This document shows positions 1 through 64,000 of a stretch of 64,000 nt of DNA, piece by piece. The notes under the pieces are model-generated. The model had not been told where the DNA came from. It did no database searches and saw only the letters and a program-made list of their open reading frames with translations. The stretch lies in the IMG/VR virus record IMGVR_UViG_3300017963_000190, positions 196,068 through 260,067 of that record; one strand, 5' to 3'. How positions within the stretch are numbered: position 1 is the first letter of the stretch; each line of letters begins with the position of its first letter. The position numbers were made by a program, and so were the translations under genes.

Positions 1-24
1 CCCCCGAAGCGTTCCGGGCAGACT

Positions 25-735
25 GTGAAGATGTCCTCCGACGGGCGCCGCAACGTAATGCTGCTGCTTAGCATCGATAAGCTAGGCGCTCTAGAGAAGT
101 GGGCCAAGAAGCTGCATCGTGTGCTGGTGTTTGCCCGATTAGAAGATCTCGCAGATGTGGGCATCCCGGCACTCGACGCTGATACCGATGAAGATGGCAG
201 GGCAGTGCCAATGCGACGCCAGACCGTAGAGGAGCTAAATGGGCGCATCGAAGCCGAGGCCGTGCTTGTATCTGTGAAGCAATCAGTGCCTACTGTGAAG
301 CGTCGAGCTCGCAAAGCAAGGGACTCCGTTGCCTACGAGGGCCCAACCTTTCGGGAGCTCCTGCGAGGGATGCGGAAGCTCGTCACTGAATCAGACGAGT
401 TCTCTTTCCAGGAGGATGTGGGAATCCCTGCTATCTATCGTCTTATGCACGATACTTCCCAGGAAGATTTCAAGCTCGCGTGCAAAAGGATGATCTCTGT
501 TGGAGAGGCGCCTACGGAGAATGTGAAGGCGTTCTACCGTTGGATAGAGGGTATCGATGGTCAGGGACCAGAGCTATCGAAGGCTGTTGACGCGCACGCT
601 TATCCGGAAGATGAAGAGGAAGAGCTTTCTATAGAGGAAGCTGCAGAGAGATTTGGTGTGGATGCCAAAGATGTAGCAGCCGTTGCCAAAGTTTACTCTC
701 GCTTACAGGAAATAGGCAACGAAGAAGACGAGTAA
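25..735 (+). CDS. hypothetical protein (may be 5'-truncated)
   Basis: 236-aa ORF collinear with downstream genes; no motif recognised. Confidence 0.6.
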   Translation: MKMSSDGRRNVMLLLSIDKLGALEKWAKKLHRVLVFARLEDLADVGIPALDADTDEDGRAVPMRRQTVEELNGRIEAEAVLVSVKQSVPTVKRRARKARDSVAYEGPTFRELLRGMRKLVTESDEFSFQEDVGIPAIYRLMHDTSQEDFKLACKRMISVGEAPTENVKAFYRWIEGIDGQGPELSKAVDAHAYPEDEEEELSIEEAAERFGVDAKDVAAVAKVYSRLQEIGNEEDE

Positions 736-768
736 TTTCCAGCAATCCGACACACAGAAGGAGTTGTC

Positions 769-1680
769 ATGTCCAGCGATGACACTAAACCGACAGACGG
801 TAACAATGATCTCTTCGAGAGTGCTTTAGGGCTCGACGACGAAGACGATAACCCAGAAGAGGAGGCATCCCAAGAGGAAGAAGAATCCACCGAAACCTCG
901 CCAGAAGATACTGCCGATCCCAGCACTCCCACGGAGGAAGAGGCCTCTTCAGAGGATGAGGAAGAGGATGAGGGCTCAGAGGTCACTTACACCGTGCAAA
1001 AGGGATTCTCGGTGGAAGGGCGCACCTTCAAAAAGGGCGATGTCATCCCTGTGAAGTGCAAGTACTGTGCTCTGTGGAAAGCTGAATGGTTGGGGCGTGT
1101 TCGTTGTACTCCAACCAAGGTGATGAAGGACACCGGCCGCGCGATGAGCTCCAATCGGTTCTCCTGCCAGAGCTTTTTCATTTGCATGGAGATGAAGCCA
1201 GAGCTGGATGCCTTTTTGCGGATGAGCCTTCCTGAGGTGCAGACCGTGCGAAAGATGCTCCCTGGCATCAAAAAACTGCTTGTCGTTGATGAGTGGTTGT
1301 CTGGGTGGATCGAGAAGCATGATTACAAAGAGAACAGTGCCGAAGTTCTCGCTTCCGCCAAGAATTTCGTTACGGCGTTTAGCTCATCTGAGCAGCTGAG
1401 CTATATGGATCAGTACATCCGCTTCTACAGCACCGCCTTGGCCAGGCGGGAAAAGGAGAAGCGGCCCCGCAAACCCAAGTTCGAGGCAGGGGACTGGGTG
1501 GACTGGACGGATCTAGAGACCGGGCAATCGTTCTCTGGTATCATTTTGTCGATGGGTAGAGGCATCATCAACCTTGCTGGTGTGAACGCGCAGATTGGAC
1601 GTAAGTTTACGTTCAAGCTTGCCGAGTGGAAAAAGACGCGCAAGCCGAAAATCACGCGCAAGATCGCTGCCGCTGAGTAA
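769..1680 (+). CDS. hypothetical protein with acidic N-terminus, Cys motifs and possible C-terminal SH3-like domain
   Basis: GAAGGAG SD; CKYC...C...C; PKFEAGDWVDW. Confidence 0.7.
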   Translation: MSSDDTKPTDGNNDLFESALGLDDEDDNPEEEASQEEEESTETSPEDTADPSTPTEEEASSEDEEEDEGSEVTYTVQKGFSVEGRTFKKGDVIPVKCKYCALWKAEWLGRVRCTPTKVMKDTGRAMSSNRFSCQSFFICMEMKPELDAFLRMSLPEVQTVRKMLPGIKKLLVVDEWLSGWIEKHDYKENSAEVLASAKNFVTAFSSSEQLSYMDQYIRFYSTALARREKEKRPRKPKFEAGDWVDWTDLETGQSFSGIILSMGRGIINLAGVNAQIGRKFTFKLAEWKKTRKPKITRKIAAAE

Positions 1681-1725
1681 TGGGCACCGAATCAGTTCGT
1701 TCATGCTGTAAGATAGGAAAAAGCG

Positions 1726-3366
1726 ATGCCTCGTGAAGGAAACCATCTTGAAGATCTAGATACCGGCACGCTCAAATCTGCTATCCTTGTCCTGGAGGAT
1801 ATAGAAGCGGCTGACGGCAAAAACGCGCGAGAAGAGCTGCTCCGCGTCAATAAGGACAACCAAGCTCTGCAGGAGATCCTATACTGCTCCTTGGGAACAG
1901 AGAAGTACCATATTCGTCTTCCGGACAAGATCGATTCCGCGGATAAGCTGCTCAATCCGCTTCTGTCCTTCAAAAAGTTCTTGGTCGTGCTGCAGGTCCT
2001 GAATGCTCGAAAGATTAAAAGCACGAAGGAGGCGAAGGCCAAGGTAACGGGGTTTTTGCGCAAATGCCATCCCCGTTTGCGCAAGTGGTTTCAGCGTACC
2101 ATTAATCACAATCTCCGTATTGGGGTGAGCGGCACCACCGTCGAGAAGGTTTACGGGACAGGGTTCTGGACTGGAGCAAAGGAAGGAGAATTCCATTACC
2201 ATGGCTGCTCCTTAGCCAAGAAGATGGAAGACGCTTATCCTGGAGACAAAGAGCCGGAATTCCCTGTTGCTGTCGAGTTCAAGCTGGATGGCGAGCGCTC
2301 GATGCCGTTTGTTTTCTTTGACGACGGCGACAACTACCATGTGGAGATCTACACCCGCGGCAAGCTCCGTAAGGAGCAGGTGGAGTCTGTCGAGCCATTG
2401 ATGCTGCAGTTTCTGGGTGTTGCCGAGAAGCTGGCAGAAATTAGCGGCATCGAGGATTCCGGGGGCATGTTCCTCGATGGGGAGTTCTTGGCCACGGATT
2501 GGAACGAGACATCCAGCGCCGTAGGGAAGACCGTCAACTTTGACGAAGCCGCTTTCTTGGAGCAGATCAAAGTCATTTTGTTCGACTGGGCGCCCATCAG
2601 TGCGTATATGGCGAAGCAATTTGACATGCCATGGAAGAAGCGCAAGCAGCTGCTTATGCAGGCTGCCGGCGCCAAGCGTCCTTTCGAAAAAGTTATGCGT
2701 ATCGAGGACAACGTCTACGTGCTTGGGCATAAGATAGTCCATAACATGGACGAGCTGGAGGCGTTCCACGCTAGGTCACTTGACGGTGGTTTCGAGGGAA
2801 GCATGATCAAGGTGCTCAACGCGCCTCATGTATTCCACCGTAAGCATAAATGTATCCTTAAGCTCAAGCCGGAAGACGAGGAAACCGGTACCATTACCAG
2901 ATTGGTCTCTGGTGAGGGGATGCACTCTGCCGCTTCCAACGCAGACCGTCAGCGCGTACTGTCGCTCATGCACGATTGGCAGGGAGATGGAACCTGCGAT
3001 GGCATCGAGAATGATGGATCCTATTTTCATGCTATGGGGATAGAGCATCCGGACGAAGCCGTGAAGGAGCTGCGTTCCATAATCAAGGATTCCGTTGACA
3101 GGCGTGTGTCCGTGCACCTGGATGATGACACTGTTTCGTATCGCTACGGAGAGCGGCTAGGGTTTTTCGAGGTTGACTGGAACGGTGAAACCATTCATGT
3201 TGGAGGTGGCCTACGATTCAAAGCCGGGCAGGATGATCGGATGCGATTCTGGCAAGCTCGCGAAGATCTCGTCGGCACGAAAATAGATTTCAAGGTCCAG
3301 AAAGATCAAACAGACGTAGCGAAAGCAAGGTTCAACAAGTTCGTCAGGTTGAGAGAAGATCTCTAG
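1726..3366 (+). CDS. lig: ATP-dependent DNA ligase
   Basis: Nucleotidyltransferase motifs: EFKLDGER (I), FLDGEF (III), ILFD (IIIa), EGSMIK (IV), LKLK (V), RFNKFVRLRED (VI). Confidence 0.92.
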   Translation: MPREGNHLEDLDTGTLKSAILVLEDIEAADGKNAREELLRVNKDNQALQEILYCSLGTEKYHIRLPDKIDSADKLLNPLLSFKKFLVVLQVLNARKIKSTKEAKAKVTGFLRKCHPRLRKWFQRTINHNLRIGVSGTTVEKVYGTGFWTGAKEGEFHYHGCSLAKKMEDAYPGDKEPEFPVAVEFKLDGERSMPFVFFDDGDNYHVEIYTRGKLRKEQVESVEPLMLQFLGVAEKLAEISGIEDSGGMFLDGEFLATDWNETSSAVGKTVNFDEAAFLEQIKVILFDWAPISAYMAKQFDMPWKKRKQLLMQAAGAKRPFEKVMRIEDNVYVLGHKIVHNMDELEAFHARSLDGGFEGSMIKVLNAPHVFHRKHKCILKLKPEDEETGTITRLVSGEGMHSAASNADRQRVLSLMHDWQGDGTCDGIENDGSYFHAMGIEHPDEAVKELRSIIKDSVDRRVSVHLDDDTVSYRYGERLGFFEVDWNGETIHVGGGLRFKAGQDDRMRFWQAREDLVGTKIDFKVQKDQTDVAKARFNKFVRLREDL

Positions 3367-3396
3367 ACGACACAGATCCAGTAAAAGGAGGCAAGT

Positions 3397-3978
3397 ATGC
3401 CAAGGAAAGCAGCAAAAGAAGTGGTGATGATTCCGGTACGTGGTGCCAAGCTGGAAGTGACTGAGGGCACTCTTACGGGCGACTCCGGGGACATGTACGT
3501 GCTGGAGGCCATCACGAAGAGTGGTCGGGGGCGCGGGGTGAAGTATCACAAATCCACCTACTACATCCCGAAGCATCTCATTTCCTACTACAAGACGAAG
3601 CCAGAGGAGCTCGACTCCGACGACGTTCCAGAGGATGTCAAGGCTTCAACTACCACCGCAAAAAAGGCCACCAAAACCACCCCCACCGCCAAGCGCAAGC
3701 CTGGTCGTCCGAAGAAGACTGAAGAGGCGGAGGCAGCCCCAAAGAAGCGTGGTCGCCCACCGAAGAAGGATAAGGCGGAGGCCGCTCCCAAGAAGAAGCG
3801 CGGTCGCCCACCGAAGAAAGACAAGGCAGAAGCAGCTCCCAAGAAGCGGGGCCGTCCTCCTAAGAAGAAGACCGAAGCAGCTCCCAAGAAGAAGCGCGGT
3901 CGCCCACCGAAGAAAAAAGCGGCAGCTTCTAAGCCTAGATCGGGCCGCGCTGAAGCGCTCTTCGAGGACGATTTCTAG
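3397..3978 (+). CDS. histone-like / HMGA-type AT-hook repeat DNA-binding protein
   Basis: Five KKRGRPPKK repeats plus KPGRPKK; AGGAGG SD. Confidence 0.85.
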   Translation: MPRKAAKEVVMIPVRGAKLEVTEGTLTGDSGDMYVLEAITKSGRGRGVKYHKSTYYIPKHLISYYKTKPEELDSDDVPEDVKASTTTAKKATKTTPTAKRKPGRPKKTEEAEAAPKKRGRPPKKDKAEAAPKKKRGRPPKKDKAEAAPKKRGRPPKKKTEAAPKKKRGRPPKKKAAASKPRSGRAEALFEDDF

Positions 3979-4081
3979 GCCGCGTTATAGTAACATTACC
4001 CATTAATTACCCCCATATTACCTTCCTTTCTCACGTACCGGGTTTTTGTTAACCTTGGTTGTATGCCTGTGGGGGATTCGG

Positions 4082-4930
4082 ATGGCCCGACGAAGGATCC
4101 ATCGAAAATGTGTGTCCTACCCAGTTTGTAAGGACTTGCGTGCGCTCCTCAAAAAATTCGGTGTTCCAAGAGACACGGTACAAACCAACTGTGCTCCAGA
4201 GGAGGAATGGCCTTGTCATTTCTTGGTAGACAACGCACGGTTGCTTTATGAATCCATTTTGCCAGAAAACTCAGAGGAAGCCTTGGAATTTATTTCCAAG
4301 CTGTTCCTTAAGCAAGAGCACCTGATCGATGAGAACTTCAAGCGCACTGCGTCGGAGCCGCCTTTCTATTGCCCCGAGCTTGAGCTTGATGTTTACCAGC
4401 CATGCAAAGTGTCTTCATGTTCTTTTCATACACATAACCCTTGGACCCTGAACTGCATTCTTTTTTATCGCTTGCGCCAGGGGCGCGATGCGTTGAATCT
4501 GAATGAGCTGTCTTTTTTGCTGAGCCAGGATGTGAGCGTTTTGCGCTCGCAGCTAAACAAGTCATTTCGGCAGTTGAGTCAGGGAGCTTTAAAGGAGACT
4601 ATCGATCGTGAAACACGTGAGGAGCGTATTACCCGGTTGAACCCTCAGCATGTTTGCGTGGTGTGTGAGCGTCGCATAGAGAACAAGCGGAAGCTGGTCA
4701 AGAAATCTGGATTCCATTATTGCAGCCAAGAGTGCGCAAACCTTAAGCCCCCTCCGATAATAAAGCTTGAGCAGGAGTTCAAGCTACCCATCGACAAAAT
4801 TCTTCACTTGTGTGTAGAGAAGTTCTCCAACGTTAAGTATATGTGTAGTGCGTTGGGGGTTAGCGCTTCAGCCTTTGAGGCTTGGTGCCAGAAACACCAA
4901 GTGAAAATTCCCTCCGCCAAACAACGATAA
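4082..4930 (+). CDS. Cys-rich zinc-finger / HTH protein, putative regulator
   Basis: CVVC...YCSQEC motif; C-terminal HTH-like MCSALGVSASAFEAW; ATG at 4082 preferred over TTG at 4046. Confidence 0.6.
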   Translation: MARRRIHRKCVSYPVCKDLRALLKKFGVPRDTVQTNCAPEEEWPCHFLVDNARLLYESILPENSEEALEFISKLFLKQEHLIDENFKRTASEPPFYCPELELDVYQPCKVSSCSFHTHNPWTLNCILFYRLRQGRDALNLNELSFLLSQDVSVLRSQLNKSFRQLSQGALKETIDRETREERITRLNPQHVCVVCERRIENKRKLVKKSGFHYCSQECANLKPPPIIKLEQEFKLPIDKILHLCVEKFSNVKYMCSALGVSASAFEAWCQKHQVKIPSAKQR

Positions 4931-5077
4931 CCTCGTCGTCACATTCTGGCGAAATCAAGTTATCTCTAGGTGTAGTTGCGGCTCCGCCCAAGCTGGCTTC
5001 GCATGTGCTTTTTTCGCCAGCTGCAGGAACCCAAAACATCTTAGACGACCAACCATCTGAATTTGTAGGAGAAGGAA

Positions 5078-5893
5078 ATGTCCGGTTCTATCACAGGACG
5101 AATTGCTGCACGGTTCAGCGACAAAGTCAACCGTAGGGTCGCTAGCACTCGTAGCGGACGCTGGGATCTGAAGCTGGCCGACTACAAAGTGATCAGCGAA
5201 AAAGAGGCCCGTATTATGGTGGCCTACGCCCCTGAGATGGGCGCACCCAAGCGTAGCCAGGTGGATTCCTGGACCACGACTTCGCTCAATGGACATCTGC
5301 GGCTGTCTTTGGAGACGTTGCGTCATTACCCCGACCTGTGTGTCGTGACTGCGGTGGTGGCCCGAAACGAGCGCCTGCGCCCCTTTAACGCGAGCCCACA
5401 GAATCCCAGCGTTCCCAAGGGAATGATCGCCGTGGCTAGCACACGCTTCATGGATGAGGAAAAAGTCATTTGGGAAGTGATGAGCAACAAGAACGGCGAG
5501 CGTTACCTCAGCCGGGCCACCAAAGATGATCTGGATGAGATTCTGCGTGAGCGCCAGACCCGCGAGCGCACTGCTTCCATCCACCATCGTCTACGCCTGG
5601 CCGATCTGGTCACCGCCGGCATCCATAACCTGGAGCCAGGGGACAAGGTGCGCTTTTCCTACGAAGGCATCTTGCAGCAAGGCGAGGTTTCCAAGGTCGG
5701 CAAGGACAACGTTACCATCAAAGCCAACGGTACCTCCGTGACAGTGGATCGTCTGGCTGTTGTGGACGTGTACGAGAAATCTCCCAAATCGCAAGCCGAG
5801 CAGGACAAGTTCCTGAAGGATTTCTTTGAGCGCGCTTACGGTGACAAGGAGTTCGCCGACAAGCTCGTCGATACCGGCTCCGGCAAGAAATAG
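5078..5893 (+). CDS. hypothetical protein, probably virion-associated
   Basis: Strong SD; RVAS/RTAS motifs; SH3-like LEPGDKVRF. Confidence 0.65.
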   Translation: MSGSITGRIAARFSDKVNRRVASTRSGRWDLKLADYKVISEKEARIMVAYAPEMGAPKRSQVDSWTTTSLNGHLRLSLETLRHYPDLCVVTAVVARNERLRPFNASPQNPSVPKGMIAVASTRFMDEEKVIWEVMSNKNGERYLSRATKDDLDEILRERQTRERTASIHHRLRLADLVTAGIHNLEPGDKVRFSYEGILQQGEVSKVGKDNVTIKANGTSVTVDRLAVVDVYEKSPKSQAEQDKFLKDFFERAYGDKEFADKLVDTGSGKK

Positions 5894-5919
5894 CCTACCT
5901 TTAGCAAGGGGATCTAGCA

Positions 5920-6501
5920 ATGAAAAACCCGAAGTTTATTCGAGTGCATGGCACCCTATACCGTCGGCGTTCTGCTGAAGTTCCCACGGTCATTCGGGTG
6001 GGTGGTTACTTCTACAAGCTGTCGCAGCATAGTGAGGAGCGTGCCAAGGCTTTAGACATGATTGAGGACTTTCAGCAGGCTCTGCAGACCGCCGTCGAAT
6101 CGGTTCCAGAAGGGGATCAACAGGCGGATAAGGTACGTGAGCTCTTCAAGAAGATCAACGTTTCTATGGGCAACGTGGCCGCGCGTGTAGCCAATCACGA
6201 CGATGAGCAAGCCAAAGAGTTCTGGCGCCGCACCGGAAACGTCCTGCTGCAGGCGATGCCGCTTATGAAGAGGACATTCACCGACGTTGCCGCGCGGTGG
6301 TTTGGGAACCTGGCGATCCGCCTGGACGAGACGTTGGAAGAGCTTTTCCAAGCTGTCGAGTCTGCCGAGCTAGCCAAAGAAGAGGACGCTGAGCCGGAAC
6401 CGAAGAAGCAGATGCACGCCAACTTCGAGCGGCCGAAGCAACGGAAGCACCCGCCGTTCATTCAGGTTAGCGGCAACCTCTACCGACTCAAAGCTGAGTA
6501 G
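5920..6501 (+). CDS. PxxIxxxGxxY-motif protein (3 copies), putative virion internal protein
   Basis: PKFIRVHGTLY, PTVIRVGGYFY, PPFIQVSGNLY. Confidence 0.75.
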   Translation: MKNPKFIRVHGTLYRRRSAEVPTVIRVGGYFYKLSQHSEERAKALDMIEDFQQALQTAVESVPEGDQQADKVRELFKKINVSMGNVAARVANHDDEQAKEFWRRTGNVLLQAMPLMKRTFTDVAARWFGNLAIRLDETLEELFQAVESAELAKEEDAEPEPKKQMHANFERPKQRKHPPFIQVSGNLYRLKAE

Positions 6502-6504
6502 GTC

Positions 6505-7815
6505 ATGCCTGAGAAGCCGGCTGCATACCACGTGACGCTCACTGCGGTGCGTCACTATAAGCCTGGATCCGGGCCGCCAGAGAAGCCAGACATTTGGAAC
6601 TTCTCTCAGATGGTTTGGTCGACCAAAGGCTACTCTGGTGCCCTCGTGGAAATGCTCAACAAGTTCTTCGAGTGGTACCCGGATAATGGTGTTATCTTGC
6701 CCAACGGCAAGCGTGATAACGTCGTGCTCACTCCCGAAAACCGCGGACGTGCTTCTGGCTACTTAAAAGGTAAGCCGCAGCACGAGAGCGGAAACTACCG
6801 GCTGGAAAATGATGATGCGATCCTGCATGTCAACAAAATGCGTGCATTGTCAGGAGAAACTCCGCAACGGTTGACTCCAAAGAGCGATAAGGAGTACTCC
6901 GACGCTCTGCAGAAAAACATCCAGTCCATAGATCCCTACTACGAATCGGTGGTGCAGATGCCTTCTCCAATACGCGGAAGCAGCGAAGTCCCCAAATACA
7001 TCAAGTTGAACGGGTGTCTTTACCGGCAGGCAGCCGAGCTTTTCGAGGATGCAACTCTCGAAGACAGCATTGGGGTATTCAATGAGCAAATGGAGGAGGT
7101 GACCAAGGAATTGGTCCAAATCTCCGAGATGCTTATGGATGCTGGTGAGAAGCTGCGTGAGGGCGATACAACATTTCCAGAGGTGATCCAAGAGGCAGCT
7201 GTCCGCGTGTACAAGATTCTCATGGAAGAGGTGCTTGTTGCACGAGATATGGCTCGCTCTATTAGAGCCAAAATGCCGAAGAAGCAAATGGTGGCCAAGA
7301 CACTTCAGTACAAGGGCGCCACCTATGAGCTCGTTGCTCAACCTCACAAAGGAAAGCCTGATGTGAGAGAGGAGCAACAAGAAGAGTTGAGCACAGGTGA
7401 GCAGGTAGCCGATTCCCACCTTCGTGCGGTTATCTCAGATGCGCGTGCAGTGCAAAAAAGAGCACATGAGCTTATGCACTCACTGCACAACATGGGGAAG
7501 CAGGCGCGGATTTGTATGGAGCGTGATGGGGAAATTTCCCCTGAGCATGTTGACGTCATGCAGTCCGACAAGCGGATCGAAGAGCTGTACGCTCCGATGC
7601 GTTCCATGGAGAAATCCAACCGGCAGCTCAATTACACCGTAGACGCCGCGATCTCTTCTATGAAGGGCGTTGTTCACCAGCTGGACGCCATGGTAGATGA
7701 GTGGCATGCTGCGCGTGATACCATGAATGCTCCAAACACTTCCCGAGAGCTCACGGAGCCGATGCTCCTTTCCGACAACCCGTCCGCGGTGTTTGATGAG
7801 CTTGGTGGTCTGTAG
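6505..7815 (+). CDS. PxxIxxxGxxY-motif protein (2 copies), helical
   Basis: PKYIKLNGCLY, AKTLQYKGATY. Confidence 0.75.
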   Translation: MPEKPAAYHVTLTAVRHYKPGSGPPEKPDIWNFSQMVWSTKGYSGALVEMLNKFFEWYPDNGVILPNGKRDNVVLTPENRGRASGYLKGKPQHESGNYRLENDDAILHVNKMRALSGETPQRLTPKSDKEYSDALQKNIQSIDPYYESVVQMPSPIRGSSEVPKYIKLNGCLYRQAAELFEDATLEDSIGVFNEQMEEVTKELVQISEMLMDAGEKLREGDTTFPEVIQEAAVRVYKILMEEVLVARDMARSIRAKMPKKQMVAKTLQYKGATYELVAQPHKGKPDVREEQQEELSTGEQVADSHLRAVISDARAVQKRAHELMHSLHNMGKQARICMERDGEISPEHVDVMQSDKRIEELYAPMRSMEKSNRQLNYTVDAAISSMKGVVHQLDAMVDEWHAARDTMNAPNTSRELTEPMLLSDNPSAVFDELGGL

Positions 7816-7825
7816 GGTTACTGTG

Positions 7826-8008
7826 ATGCACAAACAATTCACCAATCCATTTAATAGGCGTATCGAGGGTGCGATGCGTCGACGCATGGCGAAGGGTACT
7901 GAGCGGACCACCAAAGAAGATGCCATCGCAAAGCGCATCCTTGGGGACGAAATCCGCCGAAGGATTGCTGAGTATAAGGAACGGTTTGGCGAGGACCCGG
8001 ATCTATAG
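7826..8008 (+). CDS. small hypothetical protein
   Basis: Fills the gap between collinear genes. Confidence 0.5.
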   Translation: MHKQFTNPFNRRIEGAMRRRMAKGTERTTKEDAIAKRILGDEIRRRIAEYKERFGEDPDL

Positions 8009-8016
8009 GAGGTTCC

Positions 8017-8229
8017 ATGCGCCGTGTCAGACTGAGTAGTCGTGGGGCAATACGTCACGTGAACTATGGTCCAGGGACCGCGGGTACCGGACTAGCCCCT
8101 TCTCCGGGTCGCGTAGTGCGCATCATTCCTGGTATTCCAGCAAACAATCGAGGCGTACGGCGCCCTTCGCATCCGGTTAACTATTTACCCTTCCATCCTT
8201 TCCGTACACATACCCCGGGCTATTACTAG
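8017..8229 (+). CDS. small hypothetical protein
   Basis: AGGAGG SD; collinear. Confidence 0.55.
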   Translation: MRRVRLSSRGAIRHVNYGPGTAGTGLAPSPGRVVRIIPGIPANNRGVRRPSHPVNYLPFHPFRTHTPGYY

Positions 8230-8231
8230 TC

Positions 8232-10454
8232 ATGCCCAAATATCTGTTCCATACGACCTCATTACCAGGGTTGCTCTCTATTATGGGCAGCCACTCTGTG
8301 CAATCAGAGGCGCCATTTGTATCTTTTTCTGAGATACCTCATGTGGGCGACATCAGCCACAATGATGTCGTCATTGTCTTCAAGCACTCCAAACTAGCTC
8401 CGCAGCTCCTGCAGGTGGACTACACAGAAGACTGGTACAACAAGCATCCCGAACAGGCAGCCTACGTTGCTGGTGAGGGGTGGTTGGAGCAGTTCATCTA
8501 TCCAGAAGAGTGCATCGACAAAGATGGGTTTGAGGACGAAGAGTGCATGGAGGAGGCGTACAAGGAGGGGGAGATTTCTTCCTTCCTATTTAAAAGCGAT
8601 GAGCGTGAGTGGGTGTCTAAGGAAGAAGACCATCCAGTAACCTTCGACCCAGAGGCGGTGGACCGGATCTTGGTGGTGGATGAACGTCAGGTGGACGCGG
8701 TGAAGGGCGCTCTGGAGGATGCCAACTTTGATCTTCCTGTGGATGTTCGGCAGGCGGGGGTACGCGTAGCATCGCCATCCCTTCCTTCTGGGGCAGGATT
8801 CCTCTTCACCGATGGTATTCGGATCCTACTCCTCAAACGCAGCATCGACAACGATGAAGCAGGCACGTGGGGTATTCCTGGCGGTGGTGTTTATAATGGC
8901 GAAACCCCACAGGATGGGGCCCTGCGTGAATGCATGGAGGAGATTGGTTCCGTACCACCGCACAGGATTCTGGATTGGTTTGTCTTCCAGTGCGATGATC
9001 CGCACTTCGGTACCTTCGAGTACACCACTTTTCTTGCGCAGGTAGAGCCAGCTTTTGTGGAGGGGTTCCTACCTGTGCTGGATCATGAGAGCACAGGGTG
9101 GGGTTGGTACGATGAAGAGGGGGTCAAAGCGCTCACTCTGCACCCCGGCCTTGACACGTTATTTGAGCACACCACCCCATTTTTCCAGCATATTGACAAC
9201 CGCACCGCGCAGACAGAAGAAGAGCTGCAGAAGCTGCCCATCGACGTGCTGGACCGCATGGCTTTTGGGGTAGTGGAGGGCGTCCAAGAACTTCCTGTAG
9301 GCGATATCAAGATCAAGTACGCTGACGACTACAACAACGCTGTGGCAGAGATTGAAGAGGGCTTGTGGGAAGGGAACGAGTCAGCGCTGGAGGAGCCGGT
9401 AGAGGTTTCTTTGGAGCGGGGCATCTATTGGCTGGAAGACGGTCACCATCGCTATGTAATGGCTAGAGGGTTGGGACGCGATACCATTTTGGCTGATCTG
9501 TCCATCAAGGACAATCCCGTGAGAGCGCTCATGCGACGGAATGCTATCGAGGAATCTGTGCAGTTACCACGTACCATTCGTTACCAGGGAGCAACGTATC
9601 AGGCTGTCACCGCAGGCCTTAGCACCGTATTATTGAACAGGGCTGTATCGGATGCTCAGAAGAAGCAGGAGCTGCGTCCGTACGTCGACCTGTTCATGAA
9701 GCAGTTAGGCCGAAAGGAATCCTACAAAAAGAATGCGGATAAAATCCTGTCTGCAGTAGAGGCCCTTTTAATGGCACCCTTCGCTCCGGCTGCAGAGTCT
9801 TCGGTGCATAGCGTGAAGGAATCAGTCAAGGCTTATGATCATCTGCAAAACCAAGTGAATGCCCTAGAGGCGTCCATGGGGGACGATCCCCAAGAGGCGA
9901 TCAGTAAGATACAGAAGCTATTCGACGACTTCTACGCTGAGACGCTCCCCAAAGTCCCAGCTTGGCATAAGGCATTTGGCGAGACCGCCAAGGATTTACT
10001 TATCGAACCAGGACTGCTCCCAGCCTCCGCTCGGATGTTGTACTACCTGAAAAAGGCTTTAAAGGAAGCAGAGCGGCTCAAGCTCCTGAGTGATGAGGGA
10101 GAAGAGGTCGACAAAGATGAAGTCCGCGAAGCCTTGGATGAGATTCTGCGTGAGCCTGTTTGGGTGAAGGAAAAGCAGAAAGAAGAAGCTCGGCGTAAAA
10201 AAGAGCAAGCTCCAGCGAAAGTGCAGCAGGAGCTGGAGGGGTTGTTCCCAACAAAGGAGAAGGGAAAAGAGGCCCCGGTACCGCTAACGAAGCGGAAAGA
10301 GGAAGCACCCGTCCCGCTTGTTCGCCGTAAGAAAACTCCTCCTGAGCCAGTTCCTGCTAAACAGGAGCGCGTGCCCGAACCACAACCGGTAGCAGAGGGT
10401 GGTGGTTTCCTTAAGCTCGACCCAGCAATTGTTAGGAGGCTGGTTAATGTCTAG
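8232..10454 (+). CDS. multidomain protein: NUDIX hydrolase + ParB/Srx-like domain + PxxIxxxGxxY motif
   Basis: Nudix box WGIPGGGVYNGETPQDGALRECMEEIG; ParB-like YWLEDGHHR; PRTIRYQGATY. Confidence 0.8.
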   Translation: MPKYLFHTTSLPGLLSIMGSHSVQSEAPFVSFSEIPHVGDISHNDVVIVFKHSKLAPQLLQVDYTEDWYNKHPEQAAYVAGEGWLEQFIYPEECIDKDGFEDEECMEEAYKEGEISSFLFKSDEREWVSKEEDHPVTFDPEAVDRILVVDERQVDAVKGALEDANFDLPVDVRQAGVRVASPSLPSGAGFLFTDGIRILLLKRSIDNDEAGTWGIPGGGVYNGETPQDGALRECMEEIGSVPPHRILDWFVFQCDDPHFGTFEYTTFLAQVEPAFVEGFLPVLDHESTGWGWYDEEGVKALTLHPGLDTLFEHTTPFFQHIDNRTAQTEEELQKLPIDVLDRMAFGVVEGVQELPVGDIKIKYADDYNNAVAEIEEGLWEGNESALEEPVEVSLERGIYWLEDGHHRYVMARGLGRDTILADLSIKDNPVRALMRRNAIEESVQLPRTIRYQGATYQAVTAGLSTVLLNRAVSDAQKKQELRPYVDLFMKQLGRKESYKKNADKILSAVEALLMAPFAPAAESSVHSVKESVKAYDHLQNQVNALEASMGDDPQEAISKIQKLFDDFYAETLPKVPAWHKAFGETAKDLLIEPGLLPASARMLYYLKKALKEAERLKLLSDEGEEVDKDEVREALDEILREPVWVKEKQKEEARRKKEQAPAKVQQELEGLFPTKEKGKEAPVPLTKRKEEAPVPLVRRKKTPPEPVPAKQERVPEPQPVAEGGGFLKLDPAIVRRLVNV

Positions 10455-10905
10455 CCCCAAGAAAATACGATTCCGCGGCGCCATTTATGAGGCAGTTGAA
10501 CTTCCCCTCGATCTCCTTCATGCTGAACTTGTTGAGGCAGCTGGTGCCGCTCCGAGAAGCAAAGAGGAATGGCAGGAATTTGCCAGCGACGTCTTCGATT
10601 TCTACAAGAATCAGCTAAGCGAAATGGGCGCCCTACGCGAGCTGGAAGATGGTATGGGTTCCTTGCGCGAGCTTCTTGCTTCTGCAAAGAAAGATTTCCG
10701 AAAAGCAAAGCACAGCAAGAACGTTCTGGACATCTTGCAGGCGCTTGTATCCGCGCGCTACCTAGCTGGAACAACTTCACAGTCATCGAGTTTGGTTAAA
10801 GGACTAAAGTCCATAAAGAAATGGGCCAAGCAGCACGAGAAGCTCAAGAAGAAGATGGAGAAGATGCGTCAGCCCAAGCAGAAAATCAAGAAGTGGTTCA
10901 AGTAG
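10447..10905 (+). CDS. PxxIxxxGxxY-motif protein
   Basis: AGGAGG SD before ATG 10447; PKKIRFRGAIY. Confidence 0.7.
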   Translation: MSSPKKIRFRGAIYEAVELPLDLLHAELVEAAGAAPRSKEEWQEFASDVFDFYKNQLSEMGALRELEDGMGSLRELLASAKKDFRKAKHSKNVLDILQALVSARYLAGTTSQSSSLVKGLKSIKKWAKQHEKLKKKMEKMRQPKQKIKKWFK

Positions 10906-10913
10906 GTGCCGCG

Positions 10914-11543
10914 ATGTCGATGAAGAACCCCACGAAACTGCGCTATATGGGTGCTACCTACGTGCGAGCGGATGCTTTGGACGTAGGGGAGCTGAGCTCG
11001 AAAATAGAAGAGACCAAGGATTATGGTGTGGGGGAGTCAACAATTTATCCTCCACCCGCTGCAGGTAAGAAAGAGCAGGACCGCATAGCAGCCGCGCTGG
11101 ATAAGTACCCAGACATCACCAAGATGACAAACCCGGTGGTGCAGCGTATGCGCCAAGAGCTCTCGGACATGCAGCGCCTGGCTGCTGAGTCCGCGTCAAT
11201 TTTGACGAAGCTGTCACGGTTTATAGCTACAGCAGAGGCCGAAGATGTGGACATGCCAAAGAATCCAGAGGAGTCCCCTTTTCGGACATTTGCTGCCTTC
11301 CCAGGGGTCATCGATGCTGTCACCTTGGGTGGGGAGCTCCCCGAATACCTGAGCGAGCTTGGGTTTGACATCAACACCCTAGCGTCCAAATCCAAGGCGC
11401 TACGTGAGCTCGGGCAGAAGGTGGCCGTAGACGCCCAGAACGCGATCACCGGCGCACTGAAGGAAACAAAGGAACCCAAAGACAAAGAGGAGACGGGTGG
11501 CCCAGAGCGCACACTTGAGATGCCGGAACCAGCAGCTGCTTGA
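10914..11543 (+). CDS. PxxIxxxGxxY-motif protein
   Basis: PTKLRYMGATY near the N-terminus. Confidence 0.7.
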   Translation: MSMKNPTKLRYMGATYVRADALDVGELSSKIEETKDYGVGESTIYPPPAAGKKEQDRIAAALDKYPDITKMTNPVVQRMRQELSDMQRLAAESASILTKLSRFIATAEAEDVDMPKNPEESPFRTFAAFPGVIDAVTLGGELPEYLSELGFDINTLASKSKALRELGQKVAVDAQNAITGALKETKEPKDKEETGGPERTLEMPEPAAA

Positions 11544-11567
11544 CATTTGGCTGCTGTGATGTACAAA
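11540..11567 (+). promoter_or_regulatory. sigma70-like promoter
   Basis: TTGACA-16 nt-TACAAA. Confidence 0.45.
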
Positions 11568-11759
11568 TACTCCCCGAGGTTAGAAACCATGCACGAGACA
11601 CGCGAACATAAGTGGATGCCGTTGGAGGCCCAAGGAGCCTCAACGCCCTCGTGTCTCCCAGGGATTGAGGTCTCCATGACCGCGAATCTGTTCAGTGGTT
11701 ATGCACTCGATCCCAAAGAGCCTGGCGGCTAACCTTGTAACCCGAGAGGATCACACGAG

Positions 11760-11796
11760 AAAGGCCGCCCGGCAACGAAGCTAGGCGGCCTTTTTT
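11760..11796 (+). terminator. intrinsic terminator (possible attenuator)
   Basis: AAGGCCGCC...GGCGGCC hairpin + TTTTTT; upstream CTGGCGGCT could form an alternative pairing. Confidence 0.8.
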
Positions 11797-11953
11797 ATTG
11801 CGCGAGCTCCCATAGACCGTAGGGACACAGGTTGGAGTTGGAGTAGCAGGTCCTACGGTTTGGGGTGAGACTAGACCCAGTTTCGGATCTCATCTGATTC
11901 TGCGGCTTTTCAATAGCAAGCTCCCGCATGCCATCGTGGGGCCGCTCCTTTCA

Positions 11954-11972
11954 GTCTTTGACAACTGAATAG
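11954..11972 (+). promoter_or_regulatory. rrn-type boxA-like antitermination site
   Basis: GTCTTTGACAACTGAATAG resembles the boxA of rRNA leaders and spacers. Confidence 0.5.
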
Positions 11973-12055
11973 CAAACGATGAAAACGCCTCCCAGGTGGG
12001 GGAGGGCAGACGTAGTCCGCGTCAATTATTACACGTCCTCCCCCACCTGATATTT

Positions 12056-12385
12056 TTACTTGTAGAGTCCTTGCCTGCGGAGATCGTTGGCGAAGTAAGT
12101 GACAAGAGTTTGGAAGTGTCTGTAGTTGGCTTCAAGCTCGGAATTGTTTTCTTTTGAGCTCAAAGCTTCGCGGGCCACATCCGCCGCGATCTGAAAGAGA
12201 TCGAAGAGCCTGATAAGCGGGGACTGGTCTATTTCTTCCTGCGGCACGTACTCAAGCAGGTCTTCTACTGCATCCTGCATGCGTTCCACACCAGCGGCCA
12301 TCTGGTCTCTATCAGACGCACACCTGTACAGGTGGCCTTGCACCCTGATGAACTTAGGTGGTTGTTTCTTCTTCATCACGCGCAC
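12056..12385 (-). CDS. PxxIxxxGxxY-motif protein
   Basis: PKFIRVQGHLY. Confidence 0.7.
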   Translation of the reverse strand: MRVMKKKQPPKFIRVQGHLYRCASDRDQMAAGVERMQDAVEDLLEYVPQEEIDQSPLIRLFDLFQIAADVAREALSSKENNSELEANYRHFQTLVTYFANDLRRQGLYK

Positions 12386-12390
12386 CTTTT

Positions 12391-12732
12391 CTATTCTGGG
12401 CCGCCGGGCTGCGGAATGTATTCATGGAGAGGGTATAGACGGTCGAGGAGAGCTATCCAGCCAGTACGCTCGGTACCATATTGGACGCCATAGTAAATCT
12501 TGTCGAGCATCTCTACAAAATCCCTGAAGCGCTTTTTGTCTTCAGGTTTCTCGTAACCATACTCTTCGAGCAGCTTCACTATTTCCTGTAGAGCAGTGTG
12601 GGCTTCTGTGAGATGCTTCTCGAAGCGCTCGCGCGGCTCATAAACCGCTTTTTGGAACGCTTTTGTTTTCTCATCGTACTGAGCTTGTACGTATATGCGA
12701 CCGCTGAAGCGGATCTTTTTTGGTGCGCCCAT
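12391..12732 (-). CDS. PxxIxxxGxxY-motif protein
   Basis: PKKIRFSGRIY. Confidence 0.7.
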   Translation of the reverse strand: MGAPKKIRFSGRIYVQAQYDEKTKAFQKAVYEPRERFEKHLTEAHTALQEIVKLLEEYGYEKPEDKKRFRDFVEMLDKIYYGVQYGTERTGWIALLDRLYPLHEYIPQPGGPE

Positions 12733-12753
12733 GTTATATACTCCGGTTTCTTA

Positions 12754-12838
12754 GGTAGCGTACCCAAGCGGCTTACGGGGCCCGCCTGCTAAGCGGGTGC
12801 ACGGAAACGTGCCGTGGGTTCGAATCCCACCGCTACCT
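12754..12838 (+). tRNA. tRNA-Ser(GCT)
   Basis: Cloverleaf with long V-arm; CCCGC-CT GCT AA-GCGGG. Confidence 0.93.
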
Positions 12839-13330
12839 CTACTTTGCAGCTTTAAGCATGCGATCTGCCATACCGTCAAAAGCCTTCGCCACACCCATAG
12901 CGTTCGCGTAGTCCTTCTCCAATCCAAGTCGCTTTAGGAATGGAGCAAGGGCTCTGATGTCCATAGCGATGTCTGCAGCAGCCTGCATCGCCTGCTCAGC
13001 ATTCATCTGTGCTTTTTTGTACACCTTTCCGGCGATACGTACTTCATCAGAATCGTCCAGGCGCTTGTACAGAACGCCTCCCACCTTGATCTGCTTCGGA
13101 GGAGCTTCTGGCTGCACGAGCTTGTACAAGTGACCACCCATCTTGATCTTCTTCGGAGGAGGCGTGGATGCCTTAGTTTCTTTTCCCTTGGTGGATAGAG
13201 CATCCATAGTCTTCTCGACGGTGCCCTCTGGATCTTTGGCGGTTTCAGGATCGTCCTTCTTTTGCTTGGCTTCCCACTCTTTGACTTCTTTGCCCACTTC
13301 AGATTTCTTGTTGTCTTTTTCCTTTGCCAT
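12839..13330 (-). CDS. PxxIxxxGxxY-motif protein (3 copies)
   Basis: PKKIKMGGHLY, PKQIKVGGVLY, EVRIAGKVY. Confidence 0.75.
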   Translation of the reverse strand: MAKEKDNKKSEVGKEVKEWEAKQKKDDPETAKDPEGTVEKTMDALSTKGKETKASTPPPKKIKMGGHLYKLVQPEAPPKQIKVGGVLYKRLDDSDEVRIAGKVYKKAQMNAEQAMQAAADIAMDIRALAPFLKRLGLEKDYANAMGVAKAFDGMADRMLKAAK

Positions 13331-13362
13331 GAGGTGCCTCGAATATTAGTTGTGGGTGAGAA

Positions 13363-13839
13363 CTACTCACCAGGGGTTTCTTCGGTCTCGCAGAGGGATT
13401 TCAAGCTGTCCGCGAGTGTGCAGATTTGGTCGACTGTGATTCCAGCGCCGCCCAAAACCATTTTGATTACTTCAGCAGCGTCGGGAGGTATATCGGTGGC
13501 AGCGAACTTTTCTTTCCACAGCTGCGGGTAGTCCACGCCAAACCGTGCGGCAAGCTCCTCCGCTTTTGCCCGCGTGTCTTTTAGAGGATCGCCGATAATC
13601 CCAGGCATTGGGGTTGTCTTGCTAGGCAGCGCGGACTTAGCCCTGTACACCCATTGAAGGTTTGCGTAGTCCTCTTTCTCCAGCTGCCCGTCGTCTCTTT
13701 TTCTTTCCATCGCACGGGCCAGGTTGTGCAATAGGACACCAAGCACACGCTTTTCGAGGTCGAATCTGCTAGGTTCTTGTGGATCCGCCTGTACATACAG
13801 CTGGCCTTTGTAGCGAATACGAGAAGGTGGTTTGGTCAT
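13363..13839 (-). CDS. PxxIxxxGxxY-motif protein
   Basis: MTKPPSRIRYKGQLY; GAGGG SD; the longer ORF call overlaps a tRNA. Confidence 0.7.
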   Translation of the reverse strand: MTKPPSRIRYKGQLYVQADPQEPSRFDLEKRVLGVLLHNLARAMERKRDDGQLEKEDYANLQWVYRAKSALPSKTTPMPGIIGDPLKDTRAKAEELAARFGVDYPQLWKEKFAATDIPPDAAEVIKMVLGGAGITVDQICTLADSLKSLCETEETPGE

Positions 13840-13901
13840 ACTGATCCCTCTTACACAGCTTTTGGGGGTTGCATAGGATTCAGTAATAGATAACTTGTTT
13901 C

Positions 13902-13987
13902 GGTGAGTTGGCCGAGATGGTTTAAGGCGGTGCACTCGAACTGCACTGTACCGAAAGGTACCAAGGGTTCGAATCCCTTACTCACCT
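13902..13987 (+). tRNA. tRNA-Ser(CGA)
   Basis: GTGCA-CT CGA AC-TGCAC; long V-arm. Confidence 0.93.
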
Positions 13988-14070
13988 TACCGGATAAGCG
14001 ACGGCCGGTAGGCTTGGCCAGCCAAATCACCTAACTGGGTCACAGAGATCTTTTGGTGGTACGTCGCGCA
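13988..14070 (+). ncRNA. pseudoknotted tRNA-trailer RNA motif, copy 1
   Basis: TACCGG/CCGGTA, GCGACG/CGTCGC, GGC/GCC, TCACC/GGTGG; repeated after tRNA-Tyr. Confidence 0.65.
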
Positions 14071-14075
14071 AATCT

Positions 14076-14163
14076 GGCGGGGTGTCCGAGTGGTTGAAGG
14101 AGCCGGGCTGTAAACTCGGTGCCGCAGTGCTAAACATCGTAGGTTCGAATCCTACCCCCGTCA
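14076..14163 (+). tRNA. tRNA-Tyr(GTA)
   Basis: CCGGG-CT GTA AA-CTCGG; long V-arm. Confidence 0.93.
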
Positions 14164-14234
14164 TACCGGACAGCGACGGCCGGGAGGCCCTTTACGCCAA
14201 ACCACCTACCTAGGCTATGGGTGGTACGTCGTGC
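14164..14234 (+). ncRNA. pseudoknotted tRNA-trailer RNA motif, copy 2
   Basis: Same helices as copy 1 with different loop sequences. Confidence 0.65.
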
Positions 14235-14322
14235 GCCATGGTAGCGTCGCTCCATAGACGTGACGGCGCGTGGTCGGCAGAGAGTAGAGGATCGCAACCT
14301 CGATTTCTGTCCGATCACGAAC

Positions 14323-14395
14323 GGAGCGATAGTACAAATGGCAAGTGCACCGGGTCGTAACCCCGCAAATCTAGGTTCGAATCCTAGTCGCTCCA
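14323..14395 (+). tRNA. atypical tRNA (loop TCGTAAC, nominal anticodon GTA, short V-loop)
   Basis: GGAGCGA/TCGCTCC acceptor; GTTCGAATC T-loop; C33 and a 4-bp anticodon stem. Confidence 0.6.
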
Positions 14396-14425
14396 TTTCC
14401 TACGCAGTCTTGTAAAATACAGGGG

Positions 14426-15472
14426 ATGCCTATTTACGCTGGAATAGGGAGCAGGAATCCGTCTAGCAGTGTTTCTGCTTTGGCCCGAAAAGTAGCCCGA
14501 TACCTCGCTGTTAGCGGGCATACCCTACGAACAGGCGCCGCAAAAGGAATCGACCAGATCATGGCCGAGGCAGCCTTGGAGGTAGGCGGCCCCGTAGATC
14601 TCTGCCTTCCATGGGATACTTTTTCGAGAGATTGGGTGCGGCGCATACGTGATCGGTTTGGATCGCTGGTCCAGCTGGAACCGTTGCTTAGTAGCGATGA
14701 AGAAGCATTCCACTCGGTACAAGCATTCCACCCAAATCCCGACGCACTGAAACGCAACGGTCTTCGGTTGCACGCCAGGAATTACCGAATTCTACATCCA
14801 ATCGGAGGAGGGCTTGTACGTTGCGTGGTAGCCGCACCTCGGAATAATAGTGGCGGTACCATGCAAGGCGTACGGATCGCCGAGACATTGCAGGTACCTG
14901 TTGTGCGGTTGGACCTAGTCCCAGCTATGGACGTCAAACGTTGGTTGGACAAACGCCTTGGAATGAAGAAGCCAAAAGGTGCAACTCTGCTACAGGCACA
15001 GCGCCATGTGCAAGAAGCACTAAAACCTGGCGCCGGGGCAATTGATTGTCCCTGCTGTAAACAGCGGGTCCAGCTCTACAGGCGGCGCTTAAACAGCGAG
15101 ATGGCGCGCTGGCTGATCCTTCTATCCAGGGTGTTCCTGTCTAATGGGCGTAGGTGGGTAAGCGTTAAGGATTCACCTCTTAAAGAGACCCGCGGAGGGG
15201 ACTACGCCAAGCTGCAGCACTGGGGTTTAATCGAGCAGCGCCCAAACACTGATGAGAAGAAACGTACCTCAGGGTATTGGCGCCCAACTACAAAAGGGGT
15301 CAATTTCGCGAAGAACCGTACCAGGGTTCCTTCTCATATCTACATCTTCAACAACACAGTTTACGGGCAATCAGAAGAAACCGTTTCCATAGTAGACGCG
15401 CTAGGCGTGAAGTTCGACTACCGGGATGTAGTGCGCACAGCATTGAAGAGTAATACAAAGGAAAAGAAATGA
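14426..15472 (+). CDS. SLOG/DprA-like Rossmann domain fused to a Zn-ribbon/winged-helix-like domain
   Basis: YAGIGSR, LRTGAAKGID, SGGTMQGVRIA; CPCC. Confidence 0.7.
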   Translation: MPIYAGIGSRNPSSSVSALARKVARYLAVSGHTLRTGAAKGIDQIMAEAALEVGGPVDLCLPWDTFSRDWVRRIRDRFGSLVQLEPLLSSDEEAFHSVQAFHPNPDALKRNGLRLHARNYRILHPIGGGLVRCVVAAPRNNSGGTMQGVRIAETLQVPVVRLDLVPAMDVKRWLDKRLGMKKPKGATLLQAQRHVQEALKPGAGAIDCPCCKQRVQLYRRRLNSEMARWLILLSRVFLSNGRRWVSVKDSPLKETRGGDYAKLQHWGLIEQRPNTDEKKRTSGYWRPTTKGVNFAKNRTRVPSHIYIFNNTVYGQSEETVSIVDALGVKFDYRDVVRTALKSNTKEKK

Positions 15473-15675
15473 ACATTCAGGAGCGGGTTTGGCCTCCACA
15501 GGAATTGGAAATCGGTCCGATCGAGACTAGTTGGTGGACCTCTTTTACTTCCTACGAGAAGGAAGACGCTGTACCTACTACAGGTATAACGTTATCCTTT
15601 CCTAAAGGGTGGAAACCTGCTTTGCAGCTCTATTTCTGGAGATGGTCCGTTCAGTTAGGCTGGTTTATTGAGTGA
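15469..15675 (+). CDS. small hypothetical protein
   Basis: ATGA overlap with the upstream stop. Confidence 0.55.
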   Translation: MNIQERVWPPQELEIGPIETSWWTSFTSYEKEDAVPTTGITLSFPKGWKPALQLYFWRWSVQLGWFIE

Positions 15676-15713
15676 GGCAGGTTGTCCGAGAGGTTTAAGG
15701 TGGTGGCCTTGAA
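15676..15713 (+). pseudogene. 5' half of a disrupted tRNA-Ser(TGA)
   Basis: GGCAGGT acceptor, D-arm, GTGGC-CTTGAA; pairs with the 3' half at 16626-16675. Confidence 0.85.
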
Positions 15714-15766
15714 CAACTGGTTTGTAGTTATGTTCTAATAACAAAATTATATACCAGGAGTTCAGC

Positions 15767-16549
15767 ATGGACGCAAAAAGCAAGGCTGAGTGGCTACGGA
15801 AGCACAGATACTGGTCATACAAAGAAATCTCTGTCCACCTTGGAGTTCCTAAGTCTACTGTTTGTTACTGGCTACGCGACATTCAGCTTACGGCGGTGGA
15901 GCAGGCAGAGATTGGCGCTAGAACTAAGGAGCTAGTTAAGCATGCTGCGATTGCATCAAACAAGCGCAGAAAGGGAGAGAAAAGGCGTTACGCGCGCAGA
16001 CGTTCTAGTGCTACTCGTGGGCCCAGCCACGCAGAGCGTGCTAGGGAGAACAGGCAGCATTTATTGACCAAAAGTAGGGAGCGTGTAAAGTTGCATGGAT
16101 TACAGATGACCCAAGATTCCTTGGCTTTAGTAGGAGCTGCTATTTACTGGGCTGAGGGGGAGAAAATCGGCAGTATGGCTTTATCCAACTCCGACCCTGC
16201 GCTCCTACAGTTGTATGTTCGTTGGTTGACTACTATTTTACGTGTTGATCCAAGAAGGTTATCTTTTAGGGTGTCCGCTCACTTAGATTGCTCCTTTTCT
16301 CACAGTGAGCTGGAAGAATACTGGCGTACTGTACTGTCTATGCCTAAGGCTGTATTTGAGAAGCCGTATTCGATTCCTATTAAAAATAAGAAGAGGAGAA
16401 AAAAGTTGAAGCATGGAATGCTTCGTGTGCGCGTTTCGCGCCCATTGCGTAGTCTTGCTAAGTATTACTCGGTAGCTGAGATCCTTGGTGTGGACGCCGA
16501 GTCCTTGTTTGTAAACCGTGTATCACCATTACACGTTTTGGAGGAGTGA
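15767..16549 (+). CDS. HTH + LAGLIDADG-like putative homing endonuclease
   Basis: SYKEISVHLGVPKSTVCYW HTH; VGAAIYWAEGEK...LSNSDP; paralog at 58129. Confidence 0.7.
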   Translation: MDAKSKAEWLRKHRYWSYKEISVHLGVPKSTVCYWLRDIQLTAVEQAEIGARTKELVKHAAIASNKRRKGEKRRYARRRSSATRGPSHAERARENRQHLLTKSRERVKLHGLQMTQDSLALVGAAIYWAEGEKIGSMALSNSDPALLQLYVRWLTTILRVDPRRLSFRVSAHLDCSFSHSELEEYWRTVLSMPKAVFEKPYSIPIKNKKRRKKLKHGMLRVRVSRPLRSLAKYYSVAEILGVDAESLFVNRVSPLHVLEE

Positions 16550-16624
16550 CCGAATTGGCGAAAGTGCTTGGCTTGAAACCAAGTGTACCGAAAGGTACTG
16601 GGGGTTCGAATCCCTCCTCCTCCG
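16540..16624 (+). tRNA. tRNA-Ser(TGA), intact copy inside the cassette
   Basis: CTTGG-CT TGA AA-CCAAG; long V-arm. Confidence 0.92.
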
Positions 16625-16625
16625 T

Positions 16626-16675
16626 TTGAAAGCCATTGGGCGAAAGCCCCGGGGGTTCGAATCCCTCACCTGCCG
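16626..16675 (+). pseudogene. 3' half of the disrupted tRNA-Ser(TGA)
   Basis: TTGAAA-GCCAT, V-arm GGGC-GAAA-GCCC, T-arm, ACCTGCC-G complementary to GGCAGGT. Confidence 0.85.
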
Positions 16676-16689
16676 TTAAGGAGGCGAAG

Positions 16690-17127
16690 ATGAAAAAGGT
16701 ATGGATCGCAATCATTGTGCTGTTTGCTCTCGTCATGGCTTGTGAGAGCGACTGGTGTCAGGGTACGAAGGTACACAAGCCGAAATCGTACACAGAGACC
16801 AAAGGTAAAACGGAGCCCTACTACGAGATGGGCAAAAAACCCTTCTATATCCCCATGGGCTGCAGCTCCTACGAGTGTAGCTTCAATGCTCAGGTTTACG
16901 TGAACCTGTTCAATCCTACGAAGCGTGAGGTGAAGGCCGACGTTGAGTGTGGATTCAAGCAGGGCGACTACTTGGCGGGAACCAGCAAAAAGGATAATAT
17001 CACTATCCCCGCTGCGACCGACTTGAAAGGTACTATGCGTCGGGTCGACATGACGCAGCAGTTGAGCGTGCAGAAAGGATCCGACCCAGAACACCTGGAG
17101 ATATCCTGCCATGCGACGTTCCATTAG
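16690..17127 (+). CDS. putative lipoprotein
   Basis: MKK + hydrophobic stretch + VMAC lipobox. Confidence 0.65.
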   Translation: MKKVWIAIIVLFALVMACESDWCQGTKVHKPKSYTETKGKTEPYYEMGKKPFYIPMGCSSYECSFNAQVYVNLFNPTKREVKADVECGFKQGDYLAGTSKKDNITIPAATDLKGTMRRVDMTQQLSVQKGSDPEHLEISCHATFH

Positions 17128-17674
17128 CCTCCTCGCAATCTTTGCGTTGCTTTTGGTTGGGTGCCCACGGAAGGGGTACCGCAGCTGGTTCTCCAACGTC
17201 ACCAACTATAAGTACGACGTAAAGAAGGCCAAAAAGACACCTGCTGGCGTGCGTTACTTTGCGCCGGCTAAGGACGACACACAAGCCTTTCGCGATAAGC
17301 TGGACGTGCTTACACACGAGCTCGCTGCTTGCCTCCCAAAGATCGACCCGAAGTGGCAGGTACGTCGAGACTGGTTCGTGGTTTTCGTTCCTCCCGACTG
17401 GTACGTGTCTACTTGTAGCAAGCAGCAGCTTGTTCCGTCTACTCCTCCTTGCAGGGGTTGCCGCAAGAAAGGGTTGGACATTCCAGACAAGTGCTGTGGT
17501 CTTAGGAAACCCACAGCTGAGTGTCCATGCGTCTGCAACATGAGAGCGGTGGTGCAGGACAACTACGTAATAGTCACTTCACCAAACCTGCTCCTTTACA
17601 AAGCAGAGCTCGCACGGTTGATTACGAATAACAATAACGTGTGGGGGCACGAGCAGATTCGAAAATGCCTGTAG
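17111..17674 (+). CDS. Cys-rich putative lipoprotein
   Basis: LLVGC lipobox. Confidence 0.65.
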   Translation: MRRSISLLAIFALLLVGCPRKGYRSWFSNVTNYKYDVKKAKKTPAGVRYFAPAKDDTQAFRDKLDVLTHELAACLPKIDPKWQVRRDWFVVFVPPDWYVSTCSKQQLVPSTPPCRGCRKKGLDIPDKCCGLRKPTAECPCVCNMRAVVQDNYVIVTSPNLLLYKAELARLITNNNNVWGHEQIRKCL

Positions 17675-17840
17675 CTCTATTTATTTCACCGGTGCCAAGG
17701 AGGTGCAACTATGCTCGACTTCCTGGTGATTATTATCCTCATGGGGATTCTACTTTGGATGACCCGTCCGTCTAAACAGGGAACGTACTACCTGAATAAA
17801 AGCATAGATACCCTACTGTTGCGCCAAAAGAAGAAACGTC

Positions 17841-18107
17841 GTGGAGAGGACAAAGATGAGCAATGAACCGTTCAATCCAGGTTGCCCGAAGTGCTTTGAC
17901 CAGCATCCTGTGGTGGTGAAGTCGGCAGATGGGAAAAAGACTTACGCTCGCTGTCGCTGCGGCAAGTCTGAGGTAGCCACCGATCATCCTCTAGCGTCCA
18001 TTAGAAAGGCGTGGAATGAGGAGCTCACGCGGGACGACAAAGAGAAGGAGTTCCTCCGGCGCAGTTGCAAGAAAACGCGAAGGAGTCGGTTCCTTTCTGG
18101 AGACTAG
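17841..18107 (+). CDS. Zn-ribbon hypothetical protein
   Basis: CPKC...CRC. Confidence 0.5.
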   Translation: MERTKMSNEPFNPGCPKCFDQHPVVVKSADGKKTYARCRCGKSEVATDHPLASIRKAWNEELTRDDKEKEFLRRSCKKTRRSRFLSGD

Positions 18108-18116
18108 GGGTGCAGA

Positions 18117-18410
18117 ATGATTTTCACCATCGGGCATACCATTTCTTACGCGACTGCATTCCGAGAGGAGCCAGAGCTTTTGAAGCTCGGTCGTACCGAT
18201 GAGCACCCCGGAGGCGGCGTTTGGGAAACTCGGCAAGCTGCGCAGGACTTTTTGGACAGCATGCCAAATGAATACTGCCCAAACTGGCAAGCCAAGGACT
18301 TCTCTGTTTATGGTGTAGACGCCGATTGGGAGGAGGACACCTACGAGGATTTCTTCACTCCTTGGCGACTGCTCAAAAGAGATGCCCAGTTAATAAAATT
18401 ATCAGATTAG
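18117..18410 (+). CDS. hypothetical protein
   Basis: Collinear ORF with SD. Confidence 0.6.
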   Translation: MIFTIGHTISYATAFREEPELLKLGRTDEHPGGGVWETRQAAQDFLDSMPNEYCPNWQAKDFSVYGVDADWEEDTYEDFFTPWRLLKRDAQLIKLSD

Positions 18411-18428
18411 GCAGCAGGAGGTTTACTT

Positions 18429-18692
18429 ATGCCTGTGACACGACGTGGATTTTTAGGCATTGGGGCAGCCATTCTTGGGAGTGCGTTGCTTCCCTCAGTG
18501 GAATCAGACTACGATCCGGAGCACGAGGTGCTCCTCACTCATCTGGAGAAGGAGGGCTTACGTGATGGTCCTCCGCAGTTCGAGAAGCTTGGGAAGTTGA
18601 TCGCTGAAGAGATTATGGCGACTATGGAACGTCCAAGTTTTACCGACCGAATTTTTGGGAAGCTTGACATCCCTGCCGAGATTCCCTGCTAG
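18429..18692 (+). CDS. Tat-signal-like small protein
   Basis: TRRGFLG twin-arginine motif; AGGAGG SD. Confidence 0.6.
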   Translation: MPVTRRGFLGIGAAILGSALLPSVESDYDPEHEVLLTHLEKEGLRDGPPQFEKLGKLIAEEIMATMERPSFTDRIFGKLDIPAEIPC

Positions 18693-18708
18693 TAAATTAT
18701 CAGATTGA

Positions 18709-18797
18709 GGTGGGTTGTCCGAGTCTGGCTTAAGGTGCTGTCTTGGAACGGCAGTGCACCCTAACTGGTGCCGGGGGTTCGAATCCCTCACCCACCG
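18709..18797 (+). tRNA. tRNA-Ser(GGA)
   Basis: CTGTC-TT GGA AC-GGCAG; long V-arm. Confidence 0.92.
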
Positions 18798-18827
18798 TAC
18801 AAGCCCAATTATGCTACGAGGCTTTTT

Positions 18828-19055
18828 ATGAACACTTTATACTTGGTCATGCAAAAAGAAGTGTACCACATTATTGTTTTGAATTCTGGGGAGCATGGTG
18901 ACCGTACCGCATGTGGAATTGAGACCTACACAAAAGACGGTAACACCAGCTATGGAACGCGCCCCTCCTACGTTTCGGAAGAGCTCCCCACCGAAAGTCG
19001 CTTTTGCAAAGCTTGCGCTAAAGCTTTGGTGAAGCACACCCCCGCGCCCCTGTAG
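18828..19055 (+). CDS. hypothetical Zn-binding protein
   Basis: H...CG...CKAC; stop overlaps tRNA-Thr. Confidence 0.5.
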   Translation: MNTLYLVMQKEVYHIIVLNSGEHGDRTACGIETYTKDGNTSYGTRPSYVSEELPTESRFCKACAKALVKHTPAPL

Positions 19056-19118
19056 CTCAGTCGGCAGAGCATCTCCTTGGTAGGGAGGAGGTCGCTGGTT
19101 CAATTCCAGTCGGGGGCT
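19046..19118 (+). tRNA. tRNA-Thr(GGT)
   Basis: Cloverleaf; TT GGT AG loop. Confidence 0.9.
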
Positions 19119-19121
19119 TCT

Positions 19122-19193
19122 GGTCCCGTAGTCTAGCGGTCAGGACACCGGCCTCTCACGTCGGAAGCCCGGGTTCAATTCCCGGCGGGATCA
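19122..19193 (+). tRNA. tRNA-Glu(CTC)
   Basis: Cloverleaf; CT CTC AC loop. Confidence 0.92.
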
Positions 19194-19224
19194 TTTCCAA
19201 TCACATATTGTAAAATAAGGCTAT

Positions 19225-19297
19225 GCGGGAGTAACTCAATTGGTAGAGTGTCAGCCTTCCAAGCTGAACGTTGCGGGTTCAAGTCCCGTTTCCCGCT
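19225..19297 (+). tRNA. tRNA-Gly(TCC)
   Basis: Cloverleaf; CT TCC AA loop. Confidence 0.93.
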
Positions 19298-19313
19298 CTA
19301 CGTTGGATGGGCC

Positions 19314-19568
19314 ATGTCAGAGGTATTCTCCAAAGAGGAATCCGATCGTTTCTTCTCGCTGAGAAAGAAGGGATGGCGGGAGTGTACCTACCGAGAACTA
19401 AGTTGGGCGCGTAAGCTGCTTTTACGTATAGTAGAGGCTAAAGCTGTCCATCGATTCTATGGCAGCGAGGAGGCACTGACGTGGGCTTTTCCTCTCGATT
19501 TCGCGTCCCTTGATAATCTTGTGCGCGACGCAAGGGAAACCTTCCAGCGGAAGGTGAAGCTTGTTTAA
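19314..19568 (+). CDS. hypothetical protein
   Basis: Start moved downstream of the tRNA. Confidence 0.5.
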   Translation: MSEVFSKEESDRFFSLRKKGWRECTYRELSWARKLLLRIVEAKAVHRFYGSEEALTWAFPLDFASLDNLVRDARETFQRKVKLV

Positions 19569-19588
19569 TTACGGAGGCAGCATTATCC

Positions 19589-19876
19589 ATGGCAACTGTC
19601 AAAATGATCACAGCTCCTGAGAACAAAATCTCCGTCAACGGCTACTACGACAAAGTTGTTGATGGTGGGTGGGTTACTTTTGAGCCAGAGGCAGCGATAG
19701 AGATCCGCCGGGATCCACATCTTCCGAAAGAAGTACCTACTGTGATCATACATGAGGGAAACGAAAAAATCGATTTGGTGCGACGTCTTAAACTCTACGA
19801 ACACGCGTTTATCGGGCTAGCGTTGTGGTGCACTGCACTCACAGCCGTGGCGGTAATTCTATTTTTGCGGGGGTAG
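19589..19876 (+). CDS. membrane-anchored hypothetical protein
   Basis: C-terminal hydrophobic helix; GGAGG SD. Confidence 0.55.
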   Translation: MATVKMITAPENKISVNGYYDKVVDGGWVTFEPEAAIEIRRDPHLPKEVPTVIIHEGNEKIDLVRRLKLYEHAFIGLALWCTALTAVAVILFLRG

Positions 19877-19939
19877 CTCAGTTGGCAGAGCGACGGCTTG
19901 CCAAGCCGTAGGTCGCGGGTCCGAATCCCGTTCCCCGCT
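19867..19939 (+). tRNA. tRNA-Gly(GCC)
   Basis: Cloverleaf; TT GCC AA loop. Confidence 0.9.
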
Positions 19940-20039
19940 CAACTTTTCCGGCAAAGCTGCGAAGTAACTTACTTTCTAAATAATAGGCTAAATCGTATGT
20001 TTGTGTTTAGTCACCTTTTATTCAGTTAGGGGACTCACG

Positions 20040-20447
20040 ATGAAAGCCGGGAATGGCGGTAATAATGGAACCCAATCAAAGGCAGTGACCGTGGACTTTG
20101 AGAGCAACCTCAAAGTCTTGCATAGACCGAGAAATTGTCCGTCGTCGCGTCCGTGCCGACGCCTGGAGTGTCGTTATCACTTGGCAATTGATGCGGTATC
20201 TAGGCGTAGGCGCCCAACGTTTCGACATAATTTTCCGGGGGTACCTCTTGAGGATCTCCAAGAAACCTGCGCATTAGAAGCAGCGGAGCGAAACGGTGGC
20301 TTAACTCACGCAGAGATTGCTGTTCTCATGAACACGTCCACGGAACAGATTAAACAGATAGAGCAAGTAGCGCTCAAAAAAGTGAGTATCAAACTCCGGG
20401 AGCTTAGGAGTACTGGTGATCTTTATCCCTCACTTTTGTTAGTGTAG
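20040..20447 (+). CDS. sigma-70 region-4-like HTH protein with Cys motif
   Basis: GLTHAEIAVLMNTSTEQIKQIEQVALKKV; RPCRRLECRYHL. Confidence 0.7.
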   Translation: MKAGNGGNNGTQSKAVTVDFESNLKVLHRPRNCPSSRPCRRLECRYHLAIDAVSRRRRPTFRHNFPGVPLEDLQETCALEAAERNGGLTHAEIAVLMNTSTEQIKQIEQVALKKVSIKLRELRSTGDLYPSLLLV

Positions 20448-20488
20448 CTCAGCAGGTAGAGCACCTCCTCGTGGTTATTGGTCTTGAT

Positions 20489-20573
20489 GCCCGGGTCGCC
20501 TAGTTGGTCGATGGCACCGGATTTGTAATCCGGAAGCTTTAAGCTCACGCAGGTTCGAATCCTGTCCCGGGCT
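20489..20573 (+). tRNA. tRNA-Thr(TGT) with a long variable arm
   Basis: CCGGA-TT TGT AA-TCCGG; V-arm AGCT-TT-AAGCT. Confidence 0.8.
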
Positions 20574-20590
20574 TTTCCTTGGAGGACGCT

Positions 20591-20866
20591 ATGGGATCAA
20601 AAACAGCAGAAGGTTACGTTTGCATAAAGAACGTGACAGACTTGCTGAAGATTGCAGAGGACCACCCAGGAATAAACACCGTGCGTTACTACGATAGTCT
20701 GGCTTTTGGGGATCTCATTCAAGTGTATCTGTGGGATTCAGGGAACCATCGAGGGCACGGTGGGTTGTGCTTAACGAAAGACCAGTTTGAGCTGTTTAAG
20801 AAAAAAGCACCTAATTTGCATTTTGTTAATTATGCCCATACGGGGGGTATTAAATGCAACCTTTAA
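20591..20866 (+). CDS. hypothetical protein
   Basis: GGAGG SD; similar to the next ORF. Confidence 0.55.
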   Translation: MGSKTAEGYVCIKNVTDLLKIAEDHPGINTVRYYDSLAFGDLIQVYLWDSGNHRGHGGLCLTKDQFELFKKKAPNLHFVNYAHTGGIKCNL

Positions 20867-21072
20867 CGTCCGATGATATAGTGAAGCTTATAGAAGCGAA
20901 CCCTGAGATCGAAGTCGTCCAATACGAGTCCCTGCATTTGAATGGTCAAATTCACGTGGAGCTTCTGGACAGCAATCGTCAATATATTATCGGCGGTGCC
21001 GTGCTTACTAGCCAGGATTTCTCTTCGATACAAACGCAACTTGGAGGACGGGTGAGATTTTTGCCAGCGTAG
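20854..21072 (+). CDS. hypothetical protein, paralog of the upstream ORF
   Basis: Shared P.I..V.Y.SL....I.V.L.DS....GG..LT pattern. Confidence 0.55.
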   Translation: MQPLTSDDIVKLIEANPEIEVVQYESLHLNGQIHVELLDSNRQYIIGGAVLTSQDFSSIQTQLGGRVRFLPA

Positions 21073-21134
21073 CTCAGGCGGCAGAGCAGTGGTTTCGTAC
21101 TCCACAGGTGCCGGTTCGACTCCGGTCGCTGGCT
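21063..21134 (+). tRNA. tRNA-Thr(CGT)
   Basis: Cloverleaf; TT CGT AC loop. Confidence 0.88.
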
Positions 21135-21137
21135 CTT

Positions 21138-21209
21138 GTCGGGGTAGTTCAGCAGGCCGAACAGCTGGCTCATATCCAGTAGACGCGGGTTCGAATCCCG
21201 CCCTCGACA
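21138..21209 (+). tRNA. tRNA-Met or Ile2 (CAT), elongator type
   Basis: CT CAT AT loop; paired 1:72. Confidence 0.85.
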
Positions 21210-21213
21210 TTTT

Positions 21214-21285
21214 GAGCGGGTAGTCAAGTGGTTTGGCGCGGCTCTGCAAAAGCCGTTTACGTGGGTTCAAATCCCATCCCGCTCT
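21214..21285 (+). tRNA. tRNA-Cys(GCA)
   Basis: CT GCA AA loop; U73. Confidence 0.9.
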
Positions 21286-21338
21286 TTTTGCCACGCGTCT
21301 TGTAAAATACGGGAGAGTTGTCAGCACAGGAGATTTCT

Positions 21339-21662
21339 ATGCCAGGCGCAGACGTAGTGGTGGACACATTCACATACCAGGATTTTCATGAAGTAAAGGA
21401 TCGTGGTTTGGTGGTGACGGGAACGCTCGATAATGATGCCAGGCTTATTGAGGCAGGTATGCACCTGAAGACGCGCTTCCGTGAGTTTGAGATCACGGGT
21501 GTTGAACGTCGAGCTACCATGCGACGCACTACGGTGGTCGGCTTCCTTCTCAAGGGCCTACGTGAGGAGCATCTAGCCCGTTTTCGCAAGGGGGACAGGT
21601 ACTCGGTCCTGTCTGATATGGATCACATGTCCACCGCGCATTTCTATGGCACATCGTTGTAG
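21339..21662 (+). CDS. stand-alone EF-Tu domain II-like beta-barrel protein
   Basis: DFHEVKDRGLVVTG...EITGVE...VGFLLKGL...KGD compared with EF-Tu DVFSISGRGTVVTG...TGVE...VGVLLRGI...RGQ. Confidence 0.6.
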   Translation: MPGADVVVDTFTYQDFHEVKDRGLVVTGTLDNDARLIEAGMHLKTRFREFEITGVERRATMRRTTVVGFLLKGLREEHLARFRKGDRYSVLSDMDHMSTAHFYGTSL

Positions 21663-21682
21663 GGATTTAGGGTACCACCGTA

Positions 21683-22138
21683 ATGGGCAAGCTGCTTTTC
21701 AAAGTGACGCGTAAGGACCTGAAGGTCGAATTTTTTCGTGCCGGCGGTAAAGGCGGTCAGCATCAAAACAAGACCTCGTCTGCGTGCCGCATCCGGCATC
21801 CTCCCTCTGGGGCTGTAGGGGAGTCCAGAGAGGAGCGTAGCCAGCATCAAAATAGACGCATCGCCTTTAAGCGGATGGCGCAGTCCAAAAAGTTCCAGAA
21901 TTGGGCCAGAGCTCAAGCTGCTGCTATTGAGCAGGGCTACCGAGACACGGAACAAAAAGTGTCTCAGATGATGGCGTCTGATAATGTAAAGATCGACTAC
22001 GTCACCACTTGGGAATGTGATGGTTGTGGGAAGACCGAGACCATCACAGCTTCCGATCCCAACAAGAAGCCCGAGTGGTTAGCTATAGGAGAGCTCCAAG
22101 AAGAGGAGCACTTGTGCACTAGATGCGCAGGCAAGTAA
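21683..22138 (+). CDS. RF-1 domain (GGQ) peptidyl-tRNA hydrolase, ArfB/PrfH-like, with C-terminal Zn ribbon
   Basis: [27 protein letters not shown]...[12 protein letters not shown]. Confidence 0.88.
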
Positions 22139-22142
22139 TTAA

Positions 22143-22216
22143 CGGGGATGTGGTGTAACCCGGTAACACGCGTGCTTTGGGAGCACGAGTTCGAAGTTCA
22201 AATCTTCCATCCCCGA
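22143..22216 (+). tRNA. tRNA-Pro(TGG)
   Basis: CGTGC-TT TGG GA-GCACG; slightly irregular T-stem. Confidence 0.85.
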
Positions 22217-22237
22217 TCGCACAGGAGGCATTAGACT

Positions 22238-22741
22238 ATGGCCCAGCAAGTGAAGAAATCAGACATCAGGATCACTCGTTTCCGTCTTCCAGATGAGGAC
22301 CTCCGTACGCAAGGGTCCGGCTGCTTGATCTACCACATCCCAACGAAGCAGAGCTTTGTAAAGGAGACAGAGCAACCATTCCCCTCTAACAAGAAAGACG
22401 CGATGAGCCAGTTGTGCTCCGCTCTTGGTACCACTGTGGAGGCCCTTGAGCAGCAAGAGGACCGCACAGTATTTCCTGAGTGGACTACCACGGAGCTGTA
22501 CACCCGGGACTACGGTTTGTTCATTATCACGGTCTTCTTCCTTAAGGGAGAGGAAGACCCCGAGCTCGAAGGGTGGACGTGGGGGCTAGAGAGTTCCAGG
22601 AACTGGGTGCACGATCCTGGCATCTACGAGACGTCAGAGGGAGCTATCCGCGCAGCGGAGAAGTGGGCGTCCGAAATGTTGGAAGAAGAAAACTCCGACG
22701 ACAAAAAGGATGAGAGCAAAGCAAAAAAGCCGAATGGGTGA
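22238..22741 (+). CDS. release-factor domain 3-like protein lacking GGQ
   Basis: SDIRITRFR...SGCLIYHIPT...SNKKDAMSQL. Confidence 0.5.
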   Translation: MAQQVKKSDIRITRFRLPDEDLRTQGSGCLIYHIPTKQSFVKETEQPFPSNKKDAMSQLCSALGTTVEALEQQEDRTVFPEWTTTELYTRDYGLFIITVFFLKGEEDPELEGWTWGLESSRNWVHDPGIYETSEGAIRAAEKWASEMLEEENSDDKKDESKAKKPNG

Positions 22742-22887
22742 TCCCAGAGATCACCCCGGAGATAGCTAAGCAGCTGGCACAGGAATGCCGCGAAATTCGT
22801 GCTGAGCATCATAAGATACTCAAGAGGATGTGGCACATCCCCCTTCATGAACGGCTTGCGGTGTCTAGGTAAAGGGAGGCAGAGATT

Positions 22888-23127
22888 ATGATGGACGATA
22901 AACTCATCGAGCGTTTGCAGGATCGCTTGGATGCTTACCACGATTTGTCCAAGTTCCGGGAAGCGGTAAATCAATCTCCTCAACTAGCTGCGCAAGTCGG
23001 AGGATTCCAACACGCAGACGCCGTCATGGATTTTATGAATAAGTGCCAAACGCATCTAGCAAAGCTCGTTTTTCTGCAGCTTCGTGAGCTAGATCGGGAG
23101 CTCTCCCCTAATGTCGATAGCGCGTGA
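22888..23127 (+). CDS. hypothetical protein
   Basis: GGAGG SD. Confidence 0.55.
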   Translation: MMDDKLIERLQDRLDAYHDLSKFREAVNQSPQLAAQVGGFQHADAVMDFMNKCQTHLAKLVFLQLRELDRELSPNVDSA

Positions 23128-23449
23128 AGAAGCAGAGCGCCTCGGCCTGCAGATAGAGCGACTGCTCACCTGGGATTTCGGAAAAGGTATGGCACGCCGT
23201 TTGGCAGAGGGTGAGCTCCCCGACCGTATTCTTTACGGCCTTGATGAGCTTGAGATCTCCAACAAACTCGTGGCGCGTGGGGACCAAGAATTCCCTGAAG
23301 ACATTGTTACTTGTGAGCAAACAGGGCTTCCTCTGCGTCCCCTTTATATTCACCTTCCCAGTGGGAGGATAAAACGCGCTGTACCTATTAGTTGGGGCGA
23401 GGGCGTCGATTACTATGATTACCGAGACCTCGCAGGAGCAAGCAAGTGA
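23111..23449 (+). CDS. hypothetical protein
   Basis: Collinear, overlapping ORF. Confidence 0.55.
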   Translation: MSIAREEAERLGLQIERLLTWDFGKGMARRLAEGELPDRILYGLDELEISNKLVARGDQEFPEDIVTCEQTGLPLRPLYIHLPSGRIKRAVPISWGEGVDYYDYRDLAGASK

Positions 23450-23850
23450 TCAAGCATGTAGATTTCTTTCCGGAAGACGTTCTTGTGAACATGCCAGGGG
23501 ACGAGTACACCGGTGTTATTTCCATCTGCGATATCGATCACAACGTTGATAGGCTTTTTGACCACCGGTGGGCACAAGTGCTTCGGTTGAAATTCGACGA
23601 CATCGATCACCCGCGTCCACACTATCACCTTTTTACGGAGACCCAAGCAAGGCATATTCTACAGTGGCTAGAAAAACATGCTGGCTCGTTGTTGGCCATT
23701 TACGTGCATTGCTGGGCAGGAGTTTCACGCTCCGCTGCTGTGGCACGATTCATTGCGCGTAAGTATGGATTACCATTTGACGAGGCGAAAGGAAAGTCGT
23801 ACAATCGCTACGTTTACTCGATGCTAGAGAGCGTAGACGCGCAGAGATAA
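23446..23850 (+). CDS. protein-tyrosine / dual-specificity phosphatase-like protein
   Basis: CX5R motif VHCWAGVSRS; FDD acid loop. Confidence 0.85.
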   Translation: MIKHVDFFPEDVLVNMPGDEYTGVISICDIDHNVDRLFDHRWAQVLRLKFDDIDHPRPHYHLFTETQARHILQWLEKHAGSLLAIYVHCWAGVSRSAAVARFIARKYGLPFDEAKGKSYNRYVYSMLESVDAQR

Positions 23851-23931
23851 AATATACGGCGGCAGTTGGGAAAGGCCAGCCTTTCCCCCTCCCCAGTCCC
23901 CCTTTGGTCTATTACCTCCTTGCCGCCATTT

Positions 23932-24005
23932 GGGGCCATAGCTCAGCTCGGGAGAGCGCTTGACTGGCAGTCAAGAGGTCGTGGGTTCGATCCCCACTGG
24001 CTCCA
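23932..24005 (+). tRNA. tRNA-Ala(GGC)
   Basis: G3-U70; CT GGC AG loop. Confidence 0.93.
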
Positions 24006-24025
24006 TCACACAGAGGAATTACACG

Positions 24026-24241
24026 ATGACTAATGAGCAAATCGATAAGCTCACCGACATTATCTGCACGATGATGCTAGACTTTCAAAGCCGTACACCC
24101 GACAATCCCATCACCCGCGAGGATATTCGAGGCTACGTCGTGAAGGTGAACGAGGTCGAAGAGCCAGAGAAAGAAGAGCTCCCCGACCGCGAGCCCACGT
24201 ACATCACCTTTCCTGTTGGGCACACCGCCAGCACTTGGTGA
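24026..24241 (+). CDS. hypothetical protein
   Basis: GAGG SD after the tRNA. Confidence 0.5.
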   Translation: MTNEQIDKLTDIICTMMLDFQSRTPDNPITREDIRGYVVKVNEVEEPEKEELPDREPTYITFPVGHTASTW

Positions 24242-24249
24242 AATTTTAA

Positions 24250-24323
24250 GGGGCCATAGCTCAGTTTGGGAGAGCACCGCCCTTGCAAGGCGGGTGTCGC
24301 CGGTTCGAGCCCGGCTGGCTCCA
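24250..24323 (+). tRNA. tRNA-Ala(TGC)
   Basis: G3-U70; CT TGC AA loop. Confidence 0.93.
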
Positions 24324-24372
24324 TTATTCACCTCCTCTGCGCAGCATTGGAGCTGCGAAGGAGGATATAGCC

Positions 24373-24618
24373 ATGAGGCTAAGCATTGGAAGTCACGTTG
24401 TGTTTATCGACACCCATTACCAGGAGCACGAAGCGCTGATCACCGCCATTCACGGTGACCCCGCATCCAAGCCGTGTGTGAACCTGCTCTACGTTTCTAA
24501 GCAGACGGGGAAGCAGGACCAATACGGCCAGCAGATCGAGCGCCCCTCTTCGGTGGTCCACATCAAGGACAACACCGCGGGTGGGTACTGCTGGAAGTTC
24601 CCTGGAGAGGAGAAGTAG
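24373..24618 (+). CDS. small SH3-like phage protein
   Basis: IGSHVVFID...ALITAIH...VNL; AGGAGG SD. Confidence 0.6.
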   Translation: MRLSIGSHVVFIDTHYQEHEALITAIHGDPASKPCVNLLYVSKQTGKQDQYGQQIERPSSVVHIKDNTAGGYCWKFPGEEK

Positions 24619-24813
24619 CGTGACAGCCGTGGCTGGGGCCGAGCAGGCGCCTGCCCCCACGGGTTCTAGTGCTGCGTAGAGGAGGCGTAATTGCCCTTAT
24701 CCATGAAACTTACCTTGGCACTATTCAGCGCGCTCGTATTCACCTACGGTTGCGTGCGCTTGCTTCTGCATTTGCTACTGACCCCGTTCTGTGGGCGATA
24801 AGGAATCGGAGCA

Positions 24814-25020
24814 ATGACACAAGTTCGCACAACTACCCTGTTTGCTGTGGTGGATGAAACAGGAGCAACTGCGCCTCTTTACCTGGGTGGTGACAATGAT
24901 GGCCTCAGCGTCTTTTTGACGCGGGAGCGCGCAGAGTACTTCAAGAATGAGTACCAACAGCTTTTTCCCGAAAAAGAGTTTGTGATACAGGAATTCGGAG
25001 TCCTTCCAGACGAAGAATAG
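24814..25020 (+). CDS. hypothetical protein
   Basis: GGAG SD. Confidence 0.5.
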   Translation: MTQVRTTTLFAVVDETGATAPLYLGGDNDGLSVFLTRERAEYFKNEYQQLFPEKEFVIQEFGVLPDEE

Positions 25021-25043
25021 CTCAGCAAAGGAGGCGAGCAAAA

Positions 25044-25703
25044 ATGAGGAACGTACAGAGAGCTGCAGTAGCAATTGTGGCGTTAGCCCTTGTGGCCGGA
25101 TGCCCACCACCTGATCCAAACAACCCAGCTAGCAAGTATCAGCCAGGCTACACGACTGTGACCATTGCTAAAGCGGTGCTCAACGCCGGTTACGCAACTT
25201 TCATGGGTGTGGAAGCCAATGTGCGCGAGGGATGCACCAAGAAGATCTGCGTTAAGCTGCATCCTGATCAAGGCAGCCAAGCATTCAAGGATTGCATGGG
25301 GAAGGATCACTCCGCTGCCCCAGAGTTCAAAACGTGTTATGGAAAGATGGCTCAAGCTAAGGCTATCATCGATAAGGTTCATCCTCTAGCAATATCGGTG
25401 ATCGACGAGGTGAAGGCAGCTTTAGATTTTGTAGTGCAATATGAAATTGCGAAACTGGCCAAGGAAAATGCGAAAGATCCAGCGAAACTCAAGGAATTCT
25501 GCGACAAGGTGTTCCCTGCAAAATCGGGCGAAGAGTATCAGAAGTGCATCGCTGGTCAGCCATTAAAAAAGGGAGATTGGGACGGCCTCTTGAAAAAGGG
25601 ATCCTGCTTGGTGTACAATGGTCTGGCCTTTTTCCCAGATCAGTACGCCAAGTACGTGATGCCTGTGCGTATCTGGTTCAAGGGTTACGGCGGATGTAAG
25701 TAG
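25044..25703 (+). CDS. Cys-rich putative lipoprotein
   Basis: LVAGC lipobox; internal CxxxxxPxxxxxxxxxC repeat. Confidence 0.7.
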   Translation: MRNVQRAAVAIVALALVAGCPPPDPNNPASKYQPGYTTVTIAKAVLNAGYATFMGVEANVREGCTKKICVKLHPDQGSQAFKDCMGKDHSAAPEFKTCYGKMAQAKAIIDKVHPLAISVIDEVKAALDFVVQYEIAKLAKENAKDPAKLKEFCDKVFPAKSGEEYQKCIAGQPLKKGDWDGLLKKGSCLVYNGLAFFPDQYAKYVMPVRIWFKGYGGCK

Positions 25704-25752
25704 CCACAACGCCTTCCCTCCGCGATCCAGCCTTTATGGAAAGAGCGCAACG

Positions 25753-26250
25753 ATGAGCAGTGGGAAAAACACGAGTTGGCACTTTGTGGATGGGGAGCCT
25801 CATAAGGGGACTCCAGAAGATTGCGCCAAGTGTGCTCGTATAAAAAAGCGCGGTGGCTTGACCAAGAGGCAGCTTTCCAAACGTAATGGGCGTCGTGGAG
25901 GGAAGGCAAACAATCGAAACGCTACTCGGCATTGTGCCTGTGGTGCTGTCATTAAAAGCACGAACAAGACAGGAAAATGTCGTAAATGCTGGAACCATTG
26001 GCGAAGCAAGCAGAGCCAGTCACAGGTATCCAAAAAATCTTCTGGCGAAAAATTCTGTGTGGAGTGCGGTAAAGGAGTGTCCGACCAAAATGTGAGCGGT
26101 TACTGTGTGAAGTGCTGGAGGAAATCGGCTGCTTGGAAGAAGACTCGCGATGAACACAGTCGGTGGTTAATTACTATGCGCCATCAGAAAGAGGAGGTAA
26201 GAGAAACCGAGATACTGGCTCCTCTTGACAAGAGTAGGCTGTTGGATTAG
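25753..26250 (+). CDS. basic Zn-finger protein
   Basis: Several CxxC pairs. Confidence 0.55.
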   Translation: MSSGKNTSWHFVDGEPHKGTPEDCAKCARIKKRGGLTKRQLSKRNGRRGGKANNRNATRHCACGAVIKSTNKTGKCRKCWNHWRSKQSQSQVSKKSSGEKFCVECGKGVSDQNVSGYCVKCWRKSAAWKKTRDEHSRWLITMRHQKEEVRETEILAPLDKSRLLD

Positions 26251-26253
26251 ACT
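26225..26253 (+). promoter_or_regulatory. sigma70 promoter for tRNA-fMet
   Basis: TTGACA-17 nt-TAGACT. Confidence 0.7.
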
Positions 26254-26266
26254 CCTTAACGTTTGT

Positions 26267-26342
26267 TGCGGAGTAGGGAAGTCAGGCCGTTCCCGCCGGG
26301 CCCATAACCCGGAGATCGCAAGTTCAAATCTTGCCTCCGCTA
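26267..26342 (+). tRNA. initiator tRNA-fMet(CAT)
   Basis: 1:72 mismatch; GGG/CCC in the anticodon stem. Confidence 0.88.
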
Positions 26343-26431
26343 TTTTTCCCGAGGAGAGTTTCTCGTGGATCCCAACTATAAAGCCGTCGCTAACGCCGGA
26401 TTTAATGCATGGTTAGAGTCGCTGCCAGCGG

Positions 26432-26761
26432 ATGATTGGGGAGACTCCTTCGATAATTGGGTACCTGTATATTGGGATGAAGAGAAAAGTGAGTGGGTGG
26501 AGGGAGAAAGGCCAGAAAGTGAAGAGTAGAGCTTACAGGCGAGCTCAGCGGCAGCGTTTATGGAAGAAGCGCCAAACGTACTACGGCGGCTGGGTGGCTA
26601 GGCATGCCTACGGTAAGATGTTCATCGATACGCCTAAGAGATGCTCCTGCTCAGGTTGTAGTCAGAACTGGGAGCGTAAGCACATGGGACGAGTAACACG
26701 GCAGGAAGAGATCTCAGAGCTACGCATGCAGGAGCAGCTCCTTGAAGAGGGGATCGGATGA
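26432..26761 (+). CDS. basic Arg-rich protein with CSCxxC motif (start uncertain)
   Basis: DTPKRCSCSGC...TRQE. Confidence 0.5.
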   Translation: MIGETPSIIGYLYIGMKRKVSGWREKGQKVKSRAYRRAQRQRLWKKRQTYYGGWVARHAYGKMFIDTPKRCSCSGCSQNWERKHMGRVTRQEEISELRMQEQLLEEGIG

Positions 26762-27324
26762 ACGTCTACTTGGTGATAGGTCACTTTGCCTGCTTCGGGG
26801 ATGACTGCTTATGGAATGTGGCAGTTTTTACGGACAAGGAACGGGCAGAGAGCTGGTGCGCTGAGGCCAAGAAGTTTGCTGATCGGATATATGCGTTGTG
26901 CGAGAAGAGTTGGGAGGGTCACGCGCATGCTACGTCTGTTCCGCAAGAGTTCGGTGATCTCTACCACAAAATGGACATGGATTGCATAGGGGATGAGAGT
27001 AGCACCGAAGAGGATCTCAAGGCCTCGATGACCGAGTGGGGTCGGTTGCAGGATATGTTCAGGTACAACCTGAACCCATTTGATCACAAGGATTCTGCTA
27101 TGCAATGGATACGCGAGCGCTGTCCCATCGAGTACCGTGTCCACGATTTTGAGCTCGATCCTCCTTTACCGCAAACCCTCCACCAAGAAATCACTCCAGA
27201 AAACACGCCGCTTCTGGCTAGACAAGTCGCCGAGGCCGACTATAAAAAGCTCCAGGAGTTGTGGGATCTTTCTCCGGAGCAACGCTTCGAGACGTACGAC
27301 CCGGAAAAAGACGACGACTTCTAG
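26758..27324 (+). CDS. hypothetical protein
   Basis: ATGA coupling; NVYLV...VAVFTDKERAE pattern. Confidence 0.6.
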   Translation: MNVYLVIGHFACFGDDCLWNVAVFTDKERAESWCAEAKKFADRIYALCEKSWEGHAHATSVPQEFGDLYHKMDMDCIGDESSTEEDLKASMTEWGRLQDMFRYNLNPFDHKDSAMQWIRERCPIEYRVHDFELDPPLPQTLHQEITPENTPLLARQVAEADYKKLQELWDLSPEQRFETYDPEKDDDF

Positions 27325-27326
27325 TT

Positions 27327-27401
27327 GGGGGTGTGGTGAAGCCTGGAGTTCACGCGGCGTTGTCAGCGCCGAGGCCGCGGGTTCGAATCCCGTCACCCCC
27401 G
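27327..27401 (+). tRNA. tRNA-Asp(GTC)
   Basis: TT GTC AG loop; G73. Confidence 0.92.
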
Positions 27402-27603
27402 TAGGGAAGCTTTCCGCCAATTCACAAGTAGTTACTTTAAACAAAGGCAACTACGTTAGCCTCAGCCACTTGTGAATTGGAGGCACCATGTTTATTGTTG
27501 GTCTCACGATTGTTGGTCTGTGTTTGCTGCTCACCATCGGAATGCTCTTCTACGCTATCAGAGACAGAAGAAATCCACCTCATATGTTGTAAAGTAAGAT
27601 TGT

Positions 27604-27677
27604 GGCGCGGTAGGCAAGCGGTTTAAGCCACCGGCCTTTCACGCCGGTCATCGCGGGTTCAAATCCCGTCCGCGTCT
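27604..27677 (+). tRNA. tRNA-Glu(TTC)
   Basis: CT TTC AC loop. Confidence 0.9.
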
Positions 27678-27693
27678 TCAGGAGGCGAAAGCA

Positions 27694-27900
27694 ATGTCTG
27701 ATGAATATGTAGAGGTTTACGTTGATGAGGTGGTGGCAGAGACCGACGAAGCCATCTTGATCAAACCTTTTATCGACGAGCCCTTTGAGGCATGGATCCC
27801 TAAAAGCTGTATCAGCAAGGATTCGGGGGTGCGCCATAAAGGCGAAGGCGGCGTCTTGGAGATCAAGGAATACATGGCTGAAAAGAAAGAGCTCATCTAG
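27694..27900 (+). CDS. small phage protein (ETxxAILI...WIPKS type)
   Basis: Recurrent phage motif; AGGAGG SD. Confidence 0.6.
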   Translation: MSDEYVEVYVDEVVAETDEAILIKPFIDEPFEAWIPKSCISKDSGVRHKGEGGVLEIKEYMAEKKELI

Positions 27901-27908
27901 GAGCGATC

Positions 27909-28259
27909 ATGTATTATTTGATCCATCCGGTCGCTCCTGAGGGCATCGAGACACCAGATTCCAATGTGGAATCGGCCCTCACCTACTTGGACTACTTGGT
28001 GCGCGAGCTCAGCCTTCCAGTAGCCGCTCCATGGGTACCTTACGTAATGCTCTACGGGAATAGTCCAGAGCACCGAGAGGCATGCTTAGAGAACTCCATC
28101 AAGATGCTTAAGCGCTTTGACGGAGTGATTATGGTGGGGCCACGGTTCTCAGCGGGCATGCGCGCAGAAGCGAGGGCAGCTATGGAAGCCGGCAAAGAAG
28201 TAATCGACGCCATCGGCACATGGGATCACTTCGTCGCGGTGTTTCGCGAATGGCTTTAG
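27909..28259 (+). CDS. nucleoside 2-deoxyribosyltransferase-like / DUF4406-like protein
   Basis: MLKRFDGVIMVG...SAGMRAEARAA...GKEV. Confidence 0.6.
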   Translation: MYYLIHPVAPEGIETPDSNVESALTYLDYLVRELSLPVAAPWVPYVMLYGNSPEHREACLENSIKMLKRFDGVIMVGPRFSAGMRAEARAAMEAGKEVIDAIGTWDHFVAVFREWL

Positions 28260-28448
28260 TCGATGGCCGTCCTCGCCTGCGTTACAAACTGGAGATGTCC
28301 TTCATGTGGGGAGGAGTCTCTGGACAATGATCCATGGGAAGGACCTGTGTACTGGGCAATGCCGGTCGATTTGCCTGTGTGGTGCTTCCTTTGCGGCTGG
28401 ATGGGTACCGTCGGTGATCTTTCTGGAAACACGGAATTCAAATTTTAA

Positions 28449-28521
28449 GGGGCTGTAGCTCAGCTGGGAGAGCGCTAGAATCGCACTCTAGAGGTCAGGG
28501 GTTCGATCCCCCTCAGCTCCA
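28449..28521 (+). tRNA. tRNA-Ala(CGC)
   Basis: G3-U70; AT CGC AC loop. Confidence 0.92.
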
Positions 28522-28823
28522 AATCGGATTACGCTATATGGTATTGTCAAGTAAGATGTATGAATCTTTGGCAGGTCGTACTGTTCGCCTTTTGCGCGCG
28601 TATACCGTCGAAGAAGATTGCCTACCTTCAGCTCCATTTAAATTCAGCATTTGTCTTCCCAAAGGATTACGGGGCACCGTGATCAAAGTGGTCATGATTC
28701 CAGAATCTAAGGTATTCGTGGACTTCTCTATCGGCGAGACAAAAATTCAATGCTGGATCCCCAAATTACTCACCGAACTTGTAAAATAGCTGGTAGTAGT
28801 TCTAGCTCACAGGAGAACCAGCT

Positions 28824-29135
28824 ATGCCAGAGGACAGAAAATCAGACTTAGTAGAAATCGGGGCACTGTGGATTGGGGAAACGAAGACGGGGGAGATGTA
28901 TCTCAACGGGAAAATGGGTAGAGCCAAACTGCTCGTGTTCCGCAACAAGTTCAAGGACACAGATAGGCATCCAGACTACAAGGTCTACGTCACCAATCCT
29001 GAGCGTCAAGATCAAGATCGAGCGCAGCCGCCAGCAGACAAGTTCCAGCAGTCTATGACATCCCCGCAGCAAGATAAGAAGTCCGATAGCCACGTTCCAC
29101 CAGACGAGGATCCCTACGACGAGATTCCATTCTGA
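28824..29135 (+). CDS. DUF736-like OB-fold / ssDNA-binding-like protein
   Basis: EIGALW...YLNG...HPDYKVY; SSB-like DEIPF tail. Confidence 0.65.
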   Translation: MPEDRKSDLVEIGALWIGETKTGEMYLNGKMGRAKLLVFRNKFKDTDRHPDYKVYVTNPERQDQDRAQPPADKFQQSMTSPQQDKKSDSHVPPDEDPYDEIPF

Positions 29136-29147
29136 GGTGCAATCATC

Positions 29148-30062
29148 ATGCTCGATCGTATTAGAAAAGCCTTTCGCGAGAACGTCTACACGCATCTTAT
29201 CAACGACGATCGTCTACCCAACAAAAAGAAGGGGTCGGTGTGGCGCCACGGACGTTTGTACATTCGCCCTCGCAAAGAAAAGAGGCTGAAGCTCACGAAC
29301 AGATCTCCAGAGGCACATGTCAGCTGGGCGCTTCTTGGGGCTGCTCATCATTTGTGCTTCCACATTCGCCTGGAGTCTCCAGGTGGAGAAGATGACATCA
29401 GCATTTCCGGTGGCATCCCGTACCTCTTCTACTTAGGAGGAAGTGTAGAGGGGCTAGTACCGCAGGAGGTCAAGCAGTGGATCGGTCTCTACAATCCAGG
29501 CGCCAAGACAGGGGACGTCTATATTGACAGGTCCATTGGCTGGTCGATTCACGACGGCACTGCTTGGATTTCCATCTGGGAAAACGATAACGGGTGGAGC
29601 AGTAGAGACCCGAAGTGGTGGAAGTTCAACTTTTCCATCAACCCTCTAGATCTTCTGGGCCGCAAGAAGTACACTAGCGAGGTCGTCGAGGAGAAGACGG
29701 TGGCCATCCCGATGCCTGAGGGAAGCTACCCAGCGAAGATTAAGTTGTGTGCAGATACATGGGCACGTCCGCGCTGGCCTCGTTGGCCGTTCTCGGAAAC
29801 CATTTTGCGCATGCACGCTGATATGGTCAAACCCATCCCCACTCCCGGTAAAGGCGAAAATTCTTGGGATTGTGGTGACGATGCGGTGTGCGGTTTAACA
29901 GCTCCCGCGCGCACAATGGAAGAGGCGGTAGGTAAGCTAGTAGCTACTGCTTTGCAGGACAGGCAGCGTTACGGTGGAAGCCACGAGTTCACACCGCGGG
30001 ATCCACCTCCTGATGAAGCCACAGAAAATGCGCCGGTAGAGATGAAGAACGCCGATGCCTAA
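29148..30062 (+). CDS. hypothetical phage protein
   Basis: 304-aa ORF; PGKGENSWDCGDD. Confidence 0.7.
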   Translation: MLDRIRKAFRENVYTHLINDDRLPNKKKGSVWRHGRLYIRPRKEKRLKLTNRSPEAHVSWALLGAAHHLCFHIRLESPGGEDDISISGGIPYLFYLGGSVEGLVPQEVKQWIGLYNPGAKTGDVYIDRSIGWSIHDGTAWISIWENDNGWSSRDPKWWKFNFSINPLDLLGRKKYTSEVVEEKTVAIPMPEGSYPAKIKLCADTWARPRWPRWPFSETILRMHADMVKPIPTPGKGENSWDCGDDAVCGLTAPARTMEEAVGKLVATALQDRQRYGGSHEFTPRDPPPDEATENAPVEMKNADA

Positions 30063-30754
30063 GACGATGCGCGATTTATTACTGGGCTTCACTGTAGGCG
30101 CGGTGATCTTCTCTGTTCTAGCGTTGACTCTAGGATACTGTTACCATGGCTGAAGAAAACGGACATGATTGGATCACCAACGGGCTCGAACAGGCAGTCC
30201 CATTCACAGGCCCACAGCCAGATGATGAACCACGGGTAGAGCATGTTCCAGAGGACCTGGCTAGCGTAGCGCGTGATGCGGGTATGCTCATTAATCCAGC
30301 AATTGCTAGGCACGGGAAGCTAGCTTGACCGTGGGGATAGGGTCTAAACGAAAACGCCTTAGGCGCTTAAAGGCAAAGTACGGTGGTCCAGGGCTGCTAC
30401 CAGCAGGAGAAACGAAAATGAAATTGAAGTATGGTGGTTCAGGTGTACCTCCTACAGGACCGCATCCCAATCCTCCTCGTCCGAAACCGCGCCCGGATTC
30501 TCACAAAGAAGACGCTTGCAAGTGCTCCAACGACTGCGGTGCTACAATAGCTGCCCTGAAGATGCTTGCGCAGTCCCTGGAACGAGAAAATGAATTTCTG
30601 CGCGACGAGCTCAAGCGGCTGCGCGAAGGAGCCCCAGAAAATTGGGTCCACCTAGGCCAAGGTGGGGAGTACGTCCGCAATTTGGGGGATCCTTTGTGGG
30701 AGCGCGGCGAGTTCGTGTGTGAGTATAAAGAACCAAAAGAACCAGGAGAATCCG

Positions 30755-31861
30755 ATGACAAGTGATAACGGGGGCCTGAATTTCAACGAGATAAAGCTCA
30801 CAGCAGAAATAGTTTTCAGAAAGAAAAGCGGAGCCATCATCGACCTCAGCGATCCGGATTTTTCGGGCTCCAATTTTTTCAAGGCGTGGCATGAAGGGGT
30901 TGTTTGGCGTGATATCGAGTTAGAGTTAACAGGCGCAACGTGGGAAGATCTTACTTCTTACGTTCGTAGTGTTTCCCTCTCGTCCAACCCCATAACGCTC
31001 TTTGAGCTGCTGGAGAATTTCTGCACCCCCATCCAGGAGTGCGTGCTCTCGCTCAACGAGCAGCTCAATCTCGTTCATCGCTTTCTAGACAATCAAAGTC
31101 TTCCGCCAGAAGGTATTCCTGTAATTAATCTTGAGGGCAAGGAACAGGTTGTGTGGACTACCAACGGCTTGTCCGATGGAACGGTGGTTGAAGGAACCCT
31201 TCCAGCCAATAAGCTGTATCCCTACGTATACCCTGTGGACAGCACCTTCATTATGGATCAGATGGAGCTCTTCAAAGAGGATATTTCTGTGAAGGAGCTC
31301 TTCCACAAGGTTGTTCTCTGCATGTTGAAGGTGGCTACCAAAGACAACGCTACCTTATGCTTCATGCTGGACCAGGCAGCAGAAGCGCAGGGGCATCGTT
31401 ATGCAGCCGAGCAGCTATCGCCAGCATCAGTGCAGTATCTTCGGCATGAGATTGAAAAGTGGCAGCTACCGGCCCCGCAGATGCTGGTCACCCCCAGAGC
31501 CGTGTCTGAGCTCCTGGGGGATCCAGACCATATCCGGTTCATGGATTTGGTAACAAAAATGGAGCTCTTCTCGCGAGGTATTGTTGGGCGATGGGGCGGC
31601 ATAGAGCTCATCTGCGTGGGGTCCAACTACGATAGTTTTGTGGAGTATGGCAGCCACTCAGAGGCGATGTTGTGCACTGCGCCCTCCTCTTTGGGGATTA
31701 GGCAGGTGCGTGTTCCGTTGCTGGTGCACCCAGTCATCTTGCCGCCACCTACCACGCAGAAGACACCACCCGAAAAAGTTGGGTGGTATGTGTATCAAAA
31801 GGTCACCACCAGCATCCTTCAGTCTCGTGGTGTGGCCACCTGTACGCGTTTGAAGAAGTAG
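30755..31861 (+). CDS. divergent major-capsid-protein (HK97-fold) paralog
   Basis: EIEKWQL...DLVTKMELFSRGIVGRWGG...LGIRQVR...KVGWYVYQ...RGVA resembles jumbo-phage MCP C-termini. Confidence 0.5.
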   Translation: MTSDNGGLNFNEIKLTAEIVFRKKSGAIIDLSDPDFSGSNFFKAWHEGVVWRDIELELTGATWEDLTSYVRSVSLSSNPITLFELLENFCTPIQECVLSLNEQLNLVHRFLDNQSLPPEGIPVINLEGKEQVVWTTNGLSDGTVVEGTLPANKLYPYVYPVDSTFIMDQMELFKEDISVKELFHKVVLCMLKVATKDNATLCFMLDQAAEAQGHRYAAEQLSPASVQYLRHEIEKWQLPAPQMLVTPRAVSELLGDPDHIRFMDLVTKMELFSRGIVGRWGGIELICVGSNYDSFVEYGSHSEAMLCTAPSSLGIRQVRVPLLVHPVILPPPTTQKTPPEKVGWYVYQKVTTSILQSRGVATCTRLKK

Positions 31862-32128
31862 GGCGGCACACACATGGAACACAAATACTACTGTGCAGTT
31901 ATCGTCAACGAGCATGACAGGAAGCCACGCAACTGCCTTTTCAAGAGCGTGTTCCCTCCTTTGTGGGTTGTTGGTTCTTATTCCAGTGGTATGTGGGCCA
32001 CGCAGCGCTTTATTCTTTTGAATTTCTGGGAAATTTCTGAAGAGCATTATCTCCAGTTTCCCTCAGAAATGAGAGATTTTGCGGAGAGCACGTGGCAGCG
32101 CAGGAACGAAGCTCTATAGGTCGTTACG

Positions 32129-32335
32129 ATGCCCCTTTACGAGTACCTTTGCAACAGCTGTGGTGAGCTCACCGAGCATGAGTGCAAGATGGCTGACCGT
32201 CCCAAGCAGGTGCGCTGCGAGCACTGCAGCTCGACGAACACGCAGCAGCTCATTTCCGGTACCAGCTTCATGCTAAAAGGCGGTGGCTGGGGTTCCTCTG
32301 GGTATTCATCCGGAGGAAAGAAAAAGAGGAAGTAG
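32129..32335 (+). CDS. FmdB-family zinc-ribbon protein
   Basis: MPLYEYLCNSCG...CEHC...FMLKGGGW. Confidence 0.85.
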   Translation: MPLYEYLCNSCGELTEHECKMADRPKQVRCEHCSSTNTQQLISGTSFMLKGGGWGSSGYSSGGKKKRK

Positions 32336-32561
32336 ATGTCCTACGATGTCAACGGTAAAGTGGGGTATGAAGTTAAGTACTGCTCCAATTGCCTGGCAGC
32401 TGGTATATTAAGTGAGGTGCGTGGTGAGATTACTCCGTCAGCCTTGCACAAGTGCGAAGCGTGTGGTTTCACGCATGGTGGGTTTAAGGCTGCCAGAGCT
32501 AAAGAGTTTCTGCAGAGGAAGATAGACATCCTCCAAAGCGCTATGGCCCAGCTAAATAAGA

Positions 32562-32762
32562 ATGACCTCGGATCATAAGAAAGCACCCGGACCTAATGGC
32601 CGCATTATGCTGCGCCTTCCTAAGTCTCTACACAAGAAGTGCGTGGAGCTTGCCAAGCGGGAAAATACGAGCCTCAATCAGTTTATCTTAGGTGCCGTTG
32701 CTGAGAGGGTGGGCGCTACTCAGATGTACCACGAGCTCGCAGATCGGTTAGAGCAGAAGTAA
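32562..32762 (+). CDS. HicB-like ribbon-helix-helix protein (orphan)
   Basis: GRIMLRLPKSLHKKCVELAKRENTSLNQFI. Confidence 0.8.
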   Translation: MTSDHKKAPGPNGRIMLRLPKSLHKKCVELAKRENTSLNQFILGAVAERVGATQMYHELADRLEQK

Positions 32763-32821
32763 GTCTTCTTGACATCTCGCCTTTTTCTGCCATTAGTCGT
32801 GAAGGTTTATACAAAATACGA

Positions 32822-32892
32822 GGGTTCATAGTTCAATGGCAGAACGAGTGGCTGTTAACCACTAAGTCCCAGTTCGACTCTGGGTGAGCCCG
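32822..32892 (+). tRNA. tRNA-Asn(GTT)
   Basis: CT GTT AA loop; G73. Confidence 0.9.
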
Positions 32893-32895
32893 CTA

Positions 32896-32965
32896 GGCCC
32901 TTCTTGTAGCTCAGCTGGTAGAGCATGGGACTCCGAGGTCGTGGGTTCGAGTCCCACCTGGCCCG
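32896..32965 (+). pseudogene. degenerate tRNA lacking an anticodon loop
   Basis: Canonical D-arm and T-arm; anticodon arm reduced to TGGGACTCCG; acceptor mispaired. Confidence 0.6.
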
Positions 32966-33000
32966 CTACTTATGTCGAGGCGACGCGCGAGGAGCCGTTG

Positions 33001-33255
33001 ATGAGTAGATCACGCAAACGAAGTCGGGTAGTAGTAATCGTTCGAGGCAGTCTTGGCAGGCTTTTCCGACGTAGGGCGAACAAGGCTATGCGTCGGCGCA
33101 CGAAGCTAGCGCTTGTTCGAGGTCGATATGAGCACGCTCCCAGGCGGCTTGAGGAGGTAAGCGATATCTACGATTACAAGGACTGGAGTCGTTACGTAAC
33201 CAGTGAGGACTCTGAGAGCTTGCACCGTGCGCTCAAGAAGCAGATGCGGAAGTAA
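33001..33255 (+). CDS. small Arg-rich basic protein (MSRSRK type)
   Basis: GAGGAG SD; very basic. Confidence 0.6.
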   Translation: MSRSRKRSRVVVIVRGSLGRLFRRRANKAMRRRTKLALVRGRYEHAPRRLEEVSDIYDYKDWSRYVTSEDSESLHRALKKQMRK

Positions 33256-33329
33256 CGGGCGGAGGGCTTGAAGGTAAGCCGCCTGACTGGGGGTCAGGAG
33301 TTGTGCGGGTTCGACTCCCGCTCGCCCGA
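33256..33329 (+). tRNA. tRNA-Pro(GGG)
   Basis: CCTGA-CT GGG GG-TCAGG. Confidence 0.82.
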
Positions 33330-33339
33330 TAGGTACTTT

Positions 33340-33412
33340 GGTGCCGTAGCTCAGCAGGTAGAGCAGTGGACTGAAAATCCACGTGTCGGTGATTCGACTT
33401 CACCCGGTACCA
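33340..33412 (+). tRNA. tRNA-Phe(GAA)
   Basis: CT GAA AA loop. Confidence 0.92.
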
Positions 33413-33417
33413 CTTCG

Positions 33418-33491
33418 CGGGGAGTAGCTCAGACTGGAAGAGTGCTCGGTTCGGATCCGAGAGGTCGCAGGTTCAAGTCCTGTCTCCCCGA
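33418..33491 (+). tRNA. tRNA-Pro(CGG)
   Basis: TT CGG AT loop; C1-G72. Confidence 0.88.
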
Positions 33492-33503
33492 TTTCTTCCT
33501 ACC

Positions 33504-33532
33504 TTGACATCGTCATCCATTCAGCTTATGCT
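33504..33532 (+). promoter_or_regulatory. sigma70 promoter
   Basis: TTGACA-17 nt-TATGCT. Confidence 0.65.
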
Positions 33533-33784
33533 CTTACCGATTCTGAAGAGGCAGGCGCAACAGCTCTTCGGAAGTTGGCAGCTGGGGGCGCCACTCCGCT
33601 GCCGCCCTCTTGTTTATGGGGTGCGTTATGTGGGACACCTTTGAGGATGGTTACCGCGACGCTTCGGGGGGTTGGCCTCCGAGGGGGTACAAAGAGGATT
33701 ACAAGCGCGGGCGCGCAGCGTGGCACAAGGAAGCCAGGAGACGGCTTCTTGCTTCTTTAGATCCTACTAAACCAAAGCACATAT

Positions 33785-34474
33785 CTATTTTGATCCGGCT
33801 TCCAGAAGAGTCACCAGAATAGTCGCCCCGCCACCTCCCATCGTAGGTCCTTGGTACTGGCACGGCACGTCTGGCTTGTACTGAGTGCCTCCCTTGCATC
33901 CATCCTTCCCCGGTTTCTGTCCACACGGTGGGCTCTTGCGTGCCACGCAGACATCACATCCTAGCGGGAATACGCCGTAGAGCTTCTCATTTCCCTTGGA
34001 GCTCATGACAGGTCCGAAGGTGAACGTTCCCTTGGCATTCTTGACCGACATCACGAGGGGCAAGTTGAAGCCGTCTACCAGGCTGATGTCCAGGATGTCG
34101 TACCATTTGGGGTTGTTGATGTTGAGCTCAGCTTTGGTGCTGCCGCAGCCCACAGGAGCTCCGAAGGCGATCGTCGCGTTCAGGTACTTCCCGCCGAGAG
34201 GGAGATTCTGAGATTTCTTTTTGGGCAGAGTGAAACCGCATTTCAAGGCTGCTGATGGTGTGCAGAATGTTTTCCAGTCGGCCGCCACTATTTTTGAGTC
34301 CGACCCAAACGACACGTACACTTTGGTATCGGCGCCTGTGCTGTTCAGCAGTGTTGCTGTAGTAGGCGTTCCAGATTTTACGGGGGCTTCCTTTTTCTGA
34401 GGCTTTTCCTTGCACGCTACCGCTAACGGTAGTAGCATAGCAAAGAGAAACGCGAGAAAGCGGTATTGCTTCAT
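33785..34474 (-). CDS. thaumatin-like lipoprotein
   Basis: DISLVDGFNLP thaumatin signature; LAVAC lipobox; Cys-rich. Confidence 0.7.
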   Translation of the reverse strand: MKQYRFLAFLFAMLLPLAVACKEKPQKKEAPVKSGTPTTATLLNSTGADTKVYVSFGSDSKIVAADWKTFCTPSAALKCGFTLPKKKSQNLPLGGKYLNATIAFGAPVGCGSTKAELNINNPKWYDILDISLVDGFNLPLVMSVKNAKGTFTFGPVMSSKGNEKLYGVFPLGCDVCVARKSPPCGQKPGKDGCKGGTQYKPDVPCQYQGPTMGGGGATILVTLLEAGSK

Positions 34475-34566
34475 TGTACTGTCCTTTTGTGGTGGATGTT
34501 TCAGTTGAGTAGATTTAATCAAGATCGGCGGCTGGAAAAGCGCCGCGCGTCTTGTAAAATTCACAG

Positions 34567-35130
34567 ATGGACAACGATTCGTGGTGGGAGCAGTGGTGGA
34601 AGACTGATGGAGGCAAAATGCTGACGCAACGAGAACTGCAGGACAAAATTCTTACTATGCTTCCTACCTACCGTAGGGAGCTACAGAAGATGGAGAATCG
34701 TTTAATTACTTGTGGAGCGGTCGACCGTCACTTTGTGAGCGAGAGCTTCACAAGGGTTGGCATCCACATTTTTGGAGAGGCTTCAGAAGGCCATAACGCT
34801 CCCATCGATTATCTTCCCCATGACCACCAGCTGTACATTATCCGAGCGGAGGTTTCTCCTGTATCAGATGGAGACGCTTTCATGATTAAGGGTAAAGGCA
34901 ACGAGAGCTGTCCGCTTTGTGGCAAACCTATTCCGGTGCAGCTCAAGGAAGCTCTGGTACCACAGGATCTAGTGCTTGTGGGATGTCCTGTGCTTAAGGA
35001 GGGGGAAATAGTTATCGACGTGTTACCTATTTTCTCTCCTACCTTGGTCAAGGACGCTATCAGCGTGTGTCTTAACCTTCCTCATCAGCGCAGTAAAAAT
35101 CCGATGACGCGAGTGTCTCGGCTGCTCTAG
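34567..35130 (+). CDS. hypothetical protein
   Basis: Follows a CTTGTAAAAT motif. Confidence 0.55.
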   Translation: MDNDSWWEQWWKTDGGKMLTQRELQDKILTMLPTYRRELQKMENRLITCGAVDRHFVSESFTRVGIHIFGEASEGHNAPIDYLPHDHQLYIIRAEVSPVSDGDAFMIKGKGNESCPLCGKPIPVQLKEALVPQDLVLVGCPVLKEGEIVIDVLPIFSPTLVKDAISVCLNLPHQRSKNPMTRVSRLL

Positions 35131-35133
35131 GAG

Positions 35134-35418
35134 ATGCGCATGGATTACCCTGAACGAAATATAACAGAAAAAGACTTAATCCGTTCTGCGGTGCTGGCCT
35201 GCAAAAGCTATTACAGCGGTGGCCCGGATCCAACCACCGGCACCTACCTTTTCACATCGGCCACTTTTTCCAACGCCTTCAACAAGGTGACCGGCATCAA
35301 GGGTCCTATAGACGGCCTCATCGTACAAGCGATGCTCTGCGGGCGCGATTGGGTAATAGAGCTGCCCAAGAATTACTGGCAGCTCACAGAAGCAATTCTC
35401 ATGGAGCACATTCTATGA
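35134..35418 (+). CDS. hypothetical protein
   Basis: Collinear ORF. Confidence 0.55.
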   Translation: MRMDYPERNITEKDLIRSAVLACKSYYSGGPDPTTGTYLFTSATFSNAFNKVTGIKGPIDGLIVQAMLCGRDWVIELPKNYWQLTEAILMEHIL

Positions 35419-35807
35419 CGATATCCAAGAAGATGCCAAAGCATAAAAAAGGCTGCGCGTTTCTGGAAGACCCTGATCAGCTGTGCACCTGCAACGCCAA
35501 GTATCTGGGAAAACCCTTTGCGCATTGGCAAACGCGGGCGCAGGAGCTCGTAATGGACACGCTTTTGCGTGGTGTGTACCAGTATCAAGATCCGGACGAG
35601 CTGTTCTGCCTGCCTCGGCATCTTGCTTCCCGGAAACTGTTCCAGCTGGCTTACTCCGTAGATCCCGCCATTCTGCGCAAAACTGCTGATGAACATACTC
35701 GTTGTGCGGCCGGGTTCGTGTCCATCATGGCGGAAATAACCGAGGGCAAGTGGCTTCCATACTTTGATCCTGCGACTTGTGGGCTGCCAGATAAGCGCAA
35801 AGCTTGA
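35415..35807 (+). CDS. hypothetical protein
   Basis: ATGA coupling; H...C...CTC. Confidence 0.5.
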   Translation: MTISKKMPKHKKGCAFLEDPDQLCTCNAKYLGKPFAHWQTRAQELVMDTLLRGVYQYQDPDELFCLPRHLASRKLFQLAYSVDPAILRKTADEHTRCAAGFVSIMAEITEGKWLPYFDPATCGLPDKRKA

Positions 35808-35832
35808 CAACGTCTTGCAGCTTGCTTAAACT
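35804..35832 (+). promoter_or_regulatory. sigma70 promoter
   Basis: TTGACA-17 nt-TAAACT. Confidence 0.65.
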
Positions 35833-36061
35833 GTTCGTGCTGTGGGTCTGAGACTAAAAATCTTCCTCGTGGTGAGGAGGTGAGTGGAGTCAAGGCGCAA
35901 GCGGGCAGCTTTAAGTAAGCCCCGGCCCACACAATTTTGAGCACAAAAATGCTGACCTGGCCATGTCCCAAATGTTATCTGCGTGACCTCGTTGAGCTCA
36001 GGGACGGTTATTGGTGCCGCCATTGCGGACACTATATTCCTTATGATTTCGAGGAAGAGAA

Positions 36062-36640
36062 ATGACTGTTTGGTTCACGAGCGATTGGCACCTCTTCCAC
36101 GATAATATCCTGAAGCTTGTCCCACGTCCGTTCAAGAACGTGCAGCAGATGCATAGTGTCATCTTGGCGAACTACCGGTCGTGTGTGCGCGAGGGCGATG
36201 TGGTGCATTTTCTTGGGGACCTGACTCTGCGCGGCCCCTCTGGCATCGAGGCAGTTCGCAGGCTCGTGGGGGGTTTACCTGGCACCAAGCATTTCGTCCT
36301 GGGTAATCACGATCGCTTAAAAGTGCAGAGCCTTTTGAAAATGGGCTTTGCCAGCGTGCACTCCTCATTGGTGTTACGCCATGGATCGTGTCAATATTTA
36401 CACGTGCACGATCCGGATGAGGATCTGAACACAGGTTGGTCGTACGCACCGCGTATCATCTGTGGGCATGTACACGAGAAATGGAGGTACCGTGCTGAGC
36501 CTCGACCAGCAGTGAACGTAGGTGTGGACGCCTGGGGCTTTCAGCCAGTGCGCAGGCATACCGTGATGACTCTATTCGACAACCCACCTGACAGCTTTCG
36601 CAGGATGCTTGTGGGCAACGCAGCTGACTTTGCGGCGTGA
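36062..36640 (+). CDS. calcineurin-like metallophosphoesterase
   Basis: SDWH, LGD, GNHD, GHVH, NVGVD. Confidence 0.9.
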   Translation: MTVWFTSDWHLFHDNILKLVPRPFKNVQQMHSVILANYRSCVREGDVVHFLGDLTLRGPSGIEAVRRLVGGLPGTKHFVLGNHDRLKVQSLLKMGFASVHSSLVLRHGSCQYLHVHDPDEDLNTGWSYAPRIICGHVHEKWRYRAEPRPAVNVGVDAWGFQPVRRHTVMTLFDNPPDSFRRMLVGNAADFAA

Positions 36641-36644
36641 TCTC

Positions 36645-37112
36645 ATGACCGACGATTGGAAAGAAAGGGCAGCTTCTATTTTGCTTCCTGGAGAAGTGAT
36701 CCAGGAGCCTGAGAAGCCTAAACCAAAGAAAATCAAGCGTAGTAAGAAGAAGCAAAGTTCTAAGCGGGTGCCTACAAAGGGTGTTTTTTCTTACGAGTAT
36801 AATGAGAGCGATGATGGTCTTCTTATTAAGGGCCTTCAGCGAGCGCTAGACGTACCAGCGGATGGTATAATCGGGCCTCGTACACTAACTGCCTGGAAGA
36901 ATGCCTATGATGCAGATGGCGTTTTTATGGTGAAGAACAACACAAATGCCGCAGTTATTTTGCCTGGCGTAGAGATTACGTTGGATCCTTTTGAGGAACG
37001 TATAATTGTAGTACCCAGTTCTGTGTGGCAGAACGATAATTTACTTGCAATGGTACGGAGAGCTTACATCAGCATTGCTCCAGTTCCTGTACCAGAAAAA
37101 TGGTGGCTATAG
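36645..37112 (+). CDS. peptidoglycan-binding domain protein
   Basis: LQRALDVPADGIIGPRT. Confidence 0.7.
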   Translation: MTDDWKERAASILLPGEVIQEPEKPKPKKIKRSKKKQSSKRVPTKGVFSYEYNESDDGLLIKGLQRALDVPADGIIGPRTLTAWKNAYDADGVFMVKNNTNAAVILPGVEITLDPFEERIIVVPSSVWQNDNLLAMVRRAYISIAPVPVPEKWWL

Positions 37113-37151
37113 CTCAGTTGGTTAGAGCGCTGGTTTGTGGCATCAGAGGTC
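37102..37151 (+). pseudogene. 5' part of a disrupted tRNA-His(GTG)
   Basis: G-1 GTGGCTA, D-arm, CTGGT-TTGTGGC-ATCAG, AGGTC, then no T-arm. Confidence 0.8.
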
Positions 37152-37181
37152 ATTAAAACTCTTGACGGCCACCCTTATTAT

Positions 37182-37254
37182 GGTACCATTGGTGTAGCGG
37201 TCTGCACGCTAGATTGTGGTCCTAGAAGCATCAGTTCGACTCTGATATGGTACC
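37182..37254 (+). tRNA. tRNA-His(GTG), intact copy inside the cassette
   Basis: G-1:C73; GTACCAT/ATGGTAC; TT GTG GT loop. Confidence 0.85.
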
Positions 37255-37259
37255 TTTAC

Positions 37260-37865
37260 CTGCCTTCAAAGAAAAACATCCCACGCGTTTGTGAGTTTTG
37301 TGGATCGGATTTTTTGGCGCGAATAACGGAAATTCGTCGAGGTAAAGCTCGTTTTTGTAGCCGATCTTGTGCGGCACGAAGCAAGCCACCTGTTTTGGCA
37401 GGAGCCACTGGTCCGGCAAACCCAAATTGGCGGGGTGGTGTAATATGCTCCAGTGCTGGGTACCACTATGTTCGTATGCATGAGCACCCACGGGCCACCA
37501 ATAATGGCTATGTAAAGCGGGCTGACTTGGTCATGGAAGAGGTTTTAGGGAGGGAGCTTCTTCCAGATGAAATTGTGCATCATAAAAATGAAGACAAAGG
37601 CGACGATTCGCCAGAAAATCTGGAGGTAATAACTTACTCCGCGCATTCTTCCCTGCACGGGAAAGCCCGTGGTAAAAAACCTGTTGAGCAAAAATCAGAT
37701 CACCCAACTAATCGCCGTTATGAATGGCCTGCGGATGAGATACTTTTGCAATGGCGACGTAACGCGTCTTTACGTGAAATAGCGGCGGAGATGGGATGTA
37801 GCCATAAGAGTGTAGATAGACGCATAAAGAAAATACAAAAACGGGGCAAAAGGCAGCTTTGGTAG
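37260..37865 (+). CDS. HNH homing endonuclease with Zn finger and HTH (start uncertain)
   Basis: CEFC...FCSRSC; NPNWRGG; VHHKNEDKGDDSPENL. Confidence 0.85.
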   Translation: MPSKKNIPRVCEFCGSDFLARITEIRRGKARFCSRSCAARSKPPVLAGATGPANPNWRGGVICSSAGYHYVRMHEHPRATNNGYVKRADLVMEEVLGRELLPDEIVHHKNEDKGDDSPENLEVITYSAHSSLHGKARGKKPVEQKSDHPTNRRYEWPADEILLQWRRNASLREIAAEMGCSHKSVDRRIKKIQKRGKRQLW

Positions 37866-37867
37866 CT

Positions 37868-37884
37868 AATCCGACTAGCCACCC
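37868..37884 (+). pseudogene. 3' remnant of the disrupted tRNA-His
   Basis: AAT-CCGAC-TAGCCAC-C is perfectly complementary to GTGGCTA at 37103. Confidence 0.7.
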
Positions 37885-37912
37885 TACCTTGTAAAATATT
37901 GAAGAGGAATTA

Positions 37913-38296
37913 ATGATGGAGAAACATATCCTGCGAAAATTTAAGCTCGATGCTAAGACGGCGGCGCACACTCCCGATGCGCGTGTGGGGGAATGGGTAG
38001 TGTGCATCCCAGACGAAGACTGGATATGCCCTGGGTGCGGTTGCGGTAATGAGGGCGGTGATGGTTTGTATTCTGATGACGATAGGGAATCCGTCGGGGA
38101 TATTGATAGTCTCATCTTCTACTACGATGAGCTTTTACTGTGTAGTAAGTGTGAGTGGGAAGGTGCCGCTGGAACTTTGTACAACTTAGCAATGAAAGCC
38201 AAGGACATGGTTCAGTGCCCGTGCTGCAAAGGTGATGGAAGTGTGCGCAGTAAAAAAGCAGCAGAGTACAAGAAGCTAAAGAAGAGGAAGTCATGA
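37913..38296 (+). CDS. Zn-finger protein (DnaJ-like CxxCxGxG at the C-terminus)
   Basis: CPGC, CSKC, CPCCKGDG. Confidence 0.6.
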   Translation: MMEKHILRKFKLDAKTAAHTPDARVGEWVVCIPDEDWICPGCGCGNEGGDGLYSDDDRESVGDIDSLIFYYDELLLCSKCEWEGAAGTLYNLAMKAKDMVQCPCCKGDGSVRSKKAAEYKKLKKRKS

Positions 38297-38799
38297 GCAA
38301 CGATGGAGACTTCGAGGGGAGGATCGTTCCTTTCCAAGCTTTGATGAAGGGGCGTGGTCCTGATACCGTTGTCCGTTTTCTCACCAAGGAGCTCTACACA
38401 GAAATCCAGTGCAGGGTGATGGAAGACAAGTACTGGCGTCAGGTGGAGCATGCTAGGGAAAAAGGCCACCAGCCTAGTCAGTTGCTGATACAGAAACTAG
38501 AAGCCCTCAACCGCTGCGAGACGCTGGACGAGTTTGCCTACTGGCTTCAGGACCAAAGCGGCCGGGCGATGCTGGTGTGCAACGCGTGTGGGAGGGTGGA
38601 TGTGGAGGAGGTGCTGGAGATCAAAGAAAACGGAGAGCGCCGCCGCCTTTGTACATCCTGCTGCCACAGCCTGGGGCTCCTGGAGATCTACTCTGGGGCA
38701 AAGGCTTTGATGCCAGTTGATCGCGTGGTTCGACAAAAGGACCCCAATATCATCGATGTTGAAGCAACGGTTATTGATGTTGAGGTAGACGAGGACTAG
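38293..38799 (+). CDS. hypothetical Zn-binding protein
   Basis: CNAC...CTSC. Confidence 0.55.
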   Translation: MSNDGDFEGRIVPFQALMKGRGPDTVVRFLTKELYTEIQCRVMEDKYWRQVEHAREKGHQPSQLLIQKLEALNRCETLDEFAYWLQDQSGRAMLVCNACGRVDVEEVLEIKENGERRRLCTSCCHSLGLLEIYSGAKALMPVDRVVRQKDPNIIDVEATVIDVEVDED

Positions 38800-38800
38800 T

Positions 38801-39160
38801 ATGCCTGAAGCTAAGAAAGAGGTCATCTGGGTTATGTGTCCCAGCTGTGGGGCAGTTGCATTATCTGACGATGGGCATATCCCAAACAACTGGCCAGCGC
38901 CGGAAATAGAATATACTTCCACAGGTAGGTTTAGGCGATTATTACGCAAGGGGCGTTATATTGCCGAGCAGCATTTCATGGCGTGTAATATCTGCATGGA
39001 GTTCGTTTGCCCCACATGCTTAACCGATCATGAAGGCAATCTGATGGAATGGTGCATTGCCTGCGAGACAAAAGAAAAAGGGTTGCGTGTAGACCACCCG
39101 GATCCACGGTTGCGCATCGACGCCGTTTCTTTGACCCTTTTACGGGAGAAGTATAAATGA
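38801..39160 (+). CDS. hypothetical Zn-binding protein
   Basis: Four CxxC pairs. Confidence 0.55.
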   Translation: MPEAKKEVIWVMCPSCGAVALSDDGHIPNNWPAPEIEYTSTGRFRRLLRKGRYIAEQHFMACNICMEFVCPTCLTDHEGNLMEWCIACETKEKGLRVDHPDPRLRIDAVSLTLLREKYK

Positions 39161-39574
39161 TGACAGCTGAAGAATTCGCAGCCTTATATATTCTTACGGT
39201 TGCTTCAAGCCTGCAGAAATATACCCAGCAGACTACTCCTGGCATGAAAGCGCAAAGTGTGGAGGAGACGTTCGACCGCATGCGCATAGAGGGCTACGTG
39301 GTTGTGCGCCAGGAAGACGCTGGTTCTCCCTGCTGAGGGATGCGTGCCTGTGCTCATACGGTTATTGAGAAAGAGTTGGGATTGCCGCCACCGGATGAGG
39401 TGTACCCACTAAAAGATATGGACCTCTCTGGCGTGTGGGAGCGTGTGCGCAAGCGAATAGCAGACGGCACCATCTAGACTTGACAACGACACCAATCTGG
39501 CTATAGTACCATTGTTATGTTGATGAACTTCCACAGAGTGCGCTTGAAACCCATGGCCCAGAACTCAATTTTCT

Positions 39575-39646
39575 GGGTCGGTGGTGTAAAGGTTGCACAA
39601 CGGACTTTTAATCCGTCCGGAGCAGGTTCGATTCCTGTCCGGCCCA
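39575..39646 (+). tRNA. tRNA-Lys(TTT)
   Basis: CT TTT AA loop. Confidence 0.9.
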
Positions 39647-39662
39647 TTTCTTGAGGTGACGT

Positions 39663-40274
39663 TTGTCCTCATTCAAGCCACACGATCTTGAACGTACGCC
39701 ACTCAAGGTGAGCAGTCAAGGGTTCGTGTTGGCTGAATGCCCCAAGCACCCGTATGCGTGGAAGCGAGATGGTTGCGTGCATTTTCACCGGTTGGTGATG
39801 GAGAACCATCTTGGACGGTACCTTCGCGAAGATGAGTTCGTATTCCACAAAGACGAGGACAGAAAAAATAACGATATAGAGAATCTGAGAATCGTTATCC
39901 GGTCTCCGGCAACACGGGTGTACAAACCAAGGAGCGCACCACCGAAGAGGATTTGTGGTGTGTGCAAGGAGGGGTTTCGTCCGGAGTGGCTGGAGTGCAA
40001 AGCGAACTACAGCGATTCTAAGTACTGCTCGGATTTTTGCCGAGCAGAAGCCAAAAGGAGCGCTAAGAAAAAGGCGCACGCGGTAGGAAGGGACTTCAAG
40101 AAAATCGAACCACCCAGTCGCGAAGAGCTGGCGGCTTTGATTTGGGAGTATCCATCAACCAAGCTTGCTGAAAAGTTTGGTGTGTCCGACCGCACCGTCG
40201 GCAACTGGTGCAAGAGGTATGGGATAGATAAACCACCACGAGGATACTGGGCCTCGATAAGGTCTAGGCAGTGA
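39663..40274 (+). CDS. HNH homing endonuclease
   Basis: HRLVMENHLGRYL...VFHKDEDRKNNDIENL; C-terminal HTH. Confidence 0.85.
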   Translation: MSSFKPHDLERTPLKVSSQGFVLAECPKHPYAWKRDGCVHFHRLVMENHLGRYLREDEFVFHKDEDRKNNDIENLRIVIRSPATRVYKPRSAPPKRICGVCKEGFRPEWLECKANYSDSKYCSDFCRAEAKRSAKKKAHAVGRDFKKIEPPSREELAALIWEYPSTKLAEKFGVSDRTVGNWCKRYGIDKPPRGYWASIRSRQ

Positions 40275-40283
40275 AAATTATCT

Positions 40284-40350
40284 GGGTCGCGATCTGGGAT
40301 CAGAGAGGGCTCCAACCCCTCCCAGCCGGGTTCAATTCCTGGGCGACCTG
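40284..40350 (+). tRNA. tRNA-Trp(CCA) with a minimal D-arm
   Basis: GAGGG-CT CCA AC-CCCTC; D-arm GATC-TGG-GATC; 67 nt. Confidence 0.7.
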
Positions 40351-40627
40351 TCTCGGTGCTTAAGGTAAACGCGTGACCTATCTATCGCAGCGGGCGCCAA
40401 AGCTGCTGTAGGAGCATCGTGAAATCGGTCCTTCGATAAGGGGAAAGAAGGATCGAGGGTGTGGGATACCGAGTCGGTGGGCCCCCTCGGTTAGTATCTG
40501 TTGCCGCTCTTGTGTGGCAGGTACTAGCCCATTGCAGCCGTTGGTACCCTGAAGATGGGCTACAGGGTCCGGTCCACTGCCCCGAGTATCTAAAACGATG
40601 CGTGGAGCCCTCTCCCACACCCACCTT

Positions 40628-40701
40628 GGGCGATTAGCTCAGCCTGGAAGAGCGCTGTCTTGACTCGGCAGATGTCACAGGTTCAAGTCCTGTATCGCCC
40701 A
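40628..40701 (+). tRNA. tRNA-Val(GAC)
   Basis: TT GAC TC loop. Confidence 0.88.
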
Positions 40702-40878
40702 GAGGGGCTAAGAGCCCCTACTCAGGACCTGGTCCAGTCTGAGGCTACCCAGGTGCCAGTGAGCCACGAGGCGGGTGCGCTGCGAGCTCGTGGATGACGC
40801 CTGGGATGTTGCAAGCGCACAGGCCGGTGCTCCGGTTGTCCGCCCGATATTTCTGGAGCACTCGACCACGGACCATTA

Positions 40879-40951
40879 GGGCTTGTAGCTTAGTGGCTAA
40901 AGCGCACGCCTGATAAGCGTGAGATCGACGGTTCGAGTCCGTCCAGGCCCA
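40879..40951 (+). tRNA. tRNA-Ile(GAT)
   Basis: CT GAT AA loop. Confidence 0.93.
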
Positions 40952-40957
40952 CTTTGC

Positions 40958-41032
40958 GCGCCCGTAGCTCAGTTGGATCAGAGCATCGGTCTACGGAACC
41001 GAGGGCCGCAGGTTCGAGTCCTGCCGGGCGTA
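40958..41032 (+). tRNA. tRNA-Arg(ACG)
   Basis: CT ACG GA loop; A20. Confidence 0.93.
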
Positions 41033-41204
41033 AAAGGAGGCTTACCAATGGCCGATGAAGATCCGTATGAGGATACCCTTCCAGAAGTCAAGGACATGAC
41101 AACGTTGGGGTTGCTTGACGAGCTCGCCACGTTCTATCCTGGGCTGGAAGATCAAGAAGCCTTTATTGAGCTCACACGCCGCATCAAATCCTCAGGGGCT
41201 GCCA

Positions 41205-41441
41205 ATGCGTAAACTATTACGACGTCTTTGGTGCCGCCTCCGCTTCCACGATCTGCAAATCGTTAAACACATTCACGGGGACATCAAGCACGGTACCCGT
41301 CTGCTGAAGTGCCGGAGGTGCGAGCGCCGCTTTGTGATGTCCGATCCCCACCGAGCCTTTTTCTGCTACTCCGACAATCCCATGTTCGCGCGAGACCTCA
41401 TGAAGTTGTATGGGCTGCCAGCGGATGACTTGTATGGATAA
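41205..41441 (+). CDS. DUF1660-like small Zn protein
   Basis: LWCRLRFH...CRRC. Confidence 0.5.
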   Translation: MRKLLRRLWCRLRFHDLQIVKHIHGDIKHGTRLLKCRRCERRFVMSDPHRAFFCYSDNPMFARDLMKLYGLPADDLYG

Positions 41442-41482
41442 TGCGGACCCGTTTCCACCTATCACTTTTCCTAAGTGTATTC

Positions 41483-41511
41483 TTGACACCAAGCCCCTCA
41501 CTGGTTATATA
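41483..41511 (+). promoter_or_regulatory. sigma70 promoter
   Basis: TTGACA-17 nt-TATATA. Confidence 0.65.
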
Positions 41512-41530
41512 CTAGTAAAGGAGGTGCAGC

Positions 41531-42337
41531 ATGCCCTTCCAACCCTTCCTGATTAGCAAACAGAAACAGTTCACCAACGGGATCGTCTATGGCCTACGCA
41601 CCGCGGATGGCTACCCTATCGAGGTCACCGATACCTTCCTCCCCTGCTACACCAAAGATGCTGTTGGGCGCCGGCAGAACAAGCTGACGGGGGTTGGCGT
41701 AGGAGATCGTTACGAGCGTTGGATGGTAGGCGTATCTGTGATGAGTGGCTGCCCCGTACGCTGCAAATTCTGCGCAACAGGTCAGCTTAAGAAGTGGCGT
41801 TCTCTCACCGCGCAGGAGATAGCTGCCCAGGTCCAGTTCATCCTGGAGCGCAACTTGCGCTACGATCCTGCTAAATCTTACGAGTTCAAAGTGAACTACA
41901 CCCGTATGGGGGAGCCATTTCTCAACATTGAGGAAGTGATTCAAGCCATCCATTTGATCGACGAGCTTCTGCCAAACGTTGACGTACACCACTACATCTC
42001 CACTATTGGAATCGTCGGCTCAGACTTCGACTGGATCGCAGACAACGTCACTCTGCAACTCTCCCTTCACTCTCTCGACCCTGAACGCCGCAATTGGTTG
42101 ATCCCCTACAAGAAGAAGCTCACCATCCCAGAGCTCGGCGACGTCAGAACGTACAGCGATCTGAAAACTACCCTCAACCTCACTCTGGTGGAAGAAGCCG
42201 ACTTCGACATCGTGCGGCTGCAGAAATTCTTCCCTCCAGAGCACTTCTTCGTCAAGCTCAGTCCCATCAATCCAAACGAAACCTCAGAGAGACACGGCTT
42301 AGGTACCGGTGTTATCGACGAGGTTAATTTGCATTAG
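41531..42337 (+). CDS. RlmN/Cfr-like radical SAM protein, N-terminal (main) part
   Basis: GCPVRCKFC; MGEP; ISTIG; LQLSLHS; lacks the C-terminal AACGQL. Confidence 0.85.
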   Translation: MPFQPFLISKQKQFTNGIVYGLRTADGYPIEVTDTFLPCYTKDAVGRRQNKLTGVGVGDRYERWMVGVSVMSGCPVRCKFCATGQLKKWRSLTAQEIAAQVQFILERNLRYDPAKSYEFKVNYTRMGEPFLNIEEVIQAIHLIDELLPNVDVHHYISTIGIVGSDFDWIADNVTLQLSLHSLDPERRNWLIPYKKKLTIPELGDVRTYSDLKTTLNLTLVEEADFDIVRLQKFFPPEHFFVKLSPINPNETSERHGLGTGVIDEVNLH

Positions 42338-42351
42338 CGAGGAGGCACGCT

Positions 42352-42495
42352 ATGGATACCGACAAGATCAAAGAAGAACTGGAAGCTGCTGGGTATGACC
42401 ACGCAGTAGCGATTGCGACCCAAGCTGAGGTGGAAGCGGGCGCTGCCTGTGGGCAGCTCAGCGTCATCACAGAGAGTGAGGAAGACCAGCAATAA
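42352..42495 (+). CDS. 47-aa peptide carrying the RlmN C-terminal AACGQL catalytic-Cys motif
   Basis: GGAGG SD; MDTDKIKEELEAAGYDHAVAIATQAEVEAGAACGQLSVITESEEDQQ; absent from the ORF track. Confidence 0.8.
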   Translation: MDTDKIKEELEAAGYDHAVAIATQAEVEAGAACGQLSVITESEEDQQ

Positions 42496-43005
42496 GTGCT
42501 TGACAACGTCAAAGGGGCGTGCTTAACTTGCTGGCATGCCAACCTACCTCATTGACGATCAAGCTGCCTTTGATGCTGCTCTCGCTCGTCTTAGAAAAGA
42601 GCGTGACGCAGAAGAGCGCTCTTTTTTCTCTTCAGACCCTCCTCCTGTTCACGTTATTTCTACACAGACGTTTGAGCGCCAATATCAGGAGACGAACGAG
42701 CGCTGCAGGCAAGAACTATTCAGTGTATTCAAGATCCCAAAGGGTCTGATGGAGAAATAAGGATGTCTGATGAGATTCAATACTTGACCATCGAATGCCC
42801 CCTATGTGGAGGCAAGTCCGCTATCCCTCATGCTTCCGAGCTCAGTGACATCGTCCACTGTGTTGTGGGTTGCCCAGGTTGTGGGAAGCATCTTCTGTGT
42901 TTGCCTCCTGGAAAGCTTGTCAAGTTTGACGACCAGGGAGAACACCGGGATTATCCTGTGCACGAGCTGCCAAAAGGGTAGCCCGTCTTGTAAAATACAA
43001 TTAAG

Positions 43006-43386
43006 ATGAGCGACTTTTTGATTTGCCGCAAGTGCGGCAGCCTCAAGCGGGCGCATACCCATATTGTCTTTCACGACTTTGGCTTCCAGCTAGGGGAGCC
43101 TGGCGTTCATTATTGCCCCACCTGCGATCCTGAGCCGGCGCCCCCGCAAGTGCATCCTATTACCGATCCCGAGGAAGTGTTTGGGAGCAATATCGCCGGA
43201 ATGATTTTTGCCTCCCTGAAAGAAAAAGAAGCCAGGATTAAAGCGCTCGAAGACGCTGTGCGGGAGATGCTCAAGTATGAATGCCCGCGCTGCGATCTGG
43301 ACGTGCAGGCAGCAGTAGACGTTTACGGCGTGCAGTTGACCATCACCGGAGTGTTCGATGACAACGAAGAAAAAGAGCCGCGTTGA
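43006..43386 (+). CDS. hypothetical Zn-binding protein
   Basis: CRKC, CPTC, CPRC. Confidence 0.55.
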   Translation: MSDFLICRKCGSLKRAHTHIVFHDFGFQLGEPGVHYCPTCDPEPAPPQVHPITDPEEVFGSNIAGMIFASLKEKEARIKALEDAVREMLKYECPRCDLDVQAAVDVYGVQLTITGVFDDNEEKEPR

Positions 43387-46150
43387 CCTCCTGAAGGAGA
43401 TGTTCAAGGAGTATGGGCTCGATACCGAGTTCTTTTCGCAGTATGCCACGTACGTTGGGACGCAGCTAGATGAGGTGGATCGGGATCTATGGCAAATATG
43501 CCAAAGCTACAGCTTGGATGTAGAATCGGATTTTGAGCGCGCGAAGTCCGATCCAAAAATCCAGGCCTTGGGGGCTGCCATGGCTGCCACCACAAAAGAG
43601 TTCCTGGGAATAGGAGCTCCACGCAGCCCAGAAGAAGCATTTGCGGCTCGTAATGTAGGGGTGCCCAATACTACACTCCGTCAAGCAGAAACCGCAGTCA
43701 TACTAGGTGCAACAGAGGTTACTCCGATGAGCGCAACAAAGTCCACAAAGAAACCGCAGGGTGCGGGAAGCAACCAAGAGGAAGTAATCGATCCGGCAAG
43801 GGAGCGGGCTATCACTTTATCCAATTGCTTGGAATTTCTGCAGTCAGGTGCAGCAGAGGACTTGCTTGTAGACGCGCGCATTCGCGTTTCGGAGCATCGA
43901 CATGCCCAATCCAAGTACCGGCACGATCTGAGTGTGAACAATACTGTCCTGATGCCAGTTGCTATCTTGCGGTTGCTTGCGCACTTTGACAGGTCCTCTG
44001 AAGGCTGGGCGCAACTGTGGCCTGCGTTGAAGAGGTGGCGCGTAGCTACCATTTTCCGAGATGCGCATCGAAAGGATCTACCAGAAAATATTCGTGTACC
44101 GGCGCAGCTGGCTGTCGATGTGTTAACGGTTATCTGCCCGCTTGCAAACGAGCGCAAGATCTCCGACCAGCTGATAAAAGAGAAGAAGAGCACCGCTTAT
44201 CATACGTCTGCGATAGATCCTTCACAACGCTCCAACATGCTGGACACGGAGCCGCTATTCGTTCAGTACGGAGAATTCCCTCAGGTGTTCATGCAGAAGG
44301 GCGGTACCGTTACTTGTGACGTGTCCAAGCCAAACATTATAGTTGACGTGCGGGCAGAAACCACCTCCCTTGTTGGGCATCTTCTGCCGTCAGAAGGATT
44401 CACTGCGCCGTCCGACGCGACGATGACCGTAGTAAACTTTCCGTATGAAAACACGGACAAGCTGGTTTGTGTACTTACTCATGGGGATCTGTACCTGGTT
44501 AAGCGAAAGTATATTCCAGAGAGCAAGTATTTAGATGTTGGGCCGCTCTTTAAAGACTGGGGAAACCTGTGCATGGCTTTTGCGCTCCCAGATGGTACGG
44601 TCACCTGTGATTTCGACAAGGGCGGGAAGGCCCTGGGGCGCGTGTGGTCGCCGAACATGTCTGTTCCTGCAGGGGAGCAGGTAGTCGAGGTTCAGTATGA
44701 AGACACCGGGAAGCTGATACGAATTTGCATGCGTGGCATGGCAATGGCACTAAAGATGCCGGAGAAACCACAATACATCAGGCCAGGCGTGTACAGTGCT
44801 TCTGTTGTCGATGGCAAGTATCCTTTGCTTAATTCAGAGACGGGCCGTTTTTCGTCTGAGAAGACTAATGAAGCCAACAAGCCAAGAGGCGCAGGAGACT
44901 ACAAGCTCACCACGAACCGGTATGTGCGTCCTCAGCTTAATACTAATAAGAGGTACGTAGCGTCCAAGGCATCCAAACCCCATTCGTCTGAGACTGGCCG
45001 GGTAGCGTCGGATAAGCCTAATATGAAAGAGGTTGGCAGTAAGAATGGCTACCACCGCAAAACGATATCCGCAAACTACAAAGACACAGAGCTCCGTGTG
45101 ATTCTGCCATTCCTCTTCACTACGGAATTCGAGCGGATGGCAGAGGATAGTCTCTATGGGTCTGCAGAGGCTAGGTGGCTCACAGAGGACCTCGGTATTC
45201 CCTACACCAAGCTTAATAATTGCGTGGACGCTTCGCAGGTACGCGAGCTTGTTTGTGAGAGACTGAGGCGCCTACCATGTACGCACACGCTGTTTCAAAT
45301 TCCAGGATATCTACGACCAATTTTGCACCTGCTTCATGCAGGGGGCGCCACGTTCGAGAAGGACGCGCACTGGACGCATGTCCATCAACGAGAAGAATTT
45401 TCTCTTACTATCAACGATGCCCCTTTGGAATTCCATCGGATTGGGTTCTGTCGAGATGGTCGTACTCTACGCCTGCAGATTCCTCGGCATACCAATTCGG
45501 TAGACTTTAGACCAGATCAAAACGTCCAGGACCTGAAGCGGTTCACGCTACGGTTACGCTGCCTTTCTGCATGGCATGAGATTATTTTTGCCGACTGCTT
45601 CGTTAAGCAATACGAAGAGGCCGGAGAGATCATTCATATTTGGTATACAGGTGGACGAAGGAGCTACGGTTGCCTGCCCAACCCGCATGGGGAGACGATG
45701 GATATGTTGGGCATCTCAGGTCCGTACCCACCTCTAATCGACAACACAAAGCTTCTTGCCCCAGTTGAGGACTACCTTATTTCATGGACCAAGGGAAAGC
45801 GGCGCCGCCAGGTAGCGGTGACTTGCATGGATCAGCTCACGGTCGAAGTGAACGGCGTGCCGATACAACCAGACTGCATCGAGTTTGAGGCATTCCCAGA
45901 AACAACTCCGCATCCGCGCGTCCATTTATTGATGAGCGGGAAGGATTGGGATGCGCATAAGGATTCGTACATCCCCTCGTTCATCAATGAGGAATTTCCA
46001 ATCAAGATCACCCTTAAGGATAAGGGGGTGGTGCTCAGGTCGGATAGGTGCGTTGGCAAAATGAAAAACGCGAGCCAGGATAAGAAGTTCCGGCTTCGCG
46101 TGACGATGCTTAATTTGGAGGCGGTTGGCCGTGAGCCAAAAGAAGATTAA
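43358..46150 (+). CDS. large mosaic protein with degenerate DNA polymerase A-like and tail-sheath-like segments
   Basis: YIRPGVY; SETGRFSS; SETGRVASDKPNM...ISANYKDTELRV; internal repeat GTVTCD. Confidence 0.7.
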   Translation: MTTKKKSRVDLLKEMFKEYGLDTEFFSQYATYVGTQLDEVDRDLWQICQSYSLDVESDFERAKSDPKIQALGAAMAATTKEFLGIGAPRSPEEAFAARNVGVPNTTLRQAETAVILGATEVTPMSATKSTKKPQGAGSNQEEVIDPARERAITLSNCLEFLQSGAAEDLLVDARIRVSEHRHAQSKYRHDLSVNNTVLMPVAILRLLAHFDRSSEGWAQLWPALKRWRVATIFRDAHRKDLPENIRVPAQLAVDVLTVICPLANERKISDQLIKEKKSTAYHTSAIDPSQRSNMLDTEPLFVQYGEFPQVFMQKGGTVTCDVSKPNIIVDVRAETTSLVGHLLPSEGFTAPSDATMTVVNFPYENTDKLVCVLTHGDLYLVKRKYIPESKYLDVGPLFKDWGNLCMAFALPDGTVTCDFDKGGKALGRVWSPNMSVPAGEQVVEVQYEDTGKLIRICMRGMAMALKMPEKPQYIRPGVYSASVVDGKYPLLNSETGRFSSEKTNEANKPRGAGDYKLTTNRYVRPQLNTNKRYVASKASKPHSSETGRVASDKPNMKEVGSKNGYHRKTISANYKDTELRVILPFLFTTEFERMAEDSLYGSAEARWLTEDLGIPYTKLNNCVDASQVRELVCERLRRLPCTHTLFQIPGYLRPILHLLHAGGATFEKDAHWTHVHQREEFSLTINDAPLEFHRIGFCRDGRTLRLQIPRHTNSVDFRPDQNVQDLKRFTLRLRCLSAWHEIIFADCFVKQYEEAGEIIHIWYTGGRRSYGCLPNPHGETMDMLGISGPYPPLIDNTKLLAPVEDYLISWTKGKRRRQVAVTCMDQLTVEVNGVPIQPDCIEFEAFPETTPHPRVHLLMSGKDWDAHKDSYIPSFINEEFPIKITLKDKGVVLRSDRCVGKMKNASQDKKFRLRVTMLNLEAVGREPKED

Positions 46151-46502
46151 GCGTAAGCAGCCGCGCATCAAATTCACTCCACACATCGAGAAGCGTGTAG
46201 AGGTGCCGCGGCCAGCGCACAGCGGAGTTGTCTGGGTTGACGAGGTCGAGTATGGGATCACTGTGCGCGACGGCGGTGTTGTGCTGACAGCCAGACCAAA
46301 TAATGGAGCTAGCAGCAATAATGATGAGAGCGGCACCGCGCACAACACTCCTTTGGAGGAGACTTCTAGCACGTCCAATCAGGTAACCCGTCCTGCGCCA
46401 ATAGCTATAGTGATGGACACCGCTGAAGCGAAAGCGGTCGGCCGCTATCTATTGGAAGCCTCGAAGCTTGCCAGCCGCATGAGGGGGACACGAAATGGCT
46501 AG
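46125..46502 (+). CDS. hypothetical protein
   Basis: Collinear, overlapping ORF. Confidence 0.5.
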   Translation: MAVSQKKIKRKQPRIKFTPHIEKRVEVPRPAHSGVVWVDEVEYGITVRDGGVVLTARPNNGASSNNDESGTAHNTPLEETSSTSNQVTRPAPIAIVMDTAEAKAVGRYLLEASKLASRMRGTRNG

Positions 46503-47121
46503 CTATGCAGCTACTGTGCATGAAAACCTTTTGTGTGCACCGACGGTTTACGGGTTTGATGGTTTGGAAGAGCTGCGCGTGGCGGATCATCTTTTCCTGA
46601 CCTCCGGTAACGGATACAAGTGGGAGGCTGGGGAGCTCGTTGACAAATTCCCAGAGGAGTCCCCTCGTCCTTACTGGGGTACGTACATTAGGGATGTTCT
46701 CTATTTGTACTATGCGTACCAGGGGGTCCTTGTCGGGGAACCTAAGATGACCGACTCACTGCAAACTTTAATCTGCGTTGGGGAGCTTAAACAGTTTTCA
46801 GAAGAAGCCGCATTGCAGCGCTTCTTAGAAGAGGAAAGGGAGAAGGGACTCTCTTTCGCTCAGGTCTCCCCACGTTACAGTAGAGCCTTTAACGTTCCAG
46901 ACGATGTGAAACCAGATTGGCTAGACGCCATGATAGGTTTCTTGGAGATAGTGGTAGAAGCCCGTGCGGACATATTTAGTGTGCAGATGGAAAGTGCTGC
47001 TCAGCAGCAGGAGACTTGTAGGGAGCAGCTACAGAAGCTCAAGGGATTTCGTAAAGAGCGGAGTGAGTCAACTGTACGTGGGGCTGTTTGGCACCACAAC
47101 CTTCGTTGCGGGAATTTGTAG
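46495..47121 (+). CDS. hypothetical protein
   Basis: GAGGGGG SD. Confidence 0.55.
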   Translation: MASYAATVHENLLCAPTVYGFDGLEELRVADHLFLTSGNGYKWEAGELVDKFPEESPRPYWGTYIRDVLYLYYAYQGVLVGEPKMTDSLQTLICVGELKQFSEEAALQRFLEEEREKGLSFAQVSPRYSRAFNVPDDVKPDWLDAMIGFLEIVVEARADIFSVQMESAAQQQETCREQLQKLKGFRKERSESTVRGAVWHHNLRCGNL

Positions 47122-47470
47122 TGGCCACTGATTTAGACAGGCTGCATGAGGTAGCCAAGTGGGATCGCGTTCCAGGGGTCAGACCGTTTGTTCCACGTGG
47201 GGGCGGGGTAACCTATTATGACTGCCACTTGGTAGCAGGGGTAGTAAGCTTGGGCGAGGAAGCTGTCGCTTGTGTGGTGCCTGAGTATCGGTGGTTAGCT
47301 CATGTTTTACCGATGATGCGCGAAGTTTTTCAGGAAGCCGGCTTACCTTTTAAACGGACCTCACAATTAAGATTTGAATCCGGAGAAACGCTCATTCGCT
47401 TTGCAATATGCGCAAACCCTGATTTTGCTTTGCGCTTCTGCGGGTACACAGAAGCTATGGTATATTTCCG

Positions 47471-47839
47471 ATGAGCCGCAAGATGCAGACACCAATCCCT
47501 ATCGAATCTTATGCGCGTGAGGGGCGTAAACTACTAGCGCAGCCAGGAGGAGCTCGTCTGGCCTTGGAGTTCCTGCTTGATTGTCTGGAGCGCCACAAGG
47601 ATGAGCTGCGAGAACTGAGAACCGCACCTGCTCCGAAGACGCCAGCCTTGGCTGATTTGGGCCTTAGATTCGGTCAGATGAAAGAGGTGGTGGGAGAGCA
47701 GGTGGCAATTATGGAGCGGGCTCTAATTGTGGAGGCTCTTTATCGTACCGATGGGAATGCGACTAAGGCAGCAGAGCTTCTTGGGATAAGTCGTAAGGGT
47801 ATCCAGCTGAAGATGCAGTCTTTGGGGATCAAGCGGTAG
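47471..47839 (+). CDS. Fis/NtrC-type HTH_8 DNA-binding protein
   Basis: ERALIVEALYRTDGNATKAAELLGISRKGIQLKM. Confidence 0.85.
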   Translation: MSRKMQTPIPIESYAREGRKLLAQPGGARLALEFLLDCLERHKDELRELRTAPAPKTPALADLGLRFGQMKEVVGEQVAIMERALIVEALYRTDGNATKAAELLGISRKGIQLKMQSLGIKR

Positions 47840-47841
47840 AA

Positions 47842-47910
47842 AGGGCACGACGGGATTTGAACCCGCGTTGTCGGGGGCCTTAATCCTCGACAACCATCCA
47901 AAGCGCGCCC
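47842..47910 (-). ncRNA. D-armless tRNA-like RNA
   Basis: GGGCGCG/CGTGCCC acceptor; GCGGG-TTCAAAT-CCCGT T-arm; TTGTCG/CGACAA stem. Confidence 0.6.
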
Positions 47911-47953
47911 AAGCGGCCCGAGTGGTTGTACCCTCACACCCGGACCTAGTATT

Positions 47954-48114
47954 GCCAGTATATTCGAATCACCGATGGCATTTAAGCTGCTGCGTAAGGC
48001 ATTAAGTCTTGCGTGCTGTCTTTACACTACAAACCCATAAAGAGAGGGTTTGGCGGGAATCAAACCCGCACTTCAAGATAGTTTGTCGGCAGCGTTCGAG
48101 CCGGTGAAACTGGC
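47954..48114 (-). ncRNA. circularly permuted tRNA-like RNA (YrlA-type Y RNA candidate) 1
   Basis: Order is T-arm, loop-closed acceptor CAAACCC/GGGTTTG, D-arm, inside a long terminal stem. Confidence 0.65.
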
Positions 48115-48144
48115 GAATGCTTAGTTTTGGAGAATAGCTTGACG

Positions 48145-48360
48145 TTCAGTTCGGGCATCTATAAAGCCTCGACAGCCGTCTGCATCAGACACGACGACCG
48201 CGTTTACCAGATTTCGCCACCCGTACGCAAAGTAATGGGGCTGGGAGGCGCATCGCGTCTCCACTGTTTAAGCGCATCGCGTCTAAACGCCCCGATTGTA
48301 CGGGGAAGGGTTCGAACCTCCAAGTCGAGTTTGGTGTGCTTCATAATCATCGCCCTTGAG
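48145..48360 (-). ncRNA. circularly permuted tRNA-like RNA (YrlA-type candidate) 2
   Basis: T-arm, CCCGTAC/GTACGGG acceptor with inserted hairpins, Leu-like D-arm TGGCGAAATCTGGTAAACGC. Confidence 0.65.
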
Positions 48361-48398
48361 ATTCCTGCTTAAGTTAAGCTTGTCTCCATCCTAAGCCG

Positions 48399-48632
48399 TT
48401 ATGTGTTTTTTACCACCTCTCTAGTCCAGCGAAGAGCTCCAAGCTCTAGTTGGTTTTCTGATTCCTTTACATCCGCTTGCTCCCCAGCAGCAATGCGCTG
48501 GGAATAGGACAGACCATCTTTGGCCATCTGCAGCTGGCTCTTCACTTCCACCTCCAGCTGCTTGATGCGCCGGTCGAGGAAAAAGAGAGCTCGCTCTTTG
48601 GACACTGTGGGATCGATGTTTTCTGCGGACAT
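48399..48632 (-). CDS. coiled-coil hypothetical protein
   Basis: Collinear operon; AGGAG SD. Confidence 0.55.
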   Translation of the reverse strand: MSAENIDPTVSKERALFFLDRRIKQLEVEVKSQLQMAKDGLSYSQRIAAGEQADVKESENQLELGALRWTREVVKNT

Positions 48633-48633
48633 G

Positions 48634-48825
48634 TTATCTCCTGGAACTTACTCTGCACTGCCCGGCTTGATGATAGGTACCACACTCACTGCAATAACTT
48701 ACTCTAAAGTCGCTTTGCTTTCGGCTTAACCGATCAAGCTCACGTTCAAGGCGTGATACCGTTGCCTCTAGTTCTGCTACCCTTTTCTCCAGCAGTGCGC
48801 TGTTCTCTTTTTGTTGATCCGCCAT
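48634..48825 (-). CDS. hypothetical protein
   Basis: Coiled coil + CSEC. Confidence 0.5.
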   Translation of the reverse strand: MADQQKENSALLEKRVAELEATVSRLERELDRLSRKQSDFRVSYCSECGTYHQAGQCRVSSRR

Positions 48826-48827
48826 AG

Positions 48828-49562
48828 CTAGCCTAGCAGATATCCGAAGACCGCTTCTCCCACCGATTTCGCTGGAGCCTCTACCGAGTTCGCTTCCTCC
48901 CTGGCGAATTTGATCGCCTTGAGCAAAGCCTGCACCCTTTTCTGGAGCTCCTTCTTTCGCGCGGCAGTTACCGCCCCAGAGTGTTTTACAGTGACCCAGT
49001 GTCCTACGACCTGATCCTCCGTGATCAACTGCGTCTGGGCTGGGTGGTTATCTGTGGCATCATAAAGCACGATTGGCTTTTGGACCTTCTTTGTACGCGT
49101 CGTACGCTGCGCTGTGGACTTGAACAAGCTTGTTGCAGGGTCTTCCGTCCAGTCGTAGGCTGGGTCCAGCACAGGCAAGTGCTCGATGGCCGTGTTGAGA
49201 TCGGTTACTTGCTTCTCCAGAAATAGCAGGTGCGTCGCCGGAACAGCCTTCAGAATGGTGACACCACCAACCACGACGTCGGCTTTGGCCTCGCAGTTTG
49301 CATGGTCCTTGGCTGCCACCACGTCGAAGTGTTCAGTCATGGATTCGGCGATATCTTGCAGAACTTGCTCAGCGTTTAGCTGGACAAGTTTCTTTTCGTC
49401 TGGCAGCTCCTCCCCTTCTTCATCGGTTTTCTCGAAGGTTTTTGCGAAGCCGTCAAAGAGCGCCGGTTTCTGGATGGACTTATAGAGCTCGGTGACGAGT
49501 TTGTACACCCGGCTCTTGATGCCTTTTTCTACTGCGATCACTTGGTGCAGCTTAGTTGCCAT
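48828..49562 (-). CDS. conserved hypothetical protein (KLxQxIAVEKG family)
   Basis: MATKLHQVIAVEKG...VPATHLLFLEKQ...HPAQ...AIKFAREEAN; recognised as a widespread bacterial family of unknown function. Confidence 0.75.
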   Translation of the reverse strand: MATKLHQVIAVEKGIKSRVYKLVTELYKSIQKPALFDGFAKTFEKTDEEGEELPDEKKLVQLNAEQVLQDIAESMTEHFDVVAAKDHANCEAKADVVVGGVTILKAVPATHLLFLEKQVTDLNTAIEHLPVLDPAYDWTEDPATSLFKSTAQRTTRTKKVQKPIVLYDATDNHPAQTQLITEDQVVGHWVTVKHSGAVTAARKKELQKRVQALLKAIKFAREEANSVEAPAKSVGEAVFGYLLG

Positions 49563-49607
49563 GATAATGTTTCTCCAATCAGTTTGAATTTGACATTGTC
49601 AAGCTCA

Positions 49608-49636
49608 TTTATAAGCCGACGTTTGCCTGCTGTCAA
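49608..49636 (-). promoter_or_regulatory. sigma70 promoter
   Basis: TTGACA-17 nt-TATAAA on the minus strand. Confidence 0.7.
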
Positions 49637-49665
49637 GCAACACATGCAATTATTTTACAAGTTGA

Positions 49666-49738
49666 CGCGGACAGAAGTAATCGAAACTTCAACTGCGTGA
49701 CCCTTAACCACACTGTGATACCTTTTCACCATGTCCGC
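49666..49738 (-). ncRNA. atypical tRNA-like RNA (loop TTAAGGG)
   Basis: GCGGACA/TGTCCGC acceptor, D-arm, T-arm GAAGT-TTCGATT-ACTTC. Confidence 0.6.
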
Positions 49739-49743
49739 AAAAT

Positions 49744-49837
49744 TGCCGGGGACAGGACTTGAACCTGTAGTCGTCTGCGCAAGGGAACGTCTTCCCCATT
49801 GCTCTGAAACGAGTTCTGCCAGTTGAACTACCCCGAC
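49744..49837 (-). ncRNA. tRNA-like RNA with an enlarged anticodon arm
   Basis: Canonical acceptor, D- and T-arms; ~40-nt extended anticodon-arm hairpin. Confidence 0.65.
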
Positions 49838-49840
49838 GAG

Positions 49841-49915
49841 TGGTCGGTGAGGAATCGAACCTCATACAAGGAAGGCACGTATTCGTACCAACACCTGCAG
49901 CTCCACAGCCCGACC
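49841..49915 (-). ncRNA. D-armless tRNA-like RNA
   Basis: GGTCGG/CCGACC-A acceptor; TGAGG-TTCGATT-CCTCA T-arm. Confidence 0.55.
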
Positions 49916-49921
49916 GAGTTA

Positions 49922-50453
49922 TCATGCGTTCACCTTCCTCCATTTCGTCCACACTTCGTGCAGCGTTTTCCAGATGGATGGGCGCACTGGGACGTACTTC
50001 TCCCGTACCTCCTTCTGGATCTTGTCTACACGCTGCTGATGGATCCGTCGCTTGTCTTTGATGAGCTCTTCTTGGCGTTGGGTAAACTCCAGGAAGCTCC
50101 CCATGCTGACCAACGGGATGTTGCTGAGGTACTTGCCGCGGACGCTCTTGGGCCCAGGCTCCAGGCCGATGGCCATGAGCTGGCCGCCATACTCACCATG
50201 GGACTCTTCCACACGATGGATGGGGACCTTCAGCGCTTCGAGGTTACGAGCTAGCCGGCGTAGGAGCCGCTCGTTCTCGATGCCTACGACGACAGCGTAG
50301 GTGCCTGGAGAGAGGTCTCCTGGCGACGATTCCCCGGCGGCGTGCACGAGCTGGGCACATGCTAGCCCTACTGGGATATCGGTTCTGACGACACAATAAT
50401 GGGTTGTGGGATCAAAGGGAGGGGGCTGACTGTCAAGGGTTACGGCGCATCAT
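49922..50453 (-). CDS. Pth2-like peptidyl-tRNA hydrolase, probably expressed by +1 frameshift
   Basis: THYCVVRTDIPVGLACAQLVHAA lies upstream of the called GTG with no in-frame start; the SD-ATG opens MMRRNP-TGA in another frame. Confidence 0.7.
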
Positions 50454-50490
50454 GCATTCCTTTGGTAGGTGTTCTTGTTCTGTAGCAGCC

Positions 50491-50519
50491 AGTCTAAGCA
50501 TCTGGCCCCAGGAAGTCAA
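50491..50519 (-). promoter_or_regulatory. sigma70 promoter of the Pth2-like operon
   Basis: TTGACT-17 nt-TAGACT. Confidence 0.65.
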
Positions 50520-50568
50520 GCATCTTTTTGAAGTTATTCTTAAGTAATGCAATTTGTGAGGAAATTTT

Positions 50569-51372
50569 ATGGTACCTACTATGATCGTGAGCGTCACTCT
50601 GTCTATTTTGACGCTCACACCCACACCAACATGGAACTTTGCAGTAATAGGCGACACGCAAGCTAACCCGCGGATCTTCGATCGAGCCATCGCCGACATT
50701 AAGAAAAGGAGGCCAGACTTTGCGGTCCACCTAGGGGACATGGGCTACTGCGGGAGCTACAACTTCTGGAACCGTCACCGCCGGCTCATGAAAGCGTCGG
50801 GCGTCCCCTGGAAGGTCGTGCTGGGCAACCATGAGCTTTACCAATGCGACCCCAATTTATCCAGATACTCGAAGGCGCGCTGGCTTCGCTACTGGTATAA
50901 TGACGGTGGGGCAGCTTACAGATCTTTCACACATAAGGGGATCAGGTTCCTGCTGCTTGACACAGCCAACGTATGGACGCCGCTGGCTCAGAACCTGTTC
51001 TTGCGCAAGTACCTGTCGAGCTCGAATACGGTATTCATGTTCGGCCACCGTCCCCTTCCGTACCCCCACAACCCCAAATTCACTTTCGCCGGAGGAAAGC
51101 GTTGGGTGTGGTACCGGTACATGGGACCCTCTCGACATGGCTGGGCCGGTATTCAAATGTGGAAATTAATCTACCGTTACCGCTCAAAGATCAAAGCCTA
51201 TTTTCATGGTCATCACCATAGCCGTATCGATTATAAATTGAACGGTGTCAATGTGCATTGTACAGCAGGTGGGGGAGGTAACCTAGAAACTAGCAAGGAC
51301 ATCTTCCATTATCTGATGGTGCATGTGAACGGCAGGCGGTACTCCGTAAAAACGATCCCACTGGGGAACTGA
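50569..51372 (+). CDS. secreted calcineurin-like metallophosphoesterase
   Basis: GDTQ, LGDM, GNHE, HGHHH; N-terminal hydrophobic segment. Confidence 0.88.
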   Translation: MVPTMIVSVTLSILTLTPTPTWNFAVIGDTQANPRIFDRAIADIKKRRPDFAVHLGDMGYCGSYNFWNRHRRLMKASGVPWKVVLGNHELYQCDPNLSRYSKARWLRYWYNDGGAAYRSFTHKGIRFLLLDTANVWTPLAQNLFLRKYLSSSNTVFMFGHRPLPYPHNPKFTFAGGKRWVWYRYMGPSRHGWAGIQMWKLIYRYRSKIKAYFHGHHHSRIDYKLNGVNVHCTAGGGGNLETSKDIFHYLMVHVNGRRYSVKTIPLGN

Positions 51373-51413
51373 TTTTGATGGTTAGTTTTTAGTAATTTAC
51401 CGGAGAAGCTGTA

Positions 51414-52973
51414 ATGTCAGTCAAGGTGACCAACAGAACACGTTCCGTTTTGTCTATTCCCAGCCCGATTGGGGACAACCTTCGGTCAGGAGAATCTAAA
51501 GTCTATCCGTACGTGGAATGGGATGCGGCTATTAATGATTCGCGTATACGTCGTTTGCTGGCCAAGCATCGTATCTCTGTGGATAATCTTGATTCTTGTC
51601 CGCAAACCGATGTTACCTCAGGCCCTCTCGATATTTACGTGGATGCAGCCCTGGGAAGTGATTCTGTGGGCGAGGGGACTTTAAACAGCCCGTACGCCAC
51701 ACCAACACGCGGGATGCTGGATGTTCCAGAGATTATACGACACAAAGTCCATGTCCATATTGCTGCGGGCACTTACACTGATTTTCCCGATCGTGTTCAG
51801 TACATGATCGAAAGTGATGGGCAGTTAACGATTGAAGGAACAGGGGCACCCACTACTGTGTACGGCCCATTTGCCATTACCAACTATTCCATGCATACCT
51901 CTTGGACGCATTCAATTATCCAAGTAGCTGCAGCCGGATGGGCGGTCGATCAGTTTTATGGGAAATGGGTATTCTTTACCAGCGGAACAGCTGCGGGTTT
52001 TGTCCTCCCCGTCCACTCCAATACAGCCGACACAATTATCACAAATCCAGCTTGGTCTTGGATTGTTGGCGCCATTGCTCCAGGAGATACCTTTGAGATA
52101 GTTGACCCCCCTGCGATTATCTCGGTTAATCATCCTATCGAATTTGAGCTGCTTAATCATTCATTCGCTGCTCTTCCTACAGCTCCCCATAGAGCCGCAA
52201 ACTCCAAGATGGGTATTGGATCTATTAAATTCGAGACTTCAGCCACGTACGCTAATACACCATTTTCGATTACAGGTGGCAGCAATGTCTGTGATTTCGT
52301 CACGTTCCAGGTTCCAGAGGTTCCTGATTGGTGGAATCCCGTACGCGCGTTCAATACACAAGATGCAGAAATCAATATGATTGGGTTGGCCGATCCCAGC
52401 GGATTCGATAATCCATTTCTCAATGTGGGGATGAGCCGCATTCAGGCAGCGGTGGGAACGACGCCAGTGGTGTCTGGTTTCGACTATATTGCTGTGTATA
52501 TAAATAATTCTCAGGTCTTGGGTTTGTGTACGCGCGTCATTGTACAGCTGAGAAAATTCTGCTACCTAGCGGAGGCATGCATTCCACGACTCGTTCTGTT
52601 CTGGAATGTCCGCGCACAAATGGCCACCGTCTATGTAAACAATCATGGGCTGGGGGCTGGGCCGGCTGTAACCTGTAACGACCATACTACATCCTCTTAC
52701 TACACGATGTACATCGAAGATATAGGAGGATCTAGTGCAATGGTGGGTGCTGCCTGCACACGCATGCTGCTGTACGCTGTGACTGGTAATACGGCCAACA
52801 TTCCCAACTACGCGTTGGAGCTACAGCATATTTGTCAGGTCAGTCGTTATTCCAGCACCACGATTAGCGGCACTACCAACGACGTTTATTTTGTTGTCAC
52901 CTCAACTGCTGCTGCATGGCCTGCGGTATCGACGACAGATAATGCTGGCTCTTTCGTTACCACGATTCCATAG
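51414..52973 (+). CDS. putative virion fibre / decoration protein
   Basis: IYVDAALGSD...PYAT; beta-rich composition; lower GC. Confidence 0.6.
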   Translation: MSVKVTNRTRSVLSIPSPIGDNLRSGESKVYPYVEWDAAINDSRIRRLLAKHRISVDNLDSCPQTDVTSGPLDIYVDAALGSDSVGEGTLNSPYATPTRGMLDVPEIIRHKVHVHIAAGTYTDFPDRVQYMIESDGQLTIEGTGAPTTVYGPFAITNYSMHTSWTHSIIQVAAAGWAVDQFYGKWVFFTSGTAAGFVLPVHSNTADTIITNPAWSWIVGAIAPGDTFEIVDPPAIISVNHPIEFELLNHSFAALPTAPHRAANSKMGIGSIKFETSATYANTPFSITGGSNVCDFVTFQVPEVPDWWNPVRAFNTQDAEINMIGLADPSGFDNPFLNVGMSRIQAAVGTTPVVSGFDYIAVYINNSQVLGLCTRVIVQLRKFCYLAEACIPRLVLFWNVRAQMATVYVNNHGLGAGPAVTCNDHTTSSYYTMYIEDIGGSSAMVGAACTRMLLYAVTGNTANIPNYALELQHICQVSRYSSTTISGTTNDVYFVVTSTAAAWPAVSTTDNAGSFVTTIP

Positions 52974-52983
52974 GGGATAAGAC

Positions 52984-53163
52984 ATGACTACTAGAGAAGA
53001 GGTTATAGAGCACATTCGTGAAAGGCTTTTGGTCGAGTTCGGTCCTTATGAAGCTGATATCGTTGCAGAATTTGGGCAAGATATGTACGATGCTTTAGTC
53101 GCAGATGAGCTGCCCAAGGCGGAAGAGATTTTGGTAGTCCGCTTCGTTCGAGCTCTTCCTTAA
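52984..53163 (+). CDS. small acidic protein (possible fibre chaperone)
   Basis: 59-aa ORF with AGGGGG SD directly after the fibre-like gene. Confidence 0.45.
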   Translation: MTTREEVIEHIRERLLVEFGPYEADIVAEFGQDMYDALVADELPKAEEILVVRFVRALP

Positions 53164-53171
53164 TATTTTCC

Positions 53172-53200
53172 TTGACAGCAGCATCCTTGCTGCTTATCCT
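53172..53200 (+). promoter_or_regulatory. sigma70 promoter for tRNA-Arg
   Basis: TTGACA-17 nt-TATCCT. Confidence 0.65.
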
Positions 53201-53211
53201 ACCAACACTAC

Positions 53212-53284
53212 ACCCTCGTAGTCTAATTGGAGAGACATCGGATTTCTACTCCGGTTCATGCGGGTTCGAGTCCCGCCGAGGGTT
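53212..53284 (+). tRNA. tRNA-Arg(TCT)
   Basis: TT TCT AC loop. Confidence 0.88.
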
Positions 53285-53376
53285 CGTTAGCAACCATTAA
53301 CTTGGAGCTCTACCATGCTTCGCCTTACTAGATCTGAGCAGCAAAGTACTATCGTGATTCTCGATGGTCGAATAGG

Positions 53377-54327
53377 ATGCTCAACGAAAAGGAGATCAGC
53401 ATGGGCAACGAGACCAACGTCAACGTCGACAACCTGAAGAGGGCTTTCGAGCGCATCGGCGCTCGCCTCGAAGTCACTGAGCTCGCCGCGGAGCGCCACA
53501 ACCGTCCGGTCAAGGACTGGCGCACCAAGAAGCTTTTCCACTGGCGGAAGGTTGATCCATTCTCCGCAAACGTGCGAAATGATGAGCTCGGTGAGCACTT
53601 CACCATGCGCATTGGGGACAATTCCATGGTTCCCGATGGCGCTTCCTCCACCGAGACCCCGGACCTGACGAAGATCCAGGTGCTCGATGTGCAACCCAAA
53701 GACAGGCATCTCCTCCTGCAGGTGGTTCTCGGCGAAGGCCGTGACATGCAGGTGGACAAGCTGCTCATGGGGCACGACGAGCGCCACTGGTTCATCGCCC
53801 GGTCCAACGGGTCCACCGTTCAAGAGGCCAAGGAAAACCTCAAGCCCGAGCTCGTACGCGAGCGTCAGAAGCGCAAGAAGGTCAAGCGGTCCAAGCGCAA
53901 CAAGCGCAAGAACGCTGCCTTCATCCGCCAGGGTGAGTGGTTCTTCATGCCGGAGCCGGATTTCTACCCGGACAAACGTGCCATCGTTACCAAGAATGAG
54001 CCACTGCGGCGGGGAGCTGGCAAGCCGCACATGGCCGAGGAGTGCTGCCGCATCGGTGGCCAGACGGTCATGTTCAACCGCAAGCATGCTCCCAACGGGA
54101 TCTCCATGGACGCGTACAACAAGCTGCGCAACGAAAAGGACCCCGGTGAGCTCAACAAAGACGGCCCGTGGCAACAGATGACGCGGGACGCGATGGTGTA
54201 TGTGCGCGGCAAGGTGCGCCACCCCGACCACAAGACCTTGAAGCTCAAGGGCTGGCATCAGGTGGTGCCCAACACCGAGCAGGTGCGTGTGCGCGGGCGT
54301 CTGCAAACCGTGGCTTTCTTGGACTAG
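53377..54327 (+). CDS. conserved hypothetical protein, GC-rich codon usage
   Basis: GHDERHWF...RQGEWFF...HPDHKTL. Confidence 0.75.
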   Translation: MLNEKEISMGNETNVNVDNLKRAFERIGARLEVTELAAERHNRPVKDWRTKKLFHWRKVDPFSANVRNDELGEHFTMRIGDNSMVPDGASSTETPDLTKIQVLDVQPKDRHLLLQVVLGEGRDMQVDKLLMGHDERHWFIARSNGSTVQEAKENLKPELVRERQKRKKVKRSKRNKRKNAAFIRQGEWFFMPEPDFYPDKRAIVTKNEPLRRGAGKPHMAEECCRIGGQTVMFNRKHAPNGISMDAYNKLRNEKDPGELNKDGPWQQMTRDAMVYVRGKVRHPDHKTLKLKGWHQVVPNTEQVRVRGRLQTVAFLD

Positions 54328-54384
54328 TTCATTTTTTCCATGCCCCAACTTGACAGCGTCAAAGCAGGCGTTTAGAGTTGGGGC

Positions 54385-54795
54385 ATGGAACCTACAGTCC
54401 CAGATTTAACTGTCGAGGTTTTTCTTTCGGCTGCTACCAGCATGCCTAACGCGTATTTGGATGAGAAGGAGTTCAGTCACATTTACGTGCGCAAGGGGCC
54501 GCGGGCGGTCATTTTTCCAGACGGTGCCCAAACTTTCGATGTAGTGTTTCAGGTGGCGCGCGTTGAAGCAAAGAAACCTGGTGACGGAGCACTGCGAAGA
54601 ATTATCGAACGCGTTGATCGTTTCAGCAGTTCTTCGTTACCTATTTACGTGGAGAACCTTTTCAACGAGGACGCCGTGCAGGGACTGCTGGCTTCGGATT
54701 TAGGCTTCGAGTTAGTTGATGTACCCATCAGTCCAGCTCCTTGTCTTTTTCGCGCGGCACCTTGTAAAATACAGGAGAGCGGCGAGCAACCTTGA
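54385..54795 (+). CDS. hypothetical protein (GNAT-like remnant?)
   Basis: Follows promoter TTGACA-17-TAGAGT (54350-54378). Confidence 0.5.
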   Translation: MEPTVPDLTVEVFLSAATSMPNAYLDEKEFSHIYVRKGPRAVIFPDGAQTFDVVFQVARVEAKKPGDGALRRIIERVDRFSSSSLPIYVENLFNEDAVQGLLASDLGFELVDVPISPAPCLFRAAPCKIQESGEQP

Positions 54796-54820
54796 CAAAC
54801 GCAGGTGTGCTGGCTACAGT
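54792..54820 (+). promoter_or_regulatory. sigma70 promoter of the ncRNA cluster
   Basis: TTGACA-17 nt-TACAGT. Confidence 0.7.
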
Positions 54821-54828
54821 TAAAGCAT

Positions 54829-55082
54829 TCCGCCTCCCTCTGGGATCCTGGCGGCGCGCTTACGCTACCGGATGAGCGAGGAGCCAAAAACGTGGGCCGA
54901 TCCTTGGCTGGTAGTTCGCGTGAAAATTAAAGTAAAGATCCCAGCGGCGCCTACGTCGAGAAGTGGGTCCTTGCTTGGAGGAGTCAAGGGTCACTTAAAG
55001 CCTCCCACGTGGTCCCGCCTGCTGGGCCTTAATTGACGGCAGGTAGTCCCGCTACAGCAGCGTGCACCTGCTTTGGTGGGGC
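54829..55082 (+). ncRNA. structured ncRNA candidate
   Basis: CTGGGATC/GATCCCAG stem; ACGTGGG/CCCACGT long-range pair; no credible ORF. Confidence 0.5.
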
Positions 55083-55086
55083 GCTT

Positions 55087-55157
55087 TCCGGCGTCGTCTA
55101 ACGGCAGGACGGCGGGTTCTGGCCCCGCAAATCGAGGTTCGAGTCCTCGCGTCGGAA
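55087..55157 (+). tRNA. tRNA-Gln(CTG)
   Basis: TT CTG GC loop; U1-A72. Confidence 0.9.
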
Positions 55158-55161
55158 TTGA

Positions 55162-55770
55162 CACCCAGCTCATTTTTCCATGATTTATTGAGCTGGGCAA
55201 CTGACAAAATCATGGTGAGGAAATGCAGGAACGGGTGAGGTTGCTGGTACGTAGCCTGTAAACCGAGTTTCCAATATTCGAGGCACTGGACAACCAGCAA
55301 ATCTGCCAACGTTCGGGTGGGCGCCCACGGCGTGGCGGAGATACTTAAAAGGCGTCCAGGCGGCAGGTGGGGCTACAGTGCAAGCCTGTCGTGGAGGGAG
55401 AGAGCGGACACGCATGCCCCACCTCTCTTCCGGACCCTCGTGTCTAGCTGCCTTCGTCTCGGCAGCGGGGGCGCGATGTAAGAGGGTGGAGGCGACTTCG
55501 TGAGCGCATTAGAAACCCTCCCTCCTAGGCAAGAGGGTAAAACTGCTAGACCCTGCTCACATGGTCTGAGCTGGCTGTAGAAGCTACGGTGGAGGTCAGT
55601 GTTTGAGGATCGAGCAGAAACAGGATGGCCCCTCGCGCCCTGTTGTAGGCTAGACGTGGGGTGTCGGTAGCGGCGAGCATTGGTGGCCCGCTTTGCTGTT
55701 CTGGCGCTCTCTTGGGTAACTGGGAGGTTTGACGAGTGGCTGCCTTATTGATGTTTCCTGAGCAGGAAGT
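55162..55770 (+). ncRNA. large (~600 nt) highly structured ncRNA candidate
   Basis: 5' pseudoknot, many helices, no ORF; embedded among tRNAs. Confidence 0.55.
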
Positions 55771-55782
55771 AAAAAGGTTTGT

Positions 55783-55923
55783 GCATGAGTGGCGAAACGG
55801 AGAAGCATTGCTTCTATGAAACGCTTTATCGGTAATTGAGACGTGGCCGATACATACCGACAAGGCTGCGGTGCAAACATCGCGGCGCTTCCGGATGCAG
55901 GGTTCGAGTCCCTGCCTCGTGCA
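55783..55923 (+). ncRNA. tRNA-Leu-like RNA A (7/6 fold, anticodon arm replaced)
   Basis: GCATGAG/CTCGTGC-A; GCAGGG-TTCGAGT-CCCTGC. Confidence 0.7.
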
Positions 55924-55955
55924 AAATCCTGGGCATGATAGCAAAAACTGCCCGT

Positions 55956-56100
55956 GCGTGTGATTGCGGAAAATTGGTCCGCTACAGCAAGTTGCAGCCA
56001 CCCTTAAAAGTGCTGCACAGACACGGCTTGCTACACCAGTACAGCTTGCGTAGTGCGCTACGTATTGTTGTGCGCAGGGTTCGAGTCCCTGCCGCGCGCA
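55956..56100 (+). ncRNA. tRNA-Leu-like RNA B
   Basis: GCGTGTG/CGCGCGC-A; same T-arm. Confidence 0.7.
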
Positions 56101-56160
56101 ACACTGTAAAGTACGAGGCCTGGTTGCGCACCCGATTAAGTTCAGGGGAAAGTCCAGGGT

Positions 56161-56306
56161 GCATGCGTGGTGGAAGAGGTAGACACTAACGAGTAAATCG
56201 TTGAGGGTAACACCAAAGGGATGAGGTTCGAGCCGGTGGCGTAACCGCTGCCGGTAAATAAGCCCCAGAGTCGAACCATGCAGGGTGCAAATCCCTGCCG
56301 CATGCA
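56161..56306 (+). ncRNA. tRNA-Leu-like RNA C
   Basis: GCATGCG/CGCATGC-A; D-arm TGGTGGAAGAGGTAGACAC; GCAGGG-TGCAAAT-CCCTGC. Confidence 0.75.
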
Positions 56307-56437
56307 GATTGGTTGCAACGCAGCGCGGGACTTCCCTGCTCTCGCGTGCTGTGACTTGCAGCTAACTGGGAGTGGATGCGTCTTTCAGGGAGGCTTTACT
56401 CACTCACAGCGACCTGGGATTGTCGTAAAAAGCACCA

Positions 56438-56559
56438 GCGTGGATGGCGGAAAAGGTAGACGCTACTGAATGGGTATGTCGAACTGCTGGCAAAGCCGAT
56501 AAATTTCACCCATGAATGTGCAGGACGACACTGCAGGGTGCAAATCCCTGCTCCACGCA
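56438..56559 (+). ncRNA. tRNA-Leu-like RNA D
   Basis: GCGTGGA/TCCACGC-A; D-arm TGGCGGAAAAGGTAGACGC; same T-arm as C. Confidence 0.75.
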
Positions 56560-56751
56560 AAGGTAGCACGACTATTTTTCAGTTGTGGTCGTAGCAGTAG
56601 CCAAACGAAAACGCCCGGTAACTGAACGCGAGTGAGAGTAGCCTTGGCCCAGCTCCTCCGGCGATCGGGATTAAATATGGGCCACTTTTAATCATGGTTC
56701 ACATTTTTCTGAGCAACGGTCTCCTGTTTTTAAATATTACAGGAGGTCAGT

Positions 56752-57111
56752 ATGAGCAGAACGAGGAGAAAACTGCCAGGCAGGTTCTTCAAAAAGGATC
56801 CCTGGTGCGGTGAACCAGATAGGGAGTGGTACGACAACTACCTGCTTGCGATGCAGCGAGGCCACTTGGTGGCTGGTTACGTGCACTGCTACCCGCGGAG
56901 AGATGGTGGGTACCGTTGGTACGAGACCGCAGAAGGCCCAGTATCCAAGCGGTACTACAAGAGGCTCGTGCGGAGATTTCGGCGCCGGGTGGCGAAGGAA
57001 AAAATAAGACAGCTCTCACAGGAGATAGAAAAAGATGCCGAAGAAAAAGAAACAGGCCAAAACAGAGGGCAGGCTTCGGAGGGCACGCAGATTAAAAGTA
57101 CCTGGCAATGA
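56752..57111 (+). CDS. Arg-rich basic protein (MSRTRRK type)
   Basis: AGGAGG SD. Confidence 0.6.
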   Translation: MSRTRRKLPGRFFKKDPWCGEPDREWYDNYLLAMQRGHLVAGYVHCYPRRDGGYRWYETAEGPVSKRYYKRLVRRFRRRVAKEKIRQLSQEIEKDAEEKETGQNRGQASEGTQIKSTWQ

Positions 57112-57719
57112 CCGCGAGTATGTCCTATGGGGCATTTATGATAAAGGTGTTTCCTTGTTAGCGTCGGACGTAAGCCTTTTTATGGGACCGGACCCTGATG
57201 ACAAGACCGCTTGTCTGGAAGGGGTCGATCCCGAGAGCATCATCATTGTGCGGTAGCATCGGAATGCCGACAGTAGATCTGAAAGACACGGTAATCAACG
57301 TTCCCAAGAATGCGCTCACCGCACGTGTGTTCTACAACATCGGCGAGGAGCGCGTGGAAATCGCCACCGTGGTGTCTAAGCCTCCGGCTTGGGTGACAAT
57401 TCTTCGGTACGCTGCTTGCGTGTTGATTGGAGCTCTTGCAGGAGGAGCTTTTATCTGGTACACGAGATAAGCGGTTTGGGCGACGCAGGCCGCGAAACAA
57501 CGTAGCCAAGAGGGCAGTTCATATTGAACATCCATGGTGCGCTTGAAGCTGGGTTGTTGGGACAGTCGCTGCGTTGGGCGAAGCGCGCATTAAACTGCAA
57601 GCCCCGGTTTATGGGTGTTGGCCTCAGATTCCCGGCAGGACGTTACAAGCTGCCGAAACGGGCAAGTGAGCTCTTGCATTTATTGGTGGTCCCAGCTAGG
57701 ATGTAATGAGCTCGCGTCT

Positions 57720-57792
57720 TGGGGCGTCGACAAGTGGAAAGTCACCGGCTTTTGATGCCGGCATTTCGTAGGTTCGAATCCTACCGCCCCAG
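57720..57792 (+). tRNA. tRNA-Gln(TTG)
   Basis: TT TTG AT loop; U1-A72. Confidence 0.9.
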
Positions 57793-58007
57793 TAGGTGAG
57801 GGATGCAGCATTACCTCACTGTGGCAGTGTTTGAGCTAAGCGATCGTAGGTTTAAGCATTGCTGGTTGCTGTGCACAGGACCCCGCTGTGGTTAAGAAAG
57901 TGTGGGCGTTTCCGGGTACCGTGATACTCGGCGCGGACTAGTGCCTGATAACCGTGATGTAAATGCAGGCACACGGAGCTCACGGTTAGCCGCTGTGGGT
58001 TCCAAAT

Positions 58008-58083
58008 GGGCGATTAGCGAAGTGGCTTTACGCGGCGGTCCTACAAACCGCGACCTACGCTGGTTCGAACCCAGCATCGCCCA
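58008..58083 (+). tRNA. tRNA-Val(TAC), atypical (C33)
   Basis: GCGGT-CC TAC AA-ACCGC; GGGCGAT/ATCGCCC-A. Confidence 0.75.
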
Positions 58084-58128
58084 TCGAACTCCTGAGTATA
58101 GTTACCTGTAGGTAATGATCAGGAGTTC

Positions 58129-58833
58129 ATGATGAGCAAAAAGACCGAAGCAATTAAATTAAGAATGCGTGGCCATACCTATAAGGAGATAAGCGGCGCT
58201 TTAGGTGGAGTGCCAAAGAGCACTTTATCTAGCTGGCTTTCTGACGTTCCGGTTTCTGGTAGGGCGAAAAAACGGCTAGCTCGCATCAGGCGTACCCGTC
58301 AGGCTGAATGGGCCAGAAAAGGTTCGCAGGCTATGGCTAGAAAATCCCGAGAGCATAGAGCATCTTTGCTTAAAGGAGCACAAAACCAGATTGACGGACT
58401 GCGTTTGACTGTTGGCACAGCCGCTTTGGTGGGAGCGGCGTTGTACTGGGCGGAGGGAGACAAAGCACGCAATATGTTACGATTCACGAACTCCGATGTT
58501 GTTATGATGAAATTCATGCGTCGCTGGTTCGTAGAGATACTGAACGTTCCTCCATCTGACTTGCGCTGCGCTGTGCATGTGTATTTGAACAATGGTTTGA
58601 CGTATGATGAAATCGAGTCTTGGTGGTCTAAAGCGTTGGGCATCCCAAGAGTGTATTTTTACGCTCCTCAGTTAAATAAGGCTCCTAAATCAAAGAAAAA
58701 TAAAAGGACGCGCAAGCTTCTTTACGGCACTATTACATTATCGATTTTGTGTCCGCAGAAATATAGGGCACGGTATTTTGCCTTGTTAAGCAAGCTAGGG
58801 GCAGACGATAGTATCTTTGTGGAAGTAGGGTGA
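58129..58833 (+). CDS. HTH + LAGLIDADG-like putative homing endonuclease
   Basis: TYKEISGALGGVPKSTLSSWL; VGAALYWAEGDK...FTNSD; paralog of 15767. Confidence 0.7.
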   Translation: MMSKKTEAIKLRMRGHTYKEISGALGGVPKSTLSSWLSDVPVSGRAKKRLARIRRTRQAEWARKGSQAMARKSREHRASLLKGAQNQIDGLRLTVGTAALVGAALYWAEGDKARNMLRFTNSDVVMMKFMRRWFVEILNVPPSDLRCAVHVYLNNGLTYDEIESWWSKALGIPRVYFYAPQLNKAPKSKKNKRTRKLLYGTITLSILCPQKYRARYFALLSKLGADDSIFVEVG

Positions 58834-59102
58834 AGAGTGTTATGTTCCGGTGCAGCGAGACTGAAGAGAAGGCTTTCGTGGAGCGCATGCGCGAAAAGTA
58901 CCTAAGCGGCACGGACATGCTCACCGAAAAAGAGCTCGTCAAGGAGTTCAACAAGTTTTTGGGAGACGGTCTGGTCGCTTTGAGACGAGTCAAGTGCGAT
59001 GAGGAAGGGAACGTCACTGGTGGGGTTTTCTCCTTCGGTCCTCCTAGTGAAAGACCTATCGCTGTGCGTGTGTTCAAGAAGATCTTTTTGACCGAGTCTT
59101 AG
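58830..59102 (+). CDS. hypothetical protein
   Basis: GTGA coupling. Confidence 0.5.
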   Translation: MKSVMFRCSETEEKAFVERMREKYLSGTDMLTEKELVKEFNKFLGDGLVALRRVKCDEEGNVTGGVFSFGPPSERPIAVRVFKKIFLTES

Positions 59103-59104
59103 CC

Positions 59105-59353
59105 ATGAGCAAAAAAGATCCATTCTACCGTCAATGTCGATTCCAGACCATTACCGGCTCACCTGTAAAAGTAGACACCGCGTGGATTCCCGAGAAGTTC
59201 GCGCAGGTGGGTAAGAAGATCTACATCGGTGAGAAGCGTCCAAACCCTGAGGAGATCTGGGAAGTAACGCACGTGTTCGACCGGCGCCCCGAAAGCTGGG
59301 TGGTGGAACACCGAATGGATCACAAGCATCAAAGGAAAATGTCCGACGTCTAG
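59105..59353 (+). CDS. hypothetical protein
   Basis: YRQC...TAWIPEKFA.VGK phage motif. Confidence 0.55.
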   Translation: MSKKDPFYRQCRFQTITGSPVKVDTAWIPEKFAQVGKKIYIGEKRPNPEEIWEVTHVFDRRPESWVVEHRMDHKHQRKMSDV

Positions 59354-59572
59354 GAGAATCCATGGCCAGTAGCTACCTCCCAAAGTGGAAACGGTTTTTG
59401 ATCCAGTATACTCCTTTCCTTTTCAAGAAGTGCCCAGGCGGCAACAACCACTGGTTCTGGGACAGGCTGTGCTTTTGCCAATGTGGTGAGCACCACTCAG
59501 ATTGGCACGGAGGCATTTACGATTTTCAAACGAAGCGTGAGTACCAGCATTGCTCGCGTTGCAAATAATTTT

Positions 59573-59856
59573 TGTGCACGGTAGTTGGCTTAAAGGCAGC
59601 CATCTTAAGAGTGAGGCGAAGACCTGCTGCCAGGATTCTGGATAGCGGACTTGAATACGGTTACTGCGGTGAATTACAAGTAGCCCAAACGCTATCGTCC
59701 GGTCGAGCCGAAAGTGCGAGCTCGCTACTCGCACGAAGAGGTTCGGGGGTAGCTCCCCCTAGACCGCCGAGGCAGGAGTATTCTCGGTTAAGTGTGAAGG
59801 CACCCCGGAGACGGTAAGGCCTGATCCCTCTTTGGCGTAATAGCACGCCGTGCACA
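59573..59856 (+). ncRNA. 23S rRNA L11-binding domain (H43/H44) mimic with a ~210-nt insertion
   Basis: GTTGGCTTAAAGGCAGCCATCTTAA...GCGTAATAGC closed by TGTGCACGG/CCGTGCACA. Confidence 0.75.
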
Positions 59857-59887
59857 TTTTTCTTTTTGTGGTAAGGAGTAATAGATC

Positions 59888-60148
59888 ATGGCTAACAATC
59901 AACCACAACCTTCCATGCTTTTTGTAGTCCTCGATGAAAGCGAGGCGATCCAAGTACAAAAGCACGGTTTGGGTACCGGAGTTATGTGCCATAAGACCCC
60001 TCCAAAGCGCTGGCCTTTGCATAAAGTGGGCGCTGTGATCCGCTTGGACCAATCCCACGCGTGGGCGAAGAAAGTGAACAGCCATGTTTGGGCACTCCAG
60101 GGGCAGGTGCACCCCGACCATATCAGTCTTTACGTACAGGAAAAATAG
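59888..60148 (+). CDS. hypothetical protein
   Basis: AAGGAG SD. Confidence 0.5.
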   Translation: MANNQPQPSMLFVVLDESEAIQVQKHGLGTGVMCHKTPPKRWPLHKVGAVIRLDQSHAWAKKVNSHVWALQGQVHPDHISLYVQEK

Positions 60149-60150
60149 TG

Positions 60151-60486
60151 ATGGCTGTTTACATGAAGGTGTTAGTCGGCTCCCAAGTGAGCGATAAAGC
60201 TTTGGTGGCCGCTGGTGTTGATCTCGAAACAACAGACGAGATAGACCGTTGCCCAGCTCTCGGTAATTGTGCTGTAGTGCGCGATCCCCATGGTGATGGT
60301 TGGTCCTACGTGACTTGCTACTTACGTACATTCCTTCCTAGCGCTGGGTCGGAATTTCAGGTTCCAACGCTTATCTACGGCAGCTTGATCGAGGACGTCG
60401 AGCAAACCATACAGCCTATCCTTACGGAGATAGGTTTGTGGAACCCGAACCAATTTGGGGTGTGGATGTTTGGAGGCGATGGGTGA
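60151..60486 (+). CDS. hypothetical protein
   Basis: Collinear ORF. Confidence 0.5.
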   Translation: MAVYMKVLVGSQVSDKALVAAGVDLETTDEIDRCPALGNCAVVRDPHGDGWSYVTCYLRTFLPSAGSEFQVPTLIYGSLIEDVEQTIQPILTEIGLWNPNQFGVWMFGGDG

Positions 60487-60754
60487 CAGACAAAGAAGCA
60501 CCGCTTTCCGCTGTGTACGAGGCACACGTTTTGGACATGGCCGAAGAAGCCGAAGCCGAGGCAGATTCTTTTCAGATCCTGGTGGAAGACGATGATACAG
60601 GAAAAGACGCCTGGATGGTAATAGTTCCTGCCGCGAAAGGGTTTATGTTTTTGTCGCGTCCGATTAAGGGCCTGCGTACCATCCCGCCAGATGCAGACGT
60701 GAGCAGCGCCGTTGACTTTGAGGATGCGGAAAAATTCGTCGTGGAGGAGTAACC

Positions 60755-61009
60755 ATGGCTAGACGATCAAGTAACGAATCGATCGTGGACCCCTATGTGG
60801 GGACCAGCATCAGTCGCACGTTCCCGCTATTTTTCTGGCGCCGGTGTGACAAATGCAAGCAGGAGTTCCGTCGTGAGTGGGGTTGGTACTTCGTGACTGG
60901 CCCGTACTACAATGGTCGAGGACACGGACGATTCTTATGCGGATCCTGTGCTAAGAGCTGGGACGACGTGGCAGCTTACACCAACTGGAACTGTAATTAC
61001 ATCAGCTGA
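60755..61009 (+). CDS. Zn-binding hypothetical protein
   Basis: CDKC...CGSC. Confidence 0.5.
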   Translation: MARRSSNESIVDPYVGTSISRTFPLFFWRRCDKCKQEFRREWGWYFVTGPYYNGRGHGRFLCGSCAKSWDDVAAYTNWNCNYIS

Positions 61010-61235
61010 TTGTTATGGGCACCATCAGAAAAATACCCAAGTTTCTAGGCGACGGCGTGTGCATCTTCCCCGCGTTGGAGTCGGAAAAGACGGCCTACGC
61101 CAACGCTGCTCCTCTTGCTGATCAATGCGCTGTCTGCGACGGACGCGGTCAAATAATCGTGAGCAAGCCTAAGCGTCACCTGGCGTACATGACTTGCCAC
61201 GGATGTCGCGGAAAAGGCGTCAAAAAAGAATCCAC

Positions 61236-61847
61236 ATGAAGACGTACCCAAGCATTCCTTATCCAGGACGTAAAGGTGTCGGTGAACGCCTGCATACCTT
61301 TGCCAAGCTGGATGGGTCCAACCTCCGTTTCGAGTGGAGCAAGAAGCGGGGTTGGCATCGTTTTGGTACGCGCAAGCGGCTCATCGATGCCAGCACTGAG
61401 CTATTCGGGGAAGCCATTCCTCTTTTTATGGGAACGCTAGCAGATCCCATCGGGCGCATTGCCACCGACAAAAAATGGCAGAGTGTCATCGTCTTCTGCG
61501 AGTTCTGGGGAGCTGAGACCCTGGGTGGCTGGCATGTGGAAGGTGATCCAAAGCATCTTACTGTAATCGACGTCAATACCTACAAGAAAGGTTTTCTGCT
61601 GCCCACTGAGTTCTTGAAGCTCTTTGGCAGGTATGGACCGAACTATCTGGGCTACTTTACGTGGTCTCCTGGGTTTCTCCAGCAACTGCAAGACGGGGAG
61701 ATAGAAGACGCGGGTTTTGAAGGCGTCGTGGGAAAAGGCACGAAGGGCAAGAAAATAATCCGCTATAAGTATAAGACACAAGCCTGGAAAGACGCGGTCC
61801 TCGCTCGGCATGGAGAAGAGCTCGGGCGCAGGATCATCAATAGTTGA
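61236..61847 (+). CDS. putative ATP-dependent RNA ligase
   Basis: YPSI, AKLDGSN (motif I), FCEFWG, FEGVVGK, YKYKT. Confidence 0.75.
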   Translation: MKTYPSIPYPGRKGVGERLHTFAKLDGSNLRFEWSKKRGWHRFGTRKRLIDASTELFGEAIPLFMGTLADPIGRIATDKKWQSVIVFCEFWGAETLGGWHVEGDPKHLTVIDVNTYKKGFLLPTEFLKLFGRYGPNYLGYFTWSPGFLQQLQDGEIEDAGFEGVVGKGTKGKKIIRYKYKTQAWKDAVLARHGEELGRRIINS

Positions 61848-62067
61848 TGCCATGAAGGGTCGCTGGCTGCTAGCCACCAACGGACGTCGGCACTACTTTC
61901 GCACAGAGAAAGCGAAAATCAGTGTCTGTGGTTGTATGCCGATAGACCGCTGCTATCCAGAAGAAGTAAAGCCAACCCGAAGGGCGCACGATTGGCCTTG
62001 CAGCACGTGCACGCGGTATGCTAAGAAAATAGAGCAAGAGAAATCACAGTGCTGTAAATGCTGTGGC

Positions 62068-62139
62068 GCCCCTATAGTTCAACGGAAAGAGCGGCGCCCT
62101 CCTAAGGCGTAAATCCAGGTTCGATCCCTGGTAGGGGCA
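62068..62139 (+). tRNA. tRNA-Arg(CCT)
   Basis: CT CCT AA loop. Confidence 0.9.
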
Positions 62140-62142
62140 AAT

Positions 62143-62787
62143 ATGAAATTCTCAATCCAGTCGAATAGAAAGGCCAAGGAGCTCGCAACCAGCCGCCTTG
62201 ACCTGCTGGACATTGCAGGAACCCCGCTGCCGTGTATAGTGTCTTTCGACACGTCTACAATGATGGGTAAGCGCGCAGATGGCTCTGAGGTGAAGGTTGC
62301 CTCTTTTCGTTTCGTGCCAGCGAACGAAGAGGAAGAGGAAATACTGCGCGATTTTTTACCTAAGAAACTGCAGGCGCACCTTCTTCCTGTAGACAAACGA
62401 ATACTTACCCATCTATTGGATCGCAAGCTGCTTTCTGAAGCAGCCTACATTGTAGGTCGGGGAGCTCGCCCCATCGCTTTACTGGGTTGCATAGACGCTT
62501 CTGAGGAAGAGGAGCGTGAAGTCTGGCGAGCTCTGCTTGAGTCCTGTAGCTTTGAGGATGCGACCATCCGTGCCTTCGTCCTGCACCATACTATGGATGG
62601 GGATAAGGTGGTAACGTTTGGTTACGCCCAGCATCAGTGGGCCGTCGACTTGCTTAAGCATGCGTACACCAACACGATGCCTGAATGCCTCACAGATATC
62701 CTCGAAGGAGTTTTACTGGGCTACAGCTCGGAAGCTATCCAAAAACACTACGAGCGCTGTAAAATACGAGAAGAGCACAACCGTTGA
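62143..62787 (+). CDS. hypothetical protein
   Basis: C-terminal GVLLGYS..AI motif. Confidence 0.6.
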   Translation: MKFSIQSNRKAKELATSRLDLLDIAGTPLPCIVSFDTSTMMGKRADGSEVKVASFRFVPANEEEEEILRDFLPKKLQAHLLPVDKRILTHLLDRKLLSEAAYIVGRGARPIALLGCIDASEEEEREVWRALLESCSFEDATIRAFVLHHTMDGDKVVTFGYAQHQWAVDLLKHAYTNTMPECLTDILEGVLLGYSSEAIQKHYERCKIREEHNR

Positions 62788-63674
62788 GGAACCCGATGAC
62801 GCGTTACACAACCAGAGACGTGAACAAATACTACCGGGACCTAGTGACACACAACTCAGCGGCGGGTGCTCTTATTGACATGTGGGTGGAGCTGGCGTTT
62901 GAGGGGAAGCGTCTTGTCTTTCATCATCCGCAGGGAGAACGGGAGGCGGCTAGGTTCGCGGAGGCTCTCCCTGGAATGATCGGGTCTGATCTATACATAC
63001 TCCTGACTGAATACCTGGTCTTCGGCCGCTTCGTGGCGCACGCTATTTTAGATGTCACGACGTACAACTATGAAGATCTCATCGTTGAAGACCTGGATTA
63101 CTGCCACATAACCATCAGCCCTTTAAATACCTTCGAACCGAAGGTGGAATTGTGCTGTAGCGAAGAGCAGCAAAAGTGGGCGTCTTCGCTCGATCCGCGT
63201 GTGGCGGAGCAGAGAAAAAACATCGATCCGAAAATAGTGGAGCTCTTACGTGCAGGGAAGCCAATTACTTTAAAGAATCCGCTTTTCTTGCCGCGTATGG
63301 CGCACGCGCATGATTATTTTGGTACATCCTACTTGGCAGGTGTCAAACCTGACATGTCTCCAGATGAAACGTTTACTGCGGTTGGCTTAATGCTTCCTTA
63401 CTGCGTGACAAACGAGAGGTTATTTCAAGAGCAGTTCTTGAACTATGCTGCCGAGCTACGCAGTCGCATCACGAACTACATTCTTCGGGAACAGCTTCTC
63501 CCGAGGATTGCCGAGGCCGCCGGCTACTCGGAAATCCCGTCGTACGCTTGGCTTGAAGACTCCGTGATGCCTCGTGATCCGAAGGCTATTGTTGTTCAAG
63601 CTTTGAAGGCAGCGGGGATAAATTGTTTCGGATACGCAGGAGAAAATCGCGAATCTGTAGAGCAATCTTGTTAA
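62784..63674 (+). CDS. truncated portal-protein-like paralog
   Basis: GALIDMWVEL...EYLVFG...DLDYC...EPKVEL...GKPI...HDYFGTS resembles jumbo-phage portal N-terminal halves. Confidence 0.5.
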   Translation: MRNPMTRYTTRDVNKYYRDLVTHNSAAGALIDMWVELAFEGKRLVFHHPQGEREAARFAEALPGMIGSDLYILLTEYLVFGRFVAHAILDVTTYNYEDLIVEDLDYCHITISPLNTFEPKVELCCSEEQQKWASSLDPRVAEQRKNIDPKIVELLRAGKPITLKNPLFLPRMAHAHDYFGTSYLAGVKPDMSPDETFTAVGLMLPYCVTNERLFQEQFLNYAAELRSRITNYILREQLLPRIAEAAGYSEIPSYAWLEDSVMPRDPKAIVVQALKAAGINCFGYAGENRESVEQSC

Positions 63675-63759
63675 ATACATATAGGCATTGAATCGAAAAC
63701 CTGCGGAGCGCAGGTGTAACCCCAAGAAGGCCAGCGGAGAGCTGGCAGGAGGAAAGCAG

Positions 63760-64000
63760 ATGCCGAATTATGATTTTGATGTACTGGTGCATGGAAAATC
63801 CGTCACCAAATACGTCCACGAGGGCCACGTGTACATCGAGGGTCGCAAAGGCTCAGAGTTCACGATCCTGGTCCGCAACCGCACAGGCAGTCGCGTCTTG
63901 GCGGTGATCACCGTCGACGGTCTCTCCATCATGGATGGTAAGCCGGGGAGCATCGAAGGAACAGGCTACGTGCTAGATCCCTTTGAGACCCTCAAGATTC
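63760..64000 (+). CDS. conserved hypothetical protein (runs off the window)
   Basis: AGGAGG SD; YIEGRKGSEF...RVLAVITVDGLSIMDG. Confidence 0.65.
   Translation, partial: MPNYDFDVLVHGKSVTKYVHEGHVYIEGRKGSEFTILVRNRTGSRVLAVITVDGLSIMDGKPGSIEGTGYVLDPFETLKI

Follow-up and report, generated by a model that had tools for sequence, protein, structure and literature searches.

The Question Posed by the Locus

A marine jumbo phage of ~326 kb carries a ~65-kb accessory block in which tRNA genes, tRNA-like pieces, enzymes and a fragment of 23S-like RNA lie side by side. Is this block a module that supports translation, a set of decoys aimed at host defences, or a place where mobile DNA has accumulated? The stretch analysed here, "the window" (64,000 nt), covers the larger part of the block. 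The phage was recorded in one sediment and one seawater metagenome, and a second, overlapping contig completes its genome. Taken as a whole, the region is best explained as an accessory "translation island", to which we assign a probability of about 0.7. The reading is built on sequence features, homologies, covariation and genomic association; from these we infer that the island is expressed, along with all biochemical activities of its products and any decoy or counter-defence role. The features are listed in Table 1.

Table 1. Features of the island, numbered from the first nucleotide of the window.
Feature	Position	Strand	Evidence or context
tRNA-Ser(GCT)	12754-12839	+	ARAGORN, Rfam
tRNA-Ser(CGA)	13902-13987	+	ARAGORN, Rfam
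tRNA-Tyr(GTA)	14075-14164	+	ARAGORN, Rfam
Second tRNA-Tyr(GTA), 73 nt, C33	14323-14395	+	ARAGORN, Rfam, anticodon loop
DprA/SLOG-like N-terminal domain fused to phrog_2693 domain	14426-15472	+	PF02481 E 9e-8; phrog_768, phrog_2693
HTH_23 protein	15767-16549	+	Domain match; paralogue comparison
tRNA-Ser(TGA)	16539-16625	+	tRNA call
Partial tRNA-like 3′ half, T-arm at 16651, after tRNA-Ser(TGA)	within 16539-16675	+	
tRNAs Ser(GGA), Thr(GGT), Glu(CTC), Gly(TCC), Gly(GCC), Thr(TGT), Thr(CGT), Met(CAT), Cys(GCA)	18709-21285	+	ARAGORN, Rfam
Stand-alone GGQ (RF-1 domain) protein, 151 aa	21683-22138	+	Pfam RF-1 E 2e-20; PDB release factors E 4e-14
tRNA-Pro(TGG)	22143-22216	+	ARAGORN, Rfam
Cysteine phosphatase, motif HCWAGVSR (HCX5R)	23446-23850	+	phrog_5614 E 1.5e-25
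tRNAs Ala(GGC), Ala(TGC), Met(CAT), Asp(GTC), Glu(TTC), Ala(CGC)	23931-28521	+	ARAGORN, Rfam
Divergent major capsid protein paralogue	30662-31861	+	phrog_2522 E 5.6e-9
tRNAs Asn(GTT), Pro(GGG), Phe(GAA), Pro(CGG)	32822-33491	+	ARAGORN, Rfam
Degenerate tRNA-like element	32882-32966	+	T-arm scan, relaxed ARAGORN
Metallophosphoesterase 1	36062-36640	+	Pfam Metallophos 31.2 bits, cut-off 21.5
Weak tRNA-like element	37103-37173	+	Rfam 29.5 bits
tRNA-His(GTG)	37182-37255	+	ARAGORN
HNH + helix-turn-helix homing-endonuclease-like protein	37476-37865	+	HNH_3 E 2.6e-7
tRNA-Lys(TTT)	39574-39647	+	ARAGORN, Rfam
HNH + helix-turn-helix homing-endonuclease-like protein	39663-40274	+	HNH_3 E 4.7e-10
70-nt tRNA-like element, perfect T-arm, 7/7 acceptor stem, CCA (Trp) anticodon	40283-40352	+	
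tRNAs Val(GAC), Ile(GAT), Arg(ACG)	40627-41032	+	ARAGORN, Rfam
RlmN/Cfr-like radical-SAM core (CPVRCKFC)	41531-42337	+	PDB RlmN E 1.9e-11; TIGR00048 E 2e-21
47-aa ORF, motif AACGQL	42352-42495	+	Alignment to E. coli RlmN
930-aa protein	43358-46150	+	
tRNA-like element	47842-47933	-	Inverted cassette
T-arm	48305-48321	-	Inverted cassette
Orphan T-arm	48740	+	In span of minus-strand cassette
DUF7873 protein	48828-49562	-	Inverted cassette
Non-canonical tRNA-Leu(AAG)	49664-49739	-	Inverted cassette
Non-canonical tRNA-Ser(AGA)	49744-49837	-	Inverted cassette
tRNA-like element	49840-49919	-	Inverted cassette
Pth2-like protein	49922-50347	-	PF01981 16.5 bits; Atlas
Metallophosphoesterase 2	50569-51372	+	Pfam Metallophos 53.6 bits, cut-off 21.5
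tRNA-Arg(TCT)	53212-53285	+	ARAGORN, Rfam
tRNA-Gln(CTG)	55086-55158	+	ARAGORN, Rfam
GC-rich, ORF-poor stretch with two orphan T-arms	55818-56133	+	
Weak Ser(CGA)-like call	56047-56133	+	Relaxed ARAGORN
tRNA-Gln(TTG) and tRNA-Val(TAC, with C33)	57719-58085	+	ARAGORN, Rfam, anticodon loops
GAC-like non-coding RNA	59579-59857	+	Motif comparison with 23S; covariance model
RNA ligase, 203 aa, Rnl2-superfamily nucleotidyltransferase domain alone	61236-61847	+	phrog_548 E 3.5e-8
tRNA-Arg(CCT)	62068-62139	+	ARAGORN, Rfam
Truncated portal paralogue	62784-63674	+	phrog_16240 positions 92-268 of 643

tRNA Genes and tRNA-like Elements

Between 12754 and 62139 the window holds 37 tRNA genes for 19 amino acids, Trp being absent (ARAGORN, Rfam), close to the roughly 36 tRNAs for 19 amino acids of a first-pass annotation. 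Every tRNA of the 260-kb contig falls in the window, and eight more lie up to 14.2 kb beyond its end on the overlapping, genome-closing contig. By computation, the resulting 45 tRNAs can read 97.6% of the phage's own codons. The Met(CAT) tRNA of the 23931-28521 group is initiator-like, having a 1:72 mismatch and three G-C pairs in the anticodon stem. Small ORFs are scattered between the tRNAs of this group and between those of 18709-21285. The segment 47842-50347 is an inverted, minus-strand cassette of tRNA-like elements, tRNAs, and the DUF7873 and Pth2-like genes.

Perfect T-arm motifs outside called tRNAs are concentrated in the island, where 12 of 13 are found; chance predicts ~1.35 per genome. 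Nine extra tRNA-like elements with perfect T-arms belong to the window, in line with the earlier count of about ten tRNA mimics. Several yield weak tRNA calls under relaxed ARAGORN thresholds and many are sub-threshold; the Trp-anticodon element at 40283-40352 scores under the ARAGORN default. The T-arms at 55898 and 56075 are identical (CAGGGTTCGAGTCCCTG).

Predicted Enzymes of Rescue, Repair and Modification

The GGQ factor named in the first-pass annotation is present and, judged from its sequence, is a predicted ribosome-acting peptidyl-tRNA hydrolase. Like ArfB/YaeJ and PrfH, it is a small protein with essentially one GGQ peptidyl-tRNA hydrolase domain, but its C-terminal tail is a Cys4-type ribbon (CxxC...CxxC), whereas ArfB has a basic helix. 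Its NCBIfam scores fall under every cut-off, including those for ArfB and PrfH, and tRNAs are nearby in only 3 of 12 loci of its homologues, which speaks against a coordinated set. The case for a Pth2 is weaker: the Atlas neighbours are all PTH2 families (top 0.89), but the PF01981 score is below the cut-off of 23.

The predicted RNA ligase, two metallophosphoesterases and CX5R phosphatase were all recovered. The ligase has KLDGSN as motif I (KxDG) and resembles PF09414 clusters (Atlas score 0.98, TM 0.90), with a score under the Pfam RNA_ligase cut-off; the DSPc match of the phosphatase (E 8e-5) is likewise under the Pfam cut-off. A scan for Walker A motifs found one only in an 83-aa ORF without family assignment. 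Thus, a complete T4-style heal-and-seal pathway is not demonstrated.

The split RlmN is genuinely a two-piece, RlmN-like radical-SAM enzyme. As in RlmN and Cfr, there is a CX3CX2C cluster in a homologous core and an AACGQL motif with the methyl-carrier cysteine. In contrast to those enzymes, the phage enzyme comes as a core of ~262 aa and a microprotein of ~45 aa, and the core lacks an RlmN N-terminal domain as well as two cysteines, the C118 equivalent and the C-terminal one. The core is under the TIGR00048 cut-off, and its scores are far below equivalog cut-offs (NCBIfam); its homologues at E ≤ 1e-5 number over 2000, and the 120 among them that were listed are 260-285 aa long. The 47-aa ORF aligns to E. 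coli RlmN residues 328-359, spanning methyl-carrier C355, and is for that reason taken as the second piece. It adjoins the core in another huge phage and lies 2 kb from it in a third contig; all three further loci inspected, which represent two independent phage contigs, have the microprotein.

Structural-Protein Paralogues and Mobile DNA

The capsid- and portal-like proteins reported earlier are paralogues of the phage's own. The first shares 25.6% identity over 285 aa (E 4e-24) with the true 383-aa capsid protein, whose gene lies beyond the window end. The second matches residues 83-260 of the true 772-aa portal (BLASTP E 1e-34, 36% identity), that is, the first third; a C-terminal stretch of ~100 aa is unrelated, and no short homologue was found among 5.8 billion proteins. 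T4 gp24 is a capsid paralogue of gp23, and here too a second, ~26%-identical major capsid protein copy sits in the same genome. Unlike the T4 case, the copy is inside a tRNA island ~70 kb from the structural genes, and the portal copy that accompanies it is the N-terminal third only. No family is detectable for the 930-aa protein: Pfam, PHROG, NCBIfam and a tblastn search against phages all gave nothing.

Mobile elements are abundant. In addition to the two HNH genes, the island has a transposase gene and HTH_23 paralogues, of which there are three (15767-16549, 58129-58833 and one beyond the window end). Two of the three begin directly after a tRNA gene, and the 3′ end of the gene at 15767-16549 overlaps the start of tRNA-Ser(TGA). 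Given this abundance, some "mimics" may be decaying duplicates.

Extended to the whole block, that idea becomes one of neutral accretion at a recombination and homing-endonuclease hotspot, whose working cargo would be standard tRNAs and a few enzymes; the tRNA-like elements and the portal fragment, and possibly the capsid paralogue as well, would be functionless, decaying duplicates. The two HNH genes, the transposase and the three helix-turn-helix paralogues abutting tRNAs agree with it, as do a tRNA-like piece resembling its neighbouring tRNAs, the partial half after tRNA-Ser, the many sub-threshold elements and a portal fragment lacking homologues of its own length. Yet the orphan T-arms keep perfect 5-bp stems and a canonical loop, the reading frames of the portal and capsid paralogues have stayed long and open although identity is down to 36% and 26%, and the GAC-like RNA, conserved and covarying across phages of 31-69% GC, is left unexplained. 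We therefore regard pure accretion as a real but doubtful possibility. The proposed translation island is itself also a hotspot of mobile DNA and duplication, with its HNH and helix-turn-helix genes, transposase, degenerate tRNAs and capsid and portal copies.

A Phage RNA Family Resembling the 23S GAC

The GTPase-associated centre (GAC) comprises helices 42-44 of 23S rRNA, the uL11/thiostrepton site. The supposed GAC mimic proved to be real and to belong to a large phage RNA family. In the window copy, the closing helix pairs 59579-59586 with 59850-59857, an H43-like hairpin (59584-59604) is identical at 19 of 21 bases to E. coli 23S 1059-1079, and an H44-like loop, GCGTAATAGC, lies at 59835-59844, separated from the hairpin by a ~230-nt insert. 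The two motifs occur once each in 326 kb, on the same strand and 248 nt apart. A covariance model made from eight phage elements recovers the window copy at 59571-59860 (E 5e-7), and likewise picks out phage XacN1 (E 1.7e-13) and the genuine GAC of E. coli (E 2.6e-9). The likeness to the 23S GAC thus takes in H43, an identical H44 loop (GCGUAAUAGC), the flanking junction bases and the closing helix; the phage element differs in lying outside any 23S gene and, in delimited members, in having an extra helix or domain between A1088 and G1091, which makes a four-way junction.

A search with the H43 pattern gave 118 viral loci, 109 of the phage type rather than 23S genes, so that at least 109 viral contigs have the element. 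It is also present in several phages in culture, among them Aeromonas phage 4_4572, Pseudomonas phage pf16, XacN1 and GAP32. Two records of cultured phages were examined and do not annotate it, and we found no existing annotation or description of the family. The closing helix is 8.1 bp long on average, compared with 4.5 bp when the strands are mismatched as a control, and RNAalifold reports compensatory changes in 15 of 23 pairs. Family members are ~140-415 nt long in total, with family-specific conserved bases GAGU, UUUGG and ACAC. Around the window copy, promoter and terminator signals do not rise above chance.

GOLLD and ROOL are found near phage tRNAs and probably share their transcripts (PMC5737381). 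The GAC-like RNA is similarly a phage-associated structured RNA adjoining tRNA genes: it usually sits in a tRNA array, 64 of the 118 loci having a tRNA no more than 500 nt away, and the 688 tRNAs there share the strand of the element without exception. One might then suppose that it is no decoy. Either its very stable GAC fold would serve the tRNA-array transcript as a scaffold or as a signal for processing, or the RNA would be a large structured molecule with a separate function, which has been suggested for GOLLD and ROOL. The variable and often long insert (~70-340 nt in delimited members), with a conserved inner module common to many, is consistent with this. However, the family is shorter than GOLLD and ROOL, is defined by its copy of an rRNA domain, and matches neither them nor any other Rfam family, at the gathering score or at E ≤ 5. 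Moreover, conservation beyond the search patterns follows the rRNA itself (G1055, A1057, U1081-A1088, C1102-C1104), which points to a common ligand and not to a common fold alone. A scaffold or independent role is thus rather unlikely. In the translation-island reading, the RNA would be co-transcribed with the tRNAs and excised along with them, and it may bind a GAC recogniser, either uL11 in its free form or some factor or toxin directed at that site. A bacterial toxin does ADP-ribosylate helix 44 of the GAC (PMC8661411).

What the Island May Do

We propose that the island makes phage translation largely independent of the host tRNA pool and tolerant of tRNA damage, as follows. The GGQ hydrolase and the Pth2-like protein would release and recycle stalled peptidyl-tRNA; the ligase, the two metallophosphoesterases and the cysteine phosphatase are candidates for healing and sealing cleaved RNA; and tRNA or rRNA would be possible substrates of the two-piece RlmN-like methylase. 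The T4 tRNA region with Pnkp/Rnl1 acts against PrrC, and some defence sensors respond to portal and capsid proteins. Phage tRNAs also act as counter-defence by bypassing tRNA-cleaving defences (PMC10264068, PMC11555353, PMC12409363). A translation-support and counter-defence island is a reasonable reading.

The first-pass annotation went further, to a coordinated counter-defence programme. The parts suit a module that sustains translation under attack; "coordinated" is doubtful, as the proteins rarely co-occur. Across the 118 GAC-like loci, metallophosphoesterase 1 is found in 6 and every other island protein in at most 2, and the genes that surround tRNA arrays and GAC-like RNAs vary from phage to phage. 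Several claimed pieces were also not found: the window has no EF-Tu GTPase domain match at E ≤ 1 and no PF15919 match for a HicB-like protein, the only PolA copy is far outside it, and short matches to the 16S tail are at chance level. That the tRNA-like elements, GAC-like RNA, capsid paralogue and portal fragment all act as decoys for abortive-infection sensors and effectors, in one coordinated programme with the repair enzymes, is improbable: all four are present, and the tRNA-cutting defences, GAC-directed toxin and capsid and portal sensors mentioned above count in its favour, but the portal fragment is peculiar to this phage, the capsid paralogue could equally be structural, as T4 gp24 is, the proteins do not travel together in other phages, and the EF-Tu, PolA, HicB and 16S-tail pieces were not found in the window.

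The translation island can be compared with the tRNA clusters of T4, T5 and mycobacteriophages, which restore translation when the host attacks it and where co-oriented tRNAs likewise lie amid small ORFs and homing endonucleases, with RNA ligase and phosphoesterases. It departs from them as follows. Its tRNA set is far bigger and almost complete (45 tRNAs, 97.6% of codons); the ligase is a lone 203-aa Rnl2-type domain, with Walker A confined to the family-less 83-aa ORF; and it adds an rRNA-domain mimic as well as genes for GGQ, Pth2-like and RlmN-like proteins.

Genome Closure and Extent of the tRNA Island

The IMG/VR contig that ends with the window is 260,067 bp long, with 52% GC and a CheckV completeness of 74%. 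A second contig, the 73,299 bp closing contig from a different data set, shares a 100% identical overlap with the window end; at its opposite end it overlaps the start of the first contig. The overlaps at both ends indicate that the genome closes at ~326,220 bp. Only two data sets listed contain the sequence, a sediment (2018) and a seawater (2021) DNA metagenome; no RNA run was among them. Within the phage collection, no close relative was found by megablast of 12 kb, and a 930-aa protein gave no tblastn match. The closing contig carries the true terminase, a 772-aa portal and a 383-aa major capsid protein, together with a transposase (phrog_506), an ARPP-1 and vWA pair and eight tRNA genes.

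ARAGORN and Rfam concordantly place 37 tRNA genes at 12754–62139 of the window, serving 19 amino acids, which bears out the first-pass annotation's count of ~36 tRNAs for 19 amino acids; the amino acid without a tRNA in the window set is Trp. Thirty-five of the 37 are on the plus strand, and scores run from 35 to 74 bits. The 260-kb contig has no tRNAs outside this segment. The eight on the closing contig (Met, five Leu, Ile-TAT and Asp-ATC) lie no more than 14.2 kb beyond the window end, so that the island extends over ~65 kb and the genome total is 45 tRNAs. Under wobble pairing, 97.6% of codons in the long ORFs of the phage can be read by these 45, UGG and CGG being the only codons without a reader. 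The genes are clustered, co-oriented cloverleaf tRNAs forming a phage tRNA gene array. Almost none of them encodes the 3′ CCA. Odd anticodon loops are found, four tRNAs having C33 and one a pyrimidine at position 37 (Table). Such anticodon-loop changes have been proposed to give phage tRNAs resistance to anticodon nucleases (PMC10264068). Both minus-strand tRNAs, Leu-AAG and Ser-AGA, are non-canonical.

Table. Features of the island and related loci. Positions are those of the window unless a handle precedes them; L023 and L024 are sequence pieces from other huge phages.
Feature	Position	Strand	Remarks
tRNA-Tyr	14323–14395		C33, otherwise good
GGQ protein	21683–22138
tRNA-Met	26266–26343		C33, otherwise good
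Capsid paralogue	30755–31861
Borderline Rfam tRNA match	32906–32958
First phosphoesterase	36062–36640
Borderline Rfam tRNA match	37103–37173
Weak tRNA call	40283–40352		CCA anticodon (Trp-like)
tRNA-Val-GAC	40627–40702		T37, otherwise good
RlmN-like core	41531–42337
47-aa ORF	42352–42495
Inverted cassette	47842–50347	−
DUF7873 protein	48828–49562	−	Beside tRNAs
GC-rich stretch	55159–56751		~1.6 kb
tRNA-Val-TAC	58007–58085		C33, otherwise good
ORF-free gap with GAC-like RNA	59569–59887		319 nt
GAC-like RNA	59579–59857	+
Portal fragment	62784–63674
Two-gene RlmN-like arrangement	L023:10001–10929		~262-aa core, ~43-aa AACGQL microprotein
Two-gene RlmN-like arrangement	L024:10001–10792 and L024:12805–12930		Genes 2 kb apart

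A Copy of the 23S rRNA GTPase-Associated Centre

The unexpected part of the island is the GAC-like RNA. Its H43-like hairpin is identical to E. coli 23S rRNA 1059–1079 at 19 of 21 bases, the helix-44 loop GCGTAATAGC sits ~230 nt beyond this hairpin, and the whole is enclosed by a helix pairing 59579–59586 with 59850–59857. The H43 and H44 motifs occur once each across the 326-kb genome. The loop sequences, including A1067 and A1095, and the closing helix are the same as in the 23S GTPase-associated centre, whereas the contiguous ~58-nt three-way junction of the latter is absent, the phage element being split by the ~230-nt insert. Unlike a 23S rRNA gene, the element has no 23S flanks and is surrounded by phage ORFs and tRNAs. 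Bases beyond the search patterns also track rRNA, as follows: G1055, A1057, U1081–A1088 and C1102–C1104. This conservation of rRNA-specific bases argues that the GAC-like RNA may share a ligand with the rRNA centre.

A covariance model built from eight phage elements matches window positions 59571–59860 (32.4 bits, E 5e-7), with no second match in this phage. The same model recovers the element of phage XacN1 (E 1.7e-13), the genuine E. coli centre (E 2.6e-9) and dozens of other loci. The earlier reading of the region as a 23S GAC mimic is therefore upheld by the H43/H44 match, the closing helix and the model. A 16S-tail mimic, suggested alongside it, was not found, only chance-level matches being obtained; a search for a sarcin-ricin-loop mimic likewise gave only chance-level matches. 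Rfam 15 has no family for the GAC-like RNA and returned nothing at E ≤ 5 on the element, and 12 related loci compared with Rfam (GOLLD, ROOL, L10 leader and others) gave nothing at gathering score. A promoter and terminator scan around the element found nothing above chance, and no phage-encoded uL11 was found in this phage.

The GAC-Like RNA Family

Scanning IMG/VR with the H43 hairpin pattern identified at least 118 contigs. Among the 118 loci listed, 109 have the phage-type continuation (..TAANGAGT), and true 23S sequence follows in only 3, on which count captured host 23S fragments and contamination are rejected. The listed loci range from 31% to 69% GC and contain 688 tRNAs per 1.05 Mb, all on the element's strand; 64 of the 118 have a tRNA no more than 500 nt from the element. 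For 39 distinct elements delimited at both ends, closing helices average 8.1 bp, compared with 4.5 bp for mismatched 5′/3′ pairs. When 20 members are folded with RNAalifold, the predicted structure consists of the closing helix, an extended H43, an insert-base helix and the H44 hairpin, and compensatory changes occur in 15 of the 23 predicted pairs. The window copy shows the family's traits: its termini are conserved, and the closing helix, the H43 extension and the insert-base helix covary. Towards its 3′ end, the variable insert of many members, including the window copy (~59805–59828), also has a conserved inner module, CACCCC-(tetraloop)-GGTAAGG.

Cultured carriers include XacN1, GAP32, Serratia BF, Pseudomonas pf16 and Aeromonas 4_4572. 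In the two records opened, those of XacN1 and Aeromonas 4_4572, the element occupies unannotated gaps. Its presence in the tRNA arrays of cultured phages makes phage rRNA mimicry directly testable at the bench. In XacN1, a gene annotated as a 2′-5′ RNA ligase lies directly upstream of the element, another link of the GAC-like RNA to RNA-repair genes. No description of a phage GAC mimic was found in the literature, including the text of the 224-motif paper; this coverage is partial and does not prove absence.

A Two-Gene RlmN-Like Enzyme

The radical-SAM core is homologous to RlmN/Cfr and has the CX3CX2C cluster; at 76 bits, it falls short of the RlmN equivalog cut-off of 290. The methyl-carrier cysteine is present on the separate 47-aa ORF next to the core, which aligns to E. 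coli RlmN 328–359, including C355. A search of the PDB with this ORF gave no meaningful match. The resolving cysteine (E. coli C118) is absent from the phage core, which has Gly there, and the core has V70 where 76 of 120 listed homologues carry Cys.

Core homologues number more than 2000 at E ≤ 1e-5, and the 120 listed are 260–285 aa long. One phage contig, of 481 kb, has the microprotein directly after the core, and in another contig 2 kb separate the two. A frameshift or assembly error as the cause of the split is rejected, since a length of ~262 aa recurs in the listed homologues and the microprotein has a conserved ORF of its own. The split RlmN of the first-pass annotation is thus real, its C355-bearing ORF being conserved with the core in other huge phages.

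Rescue, Repair and Mobile-Element Proteins

The same annotation had read a set of rescue and repair enzymes here, most of which stand. The GGQ factor is present as a protein of 151 aa, a GGQ domain standing alone apart from a Cys4-like CxxC...CxxC tail, and its 11-residue GGQ motif region is as expected of the ArfB GGQ domain. The domain is nearer to those of RF1, RF2 and PrfH than to that of ArfB, and it scores below all equivalog cut-offs (34.1 bits for the ArfB NCBIfam equivalog, cut-off 100; 67.8 bits for PrfH TIGR03072, cut-off 166.65). In contrast to ArfB, the phage protein has the CxxC...CxxC ribbon instead of a basic C-terminal tail.

The RNA ligase is a 203-aa Rnl2-type protein with motif I KLDGSN (KxDGxN). 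It resembles PF09414 clusters in fold (Atlas score 0.98, TM 0.90) and matches phrog_548 (E 3.5e-8), all in agreement with the original call; its Pfam score of 19.7 is below the cut-off of 27, and a PDB search gave no meaningful match. Unlike in T4-type heal-and-seal repair (Pnkp plus ligase), no polynucleotide kinase P-loop was found beside the ligase. By motif scan alone, the window has a single Walker A, carried by an 83-aa ORF without family assignment. Two calcineurin-like metallophosphoesterases, at 31.2 and 53.6 bits, both exceed the Pfam cut-off of 21.5, as the earlier call would have it. The CX5R phosphatase is likewise recognizable as a cysteine (PTP/DSP) phosphatase by its HCX5R P-loop, HCWAGVSR; against DSPc it reaches 22.9, short of the 33.5 cut-off.

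The Pth2 call stands in part. PTH2 families are nearest by language-model features (all ten best clusters, top score 0.89, lead level only), but PF01981 gives 16.5 bits, under the cut-off of 23 (E 0.0016), and no meaningful PDB match was found. The Pth2-like assignment is weak, if consistent across the two methods. Other claims are not borne out: six-frame searches of the window found no match to PF00009 for an EF-Tu fragment, to PF00476 for a PolA fragment, or to PF15919 for a HicB-like protein.

Mobile-element genes are also present. Two endonuclease-like genes of the island combine HNH and helix-turn-helix domains, and a further three genes are HTH_23 paralogues: a tRNA gene immediately precedes two of these paralogues, and the third overlaps a tRNA start.

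Capsid, Portal and tRNA Look-Alikes

Both the capsid-like and the portal-like fragments of the first reading prove to be paralogues of the phage's own proteins. The portal fragment aligns to portal residues 83–260 (36% identity, E 1e-34) and is divergent thereafter. It covers positions 92–268 of the 643 in phrog_16240 and is not a full-length portal; no homologue of similar length was found among 5.8 billion proteins. The capsid paralogue is 25.6% identical to the major capsid protein (phrog_2522) over 285 aa (E 4e-24).

Searching outside the called tRNAs for T-arms, defined as a perfect 5-bp stem with a TTCRANN loop, gave 13 orphan T-arms in the genome against ~1.35 expected by chance. Twelve of the 13 are in the island and nine are in the window. 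Acceptor-like stems accompany some, and at relaxed thresholds several elements give weak tRNA calls, two of them with a CCA anticodon, in the window and just beyond it. With nine perfect T-arms and the borderline Rfam matches, the "about ten tRNA mimics" reported previously are real as sequence features, and they may be functional tRNAs, decoys or decaying duplicates. No convincing ORF was recognised in the GC-rich stretch, where two T-arm hairpins of identical sequence stand 177 nt from each other; z-scores from folding 55159–56250 are weak (−1.0 to −1.8), and Rfam finds no match in the stretch. The island's other non-coding gaps, compared with ~1 Mb of phage tRNA-array DNA, gave no match save one tRNA-like piece. 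Mobile elements of the island could just as well have left behind the degenerate tRNAs and the portal fragment as by-products.

Meaning of the Island

The boldest earlier claim was that the island is a coordinated counter-defence programme using RNA and protein look-alikes. Co-occurrence does not support it. tRNAs lie near GGQ-protein homologues in 3 of 12 loci, and of the island's proteins only the first phosphoesterase recurs near GAC-type elements, in 6 of the 118 loci listed. One 30-kb contig has the phosphatase, the GGQ protein and seven tRNAs in common with the island. The components are modular, with no fixed operon-like programme. The evidence best supports reading the region as an island for translation autonomy and repair, as in T4, T5 and huge phages.

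Large jumbo-phage tRNA islands are already known, and their part in escape from immunity directed at tRNAs is of current interest. Published work shows phage tRNAs overcoming defences of this type (PMC10264068, PMC11555353, PMC12409363), and the GAC is attacked by at least one toxin (PMC8661411). Three features are new: the tRNA arrays of phages of 31%–69% GC carry a copy, conserved and covarying, of a functional rRNA domain; a conserved two-gene RlmN-like enzyme has its predicted catalytic cysteine on a ~45-aa microprotein; and a portal fragment and capsid paralogue lie inside a tRNA island.

For the GAC-like RNA we offer a tentative proposal, at a probability of about 0.3: it may be the first recognised member of a widespread class of phage rRNA-domain decoys, one that would be produced and processed alongside the tRNA array, fold like the uL11/thiostrepton site, and either soak up free uL11 or intercept toxins or host immune effectors that target the GAC. 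Uptake of free uL11 could blunt RelA-dependent stringent signalling. Under the decoy proposal, the two-piece RlmN and the portal and capsid paralogues could be further translation or sensor countermeasures. If the RNA does bind uL11 or a GAC-directed effector, the phage–host conflict over translation would reach from tRNAs to the ribosomal factor-binding site.

Other Features

Between ~14.4 kb and the window end, a tRNA-rich stretch, the inverted cassette is the sole minus-strand block. Two non-canonical tRNAs and three tRNA-like elements share it with the DUF7873 and Pth2-like genes, and the cassette may have been acquired as one unit. DUF7873 proteins are found in 75 phage records, with Gordonia, Arthrobacter, Vibrio, Rhizobium and Klebsiella among the hosts named. 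In Pseudanabaena phage Pam2 no annotated tRNA is near the DUF7873 gene; in Arthrobacter phage Mimi the gene is ~0.5 kb downstream of an 8-tRNA array, with one gene between. Window positions 1–12700 hold plus-strand ORFs of up to 723 aa, and the ORF at 1726–3366 has a KLDGER ligase-like motif.

Follow-up and report, generated by a model that had tools for sequence, protein, structure and literature searches.

Organization of the tRNA locus and the two motif copies

The stretch of DNA analysed (the window) comprises the last 64 kb of a 260-kb virus record that is 74% complete. It carries 37 tRNA genes, nearly all on the + strand, none of which encodes CCA. Within this array tRNA-Ser(CGA), a class II tRNA with a GGTGAGT/ACTCACC acceptor and discriminator U13987, is located at 13902-13987 (+; ARAGORN; Rfam tRNA model, 55.3 bits), and a class II tRNA-Tyr(GUA) with discriminator A14163 is located at 14076-14163 (+; ARAGORN; Rfam tRNA model, 57 bits). 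The Rfam ends were used here, since the ends given by ARAGORN for some tRNAs run one base long. tRNA-Ser(CGA) is followed at 13988 by TACCGGATAAGCGACGGCCGGTAGGC and tRNA-Tyr by TACCGGAC-AGCGACGGCCGGGAGGC, starting at 14164. In both cases the sequence begins at the first base after the discriminator, as had been proposed in a preliminary description of the locus, and we found that the observation made there was correct.

Copy A of the motif (82 nt) spans 13988-14069 (+). Its U1 is 13988, P1 is formed by 13990-13993 with 14005-14008 and is extended by U13988-A14010, the pseudoknot 5' strand is 13998-14003, Pa is 14011-14013 with 14021-14023, the AAA is 14024-14026, Pb is 14027-14031 with 14055-14059, and the pseudoknot 3' strand is 14062-14067. 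Copy B (71 nt) spans 14164-14234 (+), with U1 at 14164, P1 at 14166-14169 with 14180-14183, the pseudoknot 5' strand at 14173-14178, Pa at 14186-14188 with 14196-14198, the AAA at 14199-14201, Pb at 14202-14206 with 14220-14224, and the pseudoknot 3' strand at 14227-14232. The two copies align over 83 columns, of which 54 are invariant. All four of the helices proposed earlier are identical between the copies, except that the last pseudoknot pair is G-C in copy A and G-U in copy B, whereas the 7-nt Pa loop differs at 7 of 7 positions, the Pb loop differs in length by 10 nt and the first linker differs by 1 nt, a pattern that uniform drift would not give. The pair was recovered by BLAST within the 260-kb genome (E 4e-4) and by a covariance model built here (70.6 bits for copy A and 97.5 bits for copy B), and no third copy was found in that genome. 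Folding energy alone was not significant (z -1.4 and +0.7), and the case therefore rests on comparison between sequences and not on thermodynamics.

Copy B is followed by further structure, not included in the preliminary description. A hairpin, Pc, is formed by GCGCC (14233-14237) with GGCGC (14265-14269) and carries a lineage-variable insert. It is followed at 14270-14318 (+) by a long hairpin, Pd, with a conserved apical UCGC loop (single-sequence fold z -3.8), then by GAAC and the next tRNA. Copy A has neither hairpin, as tRNA-Tyr begins six bases after its last aligned base (14069). The tRNA that marks the 3' boundary of the spacer in the window, at 14323-14395 (+), is a second tRNA-Tyr(GUA)-like gene with a short variable loop (class I shape, unusual for bacteria) and C33 in place of U33.

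Homologues and covariation of the motif

Exact-pattern scans of IMG/VR returned only a near-identical contig (L010) and chance hits in coding DNA, a scan of species genomes gave 33 hits, all of them chance, and a blastn search of INPHARED found only a tRNA match. Homologues were obtained by two other routes. The DprA-like gene located downstream (14426-15472) led to two contigs, L123 from an NCBI metagenome assembly and L124 from a Logan assembly, and one scan of JGI metagenome contigs with a degenerate pattern gave the contigs L156 and L183 (identical in the motif), L188 and L190, as well as the window's own contig. Together with the two copies in the window this makes seven distinct motif sequences, five of them from metagenomic phage contigs of other studies. 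More distant hits of the DprA-like protein lie in contigs without tRNAs or the motif, and an alignment of the DprA-like set was too diverse to search with. A 163-aa neighbouring protein found only itself. A 100-106 aa S24-peptidase-like protein next to the tRNA array of L188 (852-1169, - strand; also present in L156) led to no motif, since it is a very common gene with more than 3400 database relatives at about 70-80% identity, spread over phage contigs and very different bacteria (Polyangium, Bradymonadia, a planctomycete), which is unusually high conservation for a small gene. A conserved structural-region protein found three more related phage records, none of which carries the motif. One of them is a complete 350-kb genome (G004) in which tRNA-Tyr is followed after 1 nt by tRNA-His. 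Weak covariance-model hits at L244:11565, G004:67717 and elsewhere (10-14 bits) look like chance matches with no tRNA beside them, and L244:11565, on a further contig, reads as coding DNA.

Outside the window the motif always follows a class II tRNA-Tyr(GUA), which comes in three clearly different sequence types. That of the L156, L183 and L188 group has an odd D-arm, and in L156 (86-171) the Rfam model aligns it only at 33 bits and with shifted ends. U1 follows the discriminator directly in five contexts (the two window copies, L156, L183 and L188), while in three (L123, L124 and L190) one G intervenes, so that in all eight instances the motif starts 0-1 nt after a tRNA. In L123 and L124 the upstream tRNA-Ser abuts tRNA-Tyr with 1-2 nt and no motif between them, and copy A is therefore a lineage-specific insertion of the bare module. 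The copied unit runs exactly from U1 to the base after the pseudoknot.

Covariation among homologues had been named beforehand as a test of the motif, and in the alignment of the seven sequences it was found for P1 and Pb. P1 (columns 3-6 with 18-21) takes the forms CCGG/CCGG, UGAG/CUCA, CUCG/CGAG and UGCG/CGCA, with compensatory changes in three of four pairs and the fourth (G6-C18) invariant. The U1-A23 pair is possible in 7 of 7 sequences, and A2 faces G22 in six sequences and U22 in copy A. P1 is thus best drawn as U1-A23, A2 opposite G/U22 and four Watson-Crick pairs, and not as the ACCGG/CCGG helix proposed earlier. Pb has one compensatory pair (C-G to U-A) and one wobble change, and can extend to A39-U74. 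The Pa hairpin (GGC/GCN, 3 bp with a 7-nt loop of free sequence), which had been listed among the conserved helices, is only weakly supported, as L124 keeps 3 bp only by shifting register. The pseudoknot strands, GCGACG with CGUCG(C/U), are perfectly complementary in all seven sequences but are invariant apart from the G-C versus G-U difference at one pair, so that the helix is consistent with pairing but has no support from covariation. Overall 99% of cells are paired, against 28-49% when the partners are slid by 1-3 columns, and no shuffle in 500 reached the observed covariation score. G-U pairs occur only in the + strand reading, so the RNA is read in the same direction as the tRNAs. Conservation of a coding sequence was considered and dropped, since indels are not multiples of three, changes are compensatory and G-U pairs occur on one strand only. 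A codon-like UAY at positions 1-3, read by the tRNA-Tyr anticodon, was also considered, but there were too few independent variants to judge it. About 38 of 71 positions never change, although proteins shared by these contigs are only 26-66% identical, apart from one short 39-residue match at 74%.

In every copy that follows tRNA-Tyr the rest of the spacer is also structured, with Pc, Pd and a 3-4 nt RAAY tail before the next tRNA, giving a spacer RNA of about 160 nt. RNAalifold found nine predicted pairs with compensatory change, all in Pd. The next tRNA is the class I-like tRNA-Tyr in the window, L123 and L124, tRNA-Pro in the L156 group and tRNA-Cys in L190. The class I-like tRNA-Tyr (14323-14395 in the window, L123:2907-2980, L124:4079-4151 and L244:2932-3004) is almost identical across phages whose proteins are 53-66% identical, and in L244 it occurs without the pseudoknot motif.

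Comparison with known RNA families

It had been stated in advance that a match to a known Rfam family would remove the novelty of the motif. Rfam 15 returned only tRNAs and sub-threshold noise (sX4, SpF41 and a plastid UTR lying on the opposite strand of the tRNA), both at gathering score and at E<=10 on 13850-14450. A literal search of the sequence in the papers searched returned only unrelated primers, and the motif is new to Rfam and to the literature that was searched. The strand order is P1a, ACA linker, PKa, G, P1b, (G/U)A, Pa hairpin, AAA, Pb hairpin, (U/G)A, PKb, that is, a P1 hairpin whose loop can pair with the 3' end, as in a classical H-type pseudoknot, with two hairpins inserted in the third loop.

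Theta ribozymes, minimal HDV-like RNAs behind phage tRNAs (PMC10879173), occupy the same position in other phages, as the preliminary description had stated. They likewise start within +/-1 nt of the 3' end of CCA-less tRNAs in tailed-phage tRNA arrays, are carried by only some tRNAs of a phage, and are compact (about 60-80 nt), pseudoknotted and modular. For the motif, the position relative to the tRNA holds for its 5' edge only, and cleavage in the presence of Mg2+ was not assayed. The fold is different. Theta ribozymes have the nested double pseudoknot P1-P2-P3-L3-P3'-P1'-P4-J4/2-P2', with G1 at the cleavage site and a catalytic cytosine at the first position of J4/2 (PMC10879173), whereas here only one base (G17) lies between the pseudoknot 5' strand and the P1 3' strand, leaving no room for P3/L3, the first base is U in all seven sequences, and the junction before the pseudoknot 3' strand is (U/G)A in all seven. 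No HDV-family model was matched. The motif is associated with tRNA-Tyr or tRNA-Ser and not with Met, Sup or Leu, and it comes from saline, sediment or seawater metagenomes and not from gut.

The hatchet ribozyme (PMC6561176) is similar in length (about 80 nt), its cleavage site lies at the very 5' edge next to a U1-A first pair of a P1 hairpin, and upstream sequence is irrelevant. The U1-A pair at the 5' edge is found in the motif, but hatchet continues with a CAA linker and a single nested P2-P3-P4 arm with conserved internal loops and has no P1-loop pseudoknot, while here A23 is followed by two separate hairpins and a 6-nt pseudoknot strand. The pistol ribozyme (PMC4604425) has a short P1 hairpin whose loop forms a 6-bp pseudoknot with a downstream strand, and an A-rich linker after P1. 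The six-nucleotide complementarity is perfect in 7 of 7 sequences of the motif, yet with both strands invariant apart from the one G-C versus G-U pair, this does not settle whether that feature is shared. In pistol the pseudoknot strand lies between the 5' strands of P2 and P3, P2 closes around P3, and cleavage occurs at a GU junction 3' of P3. The motif has no enclosing P2, and its only positional constraint is at the 5' edge. Here Pb is a local hairpin supported by covariation, pairing of CCAC with the GUGG that follows Pc is not kept in L124, and copy A has no Pc at all.

The conserved cores of twister, twister-sister and hammerhead ribozymes (for example CUGANGA plus GAAA) are absent from the alignment and their Rfam models gave no hit; a hammerhead permutation was dropped for lack of the core. 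The strand order of the motif is also incompatible with twister and hammerhead. The guanidine-III (ykkC-III) riboswitch is a small H-type pseudoknot with a CCGG-type P1, a short purine-rich first loop and a 3'-terminal pseudoknot strand, but its model is not matched, P1 covaries freely here, two hairpins are inserted in loop 3, and the motif lies between tRNA genes, not upstream of guanidine exporter genes or of any gene, with no Shine-Dalgarno logic. It could still be argued that the motif is a divergent or permuted member of one of these classes (HDV-like/theta, hatchet, pistol or guanidine-III), as it shares an AAA linker and, if the pseudoknot forms, a P1-loop pseudoknot with pistol, a U1-A first pair with hatchet, the tRNA 3' niche with theta ribozymes and the H-type topology with guanidine-III, and non-circular permutations of ribozymes do exist (PMC10085705). 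However, the strand order is neither that of HDV, hatchet or pistol nor a circular permutation of them, and there is no catalytic C junction, G1, CUGANGA/GAAA core or enclosing P2. We regard this reading as very unlikely.

Possible roles in tRNA 3'-end formation

The preliminary interpretation, a possibly undescribed self-cleaving or 3'-protecting RNA whose topology does not fit HDV, pistol or twister, is partly supported. Neither self-cleavage nor 3' protection was tested, and the function of the motif remains open. The analysis demonstrates an RNA-level element on the tRNA strand, in which P1 and Pb covary, U1 is always able to pair with A23, so that the helix starts on the phosphate that would have to be broken, the base before U1 is free to vary (U, A or G), and the module was copied as an exact unit to a second tRNA 3' end. 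The rest is inferred. From general pseudoknot geometry, P1 (6 layers) and the 6-bp pseudoknot may stack coaxially, with the invariant ACA linker in the pseudoknot major groove, which would explain why that helix is fixed in sequence, and the invariant AAA along the P1 minor groove, which would explain why P1 can vary freely. The conserved cluster around U1-A23, A2.G22, the Pa base and A37-39 would form the active site, cleavage would leave the tRNA ready for end repair and CCA addition by host enzymes, and the 3' product would be trimmed at the next tRNA by RNase P.

Our preferred, though tentative, explanation is that the motif is a self-cleaving 3'-end module. The boundary is flush or nearly flush behind four different tRNAs, and 77% of tRNA-associated theta ribozymes, a proven precedent, lie within +/-1 nt of mostly CCA-less phage tRNAs (PMC10879173). 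The U1-A pair at the 5' edge is the geometry of hatchet (PMC6561176), and 71-82 nt with a pseudoknot fits the usual ribozyme criteria (PMC10085705). A conserved cluster (U1-A23, A2.G22, the base of Pa and the AAA) sits exactly at the boundary, and the free variation of the base before U1, the covariation of P1 and a conservation that exceeds that of the neighbouring proteins also speak for this explanation. Insertion of the unit into a tRNA-tRNA junction would be harmless only if it brings its own cut or is cut cleanly by a host enzyme, and a tightly folded domain flush against a tRNA needs a junction-specific cut; in G004 that slot is filled by a tRNA, which is cut by RNase P. On the other hand, no cleavage data of any kind exist, and as no RNA-seq run holding this sequence was listed, only DNA runs, transcript ends were not mapped. 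Ten comparable pseudoknotted candidates in one study all failed to cleave (PMC10085705), so the prior is low. Furthermore, only 2 of 37 tRNAs in the window carry the motif, a cut at U1 would not give the exact tRNA end in L123, L124 and L190, Pc and Pd are conserved although a simple cutter would not need them, the complete relative does without the motif, and no CCA-adding enzyme (PF01743) or RtcB was found in the 74%-complete genome. The base after the discriminator is U in 21 of 34 tRNAs, against 23% T in the window, suggesting that all tRNAs, these two included, may simply be cut by one host enzyme. RNase Z prefers U at this position, but that it is the enzyme concerned was not checked here.

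That U after the discriminator is the rule for the tRNAs of this phage speaks for a close rival, which is possible but slightly less favoured, namely that the motif is a stable small non-coding RNA housed in the tRNA array, with RNase Z cutting after the upstream discriminator to make its 5' end and RNase P cutting at the next tRNA to make its 3' end. In this view the pseudoknot domain would act in trans, as a pocket for a protein, a ligand or a host defence factor. The whole spacer behind tRNA-Tyr is structured and conserved, the extra G in three homologues would be harmless, and absence from a complete relative is expected of an accessory RNA. The T4 species 1 and 2 RNAs in its tRNA cluster and the herpesvirus tRNA-miRNA units cut by tRNase Z are precedents in which a structured non-tRNA RNA sits between tRNAs, so that tRNA-processing enzymes would define both of its ends, although they have no sequence or fold relation to the motif and are not known to start flush with a base pair on the tRNA discriminator. 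This model does not explain why U1-A23 and the flush junction are conserved, or why the module travels as an exact unit to another tRNA 3' end. Copy A has been kept intact without Pc and Pd while its loops diverged, and no partner protein or ligand is indicated by the gene neighbourhood, which differs between homologues.

Two other roles appear unlikely. The motif could be a tRNA surrogate for RNase P, its stack of P1 and pseudoknot imitating the acceptor/T-arm stack, so that RNase P would cut 5' of U1 and leave a 3'-OH on the upstream tRNA just as an abutting downstream tRNA would. The motif sits in the slot that such a tRNA occupies in G004 and in several arrays of the window, pseudoknotted tRNA-like structures such as that of TYMV are RNase P substrates, and RNase P makes the MALAT1 3' end in this way. 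The length of the stack fits (6+1+6, about 12-13 layers), but there is no single-stranded 3' tail, as A23 runs straight into the Pa helix, no T-loop-like cap and no hit to the tRNA model even at E<=10. With no enzyme assay performed, these features leave the comparison with an RNase P substrate undecided, although the strict sequence invariance of the pseudoknot and junctions is more than a shape mimic needs. Alternatively, a non-catalytic structure might delay or gate maturation of tRNA-Tyr, block exonucleases or switch with an alternative hairpin. A 3-bp hairpin built from invariant bases (G16-G17-C18 with G25-C26-C27) competes with P1, the pseudoknot and Pa and appears in MFE folds, and the motif is restricted to one tRNA species. 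However, this reading has no specific support, a blocker at the discriminator would stop tRNA use unless something else cuts there, and P1 covariation shows that the pseudoknot-compatible fold is the one under selection.

Few natural classes of self-cleaving RNA are known, and the only one tied to tRNA 3'-end formation in phages is the HDV-like theta family. It is possible, though doubtful, that the motif represents a new natural class, an H-type pseudoknot with two inserted hairpins that cuts at its own 5' edge to release CCA-less phage tRNAs. As its fold is unrelated to the theta ribozymes that do the same job in gut phages, this would be a case of convergent evolution, and the motif would be a compact 5'-edge cutter useful for making exact RNA 3' ends. 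If it does not cleave, it is still a new, strongly constrained RNA domain, more conserved than the neighbouring proteins, that a small clade of giant phages keeps next to tRNA-Tyr, a tRNA targeted by some bacterial defence nucleases, and it would then point to an unknown RNA function in phage tRNA biology.

Other unusual elements were seen around the array. An ORF at 15767-16549 (HTH_23 hit), which looks like a homing-endonuclease-type gene, ends inside tRNA-Ser(UGA) (16540-16624), and directly after that tRNA, within 15767-16680, lies a stray tRNA 3' half with variable arm, T arm and acceptor 3' strand (about 16640-16675). Two weak or partial Rfam tRNA matches not called by ARAGORN, at 32906-32958 (32.4 bits) and 37103-37173 (29.5 bits), may be degenerate or unusual tRNAs. 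Finally, the box CTTGTAAAATA(C) occurs 10 times in the window against 0.6 expected (14409-14419, 19207, 21299, 28778, 34551, 37888, 42987, 49651 on the - strand, 54761 and 63667), always in gene orientation and just upstream of ORFs or tRNAs. It is also conserved before the DprA-like gene in L123 and L124, and is likely a phage promoter or regulatory box.

Follow-up and report, generated by a model that had tools for sequence, protein, structure and literature searches.

A nuclease-plus-spare-tRNA cassette splitting tRNA-His in a 260-kb phage genome

In a 260-kb phage genome, the original histidine tRNA gene is found in two pieces that lie on either side of a two-gene unit, a homing-type HNH nuclease gene fused to its own histidine tRNA gene. 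The locus was examined in a 64,000-nt window (positions 196,068 to 260,067 of IMG/VR record IMGVR_UViG_3300017963_000190), the whole stretch of DNA analysed. We consider it most probable, with fairly good confidence, that this selfish cassette landed inside the T arm of the resident gene, breaking it while supplying a replacement, which would be a natural counterpart of the home-and-rescue design used in synthetic gene drives. That the nuclease cuts the old allele and that the new tRNA is immune are inferred. Nucleases in phage tRNA clusters are known, but we found no description of the fused rescue tRNA with a split target.

Anatomy of the split tRNA-His locus

Table 1 Features of the tRNA-His locus (coordinates of the 64,000-nt window)
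Position	Strand	Feature
37102..37151	+	5' part of the resident (old) canonical tRNA-His, first 50 nt: G-1, acceptor 5' strand, D arm, anticodon arm (GTG) and variable loop (AGGTC); ends at position 48
37152..37181	+	Left arm of the cassette: AT-rich filler plus a tRNA-His-3'-end-like piece (37164-37174), then a 7-nt spacer
37182..37254	+	Cassette-borne replacement tRNA-His(GTG), with encoded G-1 and C73
37260..37865	+	HNH_3 homing-type endonuclease ORF: N-terminal Cys4 zinc finger, HNH core, C-terminal HTH; CTG (37260) where homologs have ATG; stop TAG at 37863-37865
37868..37884	+	3' remnant of the resident tRNA-His, last 17 nt: T-loop positions 58-60, T-stem 3' strand, acceptor 3' strand, C73 and the first C of CCA

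All four elements described in the first-pass annotation, namely a truncated canonical tRNA-His, its displaced 3' end, an intact divergent tRNA-His and an HNH gene, were confirmed (Table 1). tRNA likeness of the old 5' piece stops after the variable loop, and our own nhmmer tRNA profile matched 37105-37150. The upstream ORF (36609-37112) ends with a TAG inside this piece, indicating that the piece is native to the site. The 8-nt acceptor strand of the 3' remnant is a perfect complement of 37102-37109, and the 17-mer occurs once in the window, where even with up to 3 mismatches allowed only 0.15 matches are expected. TAGCCACC occurs 3 times on the + strand, and only this copy has T-arm context. 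The annotation had placed the remnant right after the HNH stop codon, whereas it starts 2 nt (CT) further on. No acceptor 5' strand or T-stem 5' strand precedes the remnant, as would be needed for a downstream tRNA overlapping the HNH 3' end like that in L101, one of the loci with a close homolog of the HNH.

The intact tRNA-His(GTG) was called by both ARAGORN and Rfam (37182-37254/5, 51.1 bits) and is only 66% identical to the first 50 nt of the old piece, but 84% identical to the HNH-linked tRNA-His of L007, an unrelated phage. The nuclease ORF matched Pfam HNH_3 (29.5 bits, cut-off 24.8) and PHROG HNH endonuclease families (down to E = 1e-26), and all invariant Cys, His and Asn columns of the 8-member homolog alignment are kept. 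A profile search of solved structures gave nothing below E = 0.1. At the start codon, left unclear in the annotation, homologs begin MPSKK and the window has CTG at that position. No in-frame ATG, GTG or TTG lies between the tRNA and the first zinc-finger cysteine, and the TTG used by the database gene call removes that cysteine pair. The HNH may accordingly be expressed at a very low level or be at the start of the decay phase that follows fixation of a homing element.

The alternative 3' end at 37164-37174, noted as weaker in the annotation, is real, and Rfam uses 37166-37173 as a substitute acceptor strand to score 37103-37173 as a T-armless tRNA (29.5 bits). Similar acceptor-like pieces lie upstream of the cassette tRNA in L007 and in L015, another phage with a sister cassette, and 11 nt at 37166-37176 are identical to the piece after the HNH stop in L007. 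The piece gives a competing pairing with the old 5' part (6 of 7, with one G-T), and the 8-nt direct repeat GCCACCCT at 37168-37175 matches 37878-37885, so the history is not a single clean insertion. Two promoter consensus matches fall in the filler, but their count is at chance level for the region and the spacing in sister cassettes is inconsistent.

Natural counterparts and sister cassettes

We assessed whether the flanking pieces fit one natural gene. A strict pattern for the rebuilt old gene gave no match in 185,579 genomes, the predicted T arm plus 3' end gave none in viral contigs, and the exact anticodon-arm pattern found only the phage itself among viral contigs. Loosening the anticodon arm recovered tRNA-His genes in two bacterial MAGs (L134 and L135), identical to the 3' remnant in 17/17 positions and to the 5' piece in 42/50, with all differences in the anticodon stem, the same variable loop although the pattern did not constrain it, and exactly 9 nt (positions 49-57) between the pieces. 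It also recovered an intact homolog in a phage tRNA array (L136), matching 45/50 and 15/17. The two pieces joined in silico with those 9 nt were called tRNA-His by ARAGORN, while the pieces joined without them and the T-armless alternative were not. The acceptor stem of the old gene is the common proteobacterial type, and complementarity of the fragments alone therefore does not prove that they come from one gene copy.

tRNA-His and HNH behave as one unit. All close HNH homologs found (8 lineages, 46-56% identity: L007, L008, L011, L015, L100, L101, L102 and the window) have a tRNA-His(GTG) 0-5 nt upstream, with the ATG (CTG in the window) abutting the tRNA 3' end, in different gene neighbourhoods, while of 40 more distant HNH_3 loci scanned only 3 hold any tRNA. 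tRNA and HNH identities across the 8 cassettes did not co-vary significantly (Mantel r = 0.16, p = 0.19), and we make no claim of co-evolution. Comparison of L015 with L105, a syntenic array without the HNH, showed the 5' part of the resident tRNA-His upstream of the cassette (29/35 identical) and its T-loop-to-3' end, still joined through the spacer to its native neighbour tRNA-Pro(ggg), directly after the HNH stop, consistent with an equivalent interruption in the T arm. However, the anticodon arm of the L105 allele is identical to that of the new tRNA of L015 (14/14), such that L105 may be a recombinant rather than a pristine empty site.

The same split-plus-replacement layout recurs, with other nucleases and breakpoints, for Ser in the window and for His, Ala-1 and Ala-2 in L020, another phage from the same sample, where each 5' piece pairs 7/7 with the 3' piece across its own cassette. 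In the paralogous Ile cassette of L020 the old tRNA also stops at the variable-loop/T-stem boundary (position 48/49). These results support the suggestion in the first-pass annotation of a general, convergent strategy. The Lys-HNH-Trp and Val units, which it raised as possible older examples, carry no recognisable old-tRNA halves and cannot be called such on this evidence, and the LAGLIDADG label for the Ser/Val nuclease rests only on a structural look-alike, not on Pfam, which gave no nuclease family.

No empty allele of this phage was found. Flanking ORFs returned only the same contig in two samples and no homolog among 5.8 billion proteins, public contigs from the two metagenomes that hold the phage showed no variant, only bacterial tRNA cross-matches, and a megablast of 35000-41000 against cultured phages gave no match.

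Inferred origin and alternative explanations

We infer that the HNH recognises canonical-type tRNA-His genes and breaks them at the 5' side of the T stem or the start of the T loop, and that repair copies the cassette into the break, here with loss of positions 49-57, leaving dead fragments upstream and downstream. The cassette tRNA-His differs from the target in the acceptor stem, D arm and T stem, would restore His decoding and is presumed not to be cut, such that the element would destroy its target site without costing the phage a tRNA and could then spread into HNH-less tRNA-His alleles during co-infection. The direction and mode of transfer are likewise inferred.

A less likely alternative is that the cassette landed beside the old tRNA-His, which would be the whole of 37102-37174, and that its T arm was later destroyed, for instance by repeated cutting by the resident HNH and sloppy repair, while the remnant after the HNH came in with the cassette or belongs to another, older tRNA-His. 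The Rfam match, in which 16 nt replace the T arm, the L020 Ile cassette, which has the same layout with no 3' remnant after the HNH, the His-acceptor-like element after the L007 HNH stop and the flanking direct repeat would agree with this. Yet the upstream piece needs two substitutions to derive from the old acceptor strand and the downstream remnant none, the latter carries exactly the T-arm part that the upstream piece lacks and matches a natural gene 17/17, and in L015 the downstream remnant is still joined to the old gene's native neighbour. By our estimate, 6 of 7 pairs within about 25 positions is expected by chance about one time in three.

Local tandem duplication of tRNA-His with divergence of one copy and decay of the other, near an ordinary free-standing HNH gene, is very unlikely. 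Phage tRNA arrays do contain duplicated isoacceptors and pseudogenes, but the old and new genes differ in acceptor, D-arm and T-stem types, the new gene resembles the HNH-linked tRNA-His of L007, and a duplication does not place two parts of the old gene on opposite sides of the new tRNA and the HNH. Chance resemblance or an assembly chimera is more doubtful still. Although the old 5' piece attracts many bacterial tRNA contigs and unitigs break inside it, two JGI assemblies from different samples are identical over the locus, unitigs on either side overlap by 30 nt with no differences and have equal depth (about 8-9x), and the 17-mer match is far beyond chance. A functional split or intron-containing tRNA-His, as with split and permuted tRNA genes in archaea and algae (PMC3218864), can be all but dismissed, since the rejoined halves cannot form a T arm, no intron family matched in 36900-38100 at E up to 10 and an intact tRNA-His is present.

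Related systems and implications

The T4/T6 SegB nuclease (PMC2330249; PMC13096335) is likewise embedded among phage tRNA genes. It recognises the T stem-loop and cuts near the 3' end of tRNA genes, with homing replacing the tRNA region of the recipient; for the HNH, a target in the T arm is inferred from the breakpoints. Its ORF abuts or overlaps a tRNA gene, such that tRNA processing cuts its mRNA, and it moves together with an adjacent tRNA (the tRNA-Tyr plus segB repeat unit). SegB is a free-standing GIY-YIG enzyme, whereas only HNH_3 and HTH domains were found here, and it is promiscuous across many tRNA genes, whereas each subfamily here sits beside one isotype. In the SegB accounts we consulted, neither a split target tRNA flanking the unit nor a dedicated replacement isoacceptor is described. 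T5 F-TflI/II/IV and mycobacteriophage cluster M HNH genes (cited in PMC2330249, PMC10644984, PMC5966550) are free-standing HNH-type endonucleases inside phage tRNA clusters, credited with generating differences in tRNA repertoire between relatives. Target halves flanking a nuclease-plus-tRNA unit are not described in the secondary accounts we could consult, and no homolog above about 41% identity over 63% of the protein exists in 50,697 cultured-phage records.

In 'fractured genes' with split inteins (PMC2677866), a homing endonuclease gene also leaves two gene pieces, but function is kept by protein trans-splicing, whereas here the pieces are dead and function is supplied by a second, complete gene carried by the element. 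The locus does not fit a group I intron, given the T-arm insertion with loss of 9 nt, or an integrase-mediated island, as neighbouring ORFs are a metallophosphatase, a PG-binding-like protein and unknowns, and the old tRNA is not restored. The inferred logic is identical to that of synthetic home-and-rescue (HomeR) and cleave-and-rescue gene drives (PMC7968924), in which a nuclease targeting a needed gene and a sequence-diverged, cleavage-resistant copy of that gene are inserted at the target. Those are engineered, Cas9-based and built in diploid animals, while this one is natural, protein-guided and in phages, and the need for the target tRNA is unproven.

More tentatively, large phages with tRNA arrays may host a whole class of such elements, each a homing nuclease physically fused to a diverged, presumably uncuttable copy of the very tRNA it targets, with either the stop codon inside the D arm of the tRNA or the start codon abutting its 3' end. 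Several nuclease families (at least two HNH types and a LAGLIDADG-like one) would have reached this design independently for at least four isotypes with flanking old-gene pieces (His, Ser, Ala, Ile), with a fifth, Asp, seen only as an upstream fragment. Serial invasions would leave nested tRNA halves, making these elements the main engine of tRNA turnover in such arrays, and they might also swap host-like tRNAs for unusual ones that escape host tRNA-cleaving defences.

Homing endonucleases that land in a useful gene normally need an intron or intein to avoid harming their carrier, and this element appears to solve the problem in a third way, by carrying a spare, diverged copy of its target. 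The finding would give a concrete mechanism for how phage tRNA repertoires are replaced gene by gene and would explain the many tRNA halves and pseudogenes that litter these arrays and confuse annotation. The fragments record past target alleles, so specificity and resistance could be read from sequence, and the tight overlap of nuclease ORFs with tRNA genes suggests that tRNA processing sets nuclease expression.

The 260,067-bp viral contig that contains the window, IMGVR_UViG_3300017963_000190, is matched by a second contig from another sample that is identical over 30609-44293, and the same sequence occurred at about 8-9x depth in one sediment and one seawater metagenome, without variants. 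ARAGORN identified 37 tRNA genes spread among ORFs, and nothing similar was found among 50,697 cultured-phage records.

tRNA-His pieces on either side of an HNH gene

The first 50 nt of the locus form a textbook tRNA-His 5' part, comprising G-1, the acceptor strand, the D arm, the anticodon arm with GTG and the variable loop AGGTC, and end where the T stem should begin. An intact tRNA-His(GTG) starts thirty nucleotides later (Rfam, 51.1 bits), and five nucleotides after its C73 begins an ORF with Pfam HNH_3 (29.5 bits, cut-off 24.8) and a C-terminal HTH. A 17-nt piece located two nucleotides after the stop codon of this ORF reads as T-loop end, T-stem 3' strand, acceptor 3' strand, C73 and C. 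The acceptor strands of the 5' and 3' pieces are perfectly complementary, and the 17-mer is unique in the window, with only 0.15 matches expected even when three mismatches are allowed. These results confirm the arrangement proposed in the first-pass annotation, in which a tRNA-His is split by a new tRNA-His plus an HNH endonuclease gene.

Coordinates of features in the window and in other viral contigs. L020 (IMGVR_UViG_3300017963_000239) is an 82-kb contig from the same sample; L009, L015, L103 and L105 are described in the text.
Sequence	Feature	Coordinates
Window	Upstream ORF (PG_binding_3-like)	36609-37112
Window	TAG stop of the upstream ORF	37110-37112
Window	Old tRNA-His, 5' part	37102-37151
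Window	Acceptor strand of the 5' part	37102-37109
Window	Region scored by Rfam as a T-armless tRNA	37103-37173
Window	Second piece resembling a tRNA-His 3' end	37164-37174
Window	New tRNA-His(GTG)	37182-37254
Window	TAG stop of the HNH_3 ORF	37863-37865
Window	Old tRNA-His, 3' part	37868-37884
Window	Acceptor strand of the 3' part	37876-37883
Window	Ser cassette, whole	15676-16675
Window	Old tRNA-Ser(TGA), 5' part	15676-15713
Window	260-aa HTH protein	15767-16549
Window	New tRNA-Ser(tga)	16539-16625
Window	Old tRNA-Ser(TGA), 3' part	16626-16675
Window	ORF ending at a D-arm fragment	19992-20444
Window	D-arm fragment and tRNA-Thr(tgt)	20442-20573
Window	tRNA pseudogene after tRNA-Asn(gtt)	32905-32964
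Window	tRNA-Lys(ttt), HNH_3 paralog and tRNA-Trp(CCA)-like gene	39574-40350
Window	HNH_3 paralog of this unit	39663-40274
Window	tRNA-Trp(CCA)-like gene of this unit	40283-40350
Window	T arm, acceptor strands, D arm and anticodon arm (minus strand)	47820-48100
Window	T-arm-like hairpin, two copies	55897-55914 and 56077-56095
Window	ORF after tRNA-Val(tac)	58129-58833
L020	Region with three split-tRNA cassettes and a partial one	1-6507
L020	His cassette, 5' piece	110-154
L020	His cassette, HNH of another PHROG family	171-599
L020	His cassette, new tRNA	585-658
L020	His cassette, 3' piece	about 664-687
L020	Ala-1 cassette, 5' piece	3936-3966
L020	Ala-1 cassette, HNH_3	3983-4474
L020	Ala-1 cassette, new tRNA	4462-4533
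L020	Ala-1 cassette, 3' piece	4553-4586
L020	Ala-2 cassette, 5' piece	5404-5436
L020	Ala-2 cassette, HNH_3	5474-5863
L020	Ala-2 cassette, new tRNA	5849-5921
L020	Ala-2 cassette, 3' piece	6025-6070
L105	tRNA-Asp 5' fragment, HNH_3 gene and intact tRNA-Asp; HNH-less tRNA-His	587-1314 and 1976-2070
L103	Degenerate tRNA-His pseudogene	2230-2310
L015	tmRNA gene	1031-1380
L009	tmRNA gene	2929-3311

We next assessed whether the two pieces belong to one gene. A pattern fixing the first 27 nt and the predicted T arm plus 3' end, but leaving 21-23 nt free, found two bacterial MAGs, one of them alphaproteobacterial, whose tRNA-His equals the 3' remnant at 17/17 positions and the 5' piece at 42/50 positions, with every difference in the anticodon stem. 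The variable loop was the same although the pattern did not constrain it, and exactly nine bases (positions 49-57) lie between the two pieces. This acceptor stem is the common proteobacterial type, such that complementarity alone would not prove a single origin. A phage tRNA array (L136) holds an intact homolog that matches 45/50 and 15/17, with no nuclease beside it. Joining the window's pieces with the nine bases gave a sequence that ARAGORN calls tRNA-His, while the bare join and the T-armless alternative were not called. The upstream ORF ends with a TAG inside the old 5' piece, so that piece is native to this site, and the same habit of an ORF stop inside a tRNA is seen in the nuclease-then-tRNA cassettes described below. 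No empty allele of this phage was found.

A second piece, between the old 5' part and the new tRNA, also resembles a tRNA-His 3' end, and Rfam uses it to score a T-armless tRNA at 29.5 bits. It pairs less well with the old 5' strand than the downstream remnant does (one mismatch and one G-T); the first-pass annotation had called it a weaker alternative 3' end. Eleven of its nucleotides are identical to the piece that follows the HNH stop in L007, a contig with a homologous cassette, where that piece forms a hairpin before a T run, and comparable pieces precede the cassette tRNA in L007 and in L015, another contig with such a cassette. We read it as part of the cassette's left arm, perhaps a relic of an earlier target. 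It also forms an 8-nt direct repeat with the downstream remnant, and the alternative that the cassette landed beside an old gene whose T arm later decayed is unlikely but is retained.

Linkage of tRNA-His and HNH across lineages

Homologs of the HNH (46-56% identity) begin MPSKK, while the window has L(CTG)PSKK at that position, the likely position of the start codon that the first-pass annotation had left unclear; the CTG may mean low expression or early decay. In every lineage with usable context (contigs L007, L008-10, L011-14/L099, L015-17, L100, L101 and L102), a tRNA-His(GTG) ends 0-5 nt before the ATG. The surrounding genes differ between lineages, and L007 shares almost nothing else with the window. 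The window's new tRNA-His is 84% identical to that of L007 but only 66% identical to the old piece. Four of the eight HNH-linked tRNA-His genes (L008, L100, L101 and L102) have T loops that depart from the near-universal TTC start (for example ATCG), which could be how they avoid a T-loop-reading nuclease, but the window and L007 copies keep the canonical loop. In L103, a degenerate canonical-type tRNA-His pseudogene lies 7 nt upstream of a His-family HNH (46% identity) with no intact tRNA-His beside it; it has the same T-stem and acceptor type as the window's old gene, a destroyed anticodon region, and matching 2-nt deletions on both acceptor strands. tmRNA genes lie inside the phage tRNA arrays of L015 and L009 (Rfam, 103.8 and 83.7 bits, respectively).

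More distant paralogs (40-45% identity) sit beside other isotypes, namely Ile, Asn, Ser and Asp, while of 40 remote HNH_3 loci scanned only 3 hold any tRNA. In cultured phages the nearest relatives (about 40% identity) lie inside methylase genes, as homing elements do. Divergence of the tRNA and the HNH was not significantly correlated (r = 0.16, p = 0.19), so we claim linkage and not co-evolution.

L015 and L105, the latter with an HNH-less tRNA-His, have syntenic arrays (Gln, Phe, Ala, Tyr, Ile, [His], Pro-ggg, Val, Thr, Thr). The L105 tRNA-His, which ARAGORN does not call, is unusual, with an aberrant D arm, and the array otherwise lacks tRNA-His. In L015 the 5' part of that gene (29/35 identical) lies upstream of the new tRNA-His plus HNH, and directly after the HNH stop come the old gene's T-loop end, T-stem and acceptor 3' strands, its spacer, and its native neighbour tRNA-Pro(ggg). 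This is the same interruption, in the same part of the tRNA, as in the window, although the left breakpoint in L015 could not be placed exactly and the L105 anticodon arm equals that of the new L015 tRNA (14/14), so L105 may itself be a recombinant. In the Ile cassette of L020, which uses a paralogous HNH_3, the old tRNA-Ile also stops at the variable-loop/T-stem boundary.

Other cassettes and tRNA fragments

Our tRNA profile found many tRNA fragments outside the ARAGORN calls. Within the window, tRNA-Ser(TGA) is split in the anticodon loop, and between its parts lie an HTH protein and a new tRNA-Ser(tga) that contains the stop codon of the ORF. The acceptor strands pair 7/7, nothing is lost, and TTGAA is present at both junctions. 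A paralog of that protein (33% identity, E = 6e-36) follows tRNA-Val(tac). It has no Pfam nuclease hit, only an HTH, and a structure search of the Atlas gave only a LAGLIDADG-like look-alike (TM 0.57/0.68); no old tRNA-Val halves were seen around it. Similarly, no Lys halves flank the unit in which tRNA-Lys(ttt) is followed by an HNH_3 paralog and, 8 nt later, by a tRNA-Trp(CCA)-like gene with a reduced D arm. ARAGORN misses this gene and Rfam scores it only 22 bits. It is the only Trp decoder in the array.

In L020, three split-tRNA cassettes (His, Ala-ggc and Ala-tgc) and the partial Ile case lie within 6.5 kb, with three kinds of HNH genes. Each 5' piece pairs best with the 3' piece across its own cassette, and the two Ala cases keep the G3-U70 pair. 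In the nuclease-then-tRNA units the stop codon lies inside the D arm of the new tRNA, as in three of the L020 cassettes (13-15 nt overlap). The L105 Asp unit shows the same overlap, preceded by a fragment that looks like the 5' part of an old tRNA-Asp.

Other fragments in the window include a tRNA pseudogene directly after tRNA-Asn(gtt), with a D arm, T arm and acceptor 3' strand but a collapsed anticodon arm (Rfam, 32.4 bits, model positions 7-64), and a D-arm fragment, at which an ORF ends, 17 nt upstream of an unusually long (85-nt) tRNA-Thr(tgt). On the minus strand, a T arm plus acceptor 3' strand is followed after 9 nt by the complementary acceptor 5' strand, a D arm and an anticodon arm, where Rfam gives a weak 195-nt tRNA hit; this is either a 3' half followed by its cognate 5' half in permuted order or two decayed tandem copies. 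Two copies of the same T-arm-like hairpin lie about 180 nt apart, outside any called tRNA.

Comparison with known systems and inferred mechanism

The closest characterized system is T4 SegB, which recognizes the T stem-loop, cuts tRNA genes near the 3' end and drives replacement of the tRNA region, and whose ORF abuts a tRNA gene (PMC2330249). In T6 it amplifies a tRNA-Tyr plus segB unit (PMC13096335). HNH genes in the arrays of T5 and cluster M mycobacteriophages are credited with tRNA diversity. Nucleases in phage tRNA arrays are known, while a split target flanking a nuclease-plus-isoacceptor unit was not described in any of the papers that could be searched. Conceptually, the inferred design equals the synthetic home-and-rescue drive (PMC7968924).

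Overall, the interpretation in the first-pass annotation, that the His locus follows the same logic as the Ser case with a different nuclease family and insertion point, is supported. In the absence of activity data, cleavage specificity and the immunity of the new tRNA are inferred, and the best-supported reading is a homing nuclease that targets a tRNA gene and carries a diverged replacement, such that insertion destroys the target site without loss of decoding.
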